Source: Perkinsela sp. CCAP 1560/9
Lineage: Eukaryota > Protista > Euglenozoa: Kinetoplastea
Assembly: GCA_965644495.1 (NCBI GenBank)
Contig: CBFFSA010000018.1
Location: 62,001-126,000, forward strand
Reading direction: 5' to 3'
Length of the DNA: 64,000 nt
A program made the translations under genes and the position numbers. The notes below the pieces were generated by a model that was given only the letters and a program-made list of their open reading frames with translations, was not told the DNA's origin and made no database searches. The number at the start of each line of letters is the position of its first letter. The stretch's first letter is position 1. This document shows positions 1 to 64,000 of the stretch, piece after piece.

Positions 1-417
1 CAGCCGGAGGGGCGTACTGCAACCGACTCGGTCCCAGTCGGTAGAGGTGGTCCAGGCAACTCACCATCTCTTTACGCAGCCGGAGGGGCGCACTGCAACC
101 GACCGCTGCCTCGCGATAATGCAAGGCAGAGTCACGCCCAGTGGTCCTCAAGGGAGGCCACCATGGCGCATAGCTCCCGGGAAGAGACAGGCGCGAGAAG
201 AAGAAAGCCGGGGAGGGAAGAAAACTCACTCAAGGAGTGAGCCGGGGAGGGGTGAAAAGTCGGAAGTACGTCCCCTACTTCCACGACAAAGAGGGACAGT
301 TTCCGCTAGCCGTCAGCCGGAAACGGGCATTTAAAAGGAAAATGTATGCCCGTTTCCGGGAAAAGAAAGGAAGGGCTAGCAAAATGTACCAACAAGGTAC
401 AGAAACTGTATCTTTAT
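1..417 (-). mobile_element. SL-headed non-autonomous retroelement (SINE-like), subfamily B; 3' part runs off the window
   Basis: Minus strand begins ATAAAGATACAGTTTCTGTACCTTGTTG (417-390), then GTACATTTTGCTAG and a CCGGAAACGGGCAT...ATGCCCGTTTCCGG hairpin. Homologous to 17250-17820. Interrupts an LRR gene. Confidence 0.85.
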
Positions 418-757
418 GCATGACAACAAGCTGGCGTGGCAGTGCCTCAAGCTCCACCCTTCCTGTCAAACGGCTGTACCATATGTAACACCTGAGTAAT
501 GTGTGGGGTAGACAATTCCATTGCAGCGTTCCCGCAATTTCCCCAGGACGTTTCCAGTTAAGGTCAGTAACGTGCATGCCGTCATCACATTCTACATCAC
601 GCCAATTACACGCAATTGTTGATGTGGTCCATGAGGGATCTGTATTTTGAGTATGCTCAATGAATCGTGCGAGATCGTATTCTTGAGGCAATTCTGCACC
701 TCGCACCTTAGACGGCAGTCTAGGCTGTGTCGAAATGTCAGAGGTGTGACAGAGCAT
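418..757 (-). pseudogene. LRR protein, 5' part, interrupted by SL-headed element
   Basis: KVRGAELPQEYDLARF...CNWRDVEC cap plus LRR, broken at LPRQLVVMH| where SL-derived KDTVSVPC starts. Confidence 0.85.
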
Positions 758-946
758 ACATATGAAGCAAAGTTCTGATGAATGAAACGAAAAAGTAATA
801 TCGTACTTGTAACGTTTAGTATAAAAAAGTGCGGATTGTCGGCGGATACAATATGTATTTCCAAAGCGCTAATTTTACTTCAGGGTTTTTCCTTCACCTT
901 GAAATGATCACCTTTACCCCATTAAACAAATACAAACTGCAACGCT

Positions 947-1768
947 TCAAAATTCCACACAAGAGGGCACGAACTCCTTCGGCGCGCGTAGACCCTTATT
1001 CCACGACAAATCCACCCGAATCACACCGGAAGGAATCTTCTCCAGCACAGCTACTCCACTAAACTGATTGTGGGAAGCAAGCAGTCGCATAAACCCTGCT
1101 GGGAGATTTCGAATCTCCACCTCCCCACTTAACTGGTTATGCGACAGCGTAAGCTGTTCCATAGACTGCGGCAACGCCGAGAACCCCACCGACCCTGTGA
1201 ACGCATTATGCGACAGTGTCAACATACGAATCTTAAACGGGAGAGCGGAGAGATTCACGGCTCCGTGGAACCGGTTCCGGGACAACAACACCTCCCTTAT
1301 CCCCACAGGGAGCTCAGCCAACTCTAGTGTCCCCTCGAGGACATTGTCCACCGCAGCGAGCACCCGCAACTCATGCGGGAGGTTCCGGGTTGCCAACGGC
1401 CCACTGAACCGGTTATGGGTGAGTTGCAGCTCACACAGGGAGCGGGGAAGGGAGGCGAACCCCACAGCCCCGTCCAGGGCATTCCCCCCTTGGGCGGTGC
1501 CAAGGGTTAGGGAGGTGAGGGTGGGAGGGAGGTGGGTCCACAAGGGGCGACCACGTAGCTTGCGGTCATCCCACCGGATACGACACACGTGGTGGCGTTC
1601 CTTGTCCAGGTACACCCCGGACCACTGGTCCACGGGACGGGAGAGGGTCCAGGAGGGATGACGAGGAGAGATATCGCCAAGGAACCGGTCGAGGTCGTAT
1701 TCAGGGGGAAGCTGAGCCCCCCGGACCCGTGCGGGTCGGGCAGAGTCCGCGAGGGATAGGGGGTACAT
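947..1768 (-). CDS. LRR protein (family cap + ~7 23-aa repeats)
   Basis: RVRGAQLPPEYDLDRF cap; LPxxLxxLxLxxNxFxG repeats; probable start MYPLS at 1768. Confidence 0.85.
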   Translation of the reverse strand: MYPLSLADSARPARVRGAQLPPEYDLDRFLGDISPRHPSWTLSRPVDQWSGVYLDKERHHVCRIRWDDRKLRGRPLWTHLPPTLTSLTLGTAQGGNALDGAVGFASLPRSLCELQLTHNRFSGPLATRNLPHELRVLAAVDNVLEGTLELAELPVGIREVLLSRNRFHGAVNLSALPFKIRMLTLSHNAFTGSVGFSALPQSMEQLTLSHNQLSGEVEIRNLPAGFMRLLASHNQFSGVAVLEKIPSGVIRVDLSWNKGLRAPKEFVPSCVEF

Positions 1769-2029
1769 GGTGGGGGTGTGAAAATGTGGGTGGTTGAGAA
1801 TAGGTTTGTGACTGTGTATACCACCCTCAAGGTTATTATTCACATTCAAAGTATGGTTTCTTTGCGAATAGTATAGTCCCCAGAAACACGAAACGGAAAT
1901 ACACCCCTTCTCAGAAGTGCGCCCCCCTGGGAAATTTTGATTCTCTTATTTTATCCGTTTTTGCTCATTTTTGTTGCATTTTGTAGATCTTTGTAAAAAA
2001 TAGTACTTTGCTACAGCCCATGAGTACTG

Positions 2030-3179
2030 GGCCCCAGTTGTGTGGTCGGACGAGACCAATATCTCGCGCTTTCAAACGGGGAGGTCTTTGTGCATGAGGG
2101 ATTCCTGGGGAGGAACTAGGTGGAAAAGGGGTGATCCCTACGGTGAAATATGGAGGGGAGGACATCATGATTTGGACGTATGTCCTGAAGCGGTGTGGGG
2201 TATGTGTATAAAGATACAGTTTCTGTACCTTGTTGTTCATCCTTTCTTTCCACGGCAACAGGCATAGTCTTACTGTAATTATATGCCCGTTGCCGGCCGG
2301 CACTAAGGTCAGGACTGTCCCTCTTTTCGTTGAAGCAGGGGACGCGCCTTTCACCCTTCACCCCTCCCCGACTCACTCTCCTGGAGTGAGTGTGCTTCCC
2401 TCTCTCGGCTTTTCTTTCTCGTGTCTACCTTTCCGAGGAGGTAATGCGTCACGGTGGCCTCCCTTAAGGACCACTAGACGTGTCCTTCGCTACGACTTCC
2501 GGCTCTCCGCACCTGGCGGTCACCCAGCTCTCCACACCTCGACTCTGTCGCAGCTCTCTGCACCCGGATTGCCCCCGAAACTGTAATATGGGGATTACGC
2601 ATCCGGCTCTCTGCACCTGCACATGACAACCGAGCTCTCTGCACCTGGGACGCCAGCTCTCTGCACCCACTTGCCACAGGCGAAGGCGAACCCTCGCGTG
2701 ATCCACCCGTCGTATGCGGGGTAAGGACATGTAGTGAGGCAAATCTCTGCATTATAAGTGCATGAAAAAAACAACTCTGGTTCAAGGGAACCTGAAGATT
2801 CTTGAGAATCTTTTCCCCTCTATCGAAAGTATCGGTCTAAATCCTCCAAGGCTGTCTCCCAACAAGATAACGACCCCAAGAGCAATCCGTTGTGCGCAAC
2901 GGTACCTTCGGGGTACCAGGATTGAAGTTGTGCGGTGGCCCCCGCAATCCCCTGACTTTAATCCCATTGAGACTCAAGCGGCGCCTTGCAGCACACTATG
3001 ATCCCCCAAGAGGTGTCCGAGAGTTGTGGGAGAGGGTCAAGATGGAAAGGGCGGACATACCACCCTCAGCATGTCGTGCTCAGGTGGACTCCTGTAGATT
3101 GCGAAGACGAAAGATAATCGATGGTAGGACTGGAACTTCGACGTCTTTTTATCGGAGGCTCTTGACAATCGTATCTTGA
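2030..3179 (+). mobile_element. Degenerate IS630/Tc1/mariner transposase, interrupted by SL-headed element
   Basis: DDE motifs in broken frames: WSDET, VWG, QQDNDPK (~2860), WPPQSPDFNPIE (~2935-2970). TIRs not identified. Confidence 0.8.
2208..2771 (+). mobile_element. SL-headed non-autonomous retroelement, subfamily A (spliced-form copy)
   Basis: SL relic 2208-2235 joined directly to TTCATCC; GCTCTCTGCACC internal repeats; ends ATCTC-TGCATTATAAGTGCA-TGA-A-tail. Confidence 0.9.
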
Positions 3180-3517
3180 AATCTTAATCTTGCAAACCAG
3201 AACATGTATAACATCACAAATACGAGATTTTCCAGAACTACTCTTTAAGATATGTATTCAAAATAATGTAAATGATACCATTTTCAGAAAACATAAATAT
3301 GGTACTTTAACAAAAAAATCTCCTTTTAAAGATTTTAAGACAAGAGAGAGTTTTAAGACAAGGGATCCCATGCAAACCTCTTTTCAATGAAGGTCTGGAG
3401 GAGAACTCTCGCTTTCGGGCATTGATCTCTTTCCTTCAACGTCGTGCACATTTGAGTCTCTCATTTCCGACTCACCTAGTCCTTCGGGATGCAGCTTCTC
3501 TGCAGTCGATCCCCCTG

Positions 3518-6500
3518 CTAAGCCGGATCACCCAAAATGTGATCCATCTCCACCACCCCTGCACCCGCCTCTGTACCATTCTCCCCGCCTCGCTCCTTCT
3601 CCCCGCCTCGCTCCTTCTCCCCACCATTTTCCGAAAAAATACCGCCTTGCGATACCTCTCGCAACGCCGAATCTTGCGACACATCCTGCGAAATCACTAC
3701 AACCTCTTTCCCCCCCTTTTCTTCTTCCTCCTCCCTCTCGAGTTCTCCTTCTTCCCGAGAAGACTTCCCCCCCTCGTTCTCCCCCTTTTCCACTTCCTCC
3801 CCACCCCCCTCATCTCCCCGAGAAGAACTCTTCTCCCCTTCCCCTTCCCCCTTCTCCTTTCCCTCTTCCCCACCCACCATCTCCCTCTCTTCCCCTACAG
3901 AACCCTTCTCCCCTCCCCCCTTCTCCTTTCCCTCTTCCCCACCCACCACCTCCCTCTCTTCCCCCACAGAACCCTTCTCCCCTTCCCCTTCCCCCTCCTC
4001 CTTTCCCCTCCCCTCTTCCCCACCCACCACCTCCCTTTCTTCCCCTACACAACCCTTCTCCCCTTCCCCTTCCCCCCCCTCCTCCTTTCCCCTCCCCTTT
4101 TCCCCACCCACCACCACCCCCTCTTCCCCACCCACCACCACCCCCTCTTCCCCACCCACCACCACCCCCTCTTCCCCACCCACCACCCCCTCTTCCCCAC
4201 CCACCACCTCCCTCTCTTCCCCTACACAACCCTTCTCCCCTTCCCCTTCCCCCCCCTCCTCCTTTCCCCTCCCCTCTTCCCCACCCACCACCTCCCCCTC
4301 TTCCCCACCCACCACCCCCTCTTCCCCACCCACCACCTCCCTCTCTTCCCCCACAGAACCCTTCTCCCCTTCCCCTTCCCCCTCCTCCTTTCCCCTCCCC
4401 TCTTCCCCACCCACCACCTCCCTTTCTTCCCCTACACAACCCTTCTCCCCTTCCCCTTCCCCCCCCTCCTCCTTTCCCCTCCCCTTTTCCCCACCCACCA
4501 CCACCCCCTCTTCCCCACCCACCACCACCCCCTCTTCCCCACCCACCACCACCCCCTCTTCCCCACCCACCACCACCCCCTCTTCCCCACCCACCACCAC
4601 CCCCTCTTCCCCACCCACCACCTCCCTCTCTTCCCCTACACAACCCTTCTCCCCTTCCCCTTCCCCCCCCTCCTCCTTTCCCCTCCCCTCTTCCCCACCC
4701 ACCACCTCCCCCTCTTCCCCACCCACCACCTCCCCCTTCCCCCCCCGTTCCCTCCCCCCCCTCCCCCTCCCCCCGCCCTTCCCCCAGTACCTCAGCAGGG
4801 CCCCCACCAGCCTCCCCCGCCGCTTCCCCGCCCCCCCGCACCCCACCCCCCTCCCCCGCGCGTACCCCTCCAGCTCCCCCACCCGGTACCACTGCAGCAG
4901 CTGCCACGCCGAGGTGTCGGGCCCGATCGGGGGCCGGTGCGCCACCAGGGTAGCGTGGGGGACGCGGGCGGGGGCGGTGAGCATGGCGTGGGCCGTGGCG
5001 GCGGGGACGGGGGGGTCGGCGGAGGTGACCCAGTGGACGGGGACGGAGCGGCTGGGGTCCGTGCAGAGGGCGATGAGCTCATCGGGGGTGGGGGGAGCGG
5101 CCATAGTACTTGTGGGGGTAGAGGCCGCAGTGGCGATGGTATTTGTGGGGGTAGTGGCGATAGGACTTGTGGGGGTAGAGGCCGCAGTGGCCATAGGGGG
5201 TGTAGGGGTAGCGGCCATGGGGGGTGTAGAGAGGGGACGGGGAGTCTCGGAGGGGATAAGGGTTGTTATGGTGGATAGGGAGACGAAGGGGCTGTTGTTG
5301 TTGTTGTTGTTAGGTTGCGTTGGTGAAGGGGTAGAGAATGTGGTGTTGGGTTGGAGTGAAGTTGTTTTTTGTTTTTTATGGCTTGGACGGGGAGGTTTGG
5401 GGTTGGTGTCTTTGAGGGTGCGAGAGTTGCGAGCTTTCGACGGGCGGGTAGGGGTTGTTTTGGTTTCTTGTCCCTTTTCTGGGGTTTCGGATGATGTGGG
5501 GGATTTTGTTATCCTGTTTTTTTTGGTCGAGGACAATCCAAAAGTGTTGTCTACTTTGGCAAGAAATGTTCTTTTGCGGCTGGAAGGGGGGTTGATGCTG
5601 GTAGGAGTTGCATCATTCGGGGAGGGATGGGTTTCGGGAAACAAACTTAACGGAGAAGAGCGCAATTGTGAGGTAGGAGAGGGTCGTGCCGGGGGTGTCT
5701 CAAAGGAGCTGTCTTTTCCAGTGGCCGAAAGATTGGCAGAAGAGGCTAATGAAAAAGACGTAGAAGGAGCGAGATTTGTAAGAAGTGCGGTTTTGGAGGG
5801 TGGGGGTGTTGATTCAGTTGGCAGTGCAGATTCTTGGGTAGCAGTTGATGCTTTTAAATTGGATGGATCTGAGTCCATGACGAGTGACTGTGCTAAAGGT
5901 TGTGCATTAAAGGCTAGATCGCTTGAAACCGGCGCCTCTACGGATAATTCCGAAGGCTCCGTTGGTTGTGCAAGCTCACTCGTGGGATGTGAAGTCTCAG
6001 GTCGGTGAGCAATAGAAACAAGATTACAAAACGTCCCGTCCAAAGATAAACGGGAAATAAAGCATGTCAACGTCCATCGTGCTGCAGGCTGAATGTGTTT
6101 CGTCGGTAACCCAATGCCTCTTGCCGTCGCTTCAAGTTGTCGCCTTGAGAATCCGGATAGCAAGGCATTGATTCCCAAAGCGATGTACCAATTTAGTAAA
6201 TCTCCTTCGAAAATTTCGTACATTGCGTGATGCTTGGCAATGGGCTCAATGTAGTTATAACATTCCTGATGTTTCGAAGGTTGACCCAAATAAGCGGCTT
6301 CATTAAATTCTGAAAGCGCCTTTTCGGCTTCTAAGGTCAGACTTCCATCCCGAAGGGTCTCTTCCCCGGGCTGCGCAGAACTGTCGCTTGACTGCTTCTC
6401 AGCAGCAAGAGTGTGCCCCACCATCTGACGAAGACGCGCTTGTGCATTTCGATAAATGAATTGCAAGGCCGCTTCTACACTCATGGAAGGATCCAAAGAG

Positions 6501-6643
6501 TAGTAATGCCTCACCGACTGTTGCAATAGTCCTTCTATTTTCATCAGAAGCAGGAATATAAACTCAAAATCAAAATAAAACGGAAAAGACATAAACGGTA
6601 TCAGACTCACTCGCCTTATTGTTTTAGAAACAAAGCAGCACAA
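3518..6643 (-). CDS. Hypothetical protein with P/S/T-rich middle and G/E/V tandem-repeat C-terminus
   Basis: 1041-aa ORF in cluster orientation with a globular-looking N-terminus; exact start uncertain. Confidence 0.65.
3800..4740. repeat. Coding minisatellite (18/21-bp units within larger higher-order units)
   Basis: Repeats of ctcttccccacccaccac(cac)ccc encoding GGEEGVV(V), alternating with [22 protein letters not shown] blocks. Confidence 0.9.
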
Positions 6644-7081
6644 TCATACACAGTCCAGCTCTTGGCTTGCTCCCCCCCACCCCCAGGCTCCAGAGCACAC
6701 CGTAAGAGATTTTGACCCAATTCCTTCGGCATTCAACAGATCTCAAAAAAAGCTAGCGCGTTTCCCACCGTTTGTTACCCTAGATAGCGTTCGTAAAACG
6801 AGATTAGTACAGGACCAGCCTATGAGTTTTTAAGCTTACCGTATACTTCCCCCAGTAAGGTACCCCACCTAGCCAGTTTTGGGCTGACCCCCAGTAAGAG
6901 AGATTTGGCTCGGGAGCCCCACAGGAGGCGTATAGGGGGTAGGGGGTGGGTGTCTGCATGTTGAGGGCCTCGGGGATAACCCAAAGAAGCGTTTTAACAC
7001 ATTTTCACAAGAAAAAATACTAATATTTCTCGGCCGTTGTTTTCACAAGGTACATCCTTTCACAAGGTGTATCCTTTCTTC

Positions 7082-7490
7082 GAGCGGTGGTGCGCCCCTC
7101 AAAATGACACATTTTTGACCAAAGAAGGTGAAAAAGTATTTTTCGGACCCCAAGGGGCCTTTGTGTGTCGAAAGAATGGTGTGGTTGGAGTCGCATTCTC
7201 CACCCAACACGTTCGGTAGGCTTTGCTTCATCCCTACGAGTCATTTCCCACACGCAAACATCAGATTTAGTGCTTTGAGAGCAAAAATACGCGAAAATCA
7301 CCCCGTTTTTACCCGAAAATCGGCTATTTTTGGCTATAATCTTTCCGTTTTCTTCAGCTTTCCTGACCAATTTTTCTTTTTTAGGCTCTGCGTTTAACGC
7401 GGTGGTAGTTTTCAACGCGAAGAGCGCAGCATGAGTGACTTCTAAGTTGAAAACAACCACCGCGTTTAACGAAGAGCCTGAAAAAGAATT
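7082..7490. repeat. Dispersed ~400-bp repeat ending in a ~97-bp palindrome (MITE-like)
   Basis: Similar to 15090-15487. Inverted repeat aggctctgcgtttaacgcggtggtagttttcaac...gttgaaaacaaccaccgcgtttaacgaagagcct at 7383-7479. Confidence 0.75.
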
Positions 7491-7799
7491 ACTTAAATGA
7501 ACGAAAAGACATCAAAAGTACGCCAAAATTTATTTTATAGTCCGTAAGTGGGGTTCGAAAGAAAGTGAAGAAGACTCAAGAGCAAAAGATAAAAAAAAGA
7601 AATCAAAGAAAATAATGAATAAATCGCGGCAATGACAGTCGTGCAAGTATTTGAATGCAAGTCTTCAATAAGTTAGTATTGTGATTTCAACCGTGCGGAT
7701 GACACCGGGAGCCGTTCTTATACGTTTTTCTGGATTATTAACATTGGAAAATAATAAAACTTTCAAGGATAGGAACGCATGGATAATGCATGTAAGAGC

Positions 7800-9149
7800 T
7801 CATGTTTCATGATAGAGTTTTCGTTCCGTGGCAATGCGATGCAGTGCTGCTTTCAACTCCAAATTATTTCGACGGAGTATTGCAGCCTCACCTTCCAGAG
7901 AATCTGTCTTTTTCTGAAGACTGATTTGCGTGCTTTGAAGAGATTTAAGTGCTTGTTGCGCCTCGGACCGCTCATTTTGAGCCTCTTTGCACAATTTTTG
8001 ATTGTCATCGTCCTGCCTCTGATATTCACGTAGATCAATATTAACAGTCGCGTTTAAGAACTCGTGAATTATTTCGTTGAATTGTACATTCTGGGCCTCC
8101 ATAGACTGTATTTGAACACCAAGACGGGTATAACGTAAAAAAACGTCCAAACATTGAGAACACGAGTCGTTGTAAGATTTGACGTTCGAGTGCTCTCGAG
8201 AAGAAAACAAACTTGAAATCCATTTCAGTGCACTACGTTCTTGCGATACCTTGCAAGCACTCAAGGGTACGAAAATTGGATGTCGAGTTATATTTCTTCT
8301 TGTTACCCAGTTTTGAGCATGATTCATTTGTTCTTGCACTAGCTCAGTACCACTCTCCACATTTTTTAAAGCAATTTCTAAATCTGCTCCTTTGATGCAT
8401 GCCAACTCTCTTGTTTGATTCAAAGCCAATACATAAGCTTCCATGATCGGTGAAACGCTCTGTAATATTTTATTTTCTTTGGAGAGAGATCCGCTTTCAG
8501 TTCTTTCACACTCCAATGCATTTGAGAGATGCTTCATTGTCTTGCTATTATCTTCATTAAAACGTTCTAGCTGCTGCAATTTCAGGTCTAGCGTACTATT
8601 TTGTGTTTTTAACTGCTCGTTTGCGTTATATAAATCCTTGCAGTGTTTTTCTTGCGAGTCATGCAAAGCAGCCAAATTCACGAAAATTTGTACAGTTTCA
8701 TGCACGTCCTTTTCCAGCAATGCCAAAGATGTTCCCAGTCGATGATAAATGTTCTGAAACTCTGTTGTAGAATCGACTGCACTCCAGGTTTTATCGTCTT
8801 CTGTAGAAATAACATGTTCTCGCTTGGACAATTGTTTCTTCAAAAAAGATAGCTGCATGCGTAAGTCTTGAATGACGCTCTCTCTTTGCTGTAATTCGCG
8901 GTCAATGCGCCGTTGAGAAGCCTCTAATTTTTGAACACGAAGACGGTGCTGAACACTCAAGTGTTGTATTTCTTTCTCAAGTCTCGTCTCTTGTTCGGAA
9001 CTTACGAAGAATGGGTTCGCAGGCACCTTGGAAACATTTGGTGCACCTCTGTCAAGTGCGCCGTGCTTTTTAAGATTTTTTTCTGCTTCGCCTTTCGTTT
9101 CCTTCAATGATACCTCAGGCTCCTCAGATAACGTCGTATTAATCGTCAT
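7800..9149 (-). CDS. Hypothetical coiled-coil protein
   Basis: 449-aa ORF rich in L/E/Q/K heptads. Confidence 0.7.
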   Translation of the reverse strand: MTINTTLSEEPEVSLKETKGEAEKNLKKHGALDRGAPNVSKVPANPFFVSSEQETRLEKEIQHLSVQHRLRVQKLEASQRRIDRELQQRESVIQDLRMQLSFLKKQLSKREHVISTEDDKTWSAVDSTTEFQNIYHRLGTSLALLEKDVHETVQIFVNLAALHDSQEKHCKDLYNANEQLKTQNSTLDLKLQQLERFNEDNSKTMKHLSNALECERTESGSLSKENKILQSVSPIMEAYVLALNQTRELACIKGADLEIALKNVESGTELVQEQMNHAQNWVTRRNITRHPIFVPLSACKVSQERSALKWISSLFSSREHSNVKSYNDSCSQCLDVFLRYTRLGVQIQSMEAQNVQFNEIIHEFLNATVNIDLREYQRQDDDNQKLCKEAQNERSEAQQALKSLQSTQISLQKKTDSLEGEAAILRRNNLELKAALHRIATERKLYHET

Positions 9150-9432
9150 GTACCTTCGATAAAGACCATGTCAAGAGGCTTCCGATAAAAGGACAAGTAA
9201 ACTTATTGGCATTTGAATAGGAACAAACTTCGCATCCATAATATCCGTAGTGAACAGCTTTTTATGGGAACGTTTTATAAATGAGTAAAAAACTGAGATC
9301 AAATGAGATCATGCGATTTTTTCATTGCCTTGATACCACAAGTAAGGCTTTTTTGCTTGGAAAACTGGATCATTTTACAGTACTTTAACTAACACACACG
9401 AGAGTAATCATCTGTGTCTAAATAAAAAAGTG

Positions 9433-10266
9433 TCAGGATATCTTTGTGCCGAACACATACACATTATGCAATGTTTTCGGAAAATTCGATTTATCCAGTT
9501 CACCATGTAGGTCAGGATTATTAGCCAAATGCAGTTCGCCCATGTGTAACGGAAGACGGTCAAACATCACAAGACCATTGAACAGATTATCGTGGCATCT
9601 GAGATTCTGGAGTGATGGAGGCAAGTGCTGTATGTCGAGCGGTCCTGTAAAATGATTTCGCGATATGTCCAAATGCTTCATGGTTCTCGGTAAGCGACCT
9701 AGTTCAACTTCCCCACAAAGATGATTCCTGTTGATCGTCAAAAATTTTAATGTTGGAGGCAAGTGAGTAAGATCCACGCGTCCTTCAAACTTGTTACTTC
9801 TTAGATAAAGTTCATTCATGGCATGTGGTAAATGTAGCAAATCCAATTCCCCCGCAAATTCATTGATCGATAAGTCCATTTCCATTATCCCACGTGGCAA
9901 CACATCGAGTGGTACACTTCCGGTAAGTTTGTTTTGCCATAATAACAATCTACGTAATATATGGCACAAATGGCGCCATTGAAGTGACCCTGTAAGACGC
10001 ATGGAACTCCAATCAATCTGACGTACTTGTGAGTCTTCGTCGCACGTCACGCCATGCCATTCGCATAAAGGCACGGAGGAATACCATGTGGGATCCGGAT
10101 TTAATAAATTTTGAACAAACTGTGCAAGTTCATATTCCTGCGGTATGTTAGTACCTCGGACTTTACCGCGACGCGTTTTTTGCACAGTTCTATTTGAGTC
10201 ATCGGCAGCTTCAAAAAAGGCGAACGATGAGTAGATCATGTAAGGCATGATAAAATGTAAGAGCAA
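9433..10266 (-). CDS. LRR protein
   Basis: KVRGTNIPQEYELAQF...CEWHGVTC cap plus ~7 LRRs. Confidence 0.9.
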   Translation of the reverse strand: MLLHFIMPYMIYSSFAFFEAADDSNRTVQKTRRGKVRGTNIPQEYELAQFVQNLLNPDPTWYSSVPLCEWHGVTCDEDSQVRQIDWSSMRLTGSLQWRHLCHILRRLLLWQNKLTGSVPLDVLPRGIMEMDLSINEFAGELDLLHLPHAMNELYLRSNKFEGRVDLTHLPPTLKFLTINRNHLCGEVELGRLPRTMKHLDISRNHFTGPLDIQHLPPSLQNLRCHDNLFNGLVMFDRLPLHMGELHLANNPDLHGELDKSNFPKTLHNVYVFGTKIS

Positions 10267-10366
10267 ATAAAATGCGAGTTAATGTTCTTACGACATCAAC
10301 GAAGGATCATATGAATGTTCTCTCCTCCAAATAAGAAAAAAAAGAAGGGTTCGCGGAGATTCTTTC

Positions 10367-11713
10367 TCATGCAAATACCATACGACACGTGCACTCTTTA
10401 GTTCGATACTGCGAGGAAAGTGATATCACTCTAGGCACGGAGTACCGAAGTAAGTATTGCGAGGGGATGTGTTGTACATTTCGCACTCGAAGTTCCCATC
10501 CTTCATCCTCTGCGCTAAGACTAAAAGGATTTGTGGCCTTCGATGCATTTTCAGTTTGATTTTCTCGTTCCAGTGAATGGCTGTGCCATATTTCGTTTTC
10601 AACACAGCTGGCACACAACTGAGAACGCCACTTCGTAATTCGTTGCCGCTGTTGAAAGCCATGCCATCTGCGAATATAACGTAAAACTCTAATCCAAGGA
10701 GATTCTTCATCCATTTCCTCCATATTCTGTTCCTCTGTCTCCTCCTCGAATGAGAACCCCGTAAGGCTCCATTGAGAATTTTCTGGCATTTTCGCTAAAC
10801 GAAGAACATCCAGAAAGGAGGAATCGCTCAGAAAAGGAAAGATTTTTGCCAGGAGTGAGGTAACATTTCTCCAGCGATCACTATAATAAATAGTTTGCCC
10901 ACCAGGTCGGAGATTCACACTTTCCCAGGAGGCTTCTAAAGAGCTATCCGAACTGTTTTGTGATTTGTGTAGAAGAACCGGAAGAAGAGATTCGATCCCA
11001 GCTGGGGAACACCAGAGGTACGGGTCATAGAACCCCTGGGAGGAGATAAAATAGTTCCCAACTGTGCAAAGATGTGAGACCACGGCGTCGTGATAGAGCG
11101 GATGGAGAAATCTTACGCAAAGATAAGGAAGCGAATGTCGTTTCCAACGAGGAGAGACTCCGATGGGGAAACTGACTTCGAGTGTATCGTTGATGCGATT
11201 TATGTCCAAATTTTCTTTCACATGAGCGTCATTTTCCAAAGGGGTAATGCCAAAAGGAAGAGCCTTGCCGGGGGTAAAGTAGGAACAACTCCCATATACT
11301 TTTCGTTCCGCAATGCGAAAATCAAGAACACTTAGCAATACATCCAGAACACTGGCGAGAGAGGAAAAGAAATAGGGATCTGGAGACGATAAGAGTTGAT
11401 CCAATATTGTCTCATTCAGCAGGTTTGCATCAAGTGATTCATTTTCATAATGTCGGCAATTTTCATGCCTGCACAAAATGGGGTAAATAAGTAAGCTTCG
11501 TGGGGAAACCCAGGGAGTCTTTCCAGGATACTGCGAGATGCGTAAGTTTGGTGAAATAGGAAAGGGACCAAGAGAAATAACATTCTTGCGGCGTACCGCG
11601 GGAATGGCGAGACCTTGACTTGCGAGAACATGCAGGCCCGTGTTTAGTTGGGAAGGAGTGAGTATTTTTTGTTCCTCCTTTTGGGGGCTAGTTGTAACTT
11701 GCATGAGAAGCAA
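10367..11713 (-). CDS. Hypothetical protein
   Basis: 448-aa ORF in cluster orientation; no recognised domain. Confidence 0.6.
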   Translation of the reverse strand: MLLMQVTTSPQKEEQKILTPSQLNTGLHVLASQGLAIPAVRRKNVISLGPFPISPNLRISQYPGKTPWVSPRSLLIYPILCRHENCRHYENESLDANLLNETILDQLLSSPDPYFFSSLASVLDVLLSVLDFRIAERKVYGSCSYFTPGKALPFGITPLENDAHVKENLDINRINDTLEVSFPIGVSPRWKRHSLPYLCVRFLHPLYHDAVVSHLCTVGNYFISSQGFYDPYLWCSPAGIESLLPVLLHKSQNSSDSSLEASWESVNLRPGGQTIYYSDRWRNVTSLLAKIFPFLSDSSFLDVLRLAKMPENSQWSLTGFSFEEETEEQNMEEMDEESPWIRVLRYIRRWHGFQQRQRITKWRSQLCASCVENEIWHSHSLERENQTENASKATNPFSLSAEDEGWELRVRNVQHIPSQYLLRYSVPRVISLSSQYRTKECTCRMVFA

Positions 11714-12470
11714 TATGGAAAATAACGAAAGCTACGAAAAAACTACAAAGAAACTAAACCAATAAGAAAAGACAAATGTTGTAATAAAACTGAGAGTGTA
11801 AATATTGTTATGCTGAGCGGCGACAAAAGTTTCTCGGCTCTACATTTCGTTGCAAGTATCTGTGGTACCGCTTTATTATGATAGGAATTATTTTGAGAGT
11901 TTAATGTCGATGATGGAATTAAATTGTTTACTACTCGCGTCTAGTAAGAGAACGACACACACTGTCTTATAAGACTTTGAAAGTTTTAGGCTCATGGAAT
12001 CAAATCTGTCTTATTGCAGTAGGAATTGCAAGAAATTTTCGGATTTAGAACTCTTGCTTATTTTTTAAATACGAAATTAACAAGTTAGATACCTCACTAC
12101 ACCACTGCAAATACACAAATGAAAAACAAAAAAACTTTAGATTTATGAAGTCATTGCATTAGATACACTTTACAAAGGGCCCTGTAAGAGACAAATTCGA
12201 CAACTCACACATTAGTAAATTTTGATTCCCAATAATTCCAAATGTGGTCCCAATAATACTGTGGTGCGGATTGCCCGTCCTGCACAATGTTACTTCGGCT
12301 TAAAAACATCCAAACTTAAAATATACACTACAATACTCAAGAGCATAAGAATTACACGCCTTTTAAAAGTAACTCTATTATCCTTATGTTTGCAATTGTA
12401 CACACGGGCTTTAAAAAAACAATGGATATGAAAACCAGCAATTTATATATTTCTACTTCTTTAAATAACT

Positions 12471-13679
12471 TTACAAAACCGACGTCTTACGAATGTGCAC
12501 CTTTTCCGGAATCTTTAGCTTCTTGGGAATCTCCCATGTAAACCCATTCTTCCCGGACTCATCTACACGACCAAAATGCCCAAACCGAGACGTCATGTAA
12601 TAAATCGGTCGTCGCAAATCCAGCTCTTTAATAATATCATACGGACGAAGCCGAAAGTTCTCCTGCACGATCCGCAGCAGATCCTCATCCTCACAAACCC
12701 CTGTGCCATAACTCTCCACATGAACACTTAGCGGCTCCGCCACCCCAATCGCATACGCAACCTGCACCAGACACCGCTCACACAACTGTGCCGCCACCAG
12801 ACTCTTTGCAATCCATCGCGCGGCATAACACGCCGAGCGATCTACCTTTGTTGGGTCTTTTCCACTAAATGCCCCCCCTCCATGCGCCCCCCATCCCCCA
12901 TAGGTGTCCACAATAATCTTACGCCCCGTAAGCCCGGCATCACTTTGTGGGCCTCCAATCACAAACGACCCACTGGGGTTTAAATGAAACACCGTGTGCT
13001 CATCCAAGTACTCCCCCGGGATCACATGATGAATCACATGCTCCATTAAGTCCGCTGTGATCTTCTCCATCGTCGTCCCGGGGGCATGCTGCACCGAGAG
13101 CAGCACGACCTTAACCCTTTTCGGTTTTAAACTCTGCCGCACCCCTTTCGTCACCTCGTACTCCACCGTGACCTGTGTCTTCGCATCCGGCCGGGCCCAC
13201 GGCAGGATACCATTCCTCCGGCACTCACTGATTTTAACCGCAAGGCTGCGCGCGAGCTCATACGTCAGCGGCATGCACGTCGGGGTCTCGTTCGTGGCGT
13301 ACCCAAACATCAGCCCCTGGTCCCCGGCCCCGAGCTCCTCCTCATCGGCGTACCGCGCGGCGTGGCTGATCTCCGGGGACTGCTGCTCGATGGCGGTCAG
13401 CACGTTGCAGGTTTTGTAGTCAAACCCCATGGCGCTGTCACAGAAGCCAATGTCCTTCACGGTGTCGCGCACGAGGGCCTGGAAGTCGAGATGGGCGTGG
13501 GTGGTGATCTCCCCGAGCGTCATGACCATGCCCGTCTTGGTGGCGGTCTCGCAGGCGACCTTGGCGTGGGGGTCGACGGCGAGACAGGCGTCCAGGACCG
13601 CGTCGCTGACTTGGTCACACATTTTGTCCGGGTGGCCCTCGGTGACGTGCTCGGAGGAGAAGAGGAAGGAACGGGACAT
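12471..13679 (-). CDS. MAT: S-adenosylmethionine synthetase
   Basis: [28 protein letters not shown] signatures. Confidence 0.98.
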
Positions 13680-14084
13680 GGGAATGGGGGGAATGTAGCG
13701 GGTGGGAGAGAGGGGAAAAAAGGAAGAAAAAAACGTTTTTGTTTTGTTGCTTTTTTAAAGAAAGTGGGCGAGGAGAAGTGAGAGAGCGGGAGGAAAGGGA
13801 AATATTGTGAGAGCATACTGGACTGAAATAGAAAAACGGAAGAGCATTTTTTTGAAAAAGAAAGTCCATGCGGCTTGGTTATTTTGTTTGTTTTGCATCG
13901 GATGGATTTTTTTATCTTCTACTGTTTTGTTTTATCTTCCTACACATGTAGGAAAGTGTAAGTACGATACGAAAAGATGAAAATGGGATGCATCTTGTTT
14001 CTGAGCGAGTCCGTTGGTATGAGTGCCAGAAATAGAAGTTCAAACCAACCCTGTGGTTAGGGAATTTGCGTAAAAATGCAGGTG

Positions 14085-14381
14085 TTAGTTCGTTCGCATC
14101 GACACCAAAGAAGCTTGTGTCTGTACAATTTCCTCTCGTTCTTTTTGCTTATCAAAATACGTCACCCAACTTTCGGGGCATTTAGTGTGATAATCTGCTT
14201 CTAATGACTCGCAGTTCGACTCAGCGGGTATTGTGGAAGGAGATGACTCCGAACGTGGTGCACTAGAGGAGGAATTTCGATCCGAGCGATAACGTCGACC
14301 GCATGCCTGATCCTCCAGACACTGAAAATAAGCATCGCGAGATGCGTAGCATTCCTCCCGCCTTTCGGCCAGACGGCCCAT
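14085..14381 (-). CDS. COA6/COX6B-like twin-Cys mitochondrial protein
   Basis: RxxCYASRDAYFQCL...CxxLxxxYxxxCPESWVTYF. Confidence 0.75.
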   Translation of the reverse strand: MGRLAERREECYASRDAYFQCLEDQACGRRYRSDRNSSSSAPRSESSPSTIPAESNCESLEADYHTKCPESWVTYFDKQKEREEIVQTQASLVSMRTN

Positions 14382-15089
14382 TTAGCGCACAAGTGTACGA
14401 AGGAAAACAGGAAGAGAAAAGGTAAAGAATCTTTGCATACTTATCGGCGAAAAAGTACAAAAAAATGCGCTGTATGCTTTATGAATCGTAAACCACCTGA
14501 AGGTTATTGTTCACAATTTTGTTTTCGAAGTGTGAAAGTTCTTCCTTGGACCCCCCGATCCCCCGACTTTTTTGCCGACCGCGTCTGAAGGAGAAAGAAT
14601 AGTCGGACCAATTGCGGTGGTTGTAAAACTACCGCTCTACCCTCGATTATTGAAAAAAAAGTGAACAAAAACAGTGAAAATATAAAGAGGAACACAGTAA
14701 TATAATAGAAGAAAAAAATATAAAAGGGGCTCCGGTGGTCCAAACATTATCAAAAAAAATCGGACCCTTGGGGGGTCCATGGGGGGGGCATACCGCACGA
14801 ATTTTTTTTGAAAAAATTATTTTTCGAAATAAAAGCGCAGAAGTGGTAGCCGGGGTCTTAGCGCGCATTTTCCACCCCCCTACCCGGGGGTGACCCCCCC
14901 TCGTATGCGTAGGACAGGTCCGTCAAGTTCGGATTTTTTCGGATTTTGTTTTTTGAAAAAAATTTCAACTTGACGAAACAAATGGTAAAAAAAGTATTTT
15001 TCCAAAATTGTTTCGCCTATTGTATTTTGCTAGTTTGGGACCTATATTAGCTTTTTACGCCATTGTTTTCGCGAGATGTAGCTTCTTGA

Positions 15090-15487
15090 AGCCGTGGTAC
15101 GCCTCCGAAAATGACTCGTTTTTGACCAAGAAATGCGAAAAAGTAATTTTCGGACCCAAAGGGGTCTTTTTGTGTCAAAAGAATGGTGTGGTTGGAGCCG
15201 CATCCTCCACCCAATACGTTTGGTAGCCTCGAATACATGCGTACGAGTGATTTCCCACACGAAAAAGTCGAATTTAGTGCTCTGAGAGCAAAAATACCCA
15301 AAAATGACCCCATTTTTACCTAAAAATCGGCCATTTTTGGCTCAAATCCTTCCGTTTTCTTCAGCTTTCCTAGCCAATTTTTCTTTTTTAGGCTCTTCGT
15401 TATACGCGGTGGTAGTTTTCAACGCGAAGCGCGCAGCATGAGTGACTTCTAAGTTGAAAACAACCACCGCGTTTAACGAAGAGCCTA
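15090..15487. repeat. Second copy of the ~400-bp repeat with terminal palindrome
   Basis: Similar to 7082-7490; palindrome at 15390-15486. Partial copies near 19250-19315, 35128-35200 and 47370-47463. Confidence 0.75.
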
Positions 15488-15568
15488 AATATTTATGTGG
15501 ACCAAAATAGTTCGGGCCAAATAAAAGTGGACCAAATTTTCTGCTCGACCGGTAGCTCCTATCGTACA

Positions 15569-16282
15569 TCAATTCTGTATTTGAAGTTTTGTCCCTTGAA
15601 AGGCCTTGTACGTCAGGCTTTCAGGTAGCAGTTGCGCGGAAATCGTTCCCACAAGTTCAGCGTTGTGACGAAGTGAAAGACTAAGAAGTCCGGAGGGAAG
15701 ATTGGCAATAGTTAGTTGCCCACTTAGCTTATTCATTGACAATATCAAGGAAGATAATGTTGAAGGAAGGTGGGAGAGATCAACTCTACCCGTAAATTGA
15801 TTGTAAGATACGTCAAAACCAGATAAATGTGGCGGAAGATTTACGAGATCAATCCCCCCCGTAAGTTGGTTAGTGAATACTGAGAATCGATGTAGAGATC
15901 TCGGTAGTGCATCCCACAAAAGTGTGCCACGTAAATTAGTTTCTTCGGACACAAACACTAATATATTTCCTTCGTCAGAACAATCAACCCCTTCCCACTG
16001 GTGTGCAGGTACAGATGCATTCCAAGAAGGGAGCGGATTCACTATGTTACTTATCAAACGCTCAAGCTCGTACTCTGCGGGAAGTAAAGCACCTCTTACT
16101 CGTCCCGCTTTTCGGCTCTCACCCGCTGTGTCAGAGAACTCGAATGCTTTGGGATGATAAGAGGGAAGTAAAGAACTTGCCGTACAATCTGTGATAATAA
16201 CACTGAATGCAATAGAAGCTACGATCATAAAGGAGTCCGTTTCCAATTGGTAATTCCGTGCAACAAATTTTTCATACAGCAA
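15569..16282 (-). CDS. LRR protein (FSDxxGExRKAG subfamily)
   Basis: Cap plus LRRs; close paralog of the genes at 18324, 34447, 38824 and 48225. Confidence 0.85.
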   Translation of the reverse strand: MLYEKFVARNYQLETDSFMIVASIAFSVIITDCTASSLLPSYHPKAFEFSDTAGESRKAGRVRGALLPAEYELERLISNIVNPLPSWNASVPAHQWEGVDCSDEGNILVFVSEETNLRGTLLWDALPRSLHRFSVFTNQLTGGIDLVNLPPHLSGFDVSYNQFTGRVDLSHLPSTLSSLILSMNKLSGQLTIANLPSGLLSLSLRHNAELVGTISAQLLPESLTYKAFQGTKLQIQN

Positions 16283-16743
16283 TTTTAATTACAGTCAAAT
16301 ATTCAATTACGATATTACCGGGGAGAAACTAAGTTATGTCAACAAAAGACGTATTAATTTAATTAACACATGAAATTAATAACACATGAATTAATCACAT
16401 GAAAAAAGCTTTGTAGAAGGCTATCTGAAGTTCCAAACTCTCTAAGTACGATACAGAAGCAGATTTCGAAAAAAATTACTTTTTATGAATAAAATTTTCA
16501 CAATCACGCAATGAGTCCTACAGTACATGTGCTACAGTATGTGCCTACAGTATGTGCTATTTCAGTGATCAGTCCAGTTGCAAAATTTTAGTTTCAGTAA
16601 ATGCTTTGCACCTCATGCTTGACGGTAGTAAGCGTACGTGCACTGTACCCGTGAGCTCGGCGTTGTTACGAAGCGAAAGACTCTCTATTCTAGAAGGCAG
16701 ATTAGTAAGCGTTACATCACCGCAGAACTTATTCACTGACAGT

Positions 16744-17181
16744 TTGTTCGTTCATGCACTTATAGTGCAGAGATTATGCTCACAAAGTCCGTGCCCGCAT
16801 ACGACGGGCGGATCAAGTGAGGGTTCGCCCTCGCCAGAGGTGTGCGGGTGCAGAGAGCTGGGGTCCCAGGTGCAGAGAGCTCGGTTGTCATGTGCAGGTG
16901 CAGAGAGCCGGATGCGTAATCCCCATATTACAGTTTCGGGGGCAATCCGGGTGCAGAGAGCTGCGACAGAGCCGAGGTGCAGAGAGCTGGGCGACCCCCA
17001 GGTGCGGAGAGCCGGGAGTCTCGTCGGCGGAGGACACGCCTAGTGGTCCTCAAGGGAGGCCACCGTGACGCATTACCTCCTCGGAAAGGTAGACACGAGA
17101 AAGAGAGCCGAGAGAGGGAAGCACACTCACTCCAGGGGAGTGAGTCGGGAAGGGATGAAGGGGTGGAAGCGCGTCCCCTGA
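16744..17181 (-). mobile_element. 5'-truncated non-autonomous retroelement, subfamily A
   Basis: Matches the 3' ~430 nt of 23959-24537; lacks the SL head; ends ATCTC-TGCACTATAAGTGCA-TGA plus a short extra tail. Confidence 0.9.
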
Positions 17182-17249
17182 ATCAACGAAAGTAAGGTTG
17201 CAGGAAGATGACAAAGATCAATACTACCCGTAAATTGATTGTACGACGT

Positions 17250-17820
17250 TTGATGCTCATGCGCTCGTTGGCGCAGAGATACAGCCCTTGATGCGACAGC
17301 CGATATCATCGGCACAATCCGTAATGACGGATGTCGCACCAAGGGGGTTTAGCACGGATTCTGTCGGTAGAGGGGGTCCAGGCAACTCGCCCTCTCTTTG
17401 CGCAGCCGGAGGGGTGCACTGCAACCGACTCGGTCCCAGTCGGTAGAGGTGGTCCAGGCAACTCACCACCTCTTTACGCAGCCGGAGGGGCGCACTGCAA
17501 CCGACCGCTGCCTCGCGATAAGACGAGGCAGAGCCACGCCCAGTGGTGCTCAAGGGAGGCCACCATGGCGCATGGCTCCCCGGGAAGGAAAAGGCGCGAA
17601 AGTAAGAAATACGGGGAGGGAAGAATACTCAATCAAAGAGTGAGCCGGGGAGGGGTGATGGGGTGGAAGCGCGTCCCCTACTTCGCCGAGAAAGAGGGAC
17701 AGTTTCGGCCTTAGTGCCGGCCGGCAACGGGCATATAAACAGTAAGACTATGCCCGTTGCCGGGGAAAGAAAAGATGAACTAAAGGAAAATGTACCAACA
17801 AGGTACAGAAACTGTATCTT
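17250..17820 (-). mobile_element. SL-headed non-autonomous retroelement, subfamily B
   Basis: SL relic 17820-17796, then GTACATTTTCCTTTAG, the 5' hairpin and two ~76-bp internal repeats; ends ATCTC-TGCGC-caacga-GCGCA-TGA. Confidence 0.9.
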
Positions 17821-18552
17821 CAACGAAATCAAACGCGGTGGAAGGCCTACGAGGTCTAATTCCCCGCTAAGCTTGTTGTTGTACACTGAAAATTCAAGTA
17901 GAGACCTAGGCAGTGTACTCCATTGAAATGAACCCATCAATCTTTTCCCTTTCGCCACAAACCCCAAGATTTCCCTTCCGCCCGAACAATCAACCCCTTC
18001 CCACTGGTGTGCAGGTACGGAGGTGTTCCAAGAAGGAAGCGGATTCACTATGTTACTTACCAAACGCTCAAGCTCGTACTCCAAGGGTAATGCCACACCC
18101 CTTACTTTCCCGGCCTTTCTGTTTTCGCCCGCTGTGTCGGAGAACTTAAACATGACGGAATGATAAGGCAGACGTAGCGAGTCTGTCGTGCGATCTGTGA
18201 AAATCACATTCATCGTAGTGGAAATACTAAATGCACAAGTAATAGTGTAAATTTTGTATACCTTTAATAGACGACGCGAATAAAGAATGTTTTGTGAATG
18301 CCAAAATATACCAAAATGTATCACAGCAACTTGAATATCTTGACTAATCCATTGTGATATCCTTTTAGACTGTGTTTTGTCGCGTCAAATCCTACATGTA
18401 CCGCATCGCGGAACAGACTCTGTTATCCTTCCCAGATTCTGTTATGTTATCTGATGAGGTTATTTCTCCTGTACATAAGAAGTACCCAGCAAAACATGTA
18501 GAAAACGACGTCGTACAAACCAGAAATGTATTTTAAACGCACTCACAATAGT

Positions 18553-18996
18553 CTATGCCGCAGCCAATGCCCATTTTCGTTGTAGAGCCTCTGTAACTTG
18601 GTCCTTCTGTTGCACTTTCATGTTCGCACTTTCAGATACTTTCTGCATTTCTTGATCTAACATGGCACACTTTCGTTCATAGTACGCAACAGCCTCGGAC
18701 GTAGCCATACGAGCGTAATACCCCGTGCCGAGATCGATTGTCACCTGAGAGGGATCGGATATCCTTCCTGGAACATACAGCGAACTTGTCACAGGAATAA
18801 ACATCTCGCCCTGGGTGACACCTTGATGCTTTTTAAGAAGCGAATCCAATGCACTGCGGGAATTAGCAAACTTCGCTGAAGCTTGTTTTAGGGCCAGAAA
18901 AGCCTGTTCGAGGCCTTGGATGTCGTTTTCCATTTGTGATTTTAATTGCGAGAGTTGTTCCGGAGTCAGGTCCTGAATGGAGACTGTTTCAGGCAT
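18553..18996 (-). CDS. PFDN5: Prefoldin alpha subunit 5
   Basis: IPVTSSLYVPG...IDLGTGYY hairpin between coiled coils. Confidence 0.92.
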   Translation of the reverse strand: MPETVSIQDLTPEQLSQLKSQMENDIQGLEQAFLALKQASAKFANSRSALDSLLKKHQGVTQGEMFIPVTSSLYVPGRISDPSQVTIDLGTGYYARMATSEAVAYYERKCAMLDQEMQKVSESANMKVQQKDQVTEALQRKWALAAA

Positions 18997-19382
18997 GAAT
19001 TACAAAGGAAAGAGAGAATACAAGAATTGATTTATCCTATTACTGATGGATTGTGTAAGAGATGATAAGTGTTGCTCTTTACTCACTTTGCTTAACACAT
19101 CCTTCAAAAGCTCCAGCTGCAAGGTTTAAACATAAAATAGAATACAAAGTGGTCCATGCACTAGCATACTTCACACAAAAACAAATTGCTCAACAGACCA
19201 TTATGGCCATTTGTGTGGCCCATACCAAATTTTTCCATTTAAGCCATTTCGTTAAACGCGGTGGTTGTTTTTAACATAAAAGTCACTACTGCTGCGCGCT
19301 TCATGTTGAAGACTACACGGTAGACAAAGATTACATCTTGTTTACAAGATATCATTCTATATTTTTTTACATGATATCATAT

Positions 19383-20216
19383 TCATGATGCATATCCCTC
19401 ATCTTCAATAACGTCTATATTTGTATATGCAAAGGACATGCGGCGCAATTGTTCAGGAAGCGTACCTATTTCCACTGTTCCACGTAGCATGGCGTTACCA
19501 CATATTAGCAGTCCCTCCAGTGAAGTCGGGATATGTGACAAATCTATGACACCTGAAAACTTATTATTTCTCAAATCCAAATATTTTATATTTTTCGGAA
19601 GAGAAGTTAAGTCTAGATTTCCGTTAAAGAAGTTATCTTGAAAAAAAACTTCTTCTGCTTCCAGAGGGAGCAAACTTAAATGCAAATTGCCCTTCAAAAC
19701 ATTATTTCCAAGAACAAAAAATTTCATGCGAGCGGGTACAAAATTTAAATCAATTGCTCCACCAAATTTGTTGCCTGATAAATCAAGATAGTAAAGCTTT
19801 GGAGTTGTATCGTAGAGCTCTTCCAGTGGAATCTCACCCTTCAAATAATTAGATGCCATTTCGCATCGCAATAGCGAGGATGGGAGATGCGAAAGATGTA
19901 AGGTACCGGATAAGCGACATACTTTCCAGTCTATTTTATTCACCTTACCCTCTTGGTTGCAGTATACTCCGTACCACTTGCACGCATGGGTGTGTTCATT
20001 CCAAGAGGGATATTTGGTTTGTACCTGTATGTCCTCAATGACACGCGCCAATTTGTACTCCTGCGGGAGATTCATGCCACTGACTTTACCAGCACGTAGG
20101 CTAGATGCAGGAGCCTTATATGAGGATAGCACATCTGAAGATTCAACGTCTGTGTTCGATTTTATCCGTTTCAGGGAGGGTTCGGAGACGTCCGACAAAA
20201 GGCAGCTCAAGAGCAT
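19383..20216 (-). CDS. LRR protein
   Basis: KVSGMNLPQEYKLARV...CKWYGVYC cap plus LRRs. Confidence 0.9.
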   Translation of the reverse strand: MLLSCLLSDVSEPSLKRIKSNTDVESSDVLSSYKAPASSLRAGKVSGMNLPQEYKLARVIEDIQVQTKYPSWNEHTHACKWYGVYCNQEGKVNKIDWKVCRLSGTLHLSHLPSSLLRCEMASNYLKGEIPLEELYDTTPKLYYLDLSGNKFGGAIDLNFVPARMKFFVLGNNVLKGNLHLSLLPLEAEEVFFQDNFFNGNLDLTSLPKNIKYLDLRNNKFSGVIDLSHIPTSLEGLLICGNAMLRGTVEIGTLPEQLRRMSFAYTNIDVIEDEGYAS

Positions 20217-20508
20217 GAGTTAGAAGAAATAATCGACGAAATGCAAATATTAAGAAGAAAAGCAAAAAGATAATCCACGAGTTTAGCCACGCGTTCTGCG
20301 TCGAGCCTGTAAAAATATCTAGCTTAGTTGTATACTTTTTGCCGAATATAAAGTTAAAAAAACACAAAATAGCATAAGGGATACTATCGTATCTGTTGCA
20401 GTTTTCCATCCGATACTCGGAACCTATCCCGTATGAGAAAGTAAATGACCATTGTAATCTTTTGTAAAGCATTTGTTTTATAACACAAACATCACTACCG
20501 CCTTCTTT

Positions 20509-21834
20509 TCACTCTTCTTTCGGTTCTCCTCTCTGAGAGAACAGCGTGGTAAATTTCGACATGATGGCCATGACCTCGGGATCATTCATGTGCTTCATAA
20601 ACGCCCCGGGCCCATTTTGACGCACATCTTCCACAATCTCCGCCATGCGAGGGTTGCCGTGGACCTCCTCCTCCTGCAGCTGCTTTAACGCTTGCGCATC
20701 CAGCGGGCCAAACGGGGTTTGTACCGTCCCTGAGCTATCTCCCCCTTCCGCAGCGTTAGACAGCGCGTTGCCATTCTCACCCATTAAAGCGTTATTTCCC
20801 ATCGACGAAAGAAATTGCTGCATGTCACCCATCCCAGGGGCATTACTTCCCATTTGTGACGCAAAGTTTTGCATCAACGACGTAAACTGCGGATTTTGCA
20901 TCGCTTGGGAGGCCATTTGCATAAATTCCGGCTTATTCATCATCCCCATCAGTTGATTCATATCAAACCCAGCAGATCCCGGAGCCCCTCCTCCTCCTAA
21001 CCCCGACAGTAAACTCCCGAACGGATTATTCCCCGCTGCAGCTTCCTCCGCTTTTTTCACCCTCTCCCGGGCTTGACGCAGATCCTCCCCATAACTCGCA
21101 TTCTGCGGGTCCAGCTCCACCGCCCGCGCATACGCCTCCGACGCCTTCTGAAACTTCTCCTCATAAAAATACGCCGTCCCGAGACGCGCATACGACTTCG
21201 CGTACCCCGGCTCCAAGGCAATCGCCTTTTCCGCATCCGTAACCGCGTTGCCATACTCCTTCATTTGTATGTACGCCGCGGAGCGGTTCGCAAAGTACAA
21301 ATGGTTACCCGAGTCCAACGCAATCGCGCGGGTGTAGAAACCCAGCGCCTCTTTGTGCGCCGCGGTCGCCATCGCCGCGTTCCCCCTCGCCTTGCACTGC
21401 TCCGCGTCCAGCCCCTCGTAGGGGTTCTGCCGCGCGAAGAACTTGCGCCTCGCTTTGTCGAGCCGGGATTCGTGCTCCGGGGTCCCGGGGTCCGCCCCTT
21501 TGAAGTACCCCCGGTCGTGGAGGATGGAGAGGAAGTCGCGGAGCTTGGAGGCCTCCTCGGGGGACTGCGGCGTGAGCTGAAGTTTACTCTCAGAAGAAGA
21601 CAACGAAAAAGAAGAAGATTTGGAGCCGTGAGATCCATTCGCTTCCGGGGCGTCACTCGCGTGATCCCACAGGTGCTGGAGGGCAACCGGATTCGGGGGG
21701 TTGAAGCCGGGAGGGAGGTGAAAGAGGTTGTGGATTTTTTCGCAAAGTTCAGAGACGGCAGTGGGCTCGGGGAGGTTTTGTTGGCGTAACCATTGGGTGA
21801 AACTGTGAACGATGGCGTGTTGGGTTTCGGACAT
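20509..21834 (-). CDS. SGT: Small glutamine-rich TPR co-chaperone (SGT/Sgt2-like)
   Basis: Three TPRs (KARGN...YFANRSAAY...KSYARLG) and an M/Q/N-rich STI1-like tail; probable start MSETQ. Confidence 0.85.
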   Translation of the reverse strand: MSETQHAIVHSFTQWLRQQNLPEPTAVSELCEKIHNLFHLPPGFNPPNPVALQHLWDHASDAPEANGSHGSKSSSFSLSSSESKLQLTPQSPEEASKLRDFLSILHDRGYFKGADPGTPEHESRLDKARRKFFARQNPYEGLDAEQCKARGNAAMATAAHKEALGFYTRAIALDSGNHLYFANRSAAYIQMKEYGNAVTDAEKAIALEPGYAKSYARLGTAYFYEEKFQKASEAYARAVELDPQNASYGEDLRQARERVKKAEEAAAGNNPFGSLLSGLGGGGAPGSAGFDMNQLMGMMNKPEFMQMASQAMQNPQFTSLMQNFASQMGSNAPGMGDMQQFLSSMGNNALMGENGNALSNAAEGGDSSGTVQTPFGPLDAQALKQLQEEEVHGNPRMAEIVEDVRQNGPGAFMKHMNDPEVMAIMSKFTTLFSQRGEPKEE

Positions 21835-22118
21835 GGGGGTAGGGGTAAGGGGAAGTGGGAGAGAGGAAAAGTGTGGGGAAAGATGGGTTGCGAATGAAAA
21901 GATAAGAAAGAGGGAGCAGTACAACGTTCGCAAAAATTTGTGAATTTTCTATTGTGCAACTTCTGAAATTGTTGCACAATAAAAAATTCACAAATTGTTG
22001 TTTTCCTGTTTTTTGTTACACAAATAATTGTCTTGAGTGTAAATATTTGTTGAAAGACTTTACTTTTTTTCACAGATTTCCATTTTCTCCTTGTCACATT
22101 TTTTTGAGACATCTCATT

Positions 22119-22697
22119 TTAGTCAACATTCTTGAGTGTAATGTTTGTGCCGTACCATGCTCGGTAACGTAAACTGGTCGGAAGTTTGTTACAATCTATT
22201 GAACCATAAAGTTCAGGGTTCAAACTCAAGTATAACACTTGTAACCCTTCGTGCAAATTTTGAAAATAGACATTGCCACAAAAATTGTTGCTTTGTAGGT
22301 GCATTTCTTTCAGGCTATGTGGCAAATTGTGTAGCAACACTTCACCCGTCAGATAATTACGATGCAGTGAAAGTATCACCAATTGGGAGGGGAGGATATC
22401 CCACGAAACTGTTCCGCAGAGTGAATTGAGAGCAACCTCGAGTGTAAGAAGAGTAGAAGGCAGATAGGACCACTGAAGACTTCCGTTCAAGCCGCAGTTA
22501 TACCATCCAACATTAATTATGTTTTGGTCCGTATCACACGTTATGCCGTTCCAGGAGCACGCTGGAGTGTTTTCGCTCCACCTCTCGCCGTAAAAAGAAA
22601 CTGAAATATTTTTCACCAGAAGGGCAAGATGATATTCCTGGGGAAACACCCCGCCACGCACCTTTGCAGCTCGTGGTGTAGCAGAAGAAGCACTCAT
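22119..22697 (-). CDS. LRR protein
   Basis: KVRGGVFPQEYHLALL...CSWNGITC cap plus LRRs. Confidence 0.88.
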   Translation of the reverse strand: MSASSATPRAAKVRGGVFPQEYHLALLVKNISVSFYGERWSENTPACSWNGITCDTDQNIINVGWYNCGLNGSLQWSYLPSTLLTLEVALNSLCGTVSWDILPSQLVILSLHRNYLTGEVLLHNLPHSLKEMHLQSNNFCGNVYFQNLHEGLQVLYLSLNPELYGSIDCNKLPTSLRYRAWYGTNITLKNVD

Positions 22698-23000
22698 TAT
22701 CTTCGTTGTACAGAACGGAAAGAAAAAAAGATTGATTGGGTTTTCTACGACCTATTGTCGTCTCACTGTTGTCGCTAGAAAAAAGCTTTGCATTTTTTGC
22801 AGTCTTAAAAGTACAAATATAGGTTGCGGATGTAATGTGTGTGATTTCGTGCATCTCGCGGATTTTTTGTATGATCTCATTTCGATCTCTATCCGCGGAA
22901 GAAATTACCATCTACATTGTTCCCTGACGTTTGAGATATATCAAATGTCGTTCCATTCTATCACGATCAAATACAAACCCACTACCTTACATGACAAATT

Positions 23001-23741
23001 TTATTCGTCCTGGTGACCAATTTGTATATTCTCGGATGCCGTATTGTTTGACTGCACAATCTCCGTAAACCTGTTAAATGACACATCCACCTTAAGACCT
23101 CGCTTAACAACCTCCGAAAGGTCACATTTACCATTAAATTTGTTGTTCCTAACGTAGAGCTCCTCCATATCCCGTGGCAAATCGCTCATATCCAACTCCC
23201 CCTCCAGCTGGTTAAACGACAGCATCAGACTTTGCAACGTCCTCGGCAAATCGTTCAAACCAACCTCACCAGAAAAATGATTGAATCCCACACTTAACCG
23301 AGTCAACGAAGGGGGTAGTGAGCTCAGGTCACATTTTCCCTCAAATTGGTTATCGGTGAGATAAAGTTTTTTCAACTCCGGGGGGAGCTGAGTGAGATCA
23401 AATTCCCCCGTGAAGGCATTGTGGGAAAGATTGAGCTCTTCTAAACACTCTGGGGCCTCGCGGAGGTTTACTGGGCCTCGCAGGTTGTTGTGACTGACGT
23501 CAATGCGTACCAGACGCTGGGGGAGGTAATCCCAACTAAGCGTACCACCGAGTCCTAAGGCACACCAGCGCAGCGCAACCGGGTGATCCTCCTCGTCACA
23601 TGTCACCCCTTCCCACGAGCGTAGGCCGGACATGAAATATCGGAGTTGGGGGAACAGATAAAAGCTTAGGTAAAGTACGGGTGAAGAAAGTGTGAGAGTA
23701 AAAAATAGGAGAATGTGTACGGTGTTGACTATACCACTCAC
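23001..23741 (-). CDS. LRR protein (N-cap partly missing)
   Basis: WEGVTC followed by ~7 LRRs; lacks the VRG...PQEY segment. Confidence 0.8.
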   Translation of the reverse strand: MSGIVNTVHILLFFTLTLSSPVLYLSFYLFPQLRYFMSGLRSWEGVTCDEEDHPVALRWCALGLGGTLSWDYLPQRLVRIDVSHNNLRGPVNLREAPECLEELNLSHNAFTGEFDLTQLPPELKKLYLTDNQFEGKCDLSSLPPSLTRLSVGFNHFSGEVGLNDLPRTLQSLMLSFNQLEGELDMSDLPRDMEELYVRNNKFNGKCDLSEVVKRGLKVDVSFNRFTEIVQSNNTASENIQIGHQDE

Positions 23742-23958
23742 ACAGGGTAGACTAATGTATTAAACGGGTTACAGGTTAACATACCGAGAATTCCCCCCCC
23801 CCCTACTTTTTCCCTACCAATCACATCATAATATATTGTTCCAGCGCGCCACAACTGTTGCTAACTGTAATTTCCGTTTCGGAAACATCGTAGATCATGT
23901 CCACATGTGCCCCTACAATTTGTAGGTTGCCCCGCAATTTCACATTGTTATGTATGTG

Positions 23959-24537
23959 TTTTATCATGCACTTATAGTGCAGAGATTTGCTCACCATGTC
24001 CTTATCCCGCATACGACGGGTGGACCATGTGAGGTTTCGTCCTCGCCGGAGGTGTGCGGGTGCGGAGAGCTGGCGTCCCAGGTGCAGAGAGCTCGGTTGT
24101 CATGTGCAGGTGCAGAGAGCCGGATGCGTAATCCCCATATTACAGTTTCGAGGGCAATCCGGGTGCAGAGAGCTGCGACAGAGCCGAGGTGCGGTGAGCT
24201 GGGCGACCGCCAGGTGCAGAGAGCCGAGTCTCGTCGGCGGAGGACACGTCTAGTGGTCCTCAAGGGAGGCCACCGTGACGCATGGCCCTCTCGGAGAGGA
24301 AAAAGACAAGTCGAAAAAAAGCCGAGAGGGGGAAGCACACTCACTCCAGGGGAGTGAGTCGGGGAGGGGTGAAGTGGTGAAAGCGCGTCCCCTGCTTCAG
24401 CGACAAGAGGGACAGTTCCGACCTTAGTGCCGGCCGGCAACGGGCATGAAAATACAGTAAGAGTATGCCCGTTGCCGGGGAAAGAAAGGATGAACTAAGG
24501 AAAAAGTACCAACAAGGTACAGAAACTGTATCTTTAT
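23959..24537 (-). mobile_element. SL-headed non-autonomous retroelement, subfamily A, full length
   Basis: SL relic 24537-24510, then GTACTTTTTCCTTAG; nearly identical to 48753-49324. Confidence 0.92.
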
Positions 24538-24599
24538 CATCGTCCGAAGAGATGCAGGTAGCGCACTAAAATCAATATTGCCTTCAAAATTGTTGAAAG

Positions 24600-24603
<4 letters not shown>

Positions 24604-24630
<27 letters not shown>

Positions 24631-27600
24631 TATCATGTAGAAAATATTCTACAGAGATCAGACGGTGAATATGGGAGTTCCATATTACGCGCACAAAACG
24701 CGTTGAAATCACCTGACAGTCAGCGACTCACTCCCCAGAACTAACCTCCATCCACTGTTTGTTCTCGCGGTGCTGGAAAATTATGAAACTTCCCCGGAGA
24801 GCGCTACTCGTCATATTTCGGCGACACACTGCAACCGCTTCTTCATTTCCCATGTAGAGAGAGTTGAGCGTTCGGGCCGACATATGCAGTTTGCCTCTCG
24901 CTCCCACCTCGAAGACGAGTAGGAATGTGGTAGGATGGTCGAGTTTTCTAGAGTGATATAAACTCGTGTACTTTTCTATTTTGCGCTCGTGTGCGAACTC
25001 AAAATTCTCCTCCCAAGGGCAGGTAAGTTCTATAATGTATTCTTCTCCGTTAGATAGTTTCACCCATCCGTCAGGACGTAGCTCAGTATCAAGGTTCGTG
25101 AGCCACGCGGGGGTGGAGCGGAAGTGGGGGAGATCGAAGTGACATTGACTAGTGGAGGAGAATCGTTGTACGGAGTTCGCTAATGCCTGTAGTACCATGT
25201 TATGCCGTAGGGTATACCTCCCTTGTTCGAGTGACTTCCTACAACCAGATAGAATATGCCGCGTAGTTTGTGTCTCAGTGTCACATATGGGACATTTATC
25301 GCTCGCATGTCGATACGCCCCACCTACGAAGAGATGCCCTGGTTGGGAGCGGCGTCTCGGTAAGCACTGAGGATGTGAACCGCGAAAGCGATTCACTCTT
25401 GAGGTTGCATAGGGCGGCGGCGAAGACTCTCGCAAGGTCTGCTTCCGTTGCGATTCTGAACCATCGTCCTGCTACGGCAGTACGCCGTTGGACGGCTTCC
25501 GTGAGGTGTCGCTCGTATTCGCTTCCAAGGAGTCTTCGGACGTTACTATGGCTTGTACTGTGCATATCCGTCGGCGGGCGAATGTATCCTGCTCTCCTTT
25601 TGTTCGCTTCTCGCCTGATGCGCTCACGTAAAGCGTGCTGGACCTCGGGATCACGCGATTTATCCATTTGTTCCATTGTCCCCACAGTGGAAAGAAGCCA
25701 AAGTTTTGACAGACTCATGAGATTCCAGCCATGCTCTGAATAGAGCAGCTCACTAGTTGCTGATTTCGCTACGTTTAACCATTTCCGAATTTCGCGTGTG
25801 GCGCATCGCTGTAGACGAAGTACGTGATTGAAGGTAAGGCATGAGTTCACGACGAAGGAATACCGCAGACGAGAGATGATGCCGTTATTGTATATCCACA
25901 GGCGCGCGGGAAGGTCATGTGCGCTGGAAGATATATTACGCAACCAGGCTCGCAGACGGGTTCGTAGTTTTAGAAAGAGTGTCTTGCCTTGTTGAGCACC
26001 GGGTGCGAGCGTCATGCCTAAAAATGTGCTACCATTATCACATATGTGTGGGATAGGTGACGTGCCGATCATGATCTGTGGTCGGCGTGTCATATATCCA
26101 GAGTCTTGCGTCATCGCCATGTGTTGCAGCCGGCATTTTTTCACGTTTAGTTTCATCCCAATATCGCTTAGAACTTTGACGAGTGCGTTTGTAGCATTCT
26201 GCATTTCCTGGGGGGTATTTGTCAGAATAGTGAGGTCATCTGCGAAGGCTTTTAGAAAAATTTCTTTCGCATTCCACGTGATCCCGTATTCGGGGCAACT
26301 TGAACGGACAAAACGCAGAACTAGCTCCATCGCCAAGTCGAATAAAATAGGTGAAAGCGTATCTCCCTGCAATACACCACGACCTATCTCAATAGACTTC
26401 GTGAGTCCTTCTGCACATTTAATTTGTATAGACGCTCGTTCGTACAGCGCTTTGATGTAGTTAATGAGGATCGGTGAGACGCGCGCCCATTTTAAGGCCT
26501 GAAATAAAATTGTATGGGGTATAGATCCAAACGCGTTTTTGATATCAAACTAGGCAAGCACGTATTGCCTTTTGTGGCGCCGCTGGTGCTCGAGGAGCTC
26601 GCAAAGGACCTGGGTGTGCTCAACTGTCCCATTCATATGCGGCAAGAAGCCTTTTTGTATTGTTGTGTCCAGGGCATTGGAATCCAGGGAATGCTGAAGG
26701 ATACGGTGACTGAGGATTGAGTGGAAAAGCTTCCCAATGCAGCTAGTCAAGCTTATCGGCCGCCAGTTTTCCATACTTGAGGTGGGGCCCCCTTTGTGGA
26801 TAAGTCGAGTGACCGCAGTTTTCCAGGTTGGAGGGCATACACCAAATTTTAGGACATCATTAAACACCTGTGCCATGTGAGTAAAGACAGGGGCGCAGCG
26901 CTTTAGCAGCGCGTTCGATACAGTGTCCGAGCCTGGGGCAGCCCCAGAGCGTTTGGATGCGACGGCTGCTGCGATCATGTCTGAGTCAATATCTGACCAT
27001 TGCATCTCATCAAGGGGAATTGGTTTCGTAAATTCTGCGGGAGGAATCTTGTGTATCTCTTCTGGTCTAGACATTGAGCCCACAAAGAATCTTTCAACCT
27101 CCTGTACAGGAACTGTAGGGTAGGACGTCTCAGTTTCTGAGGTAGATGGGTCGACGCGATCTAAGCATTCGCCCGCGGCTGTCCAGGGATTTCGCTGGAA
27201 TCGCGTAAGAGCCCACCGTCGATCGATTTCTTTCCTCTGCATACTGGATTCTTCCATTTACTGCTTTAGTGCCTTTTCGGCTTCCTTTATTTTCCCTCGT
27301 TGCTTGTTTCTCGCAGGACCCTTCATGAACGTTAGCGCACGTTTAAGTTGTCGAACGTGTTGACTGAGTACTTTCACTGTGCGTTCAATGGCTAAGGGTC
27401 GTGAGTTTCTTCGGGCTCTGCCAGTTCTGGTCCGTATAAGAAAGCCGTGCGTCGGATCGTTTTCCCGTGCGGCCTCGAATGCAGTTACAGCGAGGATTGC
27501 TGAGAGTATTTCAGCTTGCGACAGGGCGTCCTCTTTGTTTCGCGCCAGGTGGATATACGAGTTGCAGCGTTCCTCGATCTTCGCAATAATACTCTCCCAC

Positions 27601-29477
27601 TGTTCCTCTGTGAAACGGACTAAAACGCGACCTCCATTCATTGTGCGGAATGTTTCGAGTAGGTTCTGCAGTTCAGGGAGAGGTCGGGTAGCCGGGACTT
27701 ACCGGACACGAGGGATGCGCTGCAATATCGTGTGTTCGCAGTTTCCTTCTGGTGGGGGAGGTAAAGGTAAGGGCAGAGGCGTGGGATCTGTTGCGGACTG
27801 CACAAGGGGTAAAGAAGGTGAGGAGCGGCGTACAGAAGGGGAATCATGTTGCGGGGCGTGGACAAGTGGTGCATTCCGCACAGGGCTCAGTATTGGACTC
27901 GAGCGATTCGAGGGGTTTGTGTGAACTGGGGGGTAGGTTGTTGCGCGTGGAGGGGGCGGTAGTGAAGCTTTTGCGGCGCGTTCCGCATCACCCATTGCAG
28001 GGCACAGTATATTTCTCGTGGTCCAGCATATGGCAGAGTACGCTACTTCAGCGACTTTGAGGAGAACTCCTTTCTGGCAGCATTGATGTTTACATGTTGC
28101 CTTGTCCTTACATTTATGAGCGCAGTTGCGACGAGGGGCTGTTGGGGCAGGGGTGTTGTTGTCATTGCTGGTGTGCAGGTCTGGAGAGGTACGGACGGGT
28201 TCGCGGAGTACAACCTCCGTGCTAGGTTGTATGACACCATTTTTGCAACATCGATGCTTGCACTGAGCTTTGTTGCTACATATGTGCCGACAGGGGCGAT
28301 AATTGACTTCATTGGTTGATGTTTGTGTGTGGTGTGTGGCGTCATCCATGCATCCTAGTGAGGGCGGATTTACGGTCGGGAGCTCCGGATCCCTGACCTC
28401 TTCGAAGTGTCCGATGTCTGGTGTGGTATGCTGATCGGTGTCTATGGATAAGTCTGCTGGTAGTGGACTACTTGCTCGAGCTATGGGTGGTTCCACGAGG
28501 GGTAGCACTGGTTGAGGACTACTTTGGGCATTGTAATGGGGACCCCCACTTTGCAACACTTGTGCAGACAATTTCTTTTGTCGCGGCATGTGTGTTTGCA
28601 CGGTCTTCTGTGAGAAGTAAGTGAGGGTTCCATAGGGGCAACGTCCTCGGGAGAGGGAAGAGACACGTTAGGCGGAAGAGATCCTTCGTGTCGTACTTTG
28701 CAACATGCGTGGAGACACGATGTTTTGTCCCGGCATTTATAAGCGCATGAGGCACGTGGTTCGAGAGCGTGTTTTGAGGCATATGATGGCGGTGACACCT
28801 TGTAAGAGTCATCTCGGATCCTATAGGGTGCGTCGTAGGTGATCTCTGGGTGACCCCGTAGTAGTTCAATGGGTTGTGTTTTTCGAGTTACGTGTGTGAT
28901 TTGGAATTTTCGTAATCCTGGGATGTCACTACCACATAATTTCTTCGTGACCGCTTTGCCGAGCGCGTTCGAAGAGGAGTACACTGCGTTAAGCTGCATG
29001 AACGAATCCCTGTAGGCGGAACTCCAGCTGGCGTGACAAAACGTGCGACTTGGGTTTCCCGTTTCTTGGTATTTTAGGTGTTCACATGCGTTGTTTTCAA
29101 TGACATCTTGAATTGTACACGATTTGATTATCAGACCATCACTTCTTTTGCTTTCCGACTTCAAGGTTTTGCCGATCGAGGCTTCAGCCGTGTGGACACT
29201 CGAGAAGAACTCTCGTTCTGTGAGGGCAATGGCTGCGGCATGCGTGTCTGGGAAATATGACCATGTGACGCTGTCCGAGGGGCGGATTTTGACGGGCATC
29301 GCTCGACTTTGGATGAAGTGAAAGCTCTGGGGATGTCGCTGCGCGCTGACAGGTCCTCGAGGGAGGCCGTCGTGCGCGATGGGAGCCGGTGAGGTGACAT
29401 TGGAGGCCATGCTCCGGAAGATAAAGTTAGTACAAAATTGAAAATAATTCAACAAGGTACAGAAACTGTATCTTTAT
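24604..29477 (-). mobile_element. RLE-type (R2 group) non-LTR retrotransposon, SL-headed, degenerate single ORF
   Basis: SL relic 29477-29450; ATG at 29410; four Cys motifs; RT motifs (APGSD, WRPISL, QKGF, DIKNAFGSIPH, QGDTLSP, FADD); CCHC knuckle CPICD...HILSGC; endonuclease RPDG...IELTCPWEE...KIEKY; (TA)n tail. Has two in-frame stops and about three frameshifts. Confidence 0.95.
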
Positions 29478-30010
29478 TGACAACCTCAATCGAAGGTGGT
29501 AAGAATAAGAAATTTGGAGTTCCAGAAAATTCGTTGTATGAGAGTGAAAGAATTTTCAATGTTACCGGTAAGAACTGAAATGGCACTTCGCCAGAGAGCT
29601 GGTTTTCCCAGATTTCGAAGCACTCTAAGCTTGACGGTAAGTACTTCCAATTTAGAGACCCGGAAAGATATTCTCTGCTCCAATCTATTGCAATTACACC
29701 TTGCTTACCACATGTCACCCCACCCCAATTTTCTACGTCCATATTAGTGTCCCGCGAAAAGTTTTCCACATCTTGTGTAAGTCGCGCTAAATCGTATTCC
29801 TGTGGGAAGGACACCCCACGTACTTTTGATGAACGTTGGACGTGATGATCATCAGAACTTGGTGTCATGTGGTCCTTTGTACCGGTTTCCTTGGGTAGTG
29901 CGTGACTATCGGTAAAGTGGAAGGAAAAGAGCATTACTGAGGAATAATGTGCCACCGAATAAAAGCAAGAGAAATTAAACCTGACTTCTAGCTTTTCGAA
30001 AAGCGAGGTA

Positions 30011-30291
30011 CCGTAGACCCCCCCTACTAATAGAATCGATTTGGGGGCAAAATGGCCAAATCTTTGTTACTGGGGGGGTATGCTTTTTGGGTGAGAAAGA
30101 ACCTTTTTTGTTCATGAGTGCGTTGATTTTCTGCTCAGACAACCCCGCAACAACGCCATTCGCTCCCTCGGAACCGCCCTCCCCCCGCCCAAACACCCCT
30201 TCCACCCTCCAACGACCCTCCGAGCCAAATCCTTGTTACTGGGGGTCAGCCGAAAAAGGGTCAAATCCTTGTTACTTGGGGGGGTCTACGG
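30011..30291. mobile_element. pogo/Tc-like MITE
   Basis: TA|CCGTAGACCCCCC...GGGGGGTCTACGG|TA; internal aaatc(c/t)ttgttactggggg repeats. Confidence 0.85.
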
Positions 30292-30552
30292 TAACAATCA
30301 ATTTTTTTAATTTTTTTAAACGGATTGTTACAGACTCCCAAGAACAACTTCGGCCATTCAACCTATAGAAACTCTATAAGTAAGGGGCTGCGGGTTGCGG
30401 GTTCGGTGATGCACACCCACATCCCCTCAAGCGTTGTCTTCTAAGATACCACGACTCCCGTACGAAGGATTGAAATTTCAACCACCCACTCCTCCCAATT
30501 GTGTTCACCCTCCACACAAAAAAACGCAAACTCACATCCCCCCTTCCCCCCG

Positions 30553-32295
30553 TCACCGAAACACATCATACTCCCCCGGGTCACACCCCTCCACCTCCCT
30601 CCACCTCTTAAACCTCTCCACCACCCTCCCCCCTTCCTGGGGTTTATAAAAAATGGGCTGGTAAAAATGCCGCAGCTCCTTTTCCTGCACCCTCCGCATC
30701 CCGGCCCGGGCCCCCCTCCCCACCACAGGGCCCTCCAGCGGGTCGATCCCAAACCCCCCGTGGTGACCGAACCCGCTGAACAGCCGTGAGGCGTGCAGCG
30801 GGCCTGTCTGGAGGGCGTGAGAGGGTTTCCATTTCATTGAAGATAAATTTAAAGAAGAAGAAAAAGAAGAAGAAGAAGAAGAAGAAGAAGAAGAAGAAGA
30901 AGCGCCTTCCCCCGAGGATGCAGAGCCCAACGACACGTTGTGCCTACCCTTCGCTACGCGCTTCGTGTTCGGTTGAGGCTCTTTCGGAGCGGCCCTGGCC
31001 CCCTCCGCGGTGAGTGTGCTGTGGAGCTGGAGGAACAGGGCCCGGGCCTGGGCGTCGCTGCAGGTGGTGCAGCGTACCCAGGGGAGGGCGGCGGCCTTCC
31101 CGAGGGCGAAGATGCGCGGGAAGGACTGCAGCTGGAGGAACCGGGTCACTTTGAGGTGTCCGGTGGGGGAGAGGTGGGGGGAGAGGAAGGAGGGGCTGCT
31201 GCTGTTGTCGTTGTTAGAGAGGAAGAGAGGCTCCGAGAGACGAGGGGTGCCGCCGGTGCAAAAGAAGATGTAGTCGAAGTTAGGGGCGTGGGAGGTGTCA
31301 TTCGAAGGGGAGGAAAATGTAGAGGAAGAGGGTGAGGGATTTGTTGTCTCGGGATCGGGAGAGGGGGGTTGTTGGTCGGTGGGGGGTGGCGTTGGGGGGT
31401 TCTTGGCACCAAAGTAGATTTGGTAGAGAATGGAGCGTCGACGGTGAAGGAGGGAAAGGTTGTTGGATTTGGGGCTAAATACGTGGGTGAGGGAGTATTT
31501 CGGGTGCGAGGTAGGGCTGGCTACCTCCTCCGAGGGGGCTGCGGAAAAAAACCACGACCAACGAAACAGCGAAGGAAGCCATCTCCATGGTTTTGTTACG
31601 GTCACATTCACCACTTCCCGGTTGTAGTGCACAGTCACACTGGACTCCCGGTCCAAACCTTCAGTAACGTAGCGCTGTACCAGGGGAGGGGTGCGCGGTA
31701 CAAGCGTGTCTGTGCGGTGAAACAGATGTATTTCCTTCCCCTTTTCCCCGTAGCTCTCCGCGAGGGATTTCGCCATGTGCACTCCCATGGGCCCTCCGCC
31801 CACGACGGCTATCCGACGTACCGACTTCGATCCAATAAACCGGTTCAGCGCACGGATCTCCGCAATACGTTGAGCCTTTGTGCGGGCAGCAGAGTGGAAC
31901 GGGAAGGCTTGGGCCTCCCCCGGGGACAGGACCAGCAGGTCGTATGGGATCACCGTGCCGTCCCGCAGTCGGACGGAATCCGAGGCTACCTCGGTGACGG
32001 TGGAGGTGATTACGTTCCCCCGGGCGAGGTAGTACCGGTGGAGGGGTAGAATATTGTGGGCGTACTTTTCGAGATGATCACTCCAGGGCTGGGTGAACAG
32101 CGGGATGAGGTTTGGTGTGTGCTGAAAGTAGTTTTTGTGGTCAATGAGCGTCACGCGGAGGAGGGAATTCGTGTAGTACGCCAAGGTGGCCCCGGTATAA
32201 CCTCCGCCGATGATCACGAGGTGGGGGGCGGAACTTGGGGAGGGGAGTTCCAGATCTTTCTCGGTCAGGAAGGGGTCCTTGGGACGGGATAGCAT
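30553..32295 (-). CDS. FAD/NAD(P)-dependent oxidoreductase (AIFM2/FSP1-like)
   Basis: VIIGGGYTG and AVVGGGPMG Rossmann motifs; YDLLVLSPG; IFALG. Confidence 0.85.
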   Translation of the reverse strand: MLSRPKDPFLTEKDLELPSPSSAPHLVIIGGGYTGATLAYYTNSLLRVTLIDHKNYFQHTPNLIPLFTQPWSDHLEKYAHNILPLHRYYLARGNVITSTVTEVASDSVRLRDGTVIPYDLLVLSPGEAQAFPFHSAARTKAQRIAEIRALNRFIGSKSVRRIAVVGGGPMGVHMAKSLAESYGEKGKEIHLFHRTDTLVPRTPPLVQRYVTEGLDRESSVTVHYNREVVNVTVTKPWRWLPSLFRWSWFFSAAPSEEVASPTSHPKYSLTHVFSPKSNNLSLLHRRRSILYQIYFGAKNPPTPPPTDQQPPSPDPETTNPSPSSSTFSSPSNDTSHAPNFDYIFFCTGGTPRLSEPLFLSNNDNSSSPSFLSPHLSPTGHLKVTRFLQLQSFPRIFALGKAAALPWVRCTTCSDAQARALFLQLHSTLTAEGARAAPKEPQPNTKRVAKGRHNVSLGSASSGEGASSSSSSSSSSSSFSSSLNLSSMKWKPSHALQTGPLHASRLFSGFGHHGGFGIDPLEGPVVGRGARAGMRRVQEKELRHFYQPIFYKPQEGGRVVERFKRWREVEGCDPGEYDVFR

Positions 32296-32686
32296 GACAG
32301 GTGATGAAACCCAAGGAGACTAGTATCATCAGTAATGTTCCTAAAGACTAAATATTAAAAAAATAATTTTAAGCAATACTCCAAACGCTTGATTGCGGTA
32401 CAAGAATAAAAGGGACACGATACGAAATGCTAATGATCTGTTTCCTTACGTTTGCATTTTCTTCAGAGTAATGCCTCAACTTTCTATTCATTTTCAAGCC
32501 TTAACCTCGAAAACTTGCATTCACAAATTTTTTGACCCCAACCTGGTTTGGGGGGCGTAGGGGGTCGCTCGAGTGAAAACGATACTGGATTCGGACAGTG
32601 GATTGGGTAGAAAAACGGTGGTATGTAAAATATTTCTAAGGACAAAATGTTAATGACAGATACTGTAGATGCAGATGTATTCCCTT

Positions 32687-33523
32687 TTATTGAATACCAT
32701 CCGAGAAGGAATTGCTTTCAAACGTGCTGCTTTTAAGGCCTGAGGGCAGGTGTCGCGTATCGAGAACTCCCGTAAATTCATTGTTGTGTAAGTAGAGTAT
32801 TTCAAGTGAATCTGGTAGTGCGCTAAGACAAACATCGCCAGTAAAATGATTGTGGTTGAGGTCAAGATAAACAAGACCCACAGGAAGAGAACGCAAATCC
32901 ACGCCTCCTGTAAATTTATTTACCGCAAGTCCGAGAGATGTCAGTGCACCAGGAAGGATAGTGAACCCCACCTCTCCACTGAAATAATTCGTAGCAGCAT
33001 AGAAAGTGAGAAGACCCCTGGGTAAGTTCTCCGTTAGAAGAGGTCCGAATAACTGGTTCGTCGAGAGGTTGATGTGTTCAAGGCTGGAAGGAAACTCGTG
33101 CAAAGGGACCCCTCCAGTGATATCATTACGCCATACAATAAAAGACTTTGTTGTAGACGGCATATGGCGATACAAGAAAGTTCCAGCCAATGCAAGAGAA
33201 TTCCAGTCCAGTGAGATAACTTGAGAACCTGAATCACATTTTACACCACTCCATACGCACCCATTCTTATGCTCACTCCAAGAGACATGAACATTCGTAA
33301 TATTCGATATGAAACGAGTAAGCCCCATTTCTGCAGAAAGAACCGCGCCGCGTACTCTTGCCCCGCGTGGGCCGGTTTTCAGGGGTGGAGGTGACGCAGC
33401 GCGGGGCAAGGGAACATGTGACTCATCCGAATCGCGAACATAAAAGCAACGTAAGTGACACGGGAATTGCAACATTTTAAGAGAATGTAAATATACCGTC
33501 AATAAGTAATTTTTTTTGCGCAA
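32687..33523 (-). CDS. LRR protein
   Basis: RVRGAVLSAEMGLTRF cap plus LRRs; paralog of 57255-57995. Confidence 0.88.
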   Translation of the reverse strand: MRKKNYLLTVYLHSLKMLQFPCHLRCFYVRDSDESHVPLPRAASPPPLKTGPRGARVRGAVLSAEMGLTRFISNITNVHVSWSEHKNGCVWSGVKCDSGSQVISLDWNSLALAGTFLYRHMPSTTKSFIVWRNDITGGVPLHEFPSSLEHINLSTNQLFGPLLTENLPRGLLTFYAATNYFSGEVGFTILPGALTSLGLAVNKFTGGVDLRSLPVGLVYLDLNHNHFTGDVCLSALPDSLEILYLHNNEFTGVLDTRHLPSGLKSSTFESNSFSDGIQ

Positions 33524-33554
33524 TTTAGGTACTAATCCTCCAAGAATATCTTTT

Positions 33555-33844
33555 GGAACTATCTTAAACGTTTACTTTTGGTCAAGAAGACCAAAGGGCA
33601 TGACTTCGCACTCTTCTTAAAAGTTTTCTAACCTACTCATCTTCATCCAAAAAACTCGAAAAATTCCCCCTAAAAAGTTGTAATTAATTAGCTTTTTTGA
33701 CTCCTACCTGGCTAGGAGGGTAGGGGGTCGCTCGATAGGGGGACAGCGGATTCAGAACGATTCGGTCGAAAAACAGTATACCCGATTTTGAAAATCGGGA
33801 AAAATACAAGACCTGTACGAGGGGCATGTCGCTGAACACCACTG
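33555..33844. mobile_element. Partial copy (right end) of the CAGT-ended non-autonomous Tc1-like element
   Basis: Matches the right end of 38937-39683 and ends gctgaacaccactg|TA. Another fragment lies at ~32520-32650. Confidence 0.7.
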
Positions 33845-33853
33845 TATGTTAGA

Positions 33854-34447
33854 TCAGTTCTTTATTTGTACTATTTTGGTCGCTTGAAAGGCCTTGTACG
33901 TCAGGCCTACCGGTAGCATGCGTACATGTACTGTACCCGTCAGCTCGGCGTTGTGACGAAGTGATAAGCTGATAAGTCCAGAGGGAAGATTAGCGAACGT
34001 TACATCACCACTTAGCATATTCACCGACAATATCAAGGAAGTTAAGCTTGGAGGAAGGTGAGAAAGATCAACACTTCCCGTAAATTGATTGTACGACGCA
34101 TCCAAAGCAGATAAATCTGGCGGGAGATCAGCGAGATCAATTTCCCCCATAAGTTCGTTGGTGAATACTGAAAAATCAAGTAGAGATCTCGGTAATGCAT
34201 TCCACAAAAGCCCTCCACACAATTTTTTATTTTCGGCATTAAAAATTAAAATACTTCCTTCGTCAGAACACGTAACCCCTTCCCACTTATGCGCAGGTAC
34301 GGATGCATTCCAAGAGGGAAGTGGATTCACTATGTTACTTACCAAACGCTCAAGCTCATACTCTGCGGGTAGTAGCAAACCTCTTACTCTTCCAGCTTTT
34401 CGGCTCTCACCCGCTGCGTCGGAAAACTTGAATCCCACGTTGTACAT
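33854..34447 (-). CDS. LRR protein (FSDxxGE subfamily)
   Basis: Intact paralog, cap plus LRRs. Confidence 0.9.
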   Translation of the reverse strand: MYNVGFKFSDAAGESRKAGRVRGLLLPAEYELERLVSNIVNPLPSWNASVPAHKWEGVTCSDEGSILIFNAENKKLCGGLLWNALPRSLLDFSVFTNELMGEIDLADLPPDLSALDASYNQFTGSVDLSHLPPSLTSLILSVNMLSGDVTFANLPSGLISLSLRHNAELTGTVHVRMLPVGLTYKAFQATKIVQIKN

Positions 34448-34548
34448 CTTATTAAAATATATTCAAAATCTAAGATTTTGTCATGACAGATTTTTTTTAG
34501 CGTTTGGTACTTCACGAACACTTCGTTGATTGTATTATTGGTTGATTA

Positions 34549-34736
34549 CCGTAGACCCACATGTCGGGGACCTCGGGGTAACCCAAATAAGCGTTTTAAC
34601 ACGTTTTCAGAGAAAACATAGAAAAAAGTATCAAAAAAGTTGAGAGAAAGGAAAAAAAGCACACCTCCGAGTAAGGGAGAATTTAGCCATGGATTTTGAC
34701 CCAAAATCCATTCTCTCACTGGGGGAGGGTCTACAG
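34549..34736. mobile_element. pogo/Tc-like MITE related to 30011-30291 and ~6839-7010
   Basis: TA|CCGTAGACCC...GGGTCTACAG|TA; shares cctcgggg(a)taacccaaa with 6968-7005. Confidence 0.7.
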
Positions 34737-35265
34737 TACGTTAAAATATGCTGTATGCTAAGCAAGAATTTTTAAGTGATGGGTCTAACGGGTTCTTTCA
34801 GTCTGTAAAAACTTTGCCGCGTATTACTTTACACATATTTTAGAAGCAGGATATCTGTGCTCATATTGTTATTTGTATTTTTTGAAGCTGTAGTGCTCAG
34901 TTTTACCTCCTTAAAGGGGTAACAGCACGGGAAACTGCTCAGTTTGGCCATCTGAGCACAAAAATGACACTATTTACCAGAAAATCTGGCACTGTACATG
35001 AGGGAGTGCGGGTAACGACGTATGCCTCTGGTTTCACGAAGTTTCGCTATCAGTATATCGAGGTTTCACCCACAGTCCCTCATGTGACCCAAACGTTGTC
35101 TTGTTCGCACCGACAATTTTTCTTTTTTAGGAGCTTCGTTAAATGCGGAGGTAGTTTTCAACGTGAAGTGCACAGCAATAGCGACTTCTAACTTAAAACA
35201 GTTAGAAGTGTCACACCAAATCTTCATTTGTCTAGAGTTTTTTAGGCTGTAGTCTCGCAAATTTT

Positions 35266-37800
35266 TTATCTGGTGCGATTCCGTGCCGCACGCTCCTTGT
35301 AACAATAGGTACGGTTCCAGGAGGATCCATTGACATCCATAAACTTAGGTTGTGTGGGTTGGCCCCGAGGACGGGGGCGGATCCTCACCCCTTCATACGC
35401 TGTGCGGGCCATCTCCGCTTCAATACCTTCCAGTGAGGATAAATGAGGAGCAGGAAGCACCTCCTTTTCAGCAGGAGCGATCCCCTGCTTCAGGTTGGGA
35501 TCTAATTGTGCTTGCTCGTCCAGTTCCGCAACATCTACAAAAAGCGAAGACGTCTCCGCAGGGACCGAAACGAGGGCGGGGGGCGTTTTTCCTTCCATCT
35601 CCAAATAACCCCCCTCTTCCAAACCGGGGTACGAACGATGCGGTAAAGGTTGCTCCGTACTGGGTCGACTCGCGACGAACTTCCGATTGCGTCGCTGAAA
35701 GGCAGCCTGTTGTCGCTCCTGACGACGTATCGCACCAGAAATCATACGTCGGTTATGCGCCGCACGTAGAGGAATCGGGTGACGTAAGACGTACCGTTCC
35801 ATGGAGAGATTCGTGCGGTCGGAGGGGAGAATTGTGGGCAACGTCCCCACAGGCCCCCAGAGCTCCCGGGCGCGTTGCTCCGTGTCACGCAGATGTCGTG
35901 CGCCGTTTCGTACCATATGGGTTCGACTCCATTCCGCAATCTCGTCGGAGGTGGGCTGTGGCTTTCCCGGGTTTCCATTCTCATCCAGCAGCTCGTTCTC
36001 ACGTCGTTCATTCGCGGTGGAGTCCCAAGACGGGTAGAGGTCGCGTAATGTGGGGAGGTAGCACGGGTCCGGAGCCCCCCACTCCCATGCCGCATCAGGT
36101 GTGGGCACCGTGAGTGTGCTGTCCGCGTCAGGCACTTTTGTACTCTTCAGCAGCTCCCACATCCCAACACTCGCGTAACAACCTTTCGGGAGAAAGAAGC
36201 TTACGCGTAAAATTCCACGCTGGGAGTCGTACTCGTGTGACACGTTCTGAGGAAACACCCGAGCTGGACGAGACGCACAGCTAAACAGTTCCTTCGGCAG
36301 CACAGGGGTATGAGGAAAACATAACCCGTACCGCGAACACAGCGCCTCGGAGCAGGATTGCAGCAGCGAGCGAAAACCGGGACTGAGGTGGGCTGAGGGC
36401 GACTCCGATGGGGACGTCCCCCCCAACCGTTTCTTTCGTGGTACCGGCAGGGAGGGGAGTGTCAGGGACGGTGACAACACTGCCGGGTCGTTGCCATGGA
36501 CCTGGAGCAGATACGACAGCAGTGTGTTCCACAGGTAGGAGGGAAACTTTTGACACAGCAGCTGGAGCTCACGAGGGGGGAGGGACTCGAAGGCACGTTG
36601 GGTGGCTCTACGCCACGGCATGCGGTAGAAGTAGTCGCTCCGGGTGAAGTTGTTCTCCTGGCTGTGATCCTCACGGTCCCGGTCCGGGTTGGGGGCGAAA
36701 AAACGTTCCTTGGCGTGGTGCTCCATATCGGAGGGTTTGATCTCTGCTTTGGTGAGTTCCCGTAGAAGAACACGGCGGACGTGTTCCTGTACGGAGAGTG
36801 GGTACAAAGCCGCGCGTTCCAGGAGCTGTGTCCAGGGTCGGCGGAGGTTAGTGTAGCATAGAAGCTGATATGCCGCGGTGATGGTATCTCCATGGAGCAG
36901 GTAGTACGAAGGGTCCCGGGCCCCACCAAACCAGGAAAAACGCTGAGGGCCGTAGTAGTTCGGGAAACCACGACGCTCCCAGGAGGCAATGGCGCGGGAC
37001 AACCGTTGGGGAAAATCGGCCGAGGAACCTTGTGCGACACTTGCCGAGTGTACCGGTTTTACATTTGTGAGTATGACTTGGAAGCGGTTTCCGGCGAAAC
37101 CCTCTCCAGTCTTGAAAGGTGCACTAGCGGGCTGAAAGTCGTAAAGTTCAATGCCCAAGGAGGGAAGTTGATGTATGCTCCACAATAAGCGGTGAGGGGA
37201 GGCAGCTCGTAACCGAATACGCTGGTAGGTGTCTCCGCAGCGGTCTTTTACTCCTTTGAAGGAGATATCCCGAGAGGTGAGACCCAGACTTCGGCCCAGA
37301 ACACGTATCGCCTGGGCGTGAGCTATGTTTCGCTTGCGCAAGGTACATTCGAGGTAATATGTGCTACCTCTACAAAGTTGAAGTTCTTTTTGAATCTGAG
37401 CCTCATTCGCAACAGATTCCCGATAGAAACAAAAAGAAGATTGCTCCTGAGGGCTTTCATCACACATAGGATCAGCTATTTGCAAAGGAATCGAATGGAG
37501 AGAGGGGTCTGGTCCCATCCGTACCTCCCGACCATCCGCATCAACCTCCGCAACAGTGAAATGAGACCAATGTTCTTTATAGCGAGCAGTAAAAACCTTT
37601 GGGTCATTATTAAAATGTTGGGAAGCACCAAATTGAAGGAGGTTCTCGGCTTCCTTCTCTGGTGTGTGTAGTTGGCTCAGCCAATCTTTTTCTCCTTCAA
37701 AAGCATTGGCAGGAACCTTTGTGCTATAAAAGTACCGGAAAAATCTCGACTGAGACAAAGGTACACCAATAAGGCGCTTCATTATAATTTTTTCGGGCAA
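35266..37800 (-). CDS. PUS7: TruD/PUS7-family pseudouridine synthase with long C-terminal extension
   Basis: GVKDRCGDTYQ (GxKD), GNRFQVIL, GFPNYYGPQRF, FFLPKGCYAS. Confidence 0.85.
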   Translation of the reverse strand: MPEKIIMKRLIGVPLSQSRFFRYFYSTKVPANAFEGEKDWLSQLHTPEKEAENLLQFGASQHFNNDPKVFTARYKEHWSHFTVAEVDADGREVRMGPDPSLHSIPLQIADPMCDESPQEQSSFCFYRESVANEAQIQKELQLCRGSTYYLECTLRKRNIAHAQAIRVLGRSLGLTSRDISFKGVKDRCGDTYQRIRLRAASPHRLLWSIHQLPSLGIELYDFQPASAPFKTGEGFAGNRFQVILTNVKPVHSASVAQGSSADFPQRLSRAIASWERRGFPNYYGPQRFSWFGGARDPSYYLLHGDTITAAYQLLCYTNLRRPWTQLLERAALYPLSVQEHVRRVLLRELTKAEIKPSDMEHHAKERFFAPNPDRDREDHSQENNFTRSDYFYRMPWRRATQRAFESLPPRELQLLCQKFPSYLWNTLLSYLLQVHGNDPAVLSPSLTLPSLPVPRKKRLGGTSPSESPSAHLSPGFRSLLQSCSEALCSRYGLCFPHTPVLPKELFSCASRPARVFPQNVSHEYDSQRGILRVSFFLPKGCYASVGMWELLKSTKVPDADSTLTVPTPDAAWEWGAPDPCYLPTLRDLYPSWDSTANERRENELLDENGNPGKPQPTSDEIAEWSRTHMVRNGARHLRDTEQRARELWGPVGTLPTILPSDRTNLSMERYVLRHPIPLRAAHNRRMISGAIRRQERQQAAFQRRNRKFVASRPSTEQPLPHRSYPGLEEGGYLEMEGKTPPALVSVPAETSSLFVDVAELDEQAQLDPNLKQGIAPAEKEVLPAPHLSSLEGIEAEMARTAYEGVRIRPRPRGQPTQPKFMDVNGSSWNRTYCYKERAARNRTR

Positions 37801-38197
37801 GTTGAATTTCGCACGCTGATACCCTTATGCACAAATGATGTATACCATGCATGTAACTCTTGATATTCAAAATAGAACAACATTTAGAAACACCCTTAAC
37901 AAAACAAAATTTCCTTTTGCAAATTCAGCGTGCACCATGATTAACGAATGTATTCTAGATAAATGAACCCCCCCATTCAGTGTTGAATGATACTCGGAAA
38001 AAATCAACACGAAATGGAAAGGTGATAAAAAGTCGGCGCCGCCAGAAGACTGATTCTCATTCGTTTGGTTAATGGCCACCAGTCCAGTGTGGTTTACTTT
38101 TTACCTGTTTCGTACAAAAAAGTAAAAAAAAGTGGCTTAATGCTGTCAAAAATGAAGCGCCTTTTTACGAAAATTAATGAAGAAAATCACGTGTTCG

Positions 38198-38824
38198 CTA
38201 ACTTCGGATCAAAATTTTTGTTTCACTAAAGGCCTTATACTTCATACTAAACGGCAATAAACGTACCTCTACTGTCCCCGTAAGCTCGGCGTTGTTACGA
38301 ACTGACAAATTGCGCATTCCTGAGGGAAGATTCGTAAACGTTACGTGACCACGTAATTTATTCGCCGACAATATCAACGACGTTAAGGTTAAAGGAAGGT
38401 GGCACAGGTCAATATTACCCGTAAATTGATTGTACGACGCGTCTAGCGTACATAAATGTGGTGGAAGGTTTACGAGGTCGAGTTCCCCGCGGAGCTTGTT
38501 TTTATACACCGAGAATCGGGTTAATGACCTTGGAAGCGTATTGCACTCGAGTGAGCCTTCCAATTTTTTGCATTCCACCACAAACTCTAAGACTTCTCCA
38601 TCAGAACATTCGACCCCTTCCCACTGATGTGCAGGCACAGATACATTCCAAGAGGGGAGCGGATTTACTATATTACTTACCAAACGCTCAAGGTCGTATT
38701 CTAGGGGTAGTAGCGCGCCTCTTACCTTTGCAGCTTTTCGGTTTTCACTCGTTGTGTCAGAGAACTGAAATGTGCTGGGACAACGCAACGAGCCTATCAT
38801 GAGATCTGTGACAGCCACTCTCAT
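38198..38824 (-). CDS. LRR protein (FSDxxGE subfamily)
   Basis: Intact paralog. Confidence 0.9.
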   Translation of the reverse strand: MRVAVTDLMIGSLRCPSTFQFSDTTSENRKAAKVRGALLPLEYDLERLVSNIVNPLPSWNVSVPAHQWEGVECSDGEVLEFVVECKKLEGSLECNTLPRSLTRFSVYKNKLRGELDLVNLPPHLCTLDASYNQFTGNIDLCHLPLTLTSLILSANKLRGHVTFTNLPSGMRNLSVRNNAELTGTVEVRLLPFSMKYKAFSETKILIRS

Positions 38825-38936
38825 CGTAGAAAGTAGTAACAGACGAAACAGACAAACTGTAGCAAGTGTGAACGAGAAGGAATTAAAAAAAATATTTTTT
38901 TTGAGGAAGGATCATTGCCATGCAAACAGGAAAATA

Positions 38937-39683
38937 CAGTAGTGTTCAGCCTCTTTTACCCCCCCCTACGGATCTTGCAATTTGTTCGATTTTGGAAATA
39001 TTTTGTATGGGACTGTTTTTCGACCCAATCGTTCCGAATCCGAGGTCCTTTTCACTCGTGGACACCTGTATCATACCTAAGCCGGAAAAAAAAGCCGATT
39101 TGTTTTTCACAGAGTACATTTTTTTCAAAATTGGTACACTTGTTGGTGATTCATGACGAAGAAGCACCGCTACCTTACCTTCCACGAGGCAGGAGCCTCG
39201 TGTGCCCCGAGATGCGCACGGCACTCGCGATCGATTGAGAGCGACTTAAGTCCTATAAGACACTCGAAAAATTTCATAAACTTAGCCCCGGGTCCATCAT
39301 TGAAACTTTTCGCTTTTTTTCTGAAGATTAACCGGAAACGTTTAAGAAAGCCTTCCGGGACTATAGTAAACGTTTTCTTTTGGTCAAGGAGGCTAAAGTG
39401 CATATGACTAAATACTAGAGATTACTTTGCACACCTTTTCCACGTCTTCTGACCTACTTTACTACTGTTCCTCATCCGAAACATTCAAAAAAATAAACCC
39501 AAAAAAATTGTAATTAGCTTTTTTCACCCCTACCTGGCTAGGGGGGGTAGGGGGTCGTTCGAGTGAAAAGGACCTCGGATTCGGAACGATTAGGTCGAAA
39601 AACGGTGGTATACCAAATATTTCCAAAATCGGACAAAATACAAGACCTGTAGGGGGGGGGGTAAAAGACGCTGAACACCACTG
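38937..39683. mobile_element. Non-autonomous Tc1/mariner-type element with long imperfect TIRs
   Basis: TA|CAGTAGTGTTCAGC...GCTGAACACCACTG|TA; inverted similarity extends >120 bp. Confidence 0.85.
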
Positions 39684-39803
39684 TATATCGTATTGTATAC
39701 TATTGTCATACGAGTTCATAGTGTGAGCATAACACATGGAATAAGGAATTTTGTCCAGAACAACCACACTTGACATGTTGCACAGAAATTTACGGCTGTA
39801 ACC

Positions 39804-40865
39804 TCACGGTGTACACATAGTTGCTTCGTCTTTCTCCAATGTGTTTAATATGTTAAAAATCGTTCCCTTAAAACCATGCTGTACTTTGTTAAGGAATTCA
39901 CTCGTAGTGTGAAATAACGAAACAGAGCCTGACACACTTTCCTCGCTTGTAGCATTTAACGCCAGTTCTGGATCCGAAACGAAAGGGAGGTTGCAGAAGT
40001 AAGCATATCGCGCAACTTCTGTCGACAATAAATCCCGACAAGGCCTGCAGAAAATAATATGATCCTCACACGCATCACCAACTGCGGAAGGTGCGAGAAC
40101 TAACTCTTTATAAGTCGTTGCCTTTACAACCGACTCCCTGTCTCCTCCGATTGAAAGTTGCAAAATAGCATCTCGGGAAAGATCGTTCCCACACGATGCC
40201 TCTATAATATACGGAGCGGAGATTTTTACCGCATATAATAGTAAAGCTTGTCGTTTCATTCCTCGCCAAGTGTCTTGGGACTCATCCAATGTTCTTCGCC
40301 ATTCTTTTGTAGTCGCCTCTGCATTGCATTCGCCCGAGCCCAATGAGGACGCTGGAACGGTTGCCAACACGATATTATGTGAATCACAATAGTAACGCAA
40401 TTTACTCCTTGCAAGCCGAATGTTAGATTCACGTGTGTTATCTCTCACACCCGCAAACTCACGAGTGTCATGTTGCATTTCAGTTTCCGTGGTATCATCA
40501 TCTTTAGCGAAGCCTTCAGGGATGACGAAGACACAATGAAGATGAAAATGTTTCTGCGCACGTGGATCTTTATGCTGGTTATGATCGCGTAGTAAGCGGC
40601 ACAAATCCAAAAGCACCATAGATCGACACGAGCCATCGACCGCAATAACAATTTCCCCGGGAGAAATCTGACAGTCATGATGGAAAGCGTGACGAAAGGT
40701 GGAGCGGACGAACTCAACAAAACAGTTCCTGCAGTACGGTCGGGAAACACCATCACGACTTGGGGTGGTACCGACCTGTTGCCGACACTTAAAGCAGAGT
40801 GGCAGATCCATGTCGTACAGAATGGGTTGAGATATCACGGAAAAATTGTCCTTTTTCCTATTCAA
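39804..40865 (-). CDS. CTU2: Cytoplasmic tRNA 2-thiolation protein 2-like
   Basis: N-terminal CxxC...CxxCF, degenerate PP-loop (AVDGSCRSMVLL), RPCRDLLSTEV, C-terminal TIFNILNTLEK. Confidence 0.75.
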   Translation of the reverse strand: MNRKKDNFSVISQPILYDMDLPLCFKCRQQVGTTPSRDGVSRPYCRNCFVEFVRSTFRHAFHHDCQISPGEIVIAVDGSCRSMVLLDLCRLLRDHNQHKDPRAQKHFHLHCVFVIPEGFAKDDDTTETEMQHDTREFAGVRDNTRESNIRLARSKLRYYCDSHNIVLATVPASSLGSGECNAEATTKEWRRTLDESQDTWRGMKRQALLLYAVKISAPYIIEASCGNDLSRDAILQLSIGGDRESVVKATTYKELVLAPSAVGDACEDHIIFCRPCRDLLSTEVARYAYFCNLPFVSDPELALNATSEESVSGSVSLFHTTSEFLNKVQHGFKGTIFNILNTLEKDEATMCTP

Positions 40866-41066
40866 GCATTTGTTATTGTGTGTAAGAGTAATAGGCTGCT
40901 CCTTGACGTGTCTTCTACATGCATGCTTGATAAATTCGTTCGTTTTTCGAGTCCATTTTATCTGGAATGTGATCTAAATTTATCCATTCTCTTGTAGGTC
41001 ATAAATACAGACAAAACACGACCCCAAAATACACTCTATGTACACAACCCCCCCTCCACCCCCCCG

Positions 41067-41810
41067 CTACCGTATCCCCGCAAACACCTGCGGATACGTC
41101 ACCCGGAGGGTGTGCATCAGGGCGTCCACTTTTTCCGCCACCCCCCTCCCCCCCTCCCCCGAGGTCGCCTTCTTGATGTTCCGGATAAACCCCGGGTCCC
41201 CGGTGAGGGCGTAGGTCGCGGAGAGCGCCGCGAGGATCTCCCCCTGGGACACCCCCACGCCGTGGAACAGCCCCGGGTGGCGCTCCTCCATGAACCCCGC
41301 GAACGTGCGCCCGGGGTACGCCCCGCGGGAGGCGCGGTACTCCCGCCGCAGCGCCTCCTGCTGCGGCGGGGGGAGCAGCAGGCGGTGGAGCAGCCAGCGC
41401 GACACGACCTCGGGGTCCGCGGCCCACCACGGGACCCCCGCGGCCTGCGCGAGCCGCGGGCGCACGAACAGGATAAAGAAGGCCACGTAGAGCATCACGC
41501 CCCAGGCCAGGAAGGGGCCGAGCACGAGGCGCAGTATTCTCAGCCCGAGCGAAGGGGGGGAGGGGGCGGGGGGGTGGGGGGCCGTAGAGCCCAGAAACTC
41601 ACGCAGGGCGTCGCGTTGGAGGGATTCTTCTTTTTGTTTCAAATCGGTTTGTTCGGGGGTGGGGTGTTGGGGTCGTGTCGTGGAGGGGGGGAGGTGGGGG
41701 GTTGAGGGTTGAGGGGAGGCGTGGGTGTTTCGCCGTAAAGGGTGGAGAAAAAGAGGAGGGGAGACACGGCTGTTGTGCACATGGGAAGGTTTGGCCAGCC
41801 GTGAGAGCAT
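41067..41810 (-). CDS. Hypothetical membrane protein, possibly mitochondrial
   Basis: MLSRL-type N-terminus and one hydrophobic segment. Confidence 0.6.
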   Translation of the reverse strand: MLSRLAKPSHVHNSRVSPPLFLHPLRRNTHASPQPSTPHLPPSTTRPQHPTPEQTDLKQKEESLQRDALREFLGSTAPHPPAPSPPSLGLRILRLVLGPFLAWGVMLYVAFFILFVRPRLAQAAGVPWWAADPEVVSRWLLHRLLLPPPQQEALRREYRASRGAYPGRTFAGFMEERHPGLFHGVGVSQGEILAALSATYALTGDPGFIRNIKKATSGEGGRGVAEKVDALMHTLRVTYPQVFAGIR

Positions 41811-42103
41811 GTTTTCCGTGCCGAGGGATAGTTTGTAGGTAAAGAAAAAGACTTGTTTTCTTGGTAAAAATAGAGGCCAATCAAAGCAGTAAGCCTATGC
41901 TACATAACTTCAAAAGGAAAAACCCGCAATGTGCGCCTTATGCAAATAAAGGTCTTGGAATACCTCCCAGTAGGCTGTAGCACTGGAAAACCAATGCATC
42001 TTTTTCACTCTACGGTAGCGTGAAACCAGTAAACTACCAGCACACTACTGTTACCACCTCCATTTTACCTAATCATGCGTTCATTCTCTCTCGCAAGGTG
42101 GCC

Positions 42104-43873
42104 CTATTCCTGAAACTCATCCCCTACACTCCCACCCTCTGCTTTTTGTTGAAACCGCTCCAGTTCCTCCTCCGTAATTTCCTCCATCAGAGGACGGATG
42201 TCGTGGGTACTGGTGATCCACTGATTCTTATGGGGGGTGACCTCCAGCACCGCCCCCAGAGGCATCGAGGTCTGATGGGCGGTCTCCGGGGACTCATCCG
42301 CGAGAAACGCGCGCAGCACTTGCAGCACGGCCGAGTGCGACACCACCAGTGTCGGACGCTCCATGTGCTGGAGCTCCATAAAAATCGGGTCCAGGCGTTT
42401 CGCCAGGGCCTTGTACCCCTCCCCCCGGGGGTAGCGGCAGTGGTAGGGGTCTTGCCGGATGCGAGAGAGTACACTCGCCGAGGCGGGGTCAAGCTCCCGG
42501 GCCGTGCAGCCGTGGAAGTCACCGTAGTGCAACTCCGTCAGGGAGGGGTACTCGCGGACAAGATAGCGTGCGTCCTGTTGGAACACCAGAGAGGTTTGTA
42601 CCGCCCGGCGCAGCGGACTACACAACACCGTAACTTCAGGATACGGAGAGGTGTGCAATTTTGCAACGTGAAAAGGTGTGGGTGAGTGAATCTTGGTCGT
42701 AGGATACGTTTCCCCAGCACCATGACCGGAATGCGATCCACTGTTCTCATTTTCAGCGTTGGAAACTGGTGAGGCTTCTTGAGGGACATCAGTGCATTCG
42801 TCCTCTCCAACTCCCGTGGACGCACGAGCTAGTTTTTTGACCCTTGCATCGATAAACCTTTTTAGGGCTAACGCGTAGCGCAGACCCCGGGGGCTGAGAT
42901 CTCCATCATGACCTAACACTCCCTCCTCTCCTTTGGCGCTCCACCCACTGCGTGTTAAGAACACGGTGTGGTCGCTGAGGTGTAAATTCAGTAAGAAATG
43001 CACAATACACGTTGGGAGATAGCCCTGGATACGATGCAACTCCACACGTGTTTTAACATTTACCATTTTAATATAACTCAGTGCGTCTTCATGGGACGGG
43101 GAGAGTGTTTGGTACACTTTCTCATACTGCCGGATACGGTCTTTAAAATCATGAAGCACCACCCCCGGTTCAGTGGTTCGGTAATCCTCATTTCCACATT
43201 TCGTGCGGAGAATATTCCGCCGAATCAGCGCCTTGTCATCACACACGGACTCCACGAAAAGAACCTCAATCGGAAAAGGCTCAAAATAGTGCAGTAACCA
43301 CTCCCGGCGCTCTCGTGTCGTGTTGGTGGCATCCAGAATCCCCACCCCTCCGGGGTTTTGCGTAAGAAACGCCACGAGGTCGTTACACGCCCACTCCACC
43401 ATACGCTCCCGCATCGCGACCCCTTCCATATTCTCCGGATCAAACACAGAGGAAGCGTGAAACACGGGAGGTGAATTCCTCAAGGCTTCCGTTTTATTCT
43501 CCCGTTCCTTGTTTTCCTCCCTCTCGAGCAAGAGCTTACGACGGTAGTGCCCGGCATTACACCGGGTGGTCGGGATCCCTTTCCAGTTCAGCCAGCGGCA
43601 CAGACGGGAGCTGATAAAGGATTTCCCCCGGCCCGGGAGCCCCACCATGGCGATCACCAGGGCGTGCTCCCGGCCGTGCTCGCTCGGGGGGCACGGAGGG
43701 GTGGGAGAGGGAGCGGAGAGCGACGAGGCCTTGGGGCGCTGCACAGATAAGGAGGAGAGTTGTGTGGTGAGAGCCTTTTTGGAGGGGTGGGGAGTGAGGG
43801 GGGGTGGCCCGAAAATTTCTTGTGGGGTCATTGTGCGGTCGGAAAGGGTCTGTGGGATTTTATTTACACCCAA
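42104..43873 (-). CDS. 6-phosphofructo-2-kinase/fructose-2,6-bisphosphatase family
   Basis: MVGLPGRGKS P-loop, DATNTTRERR, FVESVC; histidine-phosphatase-fold C-terminus. Confidence 0.93.
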   Translation of the reverse strand: MGVNKIPQTLSDRTMTPQEIFGPPPLTPHPSKKALTTQLSSLSVQRPKASSLSAPSPTPPCPPSEHGREHALVIAMVGLPGRGKSFISSRLCRWLNWKGIPTTRCNAGHYRRKLLLEREENKERENKTEALRNSPPVFHASSVFDPENMEGVAMRERMVEWACNDLVAFLTQNPGGVGILDATNTTRERREWLLHYFEPFPIEVLFVESVCDDKALIRRNILRTKCGNEDYRTTEPGVVLHDFKDRIRQYEKVYQTLSPSHEDALSYIKMVNVKTRVELHRIQGYLPTCIVHFLLNLHLSDHTVFLTRSGWSAKGEEGVLGHDGDLSPRGLRYALALKRFIDARVKKLARASTGVGEDECTDVPQEASPVSNAENENSGSHSGHGAGETYPTTKIHSPTPFHVAKLHTSPYPEVTVLCSPLRRAVQTSLVFQQDARYLVREYPSLTELHYGDFHGCTARELDPASASVLSRIRQDPYHCRYPRGEGYKALAKRLDPIFMELQHMERPTLVVSHSAVLQVLRAFLADESPETAHQTSMPLGAVLEVTPHKNQWITSTHDIRPLMEEITEEELERFQQKAEGGSVGDEFQE

Positions 43874-44188
43874 TGGTTTTACCTCGGAAGATCATACGAT
43901 GTAAGATGAGGACGATAGTTTTTAGTGATTTTTTTATGAAGATGTAAGGAAGCTAAAACGGGTAGGAACGTCAAGTAAGTTTAAATAAAAGTGGCATTGT
44001 GTAATTTATACCCGTTTTCCAAAATATCATGTGATAAGAAGTGATATTGCCAATTATACACAACCAAATGCGTCGTCGTGTGATCAACAAGGTAGAGTGA
44101 GGACATCGAGAGTATTCAATACAGAGGTGTGATATTTTTCATCTCCTTTTACTCATAGAAAAAGTGCACGACGCATCATTTGCTATAT

Positions 44189-44500
44189 CTACCGTGTTGC
44201 AGTCGGGGGCTGATACCCTTTGGCTCGTCGAAAGAGTAAAATATGCGGCTCAGGTTTATGTATCATATAATGTTCCCATCCAAGAGATTGCTGCACCCCA
44301 AGTTGTCGCCACTCTGGATCCGACATCAAACGTTTTGGGACTAGTTTTCCTAAATCCCGGGGCAAAATGACGTGTCGGTACTCATGCGTGTCGTCATAGT
44401 ACTTCTCACTGTATTGTATCTTTGGCTGAAGTTTCGCAATAAGCTGTCTGGCTTGCTCACGTTGTGTGTGGTCTAGTTGGAAATAATCAGGGCGGGGCAT
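44189..44500 (-). CDS. CKS1: Cyclin-dependent kinase regulatory subunit
   Basis: [45 protein letters not shown]; kinetoplastid-type N-extension. Confidence 0.97.
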
Positions 44501-44718
44501 CGGGTAATCAGGTATAGAGCACTTAAAAAAAGATTTAAGAAAGATTATGATTCGAGAATTGTTCATAAATTCCGTACCAACCCTGTAGATGCACATTTAC
44601 GCGTTTCTTTGAATAAAAATGTCTAAGCTCATATACAAGCTACTGTACAAGCACTGTTTGATACTTCATTTAAAGCTAGTGAACATGTTCATTTAATTGA
44701 AATTTGTTGGATTAGTTT

Positions 44719-45660
44719 TCATACGTTTACTCGTGGTGGTAAGGGGTCAGGCTCGGAGGATCGAATATTCATTGTTCTTACATATATCTGGGCTTTTTCG
44801 GGTAGATTCCGGCAATTTAGCGTCCCATCAAATTTGTTTCCACTGAGATGTAACAACCTTAAGCTCTGGGGCAAACGTGAGAGATCCAGATCTCCAATAA
44901 GTAGATTACCGGTTGCCGTAAGTTCCAGAAGCATCTCTGGTAGCGTGGTTAAGTTTACCTCACCGCTCAATCTATTATGGGACAGGTACAGGTAGCGAAG
45001 CTGAGGTGGCAACGAGTCCAAGAAAATGCGACCACTTAAATCATTGTTGTTCAAGTCAAGCGTTGACTGACCGCAAGGAAGTGCCGTCAGATCTACACTG
45101 CCTTCGAGACAATTTTCACGGGCTTCAAAATTCCGCATCGCCGACGGGAATGTCTGAGTTTCGAGTTCACCACAAAAACTGTTTCGATCAACGATAAGGC
45201 ACTCTAGAGAATCAGGGAGATCACAGGTCTGAATGCGTCCTGTCAGTTTGTTGGACACGTCATATAAGCGTCCAAGATCGACGTGTCGCACAGTGCGAGG
45301 AAGAAACCTCCACTCCACACTACCGGATAGTCCAAAAGAAGTCCAGCTAAGCTCTACAACTTTTTGATCCTCACATTTCACGCCATCCCACAATTTGCAA
45401 GCGTCATTTTCAGTGCTCCAACTGTGATGACGTCCAGTTGTGCGTGATAGAAAACGATCAAGTTCCATTTCAGGGGGTAGAAGAGTTAGATGGACCTTTC
45501 GCAACCGTGTCCCTCCTGTTGAATCTGAAGCAGGAGTCGAAGACATGACGTTTGTTTGCATGAGTGCGATCAATCTTGAACGGAGTACAAAAGGAATATT
45601 TTTATCAAAAGAGCTTAAAGTTTTAGATACGCAAAACGCACAGTGTACGCCCTCGCACAC
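44719..45660 (-). CDS. LRR protein
   Basis: KVHLTLLPPEMELDRF...CKLWDGVKC cap plus ~8 LRRs; start probably MQTN or MSST. Confidence 0.88.
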   Translation of the reverse strand: MCEGVHCAFCVSKTLSSFDKNIPFVLRSRLIALMQTNVMSSTPASDSTGGTRLRKVHLTLLPPEMELDRFLSRTTGRHHSWSTENDACKLWDGVKCEDQKVVELSWTSFGLSGSVEWRFLPRTVRHVDLGRLYDVSNKLTGRIQTCDLPDSLECLIVDRNSFCGELETQTFPSAMRNFEARENCLEGSVDLTALPCGQSTLDLNNNDLSGRIFLDSLPPQLRYLYLSHNRLSGEVNLTTLPEMLLELTATGNLLIGDLDLSRLPQSLRLLHLSGNKFDGTLNCRNLPEKAQIYVRTMNIRSSEPDPLPPRVNV

Positions 45661-45781
45661 TGAGATCTACTTTGAAATTATACGATACCCTTTCTCAACG
45701 TCTGAACCCCCTCCCACCTCTCGTGTTATTGACATTCAATAGTTTTACCCATTCACCAAAAATACACACTCTGTGAACCAC

Positions 45782-47413
45782 TCACCCGTTCTGCGGAATC
45801 CCAAGTAAACCCAACAAAATAGACTTTCCATAACTCCCCAACACACGTGCCACTTTTAACGACGTCGAATCCGTGGCCAAGCCCTTACCCCCCACGGCGG
45901 ATTCCGTTTCCTCTCCCCACCTCTCCGCCGGGGTCGCAAACTCCCCCCCGTGCTGGTCCTGTCTCCGACCAACCCCGTCTCGCTGCGAGGGGGGGTTTTC
46001 ATACCACGGTTGTCCCCTCTTCGAGGCGACACCCTGACTCGTGGCATTCTCCCCTCTCCCTCTCCCCCCTGGTAACCCCCATACGGGGGCGGTGCCCTCT
46101 CTTCTTCTCCCCGCACTCACCCCCCTGTCACGGGCCTGCTCGTTGGTTTCCCCACAACCCTCTAATGGTTTCCCGGAAGGGGGAAACAACGAGGGGGCGG
46201 GTTGAACTGAGGAAGTCAAACGAGGCTGTGACAGGGAGGGAGGGGGCAGCCGGTTTCGTTCATACGGGGTAGGGGCATTGGGGAAGAGAGAAGAAGAAGA
46301 AGACGAATTTAAAAAAGAAGAAGAAGAACCCCATGGCCCCGGTGCCATCGACCCTCCTCGAGCCCCACGCTCACGAGCGGTGGAGGCGGAGGGGTTGGGT
46401 GTGGCTCGTGGAGCCGGCCCCATGGATTTGTAATCCATCGTGGGGGAGGGGGAGACGTCTTGCGGGGGTTGTGGAAGAGGACGACGACTGGGGGCTCGGA
46501 CTCGCGGCTCGGAGAGTGTGGGGAGAGAGAGGTGGGCTTGGGATGTGGAGGTGCTGCTGGAGGACTCACGTAGGAGAGAGGGAGCACGGGGTAGAGAGAA
46601 TAAGGAGGAGGAGGATAACGAGGGAGCAGCAGAGGGTGTGGTACGCGACTCCGAGGGTCGAGGAGGAAACAACGACGAGGGGGCACGAGGTCGGGACAGG
46701 GATGGGGCTGCGGGGAAGGGCCGGGGGGCAGAGGGCTCGGGGAGAGTAGGACGTGAGGCCGTGGTACGGGGGGAGAGGGGTATGGGGTTGTGGGAATGGG
46801 GGGAGGGGGCAGAGGAGGAGGTGGGATTCGGCACGGAGGATTGGGTGAGATAGCGGTGAAGGAAGAACACGTCTGTGTGGAGTGTGGGGGTGGCGTGGGG
46901 TAAGGGGCCGTGCCGGCGGGGTGTGCCGTCCGGTCGACCGCTCTGAGTGGATATCCCACTCCAGGCGTGGGGTAGGTTCTGATGCGGTGTAGCGCGTGGC
47001 ATGGATGTTGTACGATATGGGGAGGGGGAAGTGAAGGATGTGGGTCGATTACAGGGACTGGGAGGTGGTCGCTCTCGAGGGGAGGGAGGCGCGAAGTGAG
47101 AGGGTAGGTTGAGATCCGCCGAAAGGGAGTCGGTGGAAGGAGGAAAGGAGGAGAGCTTGCGGCTGTCATAAGGAGAAAAGAAGGAGACAGATTTCTCCCT
47201 GCGTGGGACCACGCTTGTCATGGCTGAAATATAGGGTAGTGTTTTAGGAACGAAAAAGAAAGAGGTAGGTGCTGAGCGATAATTCTTACCAATAGAGAGA
47301 AGTTTCAAAGATTCTTTCAATATGTGTTCTTGTGCAGTGCTCGTAAAAATTAGTGTATTTTTAATTTTAGTCTCTTCGTTAAATGTGGTGGTTGTTTTCA
47401 ACTTAAAAGTCAC
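45782..47413 (-). CDS. Hypothetical P/S-rich low-complexity protein
   Basis: Long ORF in cluster orientation; likely start MTSVV (~47221). Confidence 0.55.
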   Translation of the reverse strand: MTFKLKTTTTFNEETKIKNTLIFTSTAQEHILKESLKLLSIGKNYRSAPTSFFFVPKTLPYISAMTSVVPRREKSVSFFSPYDSRKLSSFPPSTDSLSADLNLPSHFAPPSPRERPPPSPCNRPTSFTSPSPYRTTSMPRATPHQNLPHAWSGISTQSGRPDGTPRRHGPLPHATPTLHTDVFFLHRYLTQSSVPNPTSSSAPSPHSHNPIPLSPRTTASRPTLPEPSAPRPFPAAPSLSRPRAPSSLFPPRPSESRTTPSAAPSLSSSSLFSLPRAPSLLRESSSSTSTSQAHLSLPTLSEPRVRAPSRRPLPQPPQDVSPSPTMDYKSMGPAPRATPNPSASTARERGARGGSMAPGPWGSSSSFLNSSSSSSLFPNAPTPYERNRLPPPSLSQPRLTSSVQPAPSLFPPSGKPLEGCGETNEQARDRGVSAGRRREGTAPVWGLPGGRGRGENATSQGVASKRGQPWYENPPSQRDGVGRRQDQHGGEFATPAERWGEETESAVGGKGLATDSTSLKVARVLGSYGKSILLGLLGIPQNG

Positions 47414-47580
47414 TCATGCTGCGATCTTCGCGTTGAAAACTACCGCCGCGTTTAACGACGAAGGATTCACACTAATTGATGCATTTACAACATTTTTTCA
47501 GCGATAAATCGACAACGAATCAGTAGAATACGGCTGCAAAATAGCCAGAACGGGGTTGTAAATAATAGTGTGAAGGGGGT

Positions 47581-48225
47581 TTAAGTTAGTGATACAATTT
47601 CAATTTCAGTCTCTTGAAAGGCCTTGTACAAAAGGCCTGCCGGTAGCATGTGCTCATGTAGGGTCCCTGTAAGTTTGGCGTTGCTACGGAGCGGTAGGTA
47701 TTTCATTCCAGAAGGCAGATTGGTAAACGTTACATGACCACGTAAGTTATTCGCCGACACTATCAGCGAAGTTAATGTCGAAGGAAGATGACAAATATCA
47801 ATACTACCCGTAAATTGATTGAACGACGCGTCAAAAGAAAATAAAAGTGGTGGAAGGTCTACGAGATCGAGTTCCCCACTAAGTCTATTTTTATACACTG
47901 AGAATCGGGTTAATGACCTTGGAAGAGTACTCCAACGAAAACTGCCAACCAGTTTTTCATTCTCCACTTCGAACGATAGAATTGCCCCTTCGTCAGAACA
48001 TTCGACCCCTTCCCACTTATTCGCAGGTACAGATGTATTCCAAGAGGGAAGTGGATTCACTATGTTACTTACCAAACGCTCAAGATCATACTCTTGGGGT
48101 AATAGCACACCTCTTACTTTTCCAGCCTTTCGATTCTCACCCGTTGAGTCGGAAAACTTAAATTTTCCAGGATGAGAAGAAAAATGTGGCCATTTCGACG
48201 TACAATCCATTATAACACTGTACAT
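47581..48225 (-). CDS. LRR protein (FSDxxGE subfamily)
   Basis: Intact paralog. Confidence 0.9.
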   Translation of the reverse strand: MYSVIMDCTSKWPHFSSHPGKFKFSDSTGENRKAGKVRGVLLPQEYDLERLVSNIVNPLPSWNTSVPANKWEGVECSDEGAILSFEVENEKLVGSFRWSTLPRSLTRFSVYKNRLSGELDLVDLPPLLFSFDASFNQFTGSIDICHLPSTLTSLIVSANNLRGHVTFTNLPSGMKYLPLRSNAKLTGTLHEHMLPAGLLYKAFQETEIEIVSLT

Positions 48226-48752
48226 ATTAAAGATTAATTTTACTTGAAGATAGCATTTGCGGATAAGATTCCCAGGAGTGCCTATTTTCGATCAAAATAA
48301 AAGTAGATTTCGGAAGACAAAGGCGACTGTCTACTTTTCCTTTTCGTATTCTTAGCTCACATACTTTCACCTCTCCTAGCGTTATCCGATTCTAGTAAAA
48401 AGCAACGCTAGGATAGGGAGTATAGTTCGCTAGACATTTCCTCAAAATATGTTTTGTCACATGAAATATCCAGCATTGTTGCCATCAAGAGAAAATATGG
48501 GAAAACAATACACCAGTCCAACTTAACATGCCCCCCTCAAAGAGAAAGCTAGATGATCAAAGGATATTTTACAGTTGTATCCATTACATTTGATTGCTTT
48601 ACAGTTACGTTCTGCAATTACAAACCAATTCGTAGCTTCAAGTCGACGGCACCAACCAATTCGTTTTGGTGAAAAAAACGGAGTTATTATTACGCAGTTT
48701 TAAATATTATCTTAGTCTCTTCAATTTCTACAACTTTTTTGCCGCTACTAGG

Positions 48753-49337
48753 TTTTATCATGCACTTATAGTGCAGAGATTTGCTCACCATGTCCTTATC
48801 CCGCATACGACGGGTGGATCATGTGAGGTTTCGTCCTCGCCGGAGGTGTGCGGGTGCGGAGAGCTGGCGTCCCAGGTGCAGAGAGCTCGGTTGTCATGTG
48901 CAGGTGCAGAGAGCCGGATGCGTAATCCCCATATTACAGTTTCGGGGGCAATCCGGGTGCAGAGAGCTGCGACAGAGCCGAGGTGCGGAGAGCTGGGCGA
49001 CCGCCAGGTGCAGAGAGCCGAGTCTCGTCGGCGGAGGACACGTCTAGTGGTCCTCAAGGGAGGCCACCGTGACGCATGACCCTCTCGGAGAGGAAAAAGA
49101 CAAGTCGAAAAAAAGCCGAGAGGGGGAAGCACACTCACTCCAGGGGAGTGAGTCGGGGAGGGGTGAAGTGGTGAAAGCGCGTCCCCTGCTTCAGCGACAA
49201 GAGGGACAGTTCCGACCTTAGTGCCGGCCGGCAACGGGCATGAAAATACAGTAAGAGTATGCCCGTTGCCGGGGAAAGAAAGGATGAACTAAGGAAAAAG
49301 TACCAACAAGGTACAGAAACTGTACTGTACAGAAACT
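48753..49337 (-). mobile_element. SL-headed non-autonomous retroelement, subfamily A, with doubled SL fragment
   Basis: Starts AGTTTCTGTAC-AG-TACAGTTTCTGTACCTTGTTG; body nearly identical to 23959-24537. Confidence 0.92.
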
Positions 49338-49933
49338 TAATTTACGCAAATGCTCTGGTAAAAATTCTTGGTATATTTCACCGCATAGATCTTTGTTGTG
49401 CGACAACCGTAGTGATCGTAAAAGTGGAGAAAGAGAATCAAAAGCTACATTTCCCGAGAATAAGTTGTGATCCAGGGCAATATATTTCATTGTCTTTGGT
49501 AGTTTGGTCAAACACACTTGACCCGATAAATGATTATTGCTGAGGTATAGCCCGAAAAGATTATCTGGAAGCTTTGTCAGACAAACTTCTCCGGTAAATT
49601 TATTGTTGTTCAGAGCTAGCCATTGTAAATTAACCGGAAGAGACGTAAGATTCAAGGTCCCGCTAAACCTGTTGAAGTTTACGATAAAAGTTAAAAGATT
49701 AAGCGGGAGAATATCTAGAGGCACTTCACCTGAAAGAGAGTTTTGAAAAAAAAAAAGATTTAAGAGTCCGAGAAAGATGACCAAAACGCAGTGAGCCTGA
49801 CGCTTGTATACCCTCCCATTGTATTTTTTGGATGTCCCCACATTTGTTACATTCCACACCCTTCCACTGGCACGCCGAGAAGTCCGTACTCCGTGAGCGG
49901 TGCTTTGTTTCTACATCGGCAATGAGTAACATA

Positions 49934-50879
49934 CAGGGGTGCGGGTTTAAAGGTGGGGGGGGGGTATAAAATTCGTAAAAGTTGTCCAATTTTGGAAAAT
50001 AATAGCGCATTGGGTAGCTCTCACAGAGTTGTATGTTTTAGGCGCATTAAAATCCTGCGATTTTAACGTACATATTTTTTGATACCATATTTCGCTTTTT
50101 TCCCTTGCAGAAAATACATTTTTTACTAGAAAATGCCCCAAAAGGGCGCTCGCTCGAGGACTTCCCGTGGAGTACTGAGCGATAGATCGTATTCTTCCCC
50201 CGCCCCCGTCAAAGAGAGCCACCGCATGCTTTTGGTGGCGGAATACGAGCGCACAGGATCGTACTCCGCTACGGCACAGCACTTTGGTGTTCATGAGAAC
50301 ACTGTAAAACGTTGGGTTGAACGTTTTACCCTTACGGGTGACGTGTTAACGGCATCCCGAGAGCGTGTCTCGACGGTGGTTACCCCTGCGTTCCTGGATG
50401 TGGCTCTTAAGCTTGTCGACGAGGGGTATGACCTTGTTTACGGCGTAGAGAGCTGGAGCGGTCTTCTGGTCTGTGATGGACACAGACAAAAATCTTCTTC
50501 GACACCGAAATCGACAGCAACTGGAAGCCGCTATTGAGGGGTCTTTCCTTAAATTGAAACAGACTCACTCTGCAACGGTTCAGAAAACGTTGAAGAGTTT
50601 CAGGAAGCGTTGTAAAATTGTTATTAGTCGGAACGGGGGGCACTGTGGTTACTAATCGTCTTTTGCAATCCAAATTACAGAAATTATTGACACCACTAAA
50701 GTATTGCAATATGTGATTTTTGACCCTTACATGAAAGGGGGGTACCCCCCAAACCCCGGAAGCTACCTATCCTAAAACATACAACTCTGTGAGAGCTATC
50801 CAATGCGCTATTATTTTCCAAAATTGGACAACTTTTACGAATTTTAGACCCCCTCCCCACCTTTAGATTCGCACCCCTG
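49934..50879 (+). mobile_element. Internally deleted Tc1/mariner DNA transposon
   Basis: TA TSD; ~110-bp TIRs CAGGGGTGCG...; HTH fragment (ATAQHFGVHENTVKRWVERF) and C-terminal fragment (FRKRCKIVISRNGGH); DDE core missing. Confidence 0.92.
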
Positions 50880-51287
50880 TAAGTTCATATTCTTGAGGAA
50901 GGTTCGAGGCGCTCACCCTTGCCGTACGTGTGCGTGAAGCGACCTGTATTTCTGAAACGTCCGCAGTACGAACAGAATTACACACGTGATGCAAAGAGGA
51001 CGTAGAATGTAAGTAGAGAATAAATCTAAGACGACGACAGAGTGTAGTTTACGCCATTGTATCGGTGAAAAAGGTTGATTTTACCAATCACTCTGCGTAC
51101 GCCCGAATAGCGGCATCGGTGAAAAAGGCTGATTTTTTAGGAAAAACTTTTACTAATTATAATTATAGAATATCGGAAGAATTAAAAAAGAAGTCCTATT
51201 TACTAATTAAAAAATTGCTAATTCTTTTTTTTACAAATTACAGGAGGGGGACTAGTAATTGTGTGCACTGTACCACTAATGATGCGA

Positions 51288-52127
51288 TCAGTTCACCTCA
51301 TTGATTTGCAACTCACGTATCTGCGTTCCACACCACATAACATCATCGAAACGTTCCCGCATTTTTTCTGCATCAAGTTCACCTCGCAGCTCTGCATTTT
51401 CATTCAGATATAACATTGCAAGTCCAGTATCCTCTATATTACTCAAATCCACTTCACCACTAAACTCATTCTGATCTAACGATAACGTTACGAGTGAAAT
51501 CGGAAGACGAGACAAATCGATTGGCCCGGAAAACTCATTGTCGGACAAGTGCAACTCTTGCATCTCTTGTGGGAGTGAGGTTAAGTCAACTCTACCAGAA
51601 AAGCAATTGTATCGAAGATCAAAAAAATAGAGCGGGGGAGGAAGAGTACAGAAATCAATTTCTCCCTCCAATGTGTTGTCCGACAGGTTCACCCACTTAA
51701 CCGTACGAGGGAAATAGTCCCATTGAAGAAAGCCTTCGAGTGAATGTCGCGCATAGACATGCGCAACCACTTTTTTGAAACATGTCACACCTTCCCATTC
51801 GCACGCAGGGGTTTCCGTGCTCCACGAAGAAGGAAGTTCCTCAATATCTTGAACAAATCTTGCGAGATCGTACTCTTGTGGAAGGGGGACATTCCGAGTC
51901 TTTCCTCCCGTTCTTTTCACTGTTCCGGTATTCCGATCTCCACTGGATTTTACCGGCGAGCTCGGTTGTAGTTTACGTCGTTTGGATGCTGGACAGTTGT
52001 CTGCGGTATAAATCCCGTGCGTTGTGTACATTAAAATTATGTAAAATTTGTATATAAATGGTATCACAAGGGCAAAGCGGGTATTGCTATTCTTACCGGA
52101 CCACAACATGCCTCTGTAAAATGTCAT
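51288..52127 (-). CDS. LRR protein
   Basis: KTRNVPLPQEYDLARF...CEWEGVTC cap plus LRRs. Confidence 0.9.
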   Translation of the reverse strand: MTFYRGMLWSGKNSNTRFALVIPFIYKFYIILMYTTHGIYTADNCPASKRRKLQPSSPVKSSGDRNTGTVKRTGGKTRNVPLPQEYDLARFVQDIEELPSSWSTETPACEWEGVTCFKKVVAHVYARHSLEGFLQWDYFPRTVKWVNLSDNTLEGEIDFCTLPPPLYFFDLRYNCFSGRVDLTSLPQEMQELHLSDNEFSGPIDLSRLPISLVTLSLDQNEFSGEVDLSNIEDTGLAMLYLNENAELRGELDAEKMRERFDDVMWCGTQIRELQINEVN

Positions 52128-52249
52128 GAAATTTACATTTTTTCATAAATACATGTTTTAAATACACTGTATGTACATTCATTTTCTACCTTCCGTGCTA
52201 CACTCTTTCTGAAAATTTATGCCATCAGATTGGTACCACGTCTTTAAAA

Positions 52250-55200
52250 TTACGCTTCCTTATCAAAAAAATTCATTAGATACGTGCTGGCTTCCAGTTC
52301 CTTTTTCACACCATGACGAGATCGACGCCTCTCCGTGTCTTTTCCAGGAGAACAACGCGCGGCCATTTCCGCCTTCTTTCGTTGTCTCTCTGTCTCCTCA
52401 CGATCCCACAACTCATGATGCACACGCTGGAATGTGCCACGCTCGGTGTTATACACAAATGTCGGAATTTCCGATGAATCCCGGTCGACGCACCCCGCCT
52501 CTTGCGAGTAGAGTAAAACCTTCCCCGCGTGGGCGGAGCAACGCCCCCTGCGTGCGGTCCTCCACCGACTGGCAGGTCGAATCTCACATGTCGGGTGACA
52601 CGACCCCGCGCTGGGGTACACACAGGGGGTGAGACACACGTAGAGCGCGGGGTGGAGCATAAAGGAAGGCAGCGGGAGTCCCCAGTCCAGGGCCAGGGTT
52701 CGGGTAAGGACCGACCCCGAGGAGGGGACATCGCCCACGACATAGGCAATCGCATCGGTACGGTAGGTGGGCTCACAGGGGACACAGGACATGGTAATCC
52801 CATAGGTGGTGACACAGGTGGGGTTTCCGGGGTTGGGTACCCGGGAGAGGAGGTGGGGTGTTGAAAAAGAAGGGAAAAAAGAGAAAGAAGAAAAAGGGGA
52901 AACCGAACACGAGGTGAGACAAGGGGTGTAGTAGGTTGTGTCACCACGCGGGGAGACGCCGCAGTAGGAGGCGTTGTCCAGTGCTTGGAGACTGGGGCGT
53001 GAGGCGAGGTGAGCGAATGCTACTTTTTCTTTCCCCGAATCTTCGGATTTAATAGTTTTGCGTTCATCAGGGAGTGAATCTGCCTCATGAGCGGTGTATT
53101 CTTGTTTTTCGTCCAAGGGGCTACTCTTTGATGCTCTGGGGTTTTCAAAACGGTTCGCGTAGTAATTGGGTATGCACTCTGCAAAGTGCCACGTCCACCG
53201 TGGCAGCGATGCACTCAACCGATACGAAACCACGCAAGTGGGAAAGGAACCCCCAACATCCGGATACATGCATGGGCTCAGACACGTATGGTTTCGTCCC
53301 CAACGACCCCACTGCAAGATAAACAGATCCCACAGACTATACACCGGGGCTGCGGATTGTGCTGGTGCCTTGATTCCCTGATGCAGACATCGGTTACACA
53401 GACGTCGCTTCCCGTCGCTACACACACAGGAGGGCTCCCCGAACGCGAGGGTACGCGAAACGTGTTGCCGAAACCCCGCCGCCTCACGCTGCTCCGGGAG
53501 CACCAGTACTTCACACGGACTCACACAGTGGTAAGATCGGGGAAAAGACCCCCCTCCTTCCCTCTCTGCGCCACAATAGTACCGATGCACATCATCCTGC
53601 TCCCCAGCTCTGTCCAGTGCCACACAACTCCGAGGCAGCACCGGCAGGACACGTTCGGAAACCGCCATGGGAAAATTCGAAGACGATGATGAGGACGACG
53701 GCGATAACAACCCCACCATCCTTTCCCCACCCCCCTCCCAATCCCCCGGAAACGCCCCCCACCACGCCGCGGTCTCCTCCCCCACCGTCGGATTCCTCAC
53801 CGGAATCCACACCCCATGCCGTATCCCATCCGCGTGGTACAGGTACCCTCTCACCCCCACCGTCCTCACGACCGTACCCGGCCCCTCCCCTCCCCTCTCC
53901 CCTCCCCTCTCCCCTCCCCACCCCCTGGGTCCCCTCTCCCTCACGCAGCTCCCACACCCCTTCCGCTCTGTGGTCATCCCGTGCCGGGTCTCACAGTACG
54001 GTGTGGACTCCATCGTGGGGCCGTACCCACACACGGAGACACAGCGTAGGGGAGACACAGGCGAGTGAGAAGAGGAAGAAGAGGAAGAAGAGGCGTAGAG
54101 AGAGCTGTGAGAGAACGGAGAGGCGTAGAGAGGGGAAGAGGAGGAAGAAGAAGAGGAGGAAGAGGAAGAGAAGGGGGAATGGGTCGAGGCACAGGAGGGG
54201 ACCGCAGGGTTGTGTTGGAAGGGACAGGGGAGACAGGGGAGGTAGCCGTGGCCGTGGGGGAGGGGACCCCAGAGACAGGTGGGGGGAGGGGGAGAGGGAG
54301 GGGGAGAGGCAAAGGGGGTGGAGACAGGCGTAGGGGAATCGCCCATAGGGGTAGAGGAGGCACTGGTGAGAGAACCTGAACGGTTGGGCGAATCGGAAAG
54401 AGACCCGTTAAACGAATTGGTGGGATGGTGGATGCGGCAATGGCCAATACATGCCGCGTAGAGTCCGTCCAGTCCAAGGGCACAGTAGGAGGTGGGAGGA
54501 GGGGGGGTACGGGAGGGTTCATCCCAGTAGGTGGGAAGGGGTTGGGAGAGGGGGTGGGGAGGGGAGGAAAGGGGGGAGGGGGTGGAGGAACGTGGGGAGG
54601 AGTTGAGGTAGTGGGCACTGCTGCCTTTGAGGGAGATGGGGGAGTGACGGGGTAGGGAGGTTTCGGGGAGTGGGTGAGGAATATGTGTGTCGGAGGGGGT
54701 GAAATACAATTCGGTGGTGTCCGCGTCGGGGAGAGGGGCTGTGGGGACAATCTCGGAGGGTAAACCTTCGCTGTGATTTCTCGGATGGGGCAATACAGGA
54801 GCTGAGGGAGAGGCTACTGCACTGCTAGAGTGGGAAGTGTTTCGGATGCGAGAGACACCCAAGTAGCGTGTAATCTGCTTACGTAGTTGCATCGAGGCGG
54901 GGTCCAGCGACGCACGGTAGACTGGAAGCCCCTCTTCCTCCCATGCACTCCCGAGAGTGCTGCGGACTTTGTTCGGGACATCCCCGGCCAGGCCACAGGG
55001 AAAGCACTCTTCCGCAGGGAAGCTGTCCTCACTAGGGAGGTGCCCCGACACGGTGCGACACACCGGCACGGGGGAACCGCTGACGGGATACTCACACGGG
55101 GAGACACACTGTACAAGTTGTGGTGCACAAGTCCCGGGAACATGAACGTTGTTTTGTACCTCTCGCGTCATGGACACTCCCTGGGGCTTTGGGCGGTATA

Positions 55201-55846
55201 GCGTACAAAACGCCCCCGAGGAAGGTAGGGAGGGGCAAGGTAAACAGGGTCGAACTAGGCCAGGAGAGCCCGAATCGCATGTCATGGGAAGTGGGTTCGT
55301 ATGTGCCAAAGAATCCAACTTGAGATTCTCAAGTTTGCTTTGGTACGTCTCGCTCATTGGGTCTCGTCTTTTGCACTCGTTATTACAGGGGTAATAAATA
55401 CGTACTATACCAAGATAGTTTTCCCACCCGCAGTAACCTTCGACGTGAGATATGCTTGTGCTATTCTCGATCAGTTGTCGTCGAATTTTTCCTGCATTAA
55501 AACTGCACAGCTCCCGTTTTTTCCGACTTTCAGTGCTGTTTGGCGTGGCCGAGATTCGCGCTGCTTCGCCCGTTCTTCTTTGTGCGTTCGTGTGTTTCGG
55601 AGATCCGAAATACGACTGGAGAATCCGTTCGCTATGGCTCTTACGTGACTGTGCACGCTTCGACTCATGAAATGCAAGGTCAGAGTCATGGAAACTCCAA
55701 ACGTTAATCGGAATCCGCCGCGATTTCTGGCCAGATAATACTTGGTTGTTAACATTGGAAAAGTCTGTTTCTTTTGAACTTCGATGGGGATAAACACAAC
55801 TGCAAAGAAAAATTGTTTGGATCAAAGTCGCCAGCAGAAGATACAT
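52250..55846 (-). CDS. Large Cys-rich repeat protein, probably secreted
   Basis: Hydrophobic MYLLLATLIQTIFLCSC N-terminus; repeated CxSPCxYP...PxC...CxPC modules. Confidence 0.7.
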   Translation of the reverse strand: MYLLLATLIQTIFLCSCVYPHRSSKETDFSNVNNQVLSGQKSRRIPINVWSFHDSDLAFHESKRAQSRKSHSERILQSYFGSPKHTNAQRRTGEAARISATPNSTESRKKRELCSFNAGKIRRQLIENSTSISHVEGYCGWENYLGIVRIYYPCNNECKRRDPMSETYQSKLENLKLDSLAHTNPLPMTCDSGSPGLVRPCLPCPSLPSSGAFCTLYRPKPQGVSMTREVQNNVHVPGTCAPQLVQCVSPCEYPVSGSPVPVCRTVSGHLPSEDSFPAEECFPCGLAGDVPNKVRSTLGSAWEEEGLPVYRASLDPASMQLRKQITRYLGVSRIRNTSHSSSAVASPSAPVLPHPRNHSEGLPSEIVPTAPLPDADTTELYFTPSDTHIPHPLPETSLPRHSPISLKGSSAHYLNSSPRSSTPSPLSSPPHPLSQPLPTYWDEPSRTPPPPTSYCALGLDGLYAACIGHCRIHHPTNSFNGSLSDSPNRSGSLTSASSTPMGDSPTPVSTPFASPPPSPPPPTCLWGPLPHGHGYLPCLPCPFQHNPAVPSCASTHSPFSSSSSSSSSSSSPLYASPFSHSSLYASSSSSSSSHSPVSPLRCVSVCGYGPTMESTPYCETRHGMTTERKGCGSCVRERGPRGWGGERGGERGGEGPGTVVRTVGVRGYLYHADGIRHGVWIPVRNPTVGEETAAWWGAFPGDWEGGGERMVGLLSPSSSSSSSNFPMAVSERVLPVLPRSCVALDRAGEQDDVHRYYCGAEREGGGSFPRSYHCVSPCEVLVLPEQREAAGFRQHVSRTLAFGEPSCVCSDGKRRLCNRCLHQGIKAPAQSAAPVYSLWDLFILQWGRWGRNHTCLSPCMYPDVGGSFPTCVVSYRLSASLPRWTWHFAECIPNYYANRFENPRASKSSPLDEKQEYTAHEADSLPDERKTIKSEDSGKEKVAFAHLASRPSLQALDNASYCGVSPRGDTTYYTPCLTSCSVSPFSSFSFFPSFSTPHLLSRVPNPGNPTCVTTYGITMSCVPCEPTYRTDAIAYVVGDVPSSGSVLTRTLALDWGLPLPSFMLHPALYVCLTPCVYPSAGSCHPTCEIRPASRWRTARRGRCSAHAGKVLLYSQEAGCVDRDSSEIPTFVYNTERGTFQRVHHELWDREETERQRKKAEMAARCSPGKDTERRRSRHGVKKELEASTYLMNFFDKEA

Positions 55847-56022
55847 GATTAAAACAACATAGCTAGAAAGTTGACTTTGCTTTTTCCAACAAAAGTTATA
55901 GCCACGTCGTGATGAAAGTCCCAAATTTTGGAACGAAAGTGAAAGTAAACTTTATAACATGGTGACTTGAGCAATACTACGCGTGGTAACCACGGTACAC
56001 GGTAACCACGGTAAAAATAGTA

Positions 56023-56203
56023 CTGTCCCCCCCGTTTAAGCGCACCTCGTTTTCCATGAAAAGTGCGCTTAAACGGGGGGGGCTGAATCACTACATAAAA
56101 AAAAATTGGCGACGCTTCGCGGCGCCGGAGTCTGTACCTTAACTCTGTGTGCGCTTAAACGGGGGAGGGTCTGACCGGGTTCGCTTAAGGGGAGGGGGGA
56201 CAG
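56023..56203. mobile_element. pogo-like MITE
   Basis: TA|CTGTCCCCCC...GGGGGGACAG|TA; internal gtgcgcttaaacggggg repeats. Confidence 0.8.
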
Positions 56204-56320
56204 TATGTACAACAGGGGACTACAAGTACAACAGGGTAGAAATCAGAGTGACCTATCATTTTTTCTGAAAAAAATGTAGACCAATGTCAACAAAAATAGT
56301 ATATTTTTCTTCATTATGTA

Positions 56321-57004
56321 TCATGCCTTTAAGTATTGTATTTGAGTACCTCCCACTCCAAGACGCTTTAACGCCGGTGGTAACTCGGGATGGGAAACTT
56401 TGCCAACGAGACCTTCATTTTCTGAAAGATCCAAAACTGCTAATGATGTGGGAAGCGTTGAAAAACACACTTCACCCTCAAATTTGTTCTCGTTGAGATA
56501 TAAATATTTAAGCGTTGAAGGGAGCTGTGTCAAGTTAAGAGATCCACAAAAAAGATTGTCGGCGGCGCTGAGGTACATCATTTTTGAAGGCAACATCCCT
56601 AAATCGATTTCTCCCGTCAGTTTATTGCGGTTTATGTAGATCTGATTGACGCCGCACGGCAGAAACTTCCAGCAAAGAGAACCTCGAAGCTTTAAACTAC
56701 CCCACATTAAGGAAACACCTTCGTCGGGTCGTTCCGAAACACAGTTCTCACCAGGTGTCGTAACTCCTCGCCATTGATCTGCAGGATTGTCTGCTCTCCA
56801 TGATGGGGGCGAGTTTTCGACTTCCTCAATAAAACGGGCAAGTTCATACTCTAACGGAAGAGTCGTAGCATGTACTTTTCCAAGCCGTCGGTTCTTTTCG
56901 CTATGGGGAGCGTCTGCAAAACAATACAAGGAAAATTTCATGAACAGTTGAATCACGGTGACGAAATAAAAATAGAAATAACGAAACGCTATGTCACAAA
57001 GCAC
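56321..57004 (-). CDS. LRR protein
   Basis: KVHATTLPLEYELARF...QWRGV cap plus LRRs. Confidence 0.88.
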   Translation of the reverse strand: MLCDIAFRYFYFYFVTVIQLFMKFSLYCFADAPHSEKNRRLGKVHATTLPLEYELARFIEEVENSPPSWRADNPADQWRGVTTPGENCVSERPDEGVSLMWGSLKLRGSLCWKFLPCGVNQIYINRNKLTGEIDLGMLPSKMMYLSAADNLFCGSLNLTQLPSTLKYLYLNENKFEGEVCFSTLPTSLAVLDLSENEGLVGKVSHPELPPALKRLGVGGTQIQYLKA

Positions 57005-57254
57005 ATGTAAAATACGTTCAACAAAATCTCAAGATGCGAAAAGAGGAAGAAATGCGAAACGTATGCAATAGCTACAAAAAAAGTCGGAAGATTTGACTCA
57101 AAATCTCTGAAATCCAGAGGGGACGATAACATACCCGCGGTATGTTACAATGCTACAGGGGTATTATCCCGGGTCCCGTTTATTAGCGATAGAACCGTTT
57201 TGCATTATCTTGGGATAATCTTTGAAAATTGATTTTTACTAAACAAAGGAAATT

Positions 57255-57995
57255 TCAGACTGGAAGGCAGGAGACGCTCATCAAGAACTCCCGTGAATTG
57301 ATTATTATTGATATATAGAGTACTTCAAGTGAATCTGGTAGTGAATTAAGATAAAGATCACCACTAAGCTGATTGCTGTTGAGCTGAAGATACCGAAGAC
57401 CCACAGGAAGAGAACGCAAGTCCACACCCCCTGTAAACTTATCTAACGGAAGTACGAGAGAAGTCAGTGTACTAGGAAGCAAAGTGAGATCCAGTTTCCC
57501 ATTTAAATGATTCTTTGCAGCGTAAAAACCGATAAGCTCTCGAGACAGCATCTCCAGAAAAAGGGGACCGAGCATTTAGTTCGTCGAGAGGTTGATCTCT
57601 ATATCAATACCGGGCGGAAGCTCTTGCAGCGGTATTTCCCCCGTAATACCCCAGGCGACGAAAGACTTTGTTGTAGACGGCATATGGCGGTACAAGAAAG
57701 TTCCAACCAAAGCAAGAGAATTCCAGTCCAGTGTTGTCACTCGCAAATCACTATCGCATTTGACACCGTTCCATGTGCATCCGTCAATGTTCTCACTCCA
57801 AGAGACATGAGTATTCGTAATATTCGATATGAAACGAGTGAGCTCAATTTCTGCAGAAAGAACAGCACCACGCACTTTGGCTCCACGTGCGCCGGTTTTC
57901 AGATGTGGAGGTGACGTAACATGGGGCGAGGAAACATGACACTCTTCCGAATCACAAACATAGAAACAACATAAGGGACACGGGAGTTGCAGCAT
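57255..57995 (-). pseudogene. Frameshifted LRR gene, paralog of 32687-33523
   Basis: Collinear with the 32687 gene; premature TAA at 57576-57578, small deletions and a frameshift near 57315. Confidence 0.85.
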
Positions 57996-58440
57996 TTTGC
58001 TAAGAAAATAAATATGCCATCAAGAAGACATAACTCGCTAACATTAGTTTTTAAAATGCATAATGTCAAAGAACTTTTTATACTTCATTTTTAAAAATAT
58101 ATTTCCCTGATGAGAGCTCCCTTATTATTTCGCCAAAATAAAGCCGAAGGCACTTCTACATTAATGGTTCATTAAAAAATGCGTTATTCTCCATCGCCAA
58201 AAACAGGTACATTATCACAAATACAGCAACCCGCAAGTCGTAAACGGTGAATTCAGAAAGCCCATCAAAAAAGGTCTGTTTACGAATTTTACTAATCAAA
58301 ACATACGAGTGAAGTAAGCAAAAGCACTGAGGGGAACCTAGGACTACTAAGATGAGAAATTGTATTACCCGTCATCTTAGATGAACTACCCGAGAGAACA
58401 TTCTCATGCCTGATGTAAACGGCAACACATCCGTGCTCAA

Positions 58441-59454
58441 CTAGTTCTGTGAAGGAAATTGGTAATACGGTTGGGCACTGTACATCGCTGCGGTAGACCC
58501 GGGCGCTGGATTCGCTTCATGCGGGTAGGCCCGGTAGCCATACTCCCCAGCACGCTCCGCATACCCCGATGCGGGGCCCCGGGTAGTCCCTGGGCCATAG
58601 TATACCCCACTCGGAGCGTACCCTGGCGTACCCGTGGCATAGACCGGGGGAGCATAGGGTTTTCCCCCGTAATACCGCCCCGGGTGTGGGGACTGGGGAA
58701 AAGCACCGTATCCCTCCCCGGTGGGAGAGCCACCCCCCCTACTTCCCCCACTCCCCCGGCGACCGTACCGCCGACTCGCGGCCTTCGCCTCCACGAGACG
58801 TGCCAGGAACGGCGGCACCTCTTGCTGCGCCTCACGCAACACCGTGGCGAGTTCCCCCGCCAGCGACGCATCCTGCGTTGGGGTAAAAAACCCCAACGCC
58901 GTGCCCTGATTCCCCACACGACCGGTACGCCCAATTCGGTGCACATAGTCCTCAATCGTGTTGGGGAGGTCATACTGCACCACCAGCCCCACATGCGGGA
59001 TATCCAACCCCCGACTCGCGACATCCGTCGCCAGCAACACCGGGACGGCCCCGGAGCGAAACGCCCCCAGCGCCCTCTCCCGCTCGCTCTGGCCCTTATC
59101 CCCGTGAATACTCACCGCGGGCAGCCCCCGGCTCTGCAGCCCCCGTCGCACCCCCTCGACGTGCCTCTTGCGCTGGATGAACACCAGCGCGCGCTCCGAC
59201 GCCGAGACCCCCCCCCGCAGGGCCTCACACAGGCGGTCCAGCTTCTGCGGGGGCTCGAGCTCGAGCAGGTGCTGGGCGATGCTCGCGGTGGTGGCACCGA
59301 GGCGCCCGACGGTGAGGCGGACGAAGGCGGGGCGCAGGAGGCGTCTCGCGAGGTCCTGGATCTCACGCGGGAAGGTGGCGCTGAACATCAGCGTGCGGCG
59401 CTGCTCCGGGAGGGGCATGTCGGAGTGCACCACGAGGGCGCGCATCTGGGGCTC

Positions 59455-59490
<36 letters not shown>

Positions 59491-60336
59491 GATGAGGAAA
59501 CGGACGGCGTCGAGGGCGAGGGAGGCGCGGTGGTGGTAGTCGAGCAGGCGGCCGGGGGCGGCGACGAGGAGGTCGGAGCCGCGGCGGAGGGAACGGAGCT
59601 GGTTGTGGATGTCGGTGCCGCCGTAGGCGACGGCGACCTGGAGGGGGGTGCGGAAGCAGAACTTGCGGGCCTCCATGTGGATTTGGATGACAAGCTCCCG
59701 TGTGGGGGCGAGGATGACGCAGTGGGGTCGCACAACGTGGACCTCGGAGGAGGGGGTGGGGGGGGATGGGACGGGGGCAGGCGTGTCCCCCTCGGAACGG
59801 GAACGAAGCAACGCCGTGATGGTGGGTAGCAAAAACGCGGCGGTTTTTCCACTCCCGGTTTGTGCACAGGCCATCACGTCGTGGCCTGCGAGAGCGAGCG
59901 GAATGGTGTATTGCTGTACTGGGGTGGGAGTTTGGTACGCACAACGCTGGATGTTCTCCCGTAAGGTGGGAGGAAAGGACACATCATCGAAGTTCTCCAT
60001 CGGGGGCTCGACGTCGGGAGGGGTCGTATGGACAGGAATAGCAGCGTACTGTTGAAAGTTAATTCCTTGGGACACTCCTGTGGTCCGAAACAGTTCCAAG
60101 ACTTCGGCCTCGTCTTCCTGGGCGCGCCGATCGCGACCCCCATAGGTGTGACTGCCGTCATGGAACACACGACGAGAGTGGGCAGGTGGGCGCATGCCAG
60201 CTCCTCGGTGGGACCCGCGCCATTCTGGGTTGCCTCTGCTGGAGTATCCACGGGATGGTAGGGCCGAAGGGTGATAGGGATCGGATATACTGGGGGCGTA
60301 GGAAGGCTCCTCGCGACGGTGAGGGGGAACGTACAT
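58441..60336 (-). CDS. DEAD-box RNA helicase, DED1/DDX3-like
   Basis: MYVPPHRR, GINFQQY, AQTGSGKT, PTREL, DEADRMLDMGFEPQ, SAT, YVHRIGRTGR. Confidence 0.92.
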
Positions 60337-60556
60337 GTTGGAGACGAGATAAATTAATTATAAAAGCTAAGAGTTTTCATTTGAAATCACAAGTACATTT
60401 TCGTTAATGCTGTCTAAATCTTATACGTGCGTAAGTAAGCTCGTGTTTGCCGCCATTGTATACGCTACTGTACTCTGAAAAAAATGTTGATTTTACTCCG
60501 AAAGAATGTAAATCTGTCGCGACAGATTCACGACTTGCATTTCTATTTTTACCTCT

Positions 60557-63500
60557 TTAATCCAAATACAACCGGGTGCGAATCCCCACGCTCGCGAGCT
60601 CCATAACTAACAATCGCAGCACCTGGGGGATATCTATCAACGGAATCGTCCCCTCTTGGGTGGGCTGCGCCCCCGGCCCTCCCTCCTCACCTTCACCTGC
60701 CGCATCCAGCGCATCTCGCGTCCCCGCCTGGGCCTCACAAAACATACACACCTTCCAAGTCCCAAGTTGTGTCGATACCCTCTCCTGCAGTGCTAGCATC
60801 CCCCCACAGCGGCGACACACGTATGCGCGGGTGTGGTCCGAAGCGTACAGCAACCGGTCCCGAACCAGTGCCGCGGCCCCGTGGCTTAACAACGCGTCCC
60901 GTTCCATCTCCCCGACACGCACCCCACCATGCCGCTTTCGTCCGTGGACGGGTTGCCCGGTGCGCTGTACCACACGGTGGGTAGTGTGATCCGTACGCCC
61001 ACGGACTTGCCACTTATCTGCGACCATGTGCCGCAACCTTTGGTAGCCCACTACCCCGACAAACAGCCCCACCTCCATGGGTTCCCCCGTCATTCCGTTG
61101 TAGAACACCTCCGTACCGGCCCGGGCGTATCCCAGCGCCCCAAGACGCTCCCCAAGTCTAAGCGCACTAAGTGGCTTATCCGAGGTGAGGGCCCAAGGGG
61201 AGGCGTCGGTGAGCGACCCGCCCACCGCACTGGCCTTACCCGCAATCATCTCCAGCATCATCCCTACCGCCATACGGCTGGGGAAGGCATGAGGGTTGAT
61301 GAGAATATCCGGGACCATACCCCCGGTCTCGGTGAACGGGAGATCAACCCGTGGCATCACCATCCCGACCGTACCCTTTTGTCCGTGCCGACTACAGAAC
61401 TTATCCCCGACGACGGGGGGACGACACAAACGAAGGATGAGGAGAAATTTCGTAGGGTCCGGGCCGTCAAACTCTGTCGGGACCGCGGCATGGACAAACC
61501 CAGACTCCTCCTTTCCCAGATGGGACCACGGGAATACTTTGTGGTCAAGATACCGCACGGAGCCGTCGCTGTGACGGATTTTTCGTGCTATCACAAACAC
61601 AGGGGTGTGGGAGGCGTAGACCGGGGCCCCAGCGTGTGAAGAAGAAGAATAAGACCTAGCAGCCCCGGGGGCAGTCGTAGCCGACCCATCAAGGGAGGGT
61701 GGTGAAGCTACCGGTGGTTCCCCCCTCCTCCCCGCGGCCATCCCATCCAACGTCACCTTGCGTGTCTCCGGTAACCCATCCAACCGTACCCCGGGGTACA
61801 CACATTGGTTGAACCGGTCCAAATTATGAAACACCATGGTGATTTGCGGTCCCCCGCCCTCTGTTTTATTATTGTTATTCGAGGACCCCAGGCGTACCTT
61901 CTCCGCGGCTACCACCTCCCGGCAAAGGGTTTGGTAGACCGCAAAGAGCCCACTCTGGGTGGCACTCTGGCTGAGCACCAGCGCGTCCTCCATGTCCTGT
62001 CCGGAGTAGGACATGACCCCGAGCACGGGGTTCAGACACACACTGCTGTGGTCCATTACCCCGTGGGTCTCGAAGGCGGAGGTACGCACGAGGCTGCGGT
62101 GGGTGGAGGCCATGTGGTAGTACTTGGTGTCGGTGCGGTACGATGTGGTCGCGAGTGCGGGTCCAATGGATTGTTTCGTAATCCCACATTGGAACAGGTT
62201 ACGCGGGGAACAGTTGTGTTCAAAGAACGGGATGACGCTCGCGGTGAGACTAAGGAGGTGGGTGGAGGGACGGGGCTCGGTGTAGTCGTGGGTGTGGGCC
62301 TCCGTGCGGGCGTCGTGGAGATCGGCATAGACGGAGGCGATGTTTAGATAGGTCTGTTCCCATACCCCGATGTGAAGCTTGTCTCCGGTGGGGAGGTGTT
62401 GGATGGGTCGCATCAAACGCCCCGGTGTGGTGAAGAGGTACAGAACGGAAAAAGTGGCGGAGAGGGAGACGGCGACCACCTCAATGTGACACAGCGGAGA
62501 ACCACGGCGTCGTTTCTCTCCGCGTAGGATCTCACAACACGAAGTCACAGAGGGGGTGGATACGAACCCCAAGAGCGCGCCGTCCAACATGACGGTTGTC
62601 ATCCCCTCGTAGCGCTGCCACACAGGTGTGAGCTCAGTTGGGTACAAATGCTCTCTCAGTAACTGCTGGACGGCATCCCCTACATCGTATTCCACCGGTT
62701 TCCCATTGGACGTACTGTCCGATAAACTCACGCGGGCGCCAAGCGTGAGATGGTTCTGCACCCCACAGGCCTCCCCATCCGGGGTGTGGACCACACAGTA
62801 GAATCCCCAAGACTCGGTACGGCACCGTCGGACCTCTGTGCTTCGCATTTCGAGGATATGCCGACCGCGGTGTACCCCACGAAGGAGTTCCGCGACACGA
62901 TAGAAATTTAACCGCTCACAGCTCACCGAGAGACCCATGACTTGGGGCACAGGGGTGGGGAGGGAGCGGTCGGGGGTGTAGGACCCAGTGGTGAAGATCC
63001 GGGACAGTGGTTTCAGAACCCCACGTAGCGGGGTGCGCAGTATGGTGGACAGCTCCGGGAGCAGCACTGTTTTACGGTCCCGCCCACGAAGATGGGTGAG
63101 ATGGGGGGAGGAGCACACCGCGGCGACGTTTCGCGCCCCACTGGCGAGTCCACGTAACACACAGCTCTCTAACACCCCACTGAGGAGGTTGCCCAATGTA
63201 AACACCTCCTGGTGACTCGGGAGGTCGAGGTTGTCCTTGGGGAGGGTGTCGTCCACGAAGGCGTAGAGCTGGCGTAGGAGGTGGACGAGGAGCTCAAATT
63301 TTCGCTCGCGTTCAGCGCATGCACGTGCCAGGACGTCCTCGTTGGGGTCTGGAAGAAGCTCGCGCTCAAACGAATCCTCGGAGTTCAAATGGGGGAACAG
63401 ATAGCGGTGCAGCACGTAGCGTCCGTACCACACATCCGGGTGTTGTGGAGGCGCATGGGCCCCAGAGGGCTCACACTCCGGCAGCAGTGTTGTCGCGCCC

Positions 63501-64000
63501 AGCGGATTACCAAACTTTCGACGGTGCTGAGTCTGAGCCTCGCGGATGAGTCTGCCGAGCAGCATTGTGTGCGGAAGAGCCCCTAGGACTTGGCCGTAGG
63601 TCTGGGCGAGATGGTGCCGTAGCAGTGCCTCCACACGGCCCACCGTGATTTCGGATGTAATTCCCGCGGAGAGGATGTGGAACACCCCCGCATGAGTCAC
63701 TTCTCGTAGAGCACACAGCAACAACAAAAATGGGACGTATTGTACTTTTCGACCCAGGGGAAGAGAGACAACCACCTCGGCACTGCGCAGGTAGTGGATA
63801 AAAGTAGGAAGAACGCGGCCGGAGCGTGTCTTGGAGCGGAACTGGATCGCTTTCTCGGAGAAGTTGTCGCCGTGTTTGCACAGCCCGGGGCGTTGGGTAA
63901 GTAGAGGGGTGTTGCTACGCGGGACACTGAGCAGTCGGAGTATTTTTTCTGAACCGTTGATGACAAAATACCCCCCAGCGAGCATCGGCTCGTGCTGGGC
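60557..64000 (-). CDS. RPA2: RNA polymerase I second-largest subunit (5' end outside window)
   Basis: GGYFVINGSEK, SWGFYCVVHTPDG, DMEDA, GDKFCSRHGQKG, HAFPSRM, RLRHMVADKWQVR, GEMERD. The HTPDG and DKxQVR motifs point to Pol I. Confidence 0.92.
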   Translation of the reverse strand, partial: AQHEPMLAGGYFVINGSEKILRLLSVPRSNTPLLTQRPGLCKHGDNFSEKAIQFRSKTRSGRVLPTFIHYLRSAEVVVSLPLGRKVQYVPFLLLLCALREVTHAGVFHILSAGITSEITVGRVEALLRHHLAQTYGQVLGALPHTMLLGRLIREAQTQHRRKFGNPLGATTLLPECEPSGAHAPPQHPDVWYGRYVLHRYLFPHLNSEDSFERELLPDPNEDVLARACAERERKFELLVHLLRQLYAFVDDTLPKDNLDLPSHQEVFTLGNLLSGVLESCVLRGLASGARNVAAVCSSPHLTHLRGRDRKTVLLPELSTILRTPLRGVLKPLSRIFTTGSYTPDRSLPTPVPQVMGLSVSCERLNFYRVAELLRGVHRGRHILEMRSTEVRRCRTESWGFYCVVHTPDGEACGVQNHLTLGARVSLSDSTSNGKPVEYDVGDAVQQLLREHLYPTELTPVWQRYEGMTTVMLDGALLGFVSTPSVTSCCEILRGEKRRRGSPLCHIEVVAVSLSATFSVLYLFTTPGRLMRPIQHLPTGDKLHIGVWEQTYLNIASVYADLHDARTEAHTHDYTEPRPSTHLLSLTASVIPFFEHNCSPRNLFQCGITKQSIGPALATTSYRTDTKYYHMASTHRSLVRTSAFETHGVMDHSSVCLNPVLGVMSYSGQDMEDALVLSQSATQSGLFAVYQTLCREVVAAEKVRLGSSNNNNKTEGGGPQITMVFHNLDRFNQCVYPGVRLDGLPETRKVTLDGMAAGRRGEPPVASPPSLDGSATTAPGAARSYSSSSHAGAPVYASHTPVFVIARKIRHSDGSVRYLDHKVFPWSHLGKEESGFVHAAVPTEFDGPDPTKFLLILRLCRPPVVGDKFCSRHGQKGTVGMVMPRVDLPFTETGGMVPDILINPHAFPSRMAVGMMLEMIAGKASAVGGSLTDASPWALTSDKPLSALRLGERLGALGYARAGTEVFYNGMTGEPMEVGLFVGVVGYQRLRHMVADKWQVRGRTDHTTHRVVQRTGQPVHGRKRHGGVRVGEMERDALLSHGAAALVRDRLLYASDHTRAYVCRRCGGMLALQERVSTQLGTWKVCMFCEAQAGTRDALDAAGEGEEGGPGAQPTQEGTIPLIDIPQVLRLLVMELASVGIRTRLYLD

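Follow-up and report, generated by a model that had tools for sequence, protein, structure and literature searches.

R2-like retrotransposons and short non-autonomous partners in Perkinsela probably target leucine-rich repeat genes at one codon of the repeat

Judged by its sequence, the genome of Perkinsela sp. CCAP 1560/9 very probably harbours R2-like non-LTR retrotransposons with a C-terminal restriction-like endonuclease (RLE), in at least two LINE subfamilies. We consider it likely that these LINEs and their short non-autonomous partners preferentially target units of leucine-rich repeat (LRR) genes by sequence recognition, with sense-oriented insertion at a single codon of the 23-residue repeat.

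Results

Insertions in the window

Seven insertions were found in the window (the whole 64-kb stretch of DNA analysed). Six carry a head derived from the spliced leader (SL), at 390 (-), 2213 (+), 17796 (-), 24510 (-), 29450 (-) and 49304 (-), where none would be expected by chance, and the seventh, at 17181, is a 5'-truncated copy (Table 1). The initial annotation had placed six of the seven in LRR genes, in sense and just past LPxxLxxL of the 69-nt unit. Flank translation confirms this: the sequences upstream of the LRR-located heads read LPRQLVVMH, LPPRLISL, LPASLRTM, LPPSIEVVN and LPEHLRKL up to the insertion point, and all six LRR insertions are minus-strand and point the same way as the LRR ORFs. 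Two genes were, as had also been noted there, hit in consecutive repeats (17820 with 17181, and 29477 with 24537). The T1 copy at 48752-49337 is 99.3% identical to the copy at 23958-24530, and the filler at its 5' junction is a duplicated SL fragment.

Intact paralogues (47581-48225, 33854-34447, 38198-38824 and 15569-16282) were used as empty-site references, and the site at 17181 is seen unoccupied in paralogues at 34029/34032 and 47762. An empty allele of an interrupted gene was also sought, and only paralogues at 65-71% identity were found.

Table 1. Elements and LRR gene segments in the 64-kb window.
Feature	Position	Strand	Evidence
T2 element running past the window start; head after LPRQLVVM(H) of LRR gene 418-757	1..417	-	
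T1 element outside LRR genes, interrupting a Tc1/mariner-like transposase remnant	2213..2774	+	
5'-truncated T1 element after LPATLLSL(I), one LRR unit further on in gene 16550-18324	16744..17181	-	
LRR unit between both insertions of gene 16550-18324	17182..17248	-	Matches paralogues 47762-47828, 34032-34098, 38373-38439
T2 short element, non-autonomous, after LPPRLISL	17249..17820	-	SL head and flank translation
5' part of the doubly interrupted LRR gene	17821..18324	-	
T1 short element, non-autonomous, full length, after LPASLRTM, one unit downstream of LINE-A	23957..24537	-	
Lone LRR unit (…SFNNFEGNIDFSALPASLRTM) between LINE-A tail and next insertion	24538..24606	-	PSSM score 39.7
Degenerate full-length LINE (LINE-A)	24607..29477	-	RVT_1 in broken ORFs; head at 29450-29472; 3' module at 24625-24669
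LRR gene 5' part, split by LINE-A after LPPSIEVV(N)	29478..29955	-	PSSM unit score 36.3 (locus L117)
Intact paralogue of the interrupted small LRR genes, empty-site reference	47581..48225	-	
T1 short element, non-autonomous, after LPEHLRKL	48752..49337	-	SL head and flank translation

The LRR target family

The target genes consist of tandem LxxLxLxxN-type units with the consensus LPxxLxxLxLxxNxFxGxLDLxx, and the LPxxLxxL motif is spaced at 23 residues in 146 of 211 spacings. Pfam matches of these genes to LRR_1/LRR_8 are weak, as is a match to LRRNT_2 on a neighbouring gene at locus L120. The genome contains about 6,500 LRR units, corresponding to around 2.1% of 21 Mb, and the LRR genes are probably individually dispensable.

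Anatomy and type of the LINEs

From 5' to 3', LINE-A is laid out as an SL relic, four Cys/His-rich motifs, a reverse transcriptase (RT), a CCHC knuckle, restriction-like endonuclease motifs and a 3' stem-loop followed by a TAAC(AT)n tail. It is frameshifted, and in the copy at L120, the single related one read into its C-terminal part, the nuclease region and the RT ORF are in different frames. RVT_1 was matched with Pfam in the broken ORFs 26550-27257 and 25296-26372 of LINE-A (E 2e-14 in the latter), and three-frame reading 3' of the RT gave C-x2-C-x8-H-x4-C, RHN, RPD-x13-E and K motifs. Across five members of the LINE family, C-x2-C-x8-H-x4-C, RHN/D, RPD-x13-E-L-T and K-x2-K-Y are conserved. 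The best solved relatives of the family member P0003 are R2 proteins (E 4e-26), with L1 ORF2p at 1e-16, and the C-terminal profile aligns weakly (E 0.09), motif for motif, with R2 residues 935-1087. A structure model of the LINE C-terminal domain had a mean pLDDT of 46.6, too low for a fold search. Sequence-search matches were ENA proteins without names.

The N-terminus carries four C-x3-C-x6-C-x-H-x-C-C motifs. Pfam returned nothing meaningful for the N-terminal ORFs, with no Exo_endo_phos match and no APE domain, and a search of the ESM Atlas with the Cys-rich N-terminal ORF gave no usable match. The LINE-type RT, the CCHC knuckle and PD-(D/E)xK motifs C-terminal to it, and the orientation-specific insertion, albeit of partial specificity, are those of RLE-bearing LINEs. 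The proposal in the initial annotation of an RLE LINE/SINE pair is thus supported by RVT_1, the nuclease motifs, R2 proteins as best relatives, and the 3' stem-loop and SL relic common to both partners.

Short elements, 3' stem-loop and SL relic

The short elements are around 570 bp long and non-coding, and fall into the subfamilies T1, T2a and T2b. They have the 3' stem-loop (…ATCTCTG-stem-loop-CATGA…) in common with the LINEs, and therefore presumably make use of the proteins of the LINEs. Compensatory changes are seen in 4 of the 9 pairs of the stem when the two LINE and three short-element subfamilies are compared. The stem-loop is followed by a tail of TAAC(AT)n, TAAACAA…, TAAAAC or ACATCAAAA. 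In being short, non-coding and alike at the 3' end to a LINE, these elements resemble SINEs. No pol III-type head (tRNA, 7SL or 5S) was found in the short element with a tRNA scan or Rfam; its head is an SL relic. Rfam gave nothing at gathering scores for the whole window and nothing at E ≤ 1 for the short element and LINE tail, and so lends no support to an HDV-like ribozyme.

The 5' ends of the elements carry the final 27-29 nt of the spliced leader, a relic starting at about SL nt 10-12, and this indicates that the template RNAs were most likely SL-trans-spliced transcripts. The short element is probably transcribed within polycistrons and trans-spliced, not made by RNA polymerase III. There are around eight SL genes in the assembly. 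The head was also considered as a fragment of an SL RNA gene with its intron, which was rejected, as the true gene has the intron GTATGAG… and the head runs into element sequence. A literature search with the SL sequence found nothing relevant.

Register, orientation and enrichment across the genome

The genome-wide sample of short elements comprised 84 of the 103 existing heads, leaving out 19 heads and those copies known only from their 3' ends (the genome has 66 T1 3' ends). A PSSM-defined LRR unit ends 0-30 nt before the head in 27 of the 84 copies, all of them sense. On the 3' side, the following unit ends 73-76 nt past the conserved CATGA in 17 of 50 copies, one of these being at 95 nt because its tail is duplicated. 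Taking either side, at least 32 of the 84 short elements are in register, all sense, and one extra copy in an LRR array is antisense and out of phase. LINE heads are in register in at least 4 of 9 cases, again all sense, and a related LINE in another assembly has the 3' register likewise, at 76 nt.

LRR background was estimated by counting a calibrated degenerate pattern, and the LRR-rich window served as an alternative null. Insertions are enriched in LRR units 67- to 350-fold, with P of 1e-41 to 1e-72 genome-wide and around 1e-23 under the most conservative null, the LRR-rich window. The initial annotation had named phase, orientation and LRR enrichment across the genome as the check on its claim of a fixed insertion position in the repeat, and in the 84 copies the claim withstood it. 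The preference for the LRR register is strong without being exclusive: it is followed by around 38% of all copies, by 65% of the youngest ones and, within subfamily T1, by 77% (77%, 45% and 21% by subfamily). Over half of the copies lie outside recognisable LRR DNA, at sites where neither a common motif nor a peak of GAT between -33 and -38 is seen. Many of these non-LRR copies sit in repeats or other transposons.

Older copies have a smaller LRR share, which drops from 15/23 in the youngest to 9/23 and then 5/24. This bears on retention bias, in which elements would insert near-randomly and survive better in redundant LRR genes as a safe haven. The abundance of LRR units and the probable dispensability of single genes are in keeping with such a bias, as is the presence of many non-LRR copies in repeats or other transposons. 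However, its prediction is the opposite of the LRR bias seen in the youngest copies, which therefore points to targeting rather than retention. Nor can tolerance account for a phase window of 7 nt in which 32 copies are sense and only 1 is antisense, and the synonymous sites of hit units are unlike those of their unhit neighbours (see below). Retention bias was rejected on the age trend and is most improbable as the explanation.

Insertions into LRR genes are independent events. The LRR flanks of different copies are dissimilar, with no pair reaching 85% identity over 100 nt, and the SL extent and filler vary from junction to junction. LRR families recombine readily, and tandem and consecutive-unit insertions are common, as would be the case if a single ancestral LRR insertion had been spread by duplication, unequal crossing-over or gene conversion. 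Against this, the adjoining flanks are unrelated at the DNA level, the elements themselves are alike to 98-99%, SL extent and filler are particular to each 5' junction, and the same register is found in three short-element subfamilies and two LINE families. Gene conversion was rejected on account of the dissimilar flanks, and spread from one ancestral insertion is hardly credible.

A DNA-level determinant in hit units

Some 35 nt upstream of the point of insertion, hit LRR units have GAT(C/T)T or TAGAT. GAT[CT]T occurs in 23/35 hit versus 60/283 unhit units (P 2e-7), and TAGAT in 12/35 versus 9/283 (P 7e-8). The bias extends to synonymous positions, with GTA coding for the Val before Asp in 11/12 hit versus 5/25 unhit units (P 5e-5). 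Only around two thirds of hit units have GAT[CT]T, which makes it a candidate rather than a defined recognition motif, and the contrast between hit and unhit units could be due in part to a preferred LRR subfamily or unit type. A downstream determinant was sought in 17 sites, with nothing significant found.

These contrasts weigh against the attraction of the elements by a non-sequence feature of LRR arrays, such as periodic DNA structure, R-loops, replication pausing or silent surface-gene chromatin. Arrays with a 69-bp period are unusual DNA and insertions do cluster within the same genes, but a feature of the whole array leaves unexplained the single-codon precision, the strict strand choice and the fact that hit and unhit units within the same arrays differ in synonymous codons. 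We regard such an attraction as very unlikely.

Targeting could alternatively be guided by nucleic-acid pairing, with the A-rich 3' tail or the SL head (GATAAAG…) annealing to the GAT Asp codon and its neighbours at LRR codon 8. The SL match reaches GATAAA in 10/27 LRR sites versus 6/57 others, which fits a target GAT at codon 8, and the fillers show annealing and template switching at the 5' junction. However, pairing over 3-6 nt cannot give the observed genome-wide enrichment, and the discriminating bases are some 35 nt upstream of the junction. The 3' tails have no consistent match with the downstream flanks, and the 5'-truncated copy at 17181 is in register without an SL head. Guidance by pairing is therefore improbable, if less so than the alternatives above.

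Discussion

Proposed mechanism

Under recognition by sequence, the integration machinery would recognise double-stranded DNA inside the 69-bp LRR unit. The recognised word would include GAT(C/T)T, often GTAGATCT, coding for V-D-L about 35 bp upstream, and probably also the Leu-Pro codons. The nick would then fall a set distance away, between LPxxLxxL and xLxxN (codon 8/9 of the unit), and target-primed reverse transcription would produce a sense copy with duplication or loss of at most a few nt. The 5' junction would be closed by template switching or microhomology, often leaving reiterated snippets of target and SL.

A stronger version of this, in which the elements form a dedicated LRR-targeting system, is possible but rather doubtful. 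The four N-terminal Cys/His modules would read the DNA word for the V-D-L…L-P turn, and the elements would act as a phased mutator that drives truncation, pseudogenisation and possibly reshuffling of a putative surface-protein family. The role of a repeat-phased mutator is suggested by the fact that LRR genes are broken at the same β-strand codon in every hit.

Relationship to known systems

R2 recognises its target via protein contacts tens of bp upstream of the nick, and its N-terminus has a C2H2 zinc finger and a Myb domain. The Perkinsela elements resemble R2 (28S rDNA; 8gh6, 9nl2-4, 9dou) in the order of RT, CCHC knuckle and PD-(D/E)xK-type nuclease in a single ORF, in sequence-specific sense insertion with little or no target duplication, and in a structured 3' end that non-autonomous partners can borrow. 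They differ in that R2 uses one invariant rDNA site, whereas their target is a degenerate protein-coding repeat with thousands of diverged copies, for which specificity is partial. Unlike R2, the LINE also has the N-terminal Cys/His motifs without a Pfam match, and the elements have an SL relic at the 5' end, with no ribozyme found by Rfam.

Members of the CRE clade (CRE1/2, SLACS and CZAR of kinetoplastids) are, like the Perkinsela LINEs, RLE LINEs of SL-using euglenozoans with zinc-finger-like motifs. They split the SL exon close to SL nt 10-12, where the Perkinsela relic begins. CRE elements are strictly site-specific and sense-oriented, insert into SL RNA genes and have a poly(A) end (PMC12278014). 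The Perkinsela elements differ in their LRR-gene target, in having a stem-loop followed by a short A-rich or (AT)n tail, and in their dedicated short partners. Their flanks are LRR or other DNA rather than a fixed position in SL RNA genes, and a poly(A) 3' tail is not seen.

Stringent-type LINE/SINE pairs, such as UnaL2/UnaSINE1 of eel, are similar in that the partner has the 3' stem-loop of the LINE, the stems covarying in Perkinsela. The Perkinsela short element is unlike these SINEs in having an SL relic instead of a tRNA, 7SL or 5S-like head.

Other target-specific LINEs include NeSL-1 in SL1 genes, Utopia/Keno in U2 snRNA, Dada in tRNA/U6 and Dong/Waldo/Kibi in microsatellites. These are similar to the Perkinsela elements in using multicopy sequences as insertion sites, but they all insert into RNA genes or simple repeats. 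Repetitive sequences, for example rRNA genes and microsatellites, are the targets of most RLE LINEs (PMC4640811). The literature searchable here yielded no description of a LINE with a protein-coding repeat as its target in codon register.

Implications

Site-specific RLE retrotransposons home to RNA genes, other transposons and simple repeats. In Perkinsela, the elements instead prefer a protein-coding repeat, which they hit on one strand and with the precision of a single codon. R2-type machinery would thus be able to adapt in evolution to a degenerate motif with thousands of diverged copies, which in our assessment bears on understanding, and possibly re-engineering, the targeting of R2-like integrases. 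As the subfamilies differ in specificity, target recognition is open to dissection by comparison. If the elements do form a dedicated system, they would represent natural retargeting of an R2-type integrase to coding DNA. The SL relics and reiterated 5' fillers would record the reverse transcription and joining of trans-spliced RNAs. For the protist itself, the elements would mean that a large family of LRR genes is disrupted repeatedly and in phase.

Elements and genes in the window

A 23-nt motif (GATACAGTTTCTGTACCTTGTTG) occurs six times in the window, five times on the minus strand and once on the plus strand; no occurrence is expected by chance. Self-comparison of the window delimited a short element of ~570 bp, present in several copies, and a single frameshifted long element (LINE) is also found. 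Only the short element within the transposase remnant lies outside an LRR gene. Window 3764-4786 is GC-rich and internally repetitive, with long ORFs overlapping on both strands (3422-5278, plus; 3518-6643, minus). An S-adenosylmethionine synthetase gene at 12471-13679 on the minus strand (Pfam E 1e-63) is intact, and therefore the window mixes LRR arrays with housekeeping genes.

Mobile elements and transposon remnant in the window
Feature	Position	Strand	Basis or remark
Short element	1-417		self-comparison
Tc1/mariner-like transposase remnant	1990-3100	+	reads …GGEDIMIW… and …WPPQSPDFNPIE…
Short element	2213-2774	+	splits Tc1/mariner-like transposase remnant
Short element, 5'-truncated	16744-17181		self-comparison
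Short element	17249-17820		self-comparison
Short element	23957-24537		self-comparison
LINE, single in window	24607-29477		broken ORFs with reverse transcriptase (Pfam RVT_1)
Short element	48752-49337		self-comparison

Insertion in one register of the LRR unit

The initial annotation placed the LRR insertions within 0-3 nt after LPxxLxxL of the repeat, all in sense orientation, and the window bears this out. The translated flanks 5' of the heads (the spliced-leader (SL) relics at the element 5' ends) finish in LPRQLVVMH, LPPRLISL, LPASLRTM, LPPSIEVVN and LPEHLRKL, and the 5'-truncated copy is likewise preceded by LPATLLSL(I). All six insertions are sense relative to the LRR ORF, and consecutive units are struck in two genes (17820 with 17181; 29477 with 24537). 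In the LRR gene at 16550-18324, nucleotide alignment to paralogues resumes either side of each element, with a few bases at most lost or duplicated; comparison with intact paralogues of the small LRR genes identifies the elements as simple insertions.

The search was extended to the assembly (21.0 Mb, 110 contigs), which holds 103 short-element heads and nine LINE heads. The sample comprises 84 of these 103 head-bearing short-element copies, read with flanks. The local LRR unit has 23 residues (LPxxLxxLxLxxNxFxGxLDLxx), and units were identified with a position-specific score trained on 127 units (cut-off at least 8 bits), which gives 96 matches on the window minus strand versus 0 in shuffled sequence. 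On the 5' side, a unit ending LPxxLxxL lies 0-30 nt ahead of the head in 27 of 84 short elements, in sense every time; once SL-matching bases are removed, about 20 of these junctions fall within -2 to +4 nt of the eighth codon's end, and the rest carry filler. On the 3' side, the next unit ends 73-76 nt past the conserved CATGA in 17 of the 50 copies whose 3' end is defined, including one at 95 nt due to a duplicated tail. By either side, at least 32/84 short elements are in register and sense. Phase, orientation and enrichment were the grounds for refutation named in the initial annotation, and the genome-wide copies did not refute the claim.

The genomic LRR background was taken from a calibrated pattern count rather than a random sample. 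A degenerate 33-nt unit pattern has 3,578 genomic sites versus 127 for its reversed control and detects 53% of profile-defined units, which gives ~6,500 LRR units, or ~2.1% of the genome. A random insertion would be sense and within the scored window in 0.1-0.5% of cases; the observed share is 32-38% (P = 1e-41 to 1e-72 genome-wide, ~1e-23 to 1e-30 with the LRR-rich window as null). Within LRR arrays, 32/33 copies share one phase and strand (P < 1e-19). The only antisense copy in an array (locus L037, G000:C1:1687157-1689357) is out of phase, ~10 nt off the usual register, and behaves as an untargeted insertion; one such copy is about the number expected from 50 untargeted insertions.

At least four of the nine LINE heads are in register, with three more within degenerate LRR-like sequence. 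Two heads of a related LINE subfamily are in register as well. A related LINE in assembly ERZ24900291 (63% protein identity) has a matching 3' register at 76 nt. Among short-element subfamilies, the LRR share is 10/13 in T1, 10/22 in T2a and 3/14 in T2b; LRR specificity is partial.

Targeting versus retention or spread

Spread by duplication or gene conversion is ruled out by the LRR flanks, no two of which are alike whereas the elements are 98-99% identical, and by the SL extent and filler, which are individual to each 5' junction. Alternatively, copies in LRR genes might simply be retained better. Copies were ranked by identity to their closest relatives, which stands in for age, and split into thirds: the LRR share declines from 15/23 in the youngest through 9/23 to 5/24 in the oldest, whereas retention bias would predict the reverse trend. 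At loci L061, L080, L085, L096, L098, L024 and L089/L090, the same sites or genes are struck repeatedly: jointly, they include short elements in head-to-tail tandem, a LINE with a short element directly behind it, and a further case of consecutive LRR units.

Probable recognition at the DNA level

Compared with 283 unhit units of the same loci, 35 hit units differ most at the position-19 codon and its neighbours, ~33-38 nt 5' of where the element inserts. GAT[CT]T occurs in 23/35 hit versus 60/283 unhit units (P 2e-7), and TAGAT in 12/35 versus 9/283 (P 7e-8). Among units encoding Val-Asp, the synonymous GTA codon is used in 11/12 hit versus 5/25 unhit (P 5e-5), and the bias therefore acts on DNA rather than protein. 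No downstream determinant was found (n = 17), nor was a common motif at the non-LRR insertion sites. As the R2 protein does, the protein here would probably read some DNA word located 5' of its nick.

LINE protein and shared 3' module

C-terminal to the reverse transcriptase, the LINE carries C-x2-C-x8-H-x4-C, RHN, RPD-x13-E-L-T and K-x2-K-Y, conserved in five family members. The closest solved relatives of one member are R2 proteins (E 4e-26); the top match of the C-terminal profile is the R2 nuclease region, with motifs aligned but a weak E of 0.09, and the structure model was too poor for use. The N-terminus (28040-28760, minus strand) has four spaced C-x3-C-x6-C-x-H-x-C-C motifs, which have no match in Pfam or Atlas and are a candidate target-recognition module.

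Two LINE and three short-element subfamilies have in common ATCTCTG, a stem-loop, CATGA and a short tail. Compensatory changes preserve 4/9 stem pairs, and this covariation supports a LINE/partner relationship via the 3' structure. No tRNA-like head was found in the short element, and no ribozyme in the elements. Locus L120 (ENA ERZ24900291 ctg3810l, 4900-8165) holds a related LINE subfamily with a T2b-type tail (CATGATAAACAA…), probably the autonomous partner of T2b. It has no SL head, and its 5' side lies outside the LRR gene on its other side. In this copy, the one relative read across the C-terminal region, the nuclease region and the RT ORF are in different frames.

Spliced-leader relics at the 5' junctions

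The 23-nt motif forms the 3' portion of the exon in the true SL RNA gene (L002), where GTATGAG… follows it. The SL core, CAGTTTCTGTAC, is of kinetoplastid/diplonemid type. The elements, by contrast, have their own sequence after the motif, and their head is therefore an SL relic rather than a fragment of the SL gene. Only ~8 SL RNA genes were counted in the assembly, including a pair on C1 separated by 297 bp, and their array is possibly collapsed or dispersed.

Relics usually start at SL nt 10-12, close to the point at which elements of the CRE clade interrupt this exon. The SL match upstream of GATACAG is 5-6 nt in 38/84 copies and at least 10 nt in only two. At many junctions (e.g. L025, L042, L059, L076, L078, L082, L084, L095 and L104), reiterated snippets of upstream target alternate with SL fragments, and at L061, L080, L103 and window 49327-49337 the relic is likewise preceded by 6-20 nt of upstream target and/or SL pieces repeated in tandem. 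These look like repeated template switching at cDNA-end joining. At L043 (G000:C1:4017206-4019406), the head reads …CTGTACCTTGTTG then TTTCTGTACCTTGTTG, with the SL 3' end joined just past a CAG inside an older relic, the arrangement expected had the transcript of a copy undergone a second trans-splicing at that AG.

Many other SL-motif matches consist of poly(A) with the full-length SL directly after it, then a short 5' UTR and ATG (L008, L010, L013, L014, L016, L017, L020, L021, L029 and L030). Several recur every ~5 kb, and the set resembles retroposed trans-spliced mRNAs in arrays, distinct from the LINE/partner family. Full-length SL is therefore copyable in this genome, although the LINE/partner relics are truncated at SL nt 10-12.

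Relation to known elements

In its mode of action, the LINE/short-element pair resembles R2 and other RLE LINEs that have a stringent 3'-structure partner. CRE-clade elements insert at one fixed SL position (PMC12278014). Two defining features of this kinetoplastid clade are an SL-gene target and a poly(A) tail, and the Perkinsela elements have neither. The literature searchable here yielded no description of a LINE that inserts in codon register into a protein-coding repeat. As read from the genome, we infer protein-DNA targeting of LRR units; that the elements might influence LRR gene evolution is conjecture.

Follow-up and report, generated by a model that had tools for sequence, protein, structure and literature searches.

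How does a mobile element come to lose exactly the piece of DNA that separates its spliced-leader head from its body? The question is raised by the element copy that begins at position 2208 of the window, the whole stretch of 64,000 nt of Perkinsela sp. CCAP 1560/9 DNA that was analyzed here. In kinetoplastids, trans-splicing makes every mRNA 5′ end. How the mobile elements of these organisms gain usable 5′ ends without promoters is, to our knowledge, poorly understood, and we know of hardly any use of spliced-leader (SL) relics in DNA for tracing retroposition outside the dinoflagellates. The original prediction for this locus, made from the letters alone, was that the 2208 copy has precisely lost a GT...AG segment that other copies retain behind the SL, and that the element carries its own trans-splice acceptor, so that a copy embedded in a polycistronic transcript can be cut out and re-capped with a fresh SL.

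The Element and Its Copies in the Window

Positions 2208–2235 (+) read ATAAAGATACAGTTTCTGTACCTTGTTG, which corresponds to the 3′-terminal 28 nt of the host SL, and TTCATCC follows directly at 2236–2242. The junction is therefore exact and the GT...AG segment is absent, as had been predicted. The four other copies also read as described, with the SL followed by GTAC, pyrimidines and AG and then by the body. On the minus strand, SL/GTACTTTTTCCTTAG/TTCATCC is found at 24537 and 49324, SL/GTACATTTTCCTTTAG/TTCATCT at 17820 and SL/GTACATTTTGCTAG/CCCTTCC at 417 (slashes mark the junctions). A 12-nt core of the SL occurs 8 times in the window, compared with 0.16 occurrences expected from shuffled sequences.

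Comparison of the window with itself gave a unit of about 540–575 bp that consists, in this order, of the SL relic, a leader of 14–17 nt in most copies, a hairpin and a 3′ module (Table 1). The leader begins with GTAC, continues in a pyrimidine run and ends in AG, and the strong hairpin sits 16 nt past it. The arms of the hairpin are GGAAAC/GTTTCC in subfamily A and GGCAAC/GTTGCC in the others, both arms having changed. No Rfam family was matched at the gathering cut-offs anywhere in the window, and the same search found no polymerase III-derived head (tRNA, 7SL or 5S) on the element. The element is a non-coding, LINE-dependent, SINE-like retroposon. Because it and the LINE at 29477–24612 begin with the same 28-nt relic and end in a module of the same design (TCTCTG, hairpin, ATGA and A-rich tail), the short element is a non-autonomous partner of this LINE. 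The best matches of the LINE reverse-transcriptase pieces (RVT_1) among solved structures are R2 proteins.

The sequences upstream of the copies comprise leucine-rich-repeat (LRR) genes, the transposase pseudogene at 2208 and other, unique sequence. The frame of the pseudogene runs on through the 2208 insert, and no target duplication was seen at this insertion. Elsewhere in the window, a long open frame at 3422–5278 (+) is made up of proline/leucine-rich repeats of 24–81 nt, in a GC-rich region with a strongly negative GC skew; these repeats keep a 300-nt register, with 19 copies.

Table 1. Coordinates of the element copies and associated features in the window.
Feature	Position	Strand	Remark
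SL relic heading the deleted-form copy	2208–2235	+	matches the SL RNA gene exon at locus L015 exactly
Deleted-form SINE-like body, TTCATCC straight after the SL, no GT...AG leader	2236–2775	+	97% identity to L007 and L004, both deleted too
5′ hairpin of the element, arms CCACGGCAACAGGCAT / ATGCCCGTTGCCGG	2250–2297	+	read from the sequence
3′ module: TCTCTG, hairpin, ATGA, short A-rich tail	2744–2775	+	LINE 3′ end at 24612–24660 laid out alike
Retained form, subfamily A: SL relic 417–390, leader GTACATTTTGCTAG 389–376	376–417	-	body leaves the window at its start
Retained form, 25-nt SL head, leader GTACATTTTCCTTTAG 17795–17780, body internally duplicated	16752–17820	-	
Retained form, subfamily C: SL relic 24537–24510, leader GTACTTTTTCCTTAG 24509–24495	23958–24537	-	
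Retained form, subfamily C, additional partial SL fragment 49338–49327 before the head; leader 49303–49289	48752–49338	-	
Broken partner LINE, same 28-nt SL head (29477–29450), R2-like reverse-transcriptase pieces	24612–29477	-	same type of 3′ hairpin and tail
Tc1/mariner-like transposase pseudogene split by the 2208 copy	2040–3001	+	translation ...RWPPQSPDFNPIE; DDE_3 E = 2.8e-4, under Pfam's cut-off

Exact Loss of the Leader across the Genome

SL junctions were counted in the 21-Mb genome, and 80 retained copies together with every deleted copy were retrieved for comparison. The 22-nt core of the SL occurs 527 times. The junction SL/GTAC, in which the leader is retained, is present in 120 copies; SL/TTCWTC, in which it is lost, is present in 15 copies, 12 of them exact; and SL/CCCTTCC, the corresponding leaderless junction of subfamily A, is present in 3. 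Precise loss of the leader is thus found in 18 copies compared with about 120 that retain it. Had the deletion noticed in a single copy been unique in the genome, this would have counted against the original prediction; it is shared by 17 further copies.

The leaders differ among the subfamilies, with lengths of 14, 15, 16 and 17 nt and the sequences GTACATTTTGCTAG (A), GTACATTTTCCCTTTAG (B), GTACATTTTCCTTTAG (B′) and GTACTTTTTCCTTAG (C), among others. They have GT and AG ends in every subfamily, and in all subfamilies 9–12 pyrimidines precede the first AG after the SL. Whatever the length of the leader, every loss spans the sequence from the first base past the SL through this first AG. Exact loss is seen on leaders of 14, 15 and 17 nt and in at least four subfamilies, and in the deleted copies the SL is followed by the very base that comes after the AG in their 99%-identical retained relatives.

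Other junctions are rare. SL/CCTTAG, SL/AGTTAATC and SL/ATTTTCC occur once each, and the remainder are slips in the TTGTTGG run. Among the junction slips, one G is lost in at least 10 copies and GTTG in 3, and there are single deletions of 4, 9 and 13 nt. The 18 exact AG-bounded losses compare with 6 for all other deletions of at least 4 nt, half of which are GTTG slips in the TTGTTGG run. The genome search found no SL joined deeper within the element body and no copy with AG/GTAC, the unspliced precursor. All copies of the leader are preceded by an SL or a slipped SL, except for one duplicated locus that has neither SL nor AG. At locus L098 (G000:C77:20570-21485), an SL head and the leader GTACATTTTCGCTAG are present, and immediately behind the AG the sequence ceases to be that of the element, so that the break coincides with the acceptor boundary.

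Recurrence of the Loss

Did the leader disappear once, in a subfamily that then multiplied, or many times? A first tree was built from 80 bodies that were stripped of SL and leader, 11 of them from deleted copies. In this tree, the deleted state requires 9 changes among the 11 rows, at least 5 of which are forced by well-supported branches, and the deleted rows form a single origin in no bootstrap tree. In a second tree, to which the deleted copies of subfamily A were added, there are 12 changes among 14 deleted rows, and the AU test rejects a single clade with p = 2e-13. Furthermore, for 10 of the 14 deleted copies compared, the nearest relative is a retained copy, at 97.6–99.8% identity (at least 99.0% in eight cases), and no other deleted copy is as near; L014 stands at about the same distance from its retained and deleted relatives. 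The nearest deleted and retained pairs are L011 and L061 (99.8%), L012 and L046 (99.6%), L099 and L086 (99.6%) and L001 and L034 (99.4%). The flanks differ among the loci, except for the duplicated pair L008/L010 and an upstream repeat common to L003 and L004. From the changes in the trees, the retained nearest neighbors and the differing flanks, we therefore conclude that exact removal of the leader evidently arose repeatedly, in independent subfamilies.

A deleted form that represents one old subfamily, in which a single deletion was amplified, is thus refuted as a general explanation by the AU test and the tree, and we regard it as extremely improbable. It is valid only for the lineage around 2208. 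The 2208 copy clusters with L004 and L007, both of which are deleted (support 100/99, 97% identity), and L008 and L010 look like additional members of this deleted-only lineage; the nearest retained copy, on the other hand, is only 89% identical to it. Because all members of its older lineage are deleted, the 2208 copy probably inherited its deletion from a deleted master. This master has no AG between head and hairpin, yet it multiplied. Therefore, the leader and its acceptor are not required for mobility.

Could the loss have occurred at the level of DNA or cDNA, by replication slippage, by a jump of the reverse transcriptase over the leader or by gene conversion from a deleted copy? Small slips do happen at the junction, and template jumping is a known property of R2-type enzymes. 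However, the sole microhomology, CCTT in the end of the SL and in the end of the leader, predicts ...TGTACCTTAGTTCATC and not the observed junction, and the exact AG-bounded form exceeds all other deletions of at least 4 nt threefold and recurs on leaders of three lengths. Several deleted copies sit on terminal branches of 0–0.004, that is, they are nearly free of substitutions and are already deleted, which makes them too young for a specific deletion in place to have arisen repeatedly. As for gene conversion, the bases diagnostic of the subfamilies begin 7 nt past the junction (TTCATCT, TTCATCC and CCCTTCC), and the conversion tracts would need to end within these 7 nt. Taken together, we consider a loss at the DNA or cDNA level unlikely.

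Probable Trans-Splicing at an Internal Acceptor

The explanation that we favor, and regard as probable, is that a fresh SL was trans-spliced at the first AG after the leader pyrimidines and that the resulting RNA was then retroposed. The starting point would be a non-coding retroposon that is copied by an R2-like LINE and whose DNA opens with the 28-nt 3′ part of the host SL. Such a copy would be transcribed, normally within a long polycistronic RNA, and the trans-splicing machinery would take the pyrimidine run and the first AG as an ordinary acceptor, so that a new SL would be attached exactly after that AG. Reverse transcription and insertion of this RNA by the LINE enzyme would yield a new copy in which the SL adjoins the body without a leader. 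One such re-spliced product would have founded the small lineage that includes the 2208 copy. We infer both the SL trans-splicing step and the later trimming of the new head to 28 nt.

Several features are consistent with this proposal. In kinetoplastids, the AG chosen for trans-splicing is the first one past a pyrimidine tract, and the layout found here is an ordinary one: either the GTAC or the relic offers an upstream branch A, and the pyrimidines with their first AG come next. In L033, the CAG inside the relic is the point at which a partial SL is attached, with the remainder of the relic and then the leader behind it; this looks like an independent case of a fresh SL added to element RNA. 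The copy of the window at 49304–49338 (-) and L033 have identical bodies, each with a different odd head that bears an extra partial SL; in the window copy, GTTTCTGTAC is followed by AG and then by the relic from TACAG. Among the points against the trans-splicing reading, the pyrimidine tract is short, at 9–12 nt, and most copies keep the leader, from which it follows either that the acceptor is seldom used or that its products rarely insert. Five sequencing runs were available as contigs, four of which seem to be DNA from this organism, while one, a small run from 2015, is guessed to be RNA. The guessed-RNA run contains a single SL-headed contig, of 884 nt, with unrelated sequence behind the leader, and neither SINE nor LINE.

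The original prediction thus holds in part. An acceptor belonging to the element itself is supported by the exact, AG-ended loss in at least four subfamilies, whereas the 2208 copy that suggested it probably acquired its deletion by descent. Re-capping was also proposed as a promoter-independent mode of 5′-end formation, and it is not the main route, since copies with the leader outnumber those without it by about 120 to 18 and an all-deleted lineage has multiplied. On our best reading, the re-splicing route explains about 13% of the copies.

Could the relic itself, with the GT that follows it, serve as a 5′ splice site instead? The 14–17-nt piece would then be removed as a cis micro-intron or between two transcripts, and the head would be inherited. 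Such a donor would agree with the GT...AG boundaries in every subfamily, and the 28-nt head mode of the deleted copies would need no trimming. In addition, GTAC(A) pairs with the TGTAC of the spliced leader, as GGUAU does in stem-loop I of the true SL RNA, so that SL/GTAC(A) makes the same apical hairpin as the genuine 5′ splice site. However, the donor of the true SL RNA has stems and a U-rich site behind it, none of which accompany the relic, and the subfamily C leader, GTACTTTTTCCTTAG, has no branch-point A between GTA and AG. Moreover, the shortest spliceosomal introns known to us, those of a ciliate, measure about 15 nt, and a piece of 14–17 nt is at or under that size; kinetoplastids also have very few cis introns. 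On these mechanistic grounds, we rank the use of the relic as a donor below trans-splicing and hold it to be quite unlikely. The original prediction had already placed a cis micro-intron second, and the length of the piece and the missing branch A in subfamily C agree with that order. Its further suggestion, that the retained SL/GT might act as a donor attached to the upstream LRR half, found no support, and the GTAC pairs within the element, with the spliced leader's own TGTAC.

The Host Spliced Leader and the 28-nt Head

The genuine SL RNA genes form a tandem pair, 297 bp apart, that adjoins a 5S rRNA gene near 661 kb of contig 1 (L015, G000:C1:660800-662100). Each gene consists of AACTTTAACG and the same 28 nt that head the element, followed by GTATGAGAAGC, and the SL RNA of these units folds into three stems (z = -6.15). 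At this locus, Rfam gives a 5S rRNA match only, with 38.6 bits, clipped by the end of the locus. The assembly holds only a handful of SL/GTAT sites, so that the SL array is probably either a small one or collapsed. The intron of the true SL RNA begins with GTATGAG (GTATGAGAAGC) and not with GTAC and pyrimidines. A derivation of the element's leader from this intron was considered and rejected, as the similarity stops after GTA (it ends at window position 24507).

Two loci, L016 (G000:C1:409600-410600) and L017 (G000:C2:801100-802100), resemble retro-copies of unspliced SL RNA. Their heads begin at base 4 of the spliced leader (TTTAACG), the intron start GTATGAGAAGCT is present, and both continue into a common GCGGAGGTGGCGGAG repeat; L017 has an A-rich tail after the last stem.

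Why does the head of the element measure 28 nt when the full spliced leader measures 38? The mode of the head length is 28–29 nt in retained and deleted copies alike, with tails toward shorter lengths. Heads of at least 31 nt were found in 4 retained copies and in no deleted copy, a comparison of low power with only 18 deleted copies. In the genome as a whole, 364 of the 527 SL relics retain at least 32 nt; many SL relics are clustered, for example in tandem units of 5.09 kb at C1:2477636-2492945. Because the other relics mostly keep at least 32 nt and the SL RNA retro-copies begin at base 4, the 28-nt head is peculiar to this SINE and its LINE and does not reflect a general limit of reverse transcription. 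If the deleted copies came from RNA with a fresh 38-nt spliced leader, then an additional step of head trimming would therefore be needed each time.

The head starts at the 11/12 boundary of the spliced leader, which is also where CZAR and SLACS enter the mini-exon, between its nucleotides 11 and 12 (PMC5814959). This coincidence suggests that the endonuclease of the element may have a role. In a stronger version of this idea, the repeatedly arising deleted copies would serve as a natural experiment: each would have begun as RNA with a fresh 38-nt spliced leader and ended with the usual 28 nt. The 28-nt head would then be re-made at every insertion, with an R2-like endonuclease that cuts the SL duplex at 11/12 as the candidate; we think this improbable. 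If it were true, the re-making of the head would tie an LRR-targeting family to SL-gene-specific ancestors and would represent a new way to define the 5′ end of a retroelement.

The 5′ junctions show further irregularities. In L076, L088, L068 and L070, exact tandem duplications of 8–11 nt of flank lie right before the head (for example, CTTTCATAATT twice and ATGGACTGTAC twice), and stray, incomplete pieces of the SL lie a few bases ahead of the head in L085, L072, L028 and L098. These duplications and fragments suggest that the inserting enzyme forms the 5′ junction untidily. Within the relic, ATACAG is changed to ATGCAG four times (L025, L026, L067 and L090) and also in the SL RNA retro-copy L016, and AAAGAT is changed to AAAAAT three times (L019, L040 and L075). 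The recurring changes fall in copies of different subfamilies and could reflect either variant SL genes that feed the heads or mutation hot spots. Lastly, L003, L004, L042 and L048, which belong to different subfamilies, have the upstream sequence ...CCAGGGATTAGCAACACC in common, joined to a 19-nt head, which indicates a second repeated target site beside the LRR genes.

Significance and Comparison with Known Systems

The recurrent, AG-bounded loss of the leader would amount to fossil evidence that the RNA of an element can be excised from host transcripts, capped with the SL and still inserted. The deleted copies also provide a handle on the question of whether the 28-nt head is inherited or re-made at each insertion. 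A search of the accessible papers found no report of the re-splicing of SL relics in kinetoplastid elements. Four known systems share parts of the pattern.

The short length, the lack of coding capacity, the many young copies and the 3′ hairpin and tail designed like those of the LINE are all shared with LINE-dependent SINEs. The head, on the other hand, is a fragment of the SL that is common to SINE and LINE, and there is no target duplication at 2208. With alternative 3′ acceptor choice in kinetoplastid trans-splicing, the likeness consists of the pyrimidine tract, the first AG downstream and the SL joined exactly after it. The difference is that the event is known here from fossil copies in DNA and not from transcripts, and that the upstream junction, SL/GTAC, is without an AG in any genomic copy found.

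The LINEs of the CRE clade (SLACS, CZAR and CRE1/2) are also linked to the SL, and the insertion of CZAR and SLACS at 11/12 leaves 28 nt downstream, which is where the present heads start. A further point in common is the reverse transcriptase of the partner LINE, which is nearest to R2-type proteins among solved structures. However, the copies described here lie outside SL RNA genes, in LRR genes or, in the case of 2208, within a transposase pseudogene, and their SL piece stands at the 5′ end of the element and not in the flank 3′ of it.

Together with the CRE clade, the closest known case is that of the dinoflagellates, whose retrogenes Slamovits and Keeling reportedly described in 2008 as carrying relict spliced leaders. 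In these genomes, relict SLs mark copies made from trans-spliced RNA, and repeated rounds leave extra pieces of SL (PMC6050394; PMC5585692). In both cases, a retroposed unit opens with SL sequence encoded in DNA, and L033 has the extra-SL pattern of the dinoflagellate genes. In the dinoflagellates, however, the carriers are protein-coding genes, whereas here the SL is carried by a LINE and by the non-coding element that depends on it, in a genome of kinetoplastid type and with a head cut to 28 nt. Furthermore, the dinoflagellate AG lies inside the relic and the leaders stack, whereas here a dedicated pyrimidine-AG lies behind the relic, and splicing at this site would remove sequence. The element of the window therefore differs from both the dinoflagellate and the CRE cases in its LINE/SINE carrier, its truncated 28-nt head and its dedicated acceptor behind the relic.

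What the first reader, a model, noticed from the sequence alone, without database searches (positions are those of the whole stretch)
24628..24660. Covarying 3' terminal hairpin links the LINE to both short-element subfamilies
Seen on the sense strand: LINE ATCTC-TGTAGAA-tatt-TTCTACA-TGATAA; subfamily A ATCTC-TGCACT-ata-AGTGCA-TGA(TAA); subfamily B ATCTC-TGCGC-caacga-GCGCA-TGA. The flanks are fixed and the stems differ by compensatory changes. Established: stringent LINE/SINE pairs share a 3' stem-loop read by the RT. Inference: this ~25-30 nt motif is the cis signal for mobilisation, and is a candidate minimal tag for RT-based insertion tools.
Basis: partly seen in the sequence, partly recalled or inferred. 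Interest (0 to 1): 0.8.

Follow-up and report, generated by a model that had tools for sequence, protein, structure and literature searches.

The report
Shared 3' hairpin of LINEs and SINEs
A small bulged RNA hairpin, kept in shape while its letters change, ends every member of a large family of R2-like jumping genes and of the short non-coding elements that ride on them in this kinetoplastid genome, so it is very probably the handle the copying enzyme grips; the principle is known from other LINE/SINE pairs, this instance is new.

Summary
The motif (A/T/C)(T/C)CTC, stem, loop, stem, TGA sits at window 24633-24658 (- strand) at the end of a decayed LINE. It also ends four copies of short element A and one of B (6 hits, 0.1 expected).

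Genome-wide there are 233 hits against 24 for the control pattern. LINE 3' ends were also collected by protein homology alone, without using the motif. Most of them carry the hairpin, with at least 16 different stem sequences.

On 50 distinct tails, 96% of cells pair and 5 of 6 pairs show changes on both sides. G.U wobbles occur only on the sense strand, so the RNA is what folds.

The LINE is an R2-like element with a restriction-like endonuclease. SINEs A, B and C share its insertion register in leucine-rich-repeat codons and its spliced-leader head. SINE A carries the exact hairpin of an intact LINE subfamily (L029).

However, the shared 3' module is larger than 25-30 nt. Most members also have an upstream hairpin with a conserved 7-nt loop inside an outer stem. 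Binding by the reverse transcriptase is inferred, not shown.

The scan has reported this hairpin before, on other DNA of this genome. It is a new instance of the known stringent LINE/SINE principle.

The parts
24633..24658 (-). Terminal hairpin HP2 of the LINE: ATCTC (24654-24658), 5' arm TGTAGAA (24647-24653), loop TATT (24643-24646), 3' arm TTCTACA (24636-24642), TGA (24633-24635).
   Evidence: RNA fold -8.5 kcal/mol, z -2.5. CM hit of 38.3 bits.
24604..24632 (-). 3' tail after the hairpin: TAACATA followed by (TA)n. Its length varies between copies of this subfamily.
   Evidence: Sister copies end TAACATAC.., TAACATACATAC.., TAACATATATAT..
24664..24713 (-). Upstream part of the 3' module: outer stem P1 (GGTGA 24709-24713 with TCACC 24664-24668), enclosing HP1 (ACGCG-TTTTGTG-CGCGT, 24687-24703) and a second small hairpin (24669-24685).
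   Evidence: RNAfold, RNAalifold, HP1 catalogue.
24728..29477 (-). Decayed copy of an R2-like LINE with a restriction-like endonuclease (RLE). The ORF is broken into at least 6 pieces. The 5' end is a 28-nt spliced-leader relic (29450-29477).
   Evidence: Pfam RVT_1. tblastn to the intact L007 protein gives 50-55% identity in several frames. SL head.
23958..24537 (-). SINE A copy. HP2 ATCTC-TGCACT-ata-AGTGCA-TGA at 23964-23986, tail TAAAAC 23958-23963. P1 and HP1 (CCCG-TCGTATG-CGGG) lie upstream. SL head at 24510-24537.
48752..49324 (-). SINE A copy, 99.3% identical to the copy at 23958-24530. HP2 at 48758-48780.
16743..17189 (-). 5'-truncated SINE A copy. HP2 at 16752-16774, tail ACGAACAAA. 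Its 3' flank reads L-S-V-N-K-F-C-G (LRR register).
2208..2774 (+). SINE A copy with the variant stem TGCATT/AGTGCA (U.G wobble). HP2 at 2743-2765.
17249..17823 (-). SINE B copy. HP2 ATCTC-TGCGC-caacga-GCGCA-TGA at 17257-17280, tail GCATCAAA. Upstream, an outer stem TGCGAC/GTCGCA encloses ATCCG-TCATTA-CGGAT and GCCGAT-gat-ATCGGC.
1..414 (-). SINE B-like copy whose 3' part runs off the window edge. Only the head and body are visible.

Best explanation
The motif is the terminal element of a structured 3' module carried by a whole superfamily of R2-like non-LTR retrotransposons in this kinetoplastid genome. These elements have a single ORF with reverse transcriptase, a CCHC finger and a C-terminal restriction-like endonuclease. 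At least three non-coding SINE families (A, B, C) carry the same module.

On the RNA the motif forms a bulged hairpin. A lower helix is proposed between UC of CUC and GA of UGA, with the U of UGA bulged out. Above it sits an upper stem of 4-8 pairs that always starts U-A, and then a free loop of 2-12 nt.

Most members also have, 10-45 nt upstream, a hairpin closed by C-G and G-C with a conserved 7-nt loop (T-Y-N-N-N-T-G), held inside an outer stem.

Inferred mechanism. The LINE protein binds this module on spliced-leader-capped RNA. It nicks its target just 5' of the Leu codon of LxxNxFxG repeats. It then starts target-primed reverse transcription on the short A/U-rich tail right after the hairpin, with slippage that produces the subfamily-specific short repeats. 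SINE RNAs that present the same module are copied in trans.

What is shown and what is inferred:
- Shown: the structure is under selection on the sense strand, and LINEs and SINEs share the module, the head and the target register.
- Inferred: protein binding, the initiation site, and which parts are sufficient.
For: Chance excluded:
- 6 hits against 0.1 expected in the window; 233 against 24 in the genome.

Covariation:
- A1, 18 tails: 95% of cells paired, 4 of 6 pairs with changes on both sides, 0 of 500 shuffles as high.
- A2, 50 distinct tails: 96% paired, 5 of 6 pairs and 52 cells with changes on both sides. Slid controls give 22-54% paired.
- RNAalifold finds both hairpins by itself, without being given the structure.
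- On a protein tree of 24 LINEs there are double changes at four of the six pair positions (one each at pairs 3 and 4, two at pair 5, at least one at pair 6), at least five in all.

Unbiased sample:
- About 70 LINE 3' ends were taken by homology to the C-terminal domain (43-100% identity). They show at least 16 different stems, all pairing.

Strand:
- The 11 wobble pairs at pair 2 are all G.U on the sense strand. They would be A.C mismatches on the other strand.

Upstream hairpin (HP1):
- 29 distinct versions. Pairs 1-2 are nearly invariant (28 of 29). Pair 3 is G-C 11, C-G 11, A-T 6, T-A 1.

LINE identity:
- Pfam RVT_1 and zf-RVT. Best solved relatives are R2 proteins, aligned from the RT to the C-terminus.

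Same machinery for LINEs and SINEs:
- 27 of 95 3' flanks carry N-x-[FLIM]-x-G starting 13-21 nt after TGA, against 2-3 of 95 in controls. This holds for SINE A (7/22), B (9/24), C (3/11) and for LINEs.
- All start with the same 28-nt SL relic.

Partner:
- SINE A's ATCTC-TGCACT-ata-AGTGCA-TGA differs by one wobble-keeping base from the tail of L028/L029, and L029 has an open frame of 1637 aa.

Tails:
- Tails are short repeats: (TA)n, (AAAT)n, (ATC)n, (TG)n, (ACAA)n. Two copies show the tail re-copied from within the 3' arm (L098, L033).
Against: - There is no biochemical or genetic evidence that the protein binds the hairpin.
- The lower helix and the bulge are invariant, so they have no covariation support.
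- No LINE with SINE B's stem (TGCGC/GCGCA) was found among about 70 sampled LINE ends. Either recognition tolerates different stems or the partner was not sampled.
- Two LINE groups (L062/L064, L126) lack the loop-conserved upstream hairpin, so the module is not uniform.
- A few LINE-like loci (L065, L123, L124) show no motif; they may be truncated or decayed.
- More distant environmental relatives (30-33% identity) have a different, oligo(A)-ended 3' UTR. No support from outside this genome was obtained.
- Hairpin types follow LINE lineages, so the number of independent events is modest.
Confidence: 0.7

Rival explanations
1. The true recognition element is the upstream module (outer stem plus the hairpin with the conserved 7-nt loop). 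The terminal hairpin only sets the start point of reverse transcription or protects the RNA 3' end. The 25-30 nt motif would then be necessary at most, not sufficient.
For: - The only conserved loop sequence lies in HP1 (T-Y-N-N-N-T-G), and sequence-specific protein contacts usually need fixed bases.
- SINEs A, B, B' and C all carry HP1 and an outer stem.
- SINE B has two 67-nt repeats in its body.
Against: HP2 with CTC and GA is the only feature present in every LINE family sampled, including those without the typical HP1 (L062, L064, L126). Its flanks are the most invariant bases of the 3' UTR.
Confidence: 0.15
2. The hairpin serves the RNA rather than the RT. It would act as a stability, 3'-end-processing, export or translation element of the element's mRNA, and SINEs would inherit it by descent from LINE tails.
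For: - Kinetoplastid mRNAs are controlled after transcription through 3' UTR elements (general knowledge; PMC6597758 came up in a search but was not read).
- The hairpin lies in the 3' UTR, and selection acts on the sense strand.
Against: - Non-coding SINEs of unrelated body keep it at the very 3' end, with the same distance to the insertion junction.
- The copies end a few nucleotides after it, not at a poly(A) site.
- The tail stutter begins inside its 3' arm (L098, L033).
- All of this ties it to the start of cDNA synthesis.
Confidence: 0.08
3. There is no function. The similarity would be common descent of SINE tails from LINE tails, plus chance palindromes.
For: Hairpin types are largely monophyletic on the LINE protein tree. 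SINE A's tail is nearly identical to one LINE tail.
Against: - At least 16 stem sequences all pair, at 43-100% protein identity.
- 52 cells show changes on both sides, and slid controls collapse.
- Loops vary freely while CTC and GA stay fixed.
Confidence: 0.03
4. The invariant ATG formed by the last stem base plus TG (..A-TGA) is a start codon that lets the interrupted LRR gene be translated downstream of the insert.
For: ATGA is invariant in nearly all types. In L007 the frame from this ATG runs into the LRR codons.
Against: - The offsets of the LRR motif after TGA fall in all three frames: 10 with remainder 1, 11 with remainder 2, and 6 with remainder 0.
- Several tails contain in-frame stops (L009, L044).
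- Two families have ATAG or ATTG instead.
Confidence: 0.02

Closest known systems
Stringent-type LINE/SINE pairs of the L2 clade (eel UnaL2/UnaSINE1, zebrafish ZfL2-1/-2)
   Same: - LINE and SINE share a conserved 3' stem-loop followed by short tandem repeats instead of poly(A).
- In those systems the stem-loop is required for retrotransposition and is bound by the ORF2 protein (PMC1636434, PMC4176376).
- An internal-loop or bulge-like irregularity in the stem matters in UnaL2.
   Different: - Those LINEs use an N-terminal APE endonuclease and insert without site preference.
- Here the enzyme is R2-like with a C-terminal restriction-like endonuclease, and the target is an LRR codon register.
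- Here the RNAs are spliced-leader capped, the loop is free to vary, and a second hairpin carries the conserved loop.
- No functional data exist here.
R2 elements and their non-autonomous SIDEs
   Same: - Same enzyme architecture: the protein aligns to solved R2 proteins from the RT to the C-terminus.
- The R2 protein binds structured 3' UTR RNA to start TPRT, and non-autonomous partners keep the 3' end (PMC3414825).
- R2 3' UTR modules are used as tags for transgene insertion (PRINT, PMC11371274).
   Different: - SIDEs are internal-deletion derivatives with a 5' ribozyme and sit in 28S rDNA.
- The SINEs here share no body sequence with the LINE and have an SL head. They gave no Rfam ribozyme hit and sit in LRR genes.
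- From my own knowledge, R2 3' UTRs are several hundred nt long; the module here is about 60-100 nt.
CRE clade of kinetoplastids (SLACS, CZAR, CRE1/2)
   Same: They are kinetoplastid non-LTR elements with a restriction-like endonuclease and a link to the spliced leader. This rests on my own knowledge.
   Different: - Those elements insert into the SL RNA gene at nt 11/12 and end in A-rich tails.
- The elements here are dispersed in LRR genes, carry the SL relic at their own 5' end, and end in a hairpin plus short repeats.
- Their phylogenetic relation was not tested.

Membership tests
Stringent-type LINE/SINE 3'-tail partnership | LINE and SINE share the 3' terminal sequence or structure. | tested here: met
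   SINE A's tail differs from the L028/L029 LINE tail by one base over about 29 nt.
Stringent-type LINE/SINE 3'-tail partnership | A conserved stem-loop is maintained by compensatory change. | tested here: met
Stringent-type LINE/SINE 3'-tail partnership | The 3' end is made of short tandem repeats rather than poly(A). | tested here: met
   (TA)n, (AAAT)n, (ATC)n, (TG)n and (ACAA)n tails. SINE tails are short and A-rich.
Stringent-type LINE/SINE 3'-tail partnership | The stem-loop is required for retrotransposition and is bound by the LINE protein. | not testable with these tools
   Needs TPRT, EMSA or cell assays.
R2-like (RLE-bearing) non-LTR retrotransposon | A single ORF with an RT followed by a CCHC finger and a C-terminal restriction-like endonuclease. 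| tested here: met
   - L007 ORF of 1613 aa has RVT_1 at 925-1185 and zf-RVT at 1393-1449.
- Residues 863-1578 align to residues 413-1134 of an R2 protein (9nl3_A).
- A PD..E..K-like motif (RPDGW..ELTSPWEEN..RK) is visible. Catalytic residues were judged by eye only.
R2-like (RLE-bearing) non-LTR retrotransposon | Site-specific insertion. | tested here: met
   The LRR signature lies at a fixed distance in 27 of 95 3' flanks, against 2-3 of 95 in controls. Many copies lie elsewhere, so this is a preference rather than an absolute rule.
R2 proper (28S rDNA clade) | Insertion in the 28S rRNA gene. | tested here: not met
   Flanks are LRR codons or other sequence.
R2 SIDE-type non-autonomous element | The body is derived from the LINE by internal deletion. 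| tested here: not met
   blastn of the LINE 3' 700 nt finds no SINE. The SINE B query matches the LINE only in the 25-nt SL head (SINE A finds no match in the LINE).
R2 SIDE-type non-autonomous element | A 5' self-cleaving (HDV-like) ribozyme. | tested here: inconclusive
   No Rfam family at gathering score or at E up to 1. A diverged ribozyme is not excluded.
CRE clade (SLACS/CZAR/CRE) | Insertion into the SL RNA gene at nt 11/12. | tested here: not met
   452 SL-relic sites are dispersed over the contigs, with different upstream flanks.

The most novel reading that the evidence does not exclude
A bulged hairpin of about 30 nt (CUC, U-stem-A, UGA plus a few A/U) is by itself sufficient, and is read by shape rather than by stem sequence, for a whole superfamily of R2-like enzymes that write into protein-coding LRR repeats. 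It would then be one of the smallest natural retrotransposition tags, portable to any RNA. It would also explain how unrelated spliced-leader-capped RNAs became SINEs simply by acquiring it.
Probability: 0.2. Interest if true: 0.75.

Novelty: new variant of a known kind. Interest (0 to 1): 0.58.

Why it matters
- It gives a compact, comparatively well-supported RNA signal for an R2-like retrotransposon family outside animals. The natural series of at least 16 stem variants amounts to a ready-made mutational scan.
- It links three SINE families to their drivers in a protist where SINEs had not been described, as far as my searches show.
- It suggests how site-specific R2-like enzymes choose their template with a module much shorter than animal R2 3' UTRs. 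That bears on RNA-templated insertion tools (PRINT-type approaches, PMC11371274).
- The principle itself (stringent 3' stem-loop recognition) is established, so the value lies in the new enzyme class, the new host and the small size, not in a new mechanism.

Tried and rejected
- **Metagenome scan.** The pattern was HP1 loop plus ATCTCTG..CATGA. All 27 hits are chance matches in unrelated, mostly bacterial-looking contigs without the hairpins. The pattern was narrow, and records of this genome may be hidden.
- **Protein relatives.** The four closest (43-68% identity) come from assembly ERZ24900291. This is the same organism: L068 is identical to L010, flank included. They are therefore not independent.
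- **More distant relatives.** Environmental relatives at 30-33% identity have 3' UTRs of about 270 nt ending in oligo(A), without the motif.
- **Rfam.** Nothing at gathering score, and nothing meaningful at E up to 1, for SINEs or the LINE 3' UTR.
- **SL RNA gene.** The pattern AACGCT..CAGTTTCTGTAC found only two element copies. The claim that the relic starts at SL nt 12 stays untested.
- **ATG after the stem as a restart codon.** Rejected by the frame counts.
- **AUC/GAU extension of the helix.** Rejected as general, because many types have TGAA.
- **Genome CM scan.** Only 150 of 7907 candidates were scored, so its 141 hits are a lower bound and not a census.
Full report
**1. The observation**

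On the minus strand, window 24633-24658 reads ATCTC-TGTAGAA-TATT-TTCTACA-TGA. The tail TAACATA(TA)n follows. The motif lies 69 nt after the stop codon of a reverse-transcriptase ORF that is broken into several pieces.

The pattern ATCTCTG..CATGA occurs six times in the window, against 0.1 expected:
- Three copies of the A-type hairpin TGCACT-ata-AGTGCA, and one variant TGCATT.
- One B-type hairpin, TGCGC-caacga-GCGCA.
- The LINE itself.

Each of the five non-LINE hits sits at the 3' end of a non-coding element about 570 nt long. A and B share about 290 nt at the 5' side (77-83% identity), differ in the rest, and share the terminal motif again.

**2. What the elements are**

The genome has 21 Mb in 110 contigs. 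Every element, LINE and short, begins with the same 28 nt (ATAAAGATACAGTTTCTGTACCTTGTTG). This contains the kinetoplastid spliced-leader core ACAGTTTCTGTAC. The 23-mer occurs 452 times in the genome, dispersed over the contigs.

Earlier notes of the scan call the organism Perkinsela-like. The Perkinsela genome paper reports hundreds of spliced-leader fragments, some associated with retrotransposons (PMC5601477).

Intact LINE copies elsewhere in the genome (L007, 1613 aa; L010, 1578 aa) have this layout:
- repeated Cys-His motifs at the N-terminus;
- RVT_1;
- a zf-RVT type CCHC finger;
- a C-terminal domain with a PD..E..K-like motif.

The best solved relatives are R2 proteins, aligned from the RT to the C-terminus. 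The LINE is therefore R2-like and bears a restriction-like endonuclease. I did not determine its clade.

**3. More than chance, and more than the three stems**

In the whole genome the pattern has 233 hits, against 24 for the reversed control. The intact A hairpin accounts for 43 of these. The TGCAG class accounts for 31, and the window's TGTAGAA type for 6. Most of the rest are B.

To avoid circularity I collected LINE 3' ends by homology to the C-terminal 299 residues only. That search gave 133 matches at 35-100% identity. I read about 70 of their downstream regions.

Most of them carry the motif. The stems seen are:
- TGTAGAA/TTCTACA, TGCAGT/ACTGCA, TGCAGC/GCTGCA, TGCACT/AGTGTA;
- TGCAGG/CCTGTA, TGCAGA/TCTGTA, TGCAGA/TCTGCA, TGCCTT/AAGGCA and TGCCTT/AAGGTA;
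- TGCTATT/AATAGTA, TGCCGG/CCGGTA, TACAGG/CCTGTA, TACAGT/ACTGTA;
- TAGTGATA/TATCACTA, TAGTGT/ACACTA, TATCT/AGATA, TACT/AGTA, TGGTGA/TCACTA.

Loops run from 2 to 12 nt and share no sequence. The invariant parts are CTC before the stem, the first pair T-A, and GA after it. TGA becomes TAGA or TTGA in two distant families.

A third SINE family, C, has TGCAGG-tcttgc-CCTGCA and shares the 5' module of A and B.

**4. Covariation**

On 18 tails, 95% of cells pair and 4 of 6 pairs change on both sides. On 50 distinct tails aligned to a covariance model built from these:
- 96% of cells pair;
- 5 of 6 pairs and 52 cells change on both sides;
- none of 500 shuffles reaches the score;
- sliding the partner by 1-3 columns drops pairing to 22-54%.

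That alignment is fitted to the model, which favours the structure. However, the stems listed above can be read directly in the raw sequences. RNAalifold on a plain MAFFT alignment of ten whole 3' UTRs also finds the same helix by itself.

On a maximum-likelihood tree of 24 LINE C-terminal domains, the fewest changes per pair position are as follows:

| Pair | Fewest changes | Kind of change |
|---|---|---|
| 1 | 0 | none |
| 2 | 3 | G-C to G.U |
| 3 | 1 | both sides |
| 4 | 1 | both sides |
| 5 | 2 | both sides |
| 6 | 4 | mixed |

That makes at least five independent double changes (one each at pairs 3 and 4, two at pair 5, at least one at pair 6) in this nearer subset alone.

All wobble pairs are G.U on the sense strand, 11 of them at pair 2. 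On the other strand they would be A.C mismatches, so the selected fold is that of the sense RNA.

**5. The motif is part of a larger module**

Folding each 3' UTR alone and folding the alignment show a common architecture:
- an outer stem, P1;
- inside it, a hairpin HP1 closed by C-G and G-C, with a 7-nt loop T-Y-N-N-N-T-G (TTTTGTG, TTCAGTG, TCATATG, TTGAATG, TCGTATG and others);
- often a further small hairpin;
- a linker of 3-10 nt;
- the terminal hairpin HP2.

Among 29 distinct HP1 versions, the two closing pairs are nearly invariant (28 of 29). The third pair is G-C 11, C-G 11, A-T 6, T-A 1, so it is always paired.

SINE A (CCCG-TCGTATG-CGGG), SINE B' (the same), SINE C (GCG-TTGATTG-CGC) and SINE B (ATCCG-TCATTA-CGGAT) all have HP1 inside an outer stem. 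Two LINE groups (L062/L064, L126) lack the typical HP1 loop but keep HP2.

HP2 is therefore the universal core, and HP1 is a frequent second element. What LINEs and SINEs share is about 60-100 nt, not 25-30 nt.

RNAalifold also pairs UC of CUC with GA of UGA and leaves the U bulged. The exceptions TAGA and TTGA keep GA with a 2-nt bulge. This fits a bulged hairpin, but these bases never vary, so it remains inference.

**6. Are the short elements moved by these LINEs?**

Three independent features are shared.

(a) The 28-nt spliced-leader relic at the 5' end.

(b) The 3' module.

(c) The target. Of 95 distinct 3' flanks, 27 have the LRR signature N-x-[FLIM]-x-G starting 13-21 nt after TGA. Controls give 2 of 95 for shuffled flanks and 3 of 95 for reverse-complemented flanks. 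The signature is seen for SINE A (7/22), B (9/24), C (3/11) and for LINE types.

Read by eye, insertions lie just 5' of the Leu codon of LxxNxFxG, for LINEs and SINEs alike. This agrees with earlier notes of the scan on LRR targeting.

SINE A's ATCTC-TGCACT-ata-AGTGCA-TGA differs by one C/T from the tail of LINE subfamily L028/L029, and the change keeps a wobble pair. L029 has an open frame of 1637 aa. Two A copies in the window are 99.3% identical, so activity is recent.

SINE C has the stem of L030/L032/L038. No sampled LINE has B's stem. B's linker (AAGGGCTGT) and tail (ACATCAAA) resemble those of the TGCAGT group (L025, L008/L020).

The LINE copy in the window is decayed, and its stem matches neither SINE.

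**7. The tails**

After TGA each subfamily has its own short A/T-rich tail or tandem repeat, with copy-to-copy length variation:
- TAACATA(TA)n;
- CAAAT(AAAT)n;
- TATC(ATC)n;
- TTAAATGA(TG)n;
- ACAAACAAA;
- ATATCA plus a variable number of A.

These are seen. In L098 and L033 the tail is copied again, starting inside the 3' arm. A 95-nt, 5'-truncated SINE B directly abuts a LINE tail in L014.

This is the pattern of initiation with slippage right after a recognised stem-loop, as described for stringent LINEs. From my own knowledge, that is the slippage model of Kajikawa and Okada (2002). The papers I consulted here are PMC1636434 and PMC4176376.

**8. Mechanism and rivals**

I think the most likely reading (about 0.7) is this. 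The LINE protein binds the 3' module on spliced-leader-capped RNA, nicks the LRR target, and primes cDNA synthesis on the tail just after HP2. SINE RNAs presenting the module are copied in trans.

- Shown: selection for the sense-strand fold, and the shared head, module and target.
- Inferred: binding, the start site, and sufficiency.

The main rival (0.15) is that HP1 and P1 carry the specificity while HP2 only sets the start. A role in RNA stability or processing (0.08) fits poorly with the junction position and the stutter. Pure descent (0.03) is contradicted by the covariation. A restart-codon role for the invariant ATG (0.02) is contradicted by the frame counts.

**9. Comparison with what is known, and novelty**

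The principle is that of stringent LINE/SINE pairs (PMC4176376, PMC1636434) and of R2 3' UTR recognition with non-autonomous SIDEs (PMC3414825). The differences are:
- an R2-like enzyme with SINEs that are not deletion derivatives;
- a spliced-leader head instead of a ribozyme-defined or Pol III 5' end;
- an LRR codon target;
- a very small universal hairpin with a free loop, plus a second hairpin that carries the conserved loop.

Rfam 15 has no matching family. I found no relatives with the motif outside this genome, but that search was narrow.

The scan had already reported the shared 3' hairpin and the SL head on other DNA of this genome (s1-695551, s1-686816, s1-682875). My results were obtained independently and agree with those notes.

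I rate this a new variant of a known kind. The tool idea, a minimal tag for RT-based insertion, is legitimate as a hypothesis (compare PRINT, PMC11371274). It rests on an untested sufficiency, to which I give about 0.2.

Noticed in passing
window 29450-29477, 24510-24537, 2208-2235, about 17796-17823 (SINE B head, 2 nt shorter), 49297-49324; L001:1480-1530 (-): - All elements start with a 28-nt spliced-leader relic.
- The copy at 2208 lacks the 15 nt GTACTTTTTCCTTAG that follow the relic in other A copies. That segment is a polypyrimidine tract plus AG, which suggests an alternative trans-splice acceptor.
- In L001 the bases just upstream of the usual 28-nt relic read AACGCT, as in trypanosomatid leaders (from memory); this may be a longer relic or chance.
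- No SL RNA gene with AACGCT was found in the assembly.
   Followed up: partly
window 24059-24224, 48853-49018, 16847-17012 (-), 2502-2667 (+): The body of SINE A holds 5-6 boxes GCTCTCYGCACC (22 hits in the window against 0.04 expected). They repeat the CTCTGCAC of the terminal motif's flank and 5' arm. They might be extra half-sites for the same protein, or relics of stuttered copying.
   Followed up: partly
L003:6549-6640; L021 3' end; L048; L062; L097; G000:C53:22240-38373; G000:C1:2477645-2492945: Elements often lie head to tail, with the SL head of the next element starting right after the tail of the previous one. There are also arrays with spacing of 5.37 kb and 5.09 kb. This fits a target that survives insertion, since recognition lies downstream of the nick, or template jumping by the RT.
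   Followed up: no
L001:1500-1800 (-): A SINE B copy interrupts an IS30-like transposase reading frame. Earlier notes of the scan describe IS30 elements in this eukaryotic genome.
   Followed up: no
window 24430-24475, 17735-17780, 49220-49265; L006:5905-5950: The shared 5' module of the SINEs begins with a 14-bp hairpin (CCGGCAACGGGCAT..ATGCCCGTTGCCGG). It changes on both sides in other copies (CCGGAAACGGGCAT..ATGCCCGTTTCCGG). No Rfam family matches it.
   Followed up: partly
L098 and L033 3' ends: Tails were re-copied from within the 3' arm of the hairpin (CATGAACATCA..A10..CATGAACATCAA; repeated CCTGTACAATATATAATA). This is a trace of repeated initiation or slippage.
   Followed up: no
L068, L069 (ENA ERZ24900291): A public assembly holds the same LINE copies with identical flanks. 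It is the same organism or strain, not an independent relative.
   Followed up: yes
window 30553-32295 (-): An intact 580-aa ORF with pyridine nucleotide-disulphide oxidoreductase domains lies about 1.1 kb upstream of the LINE's 5' end (29477).
   Followed up: no
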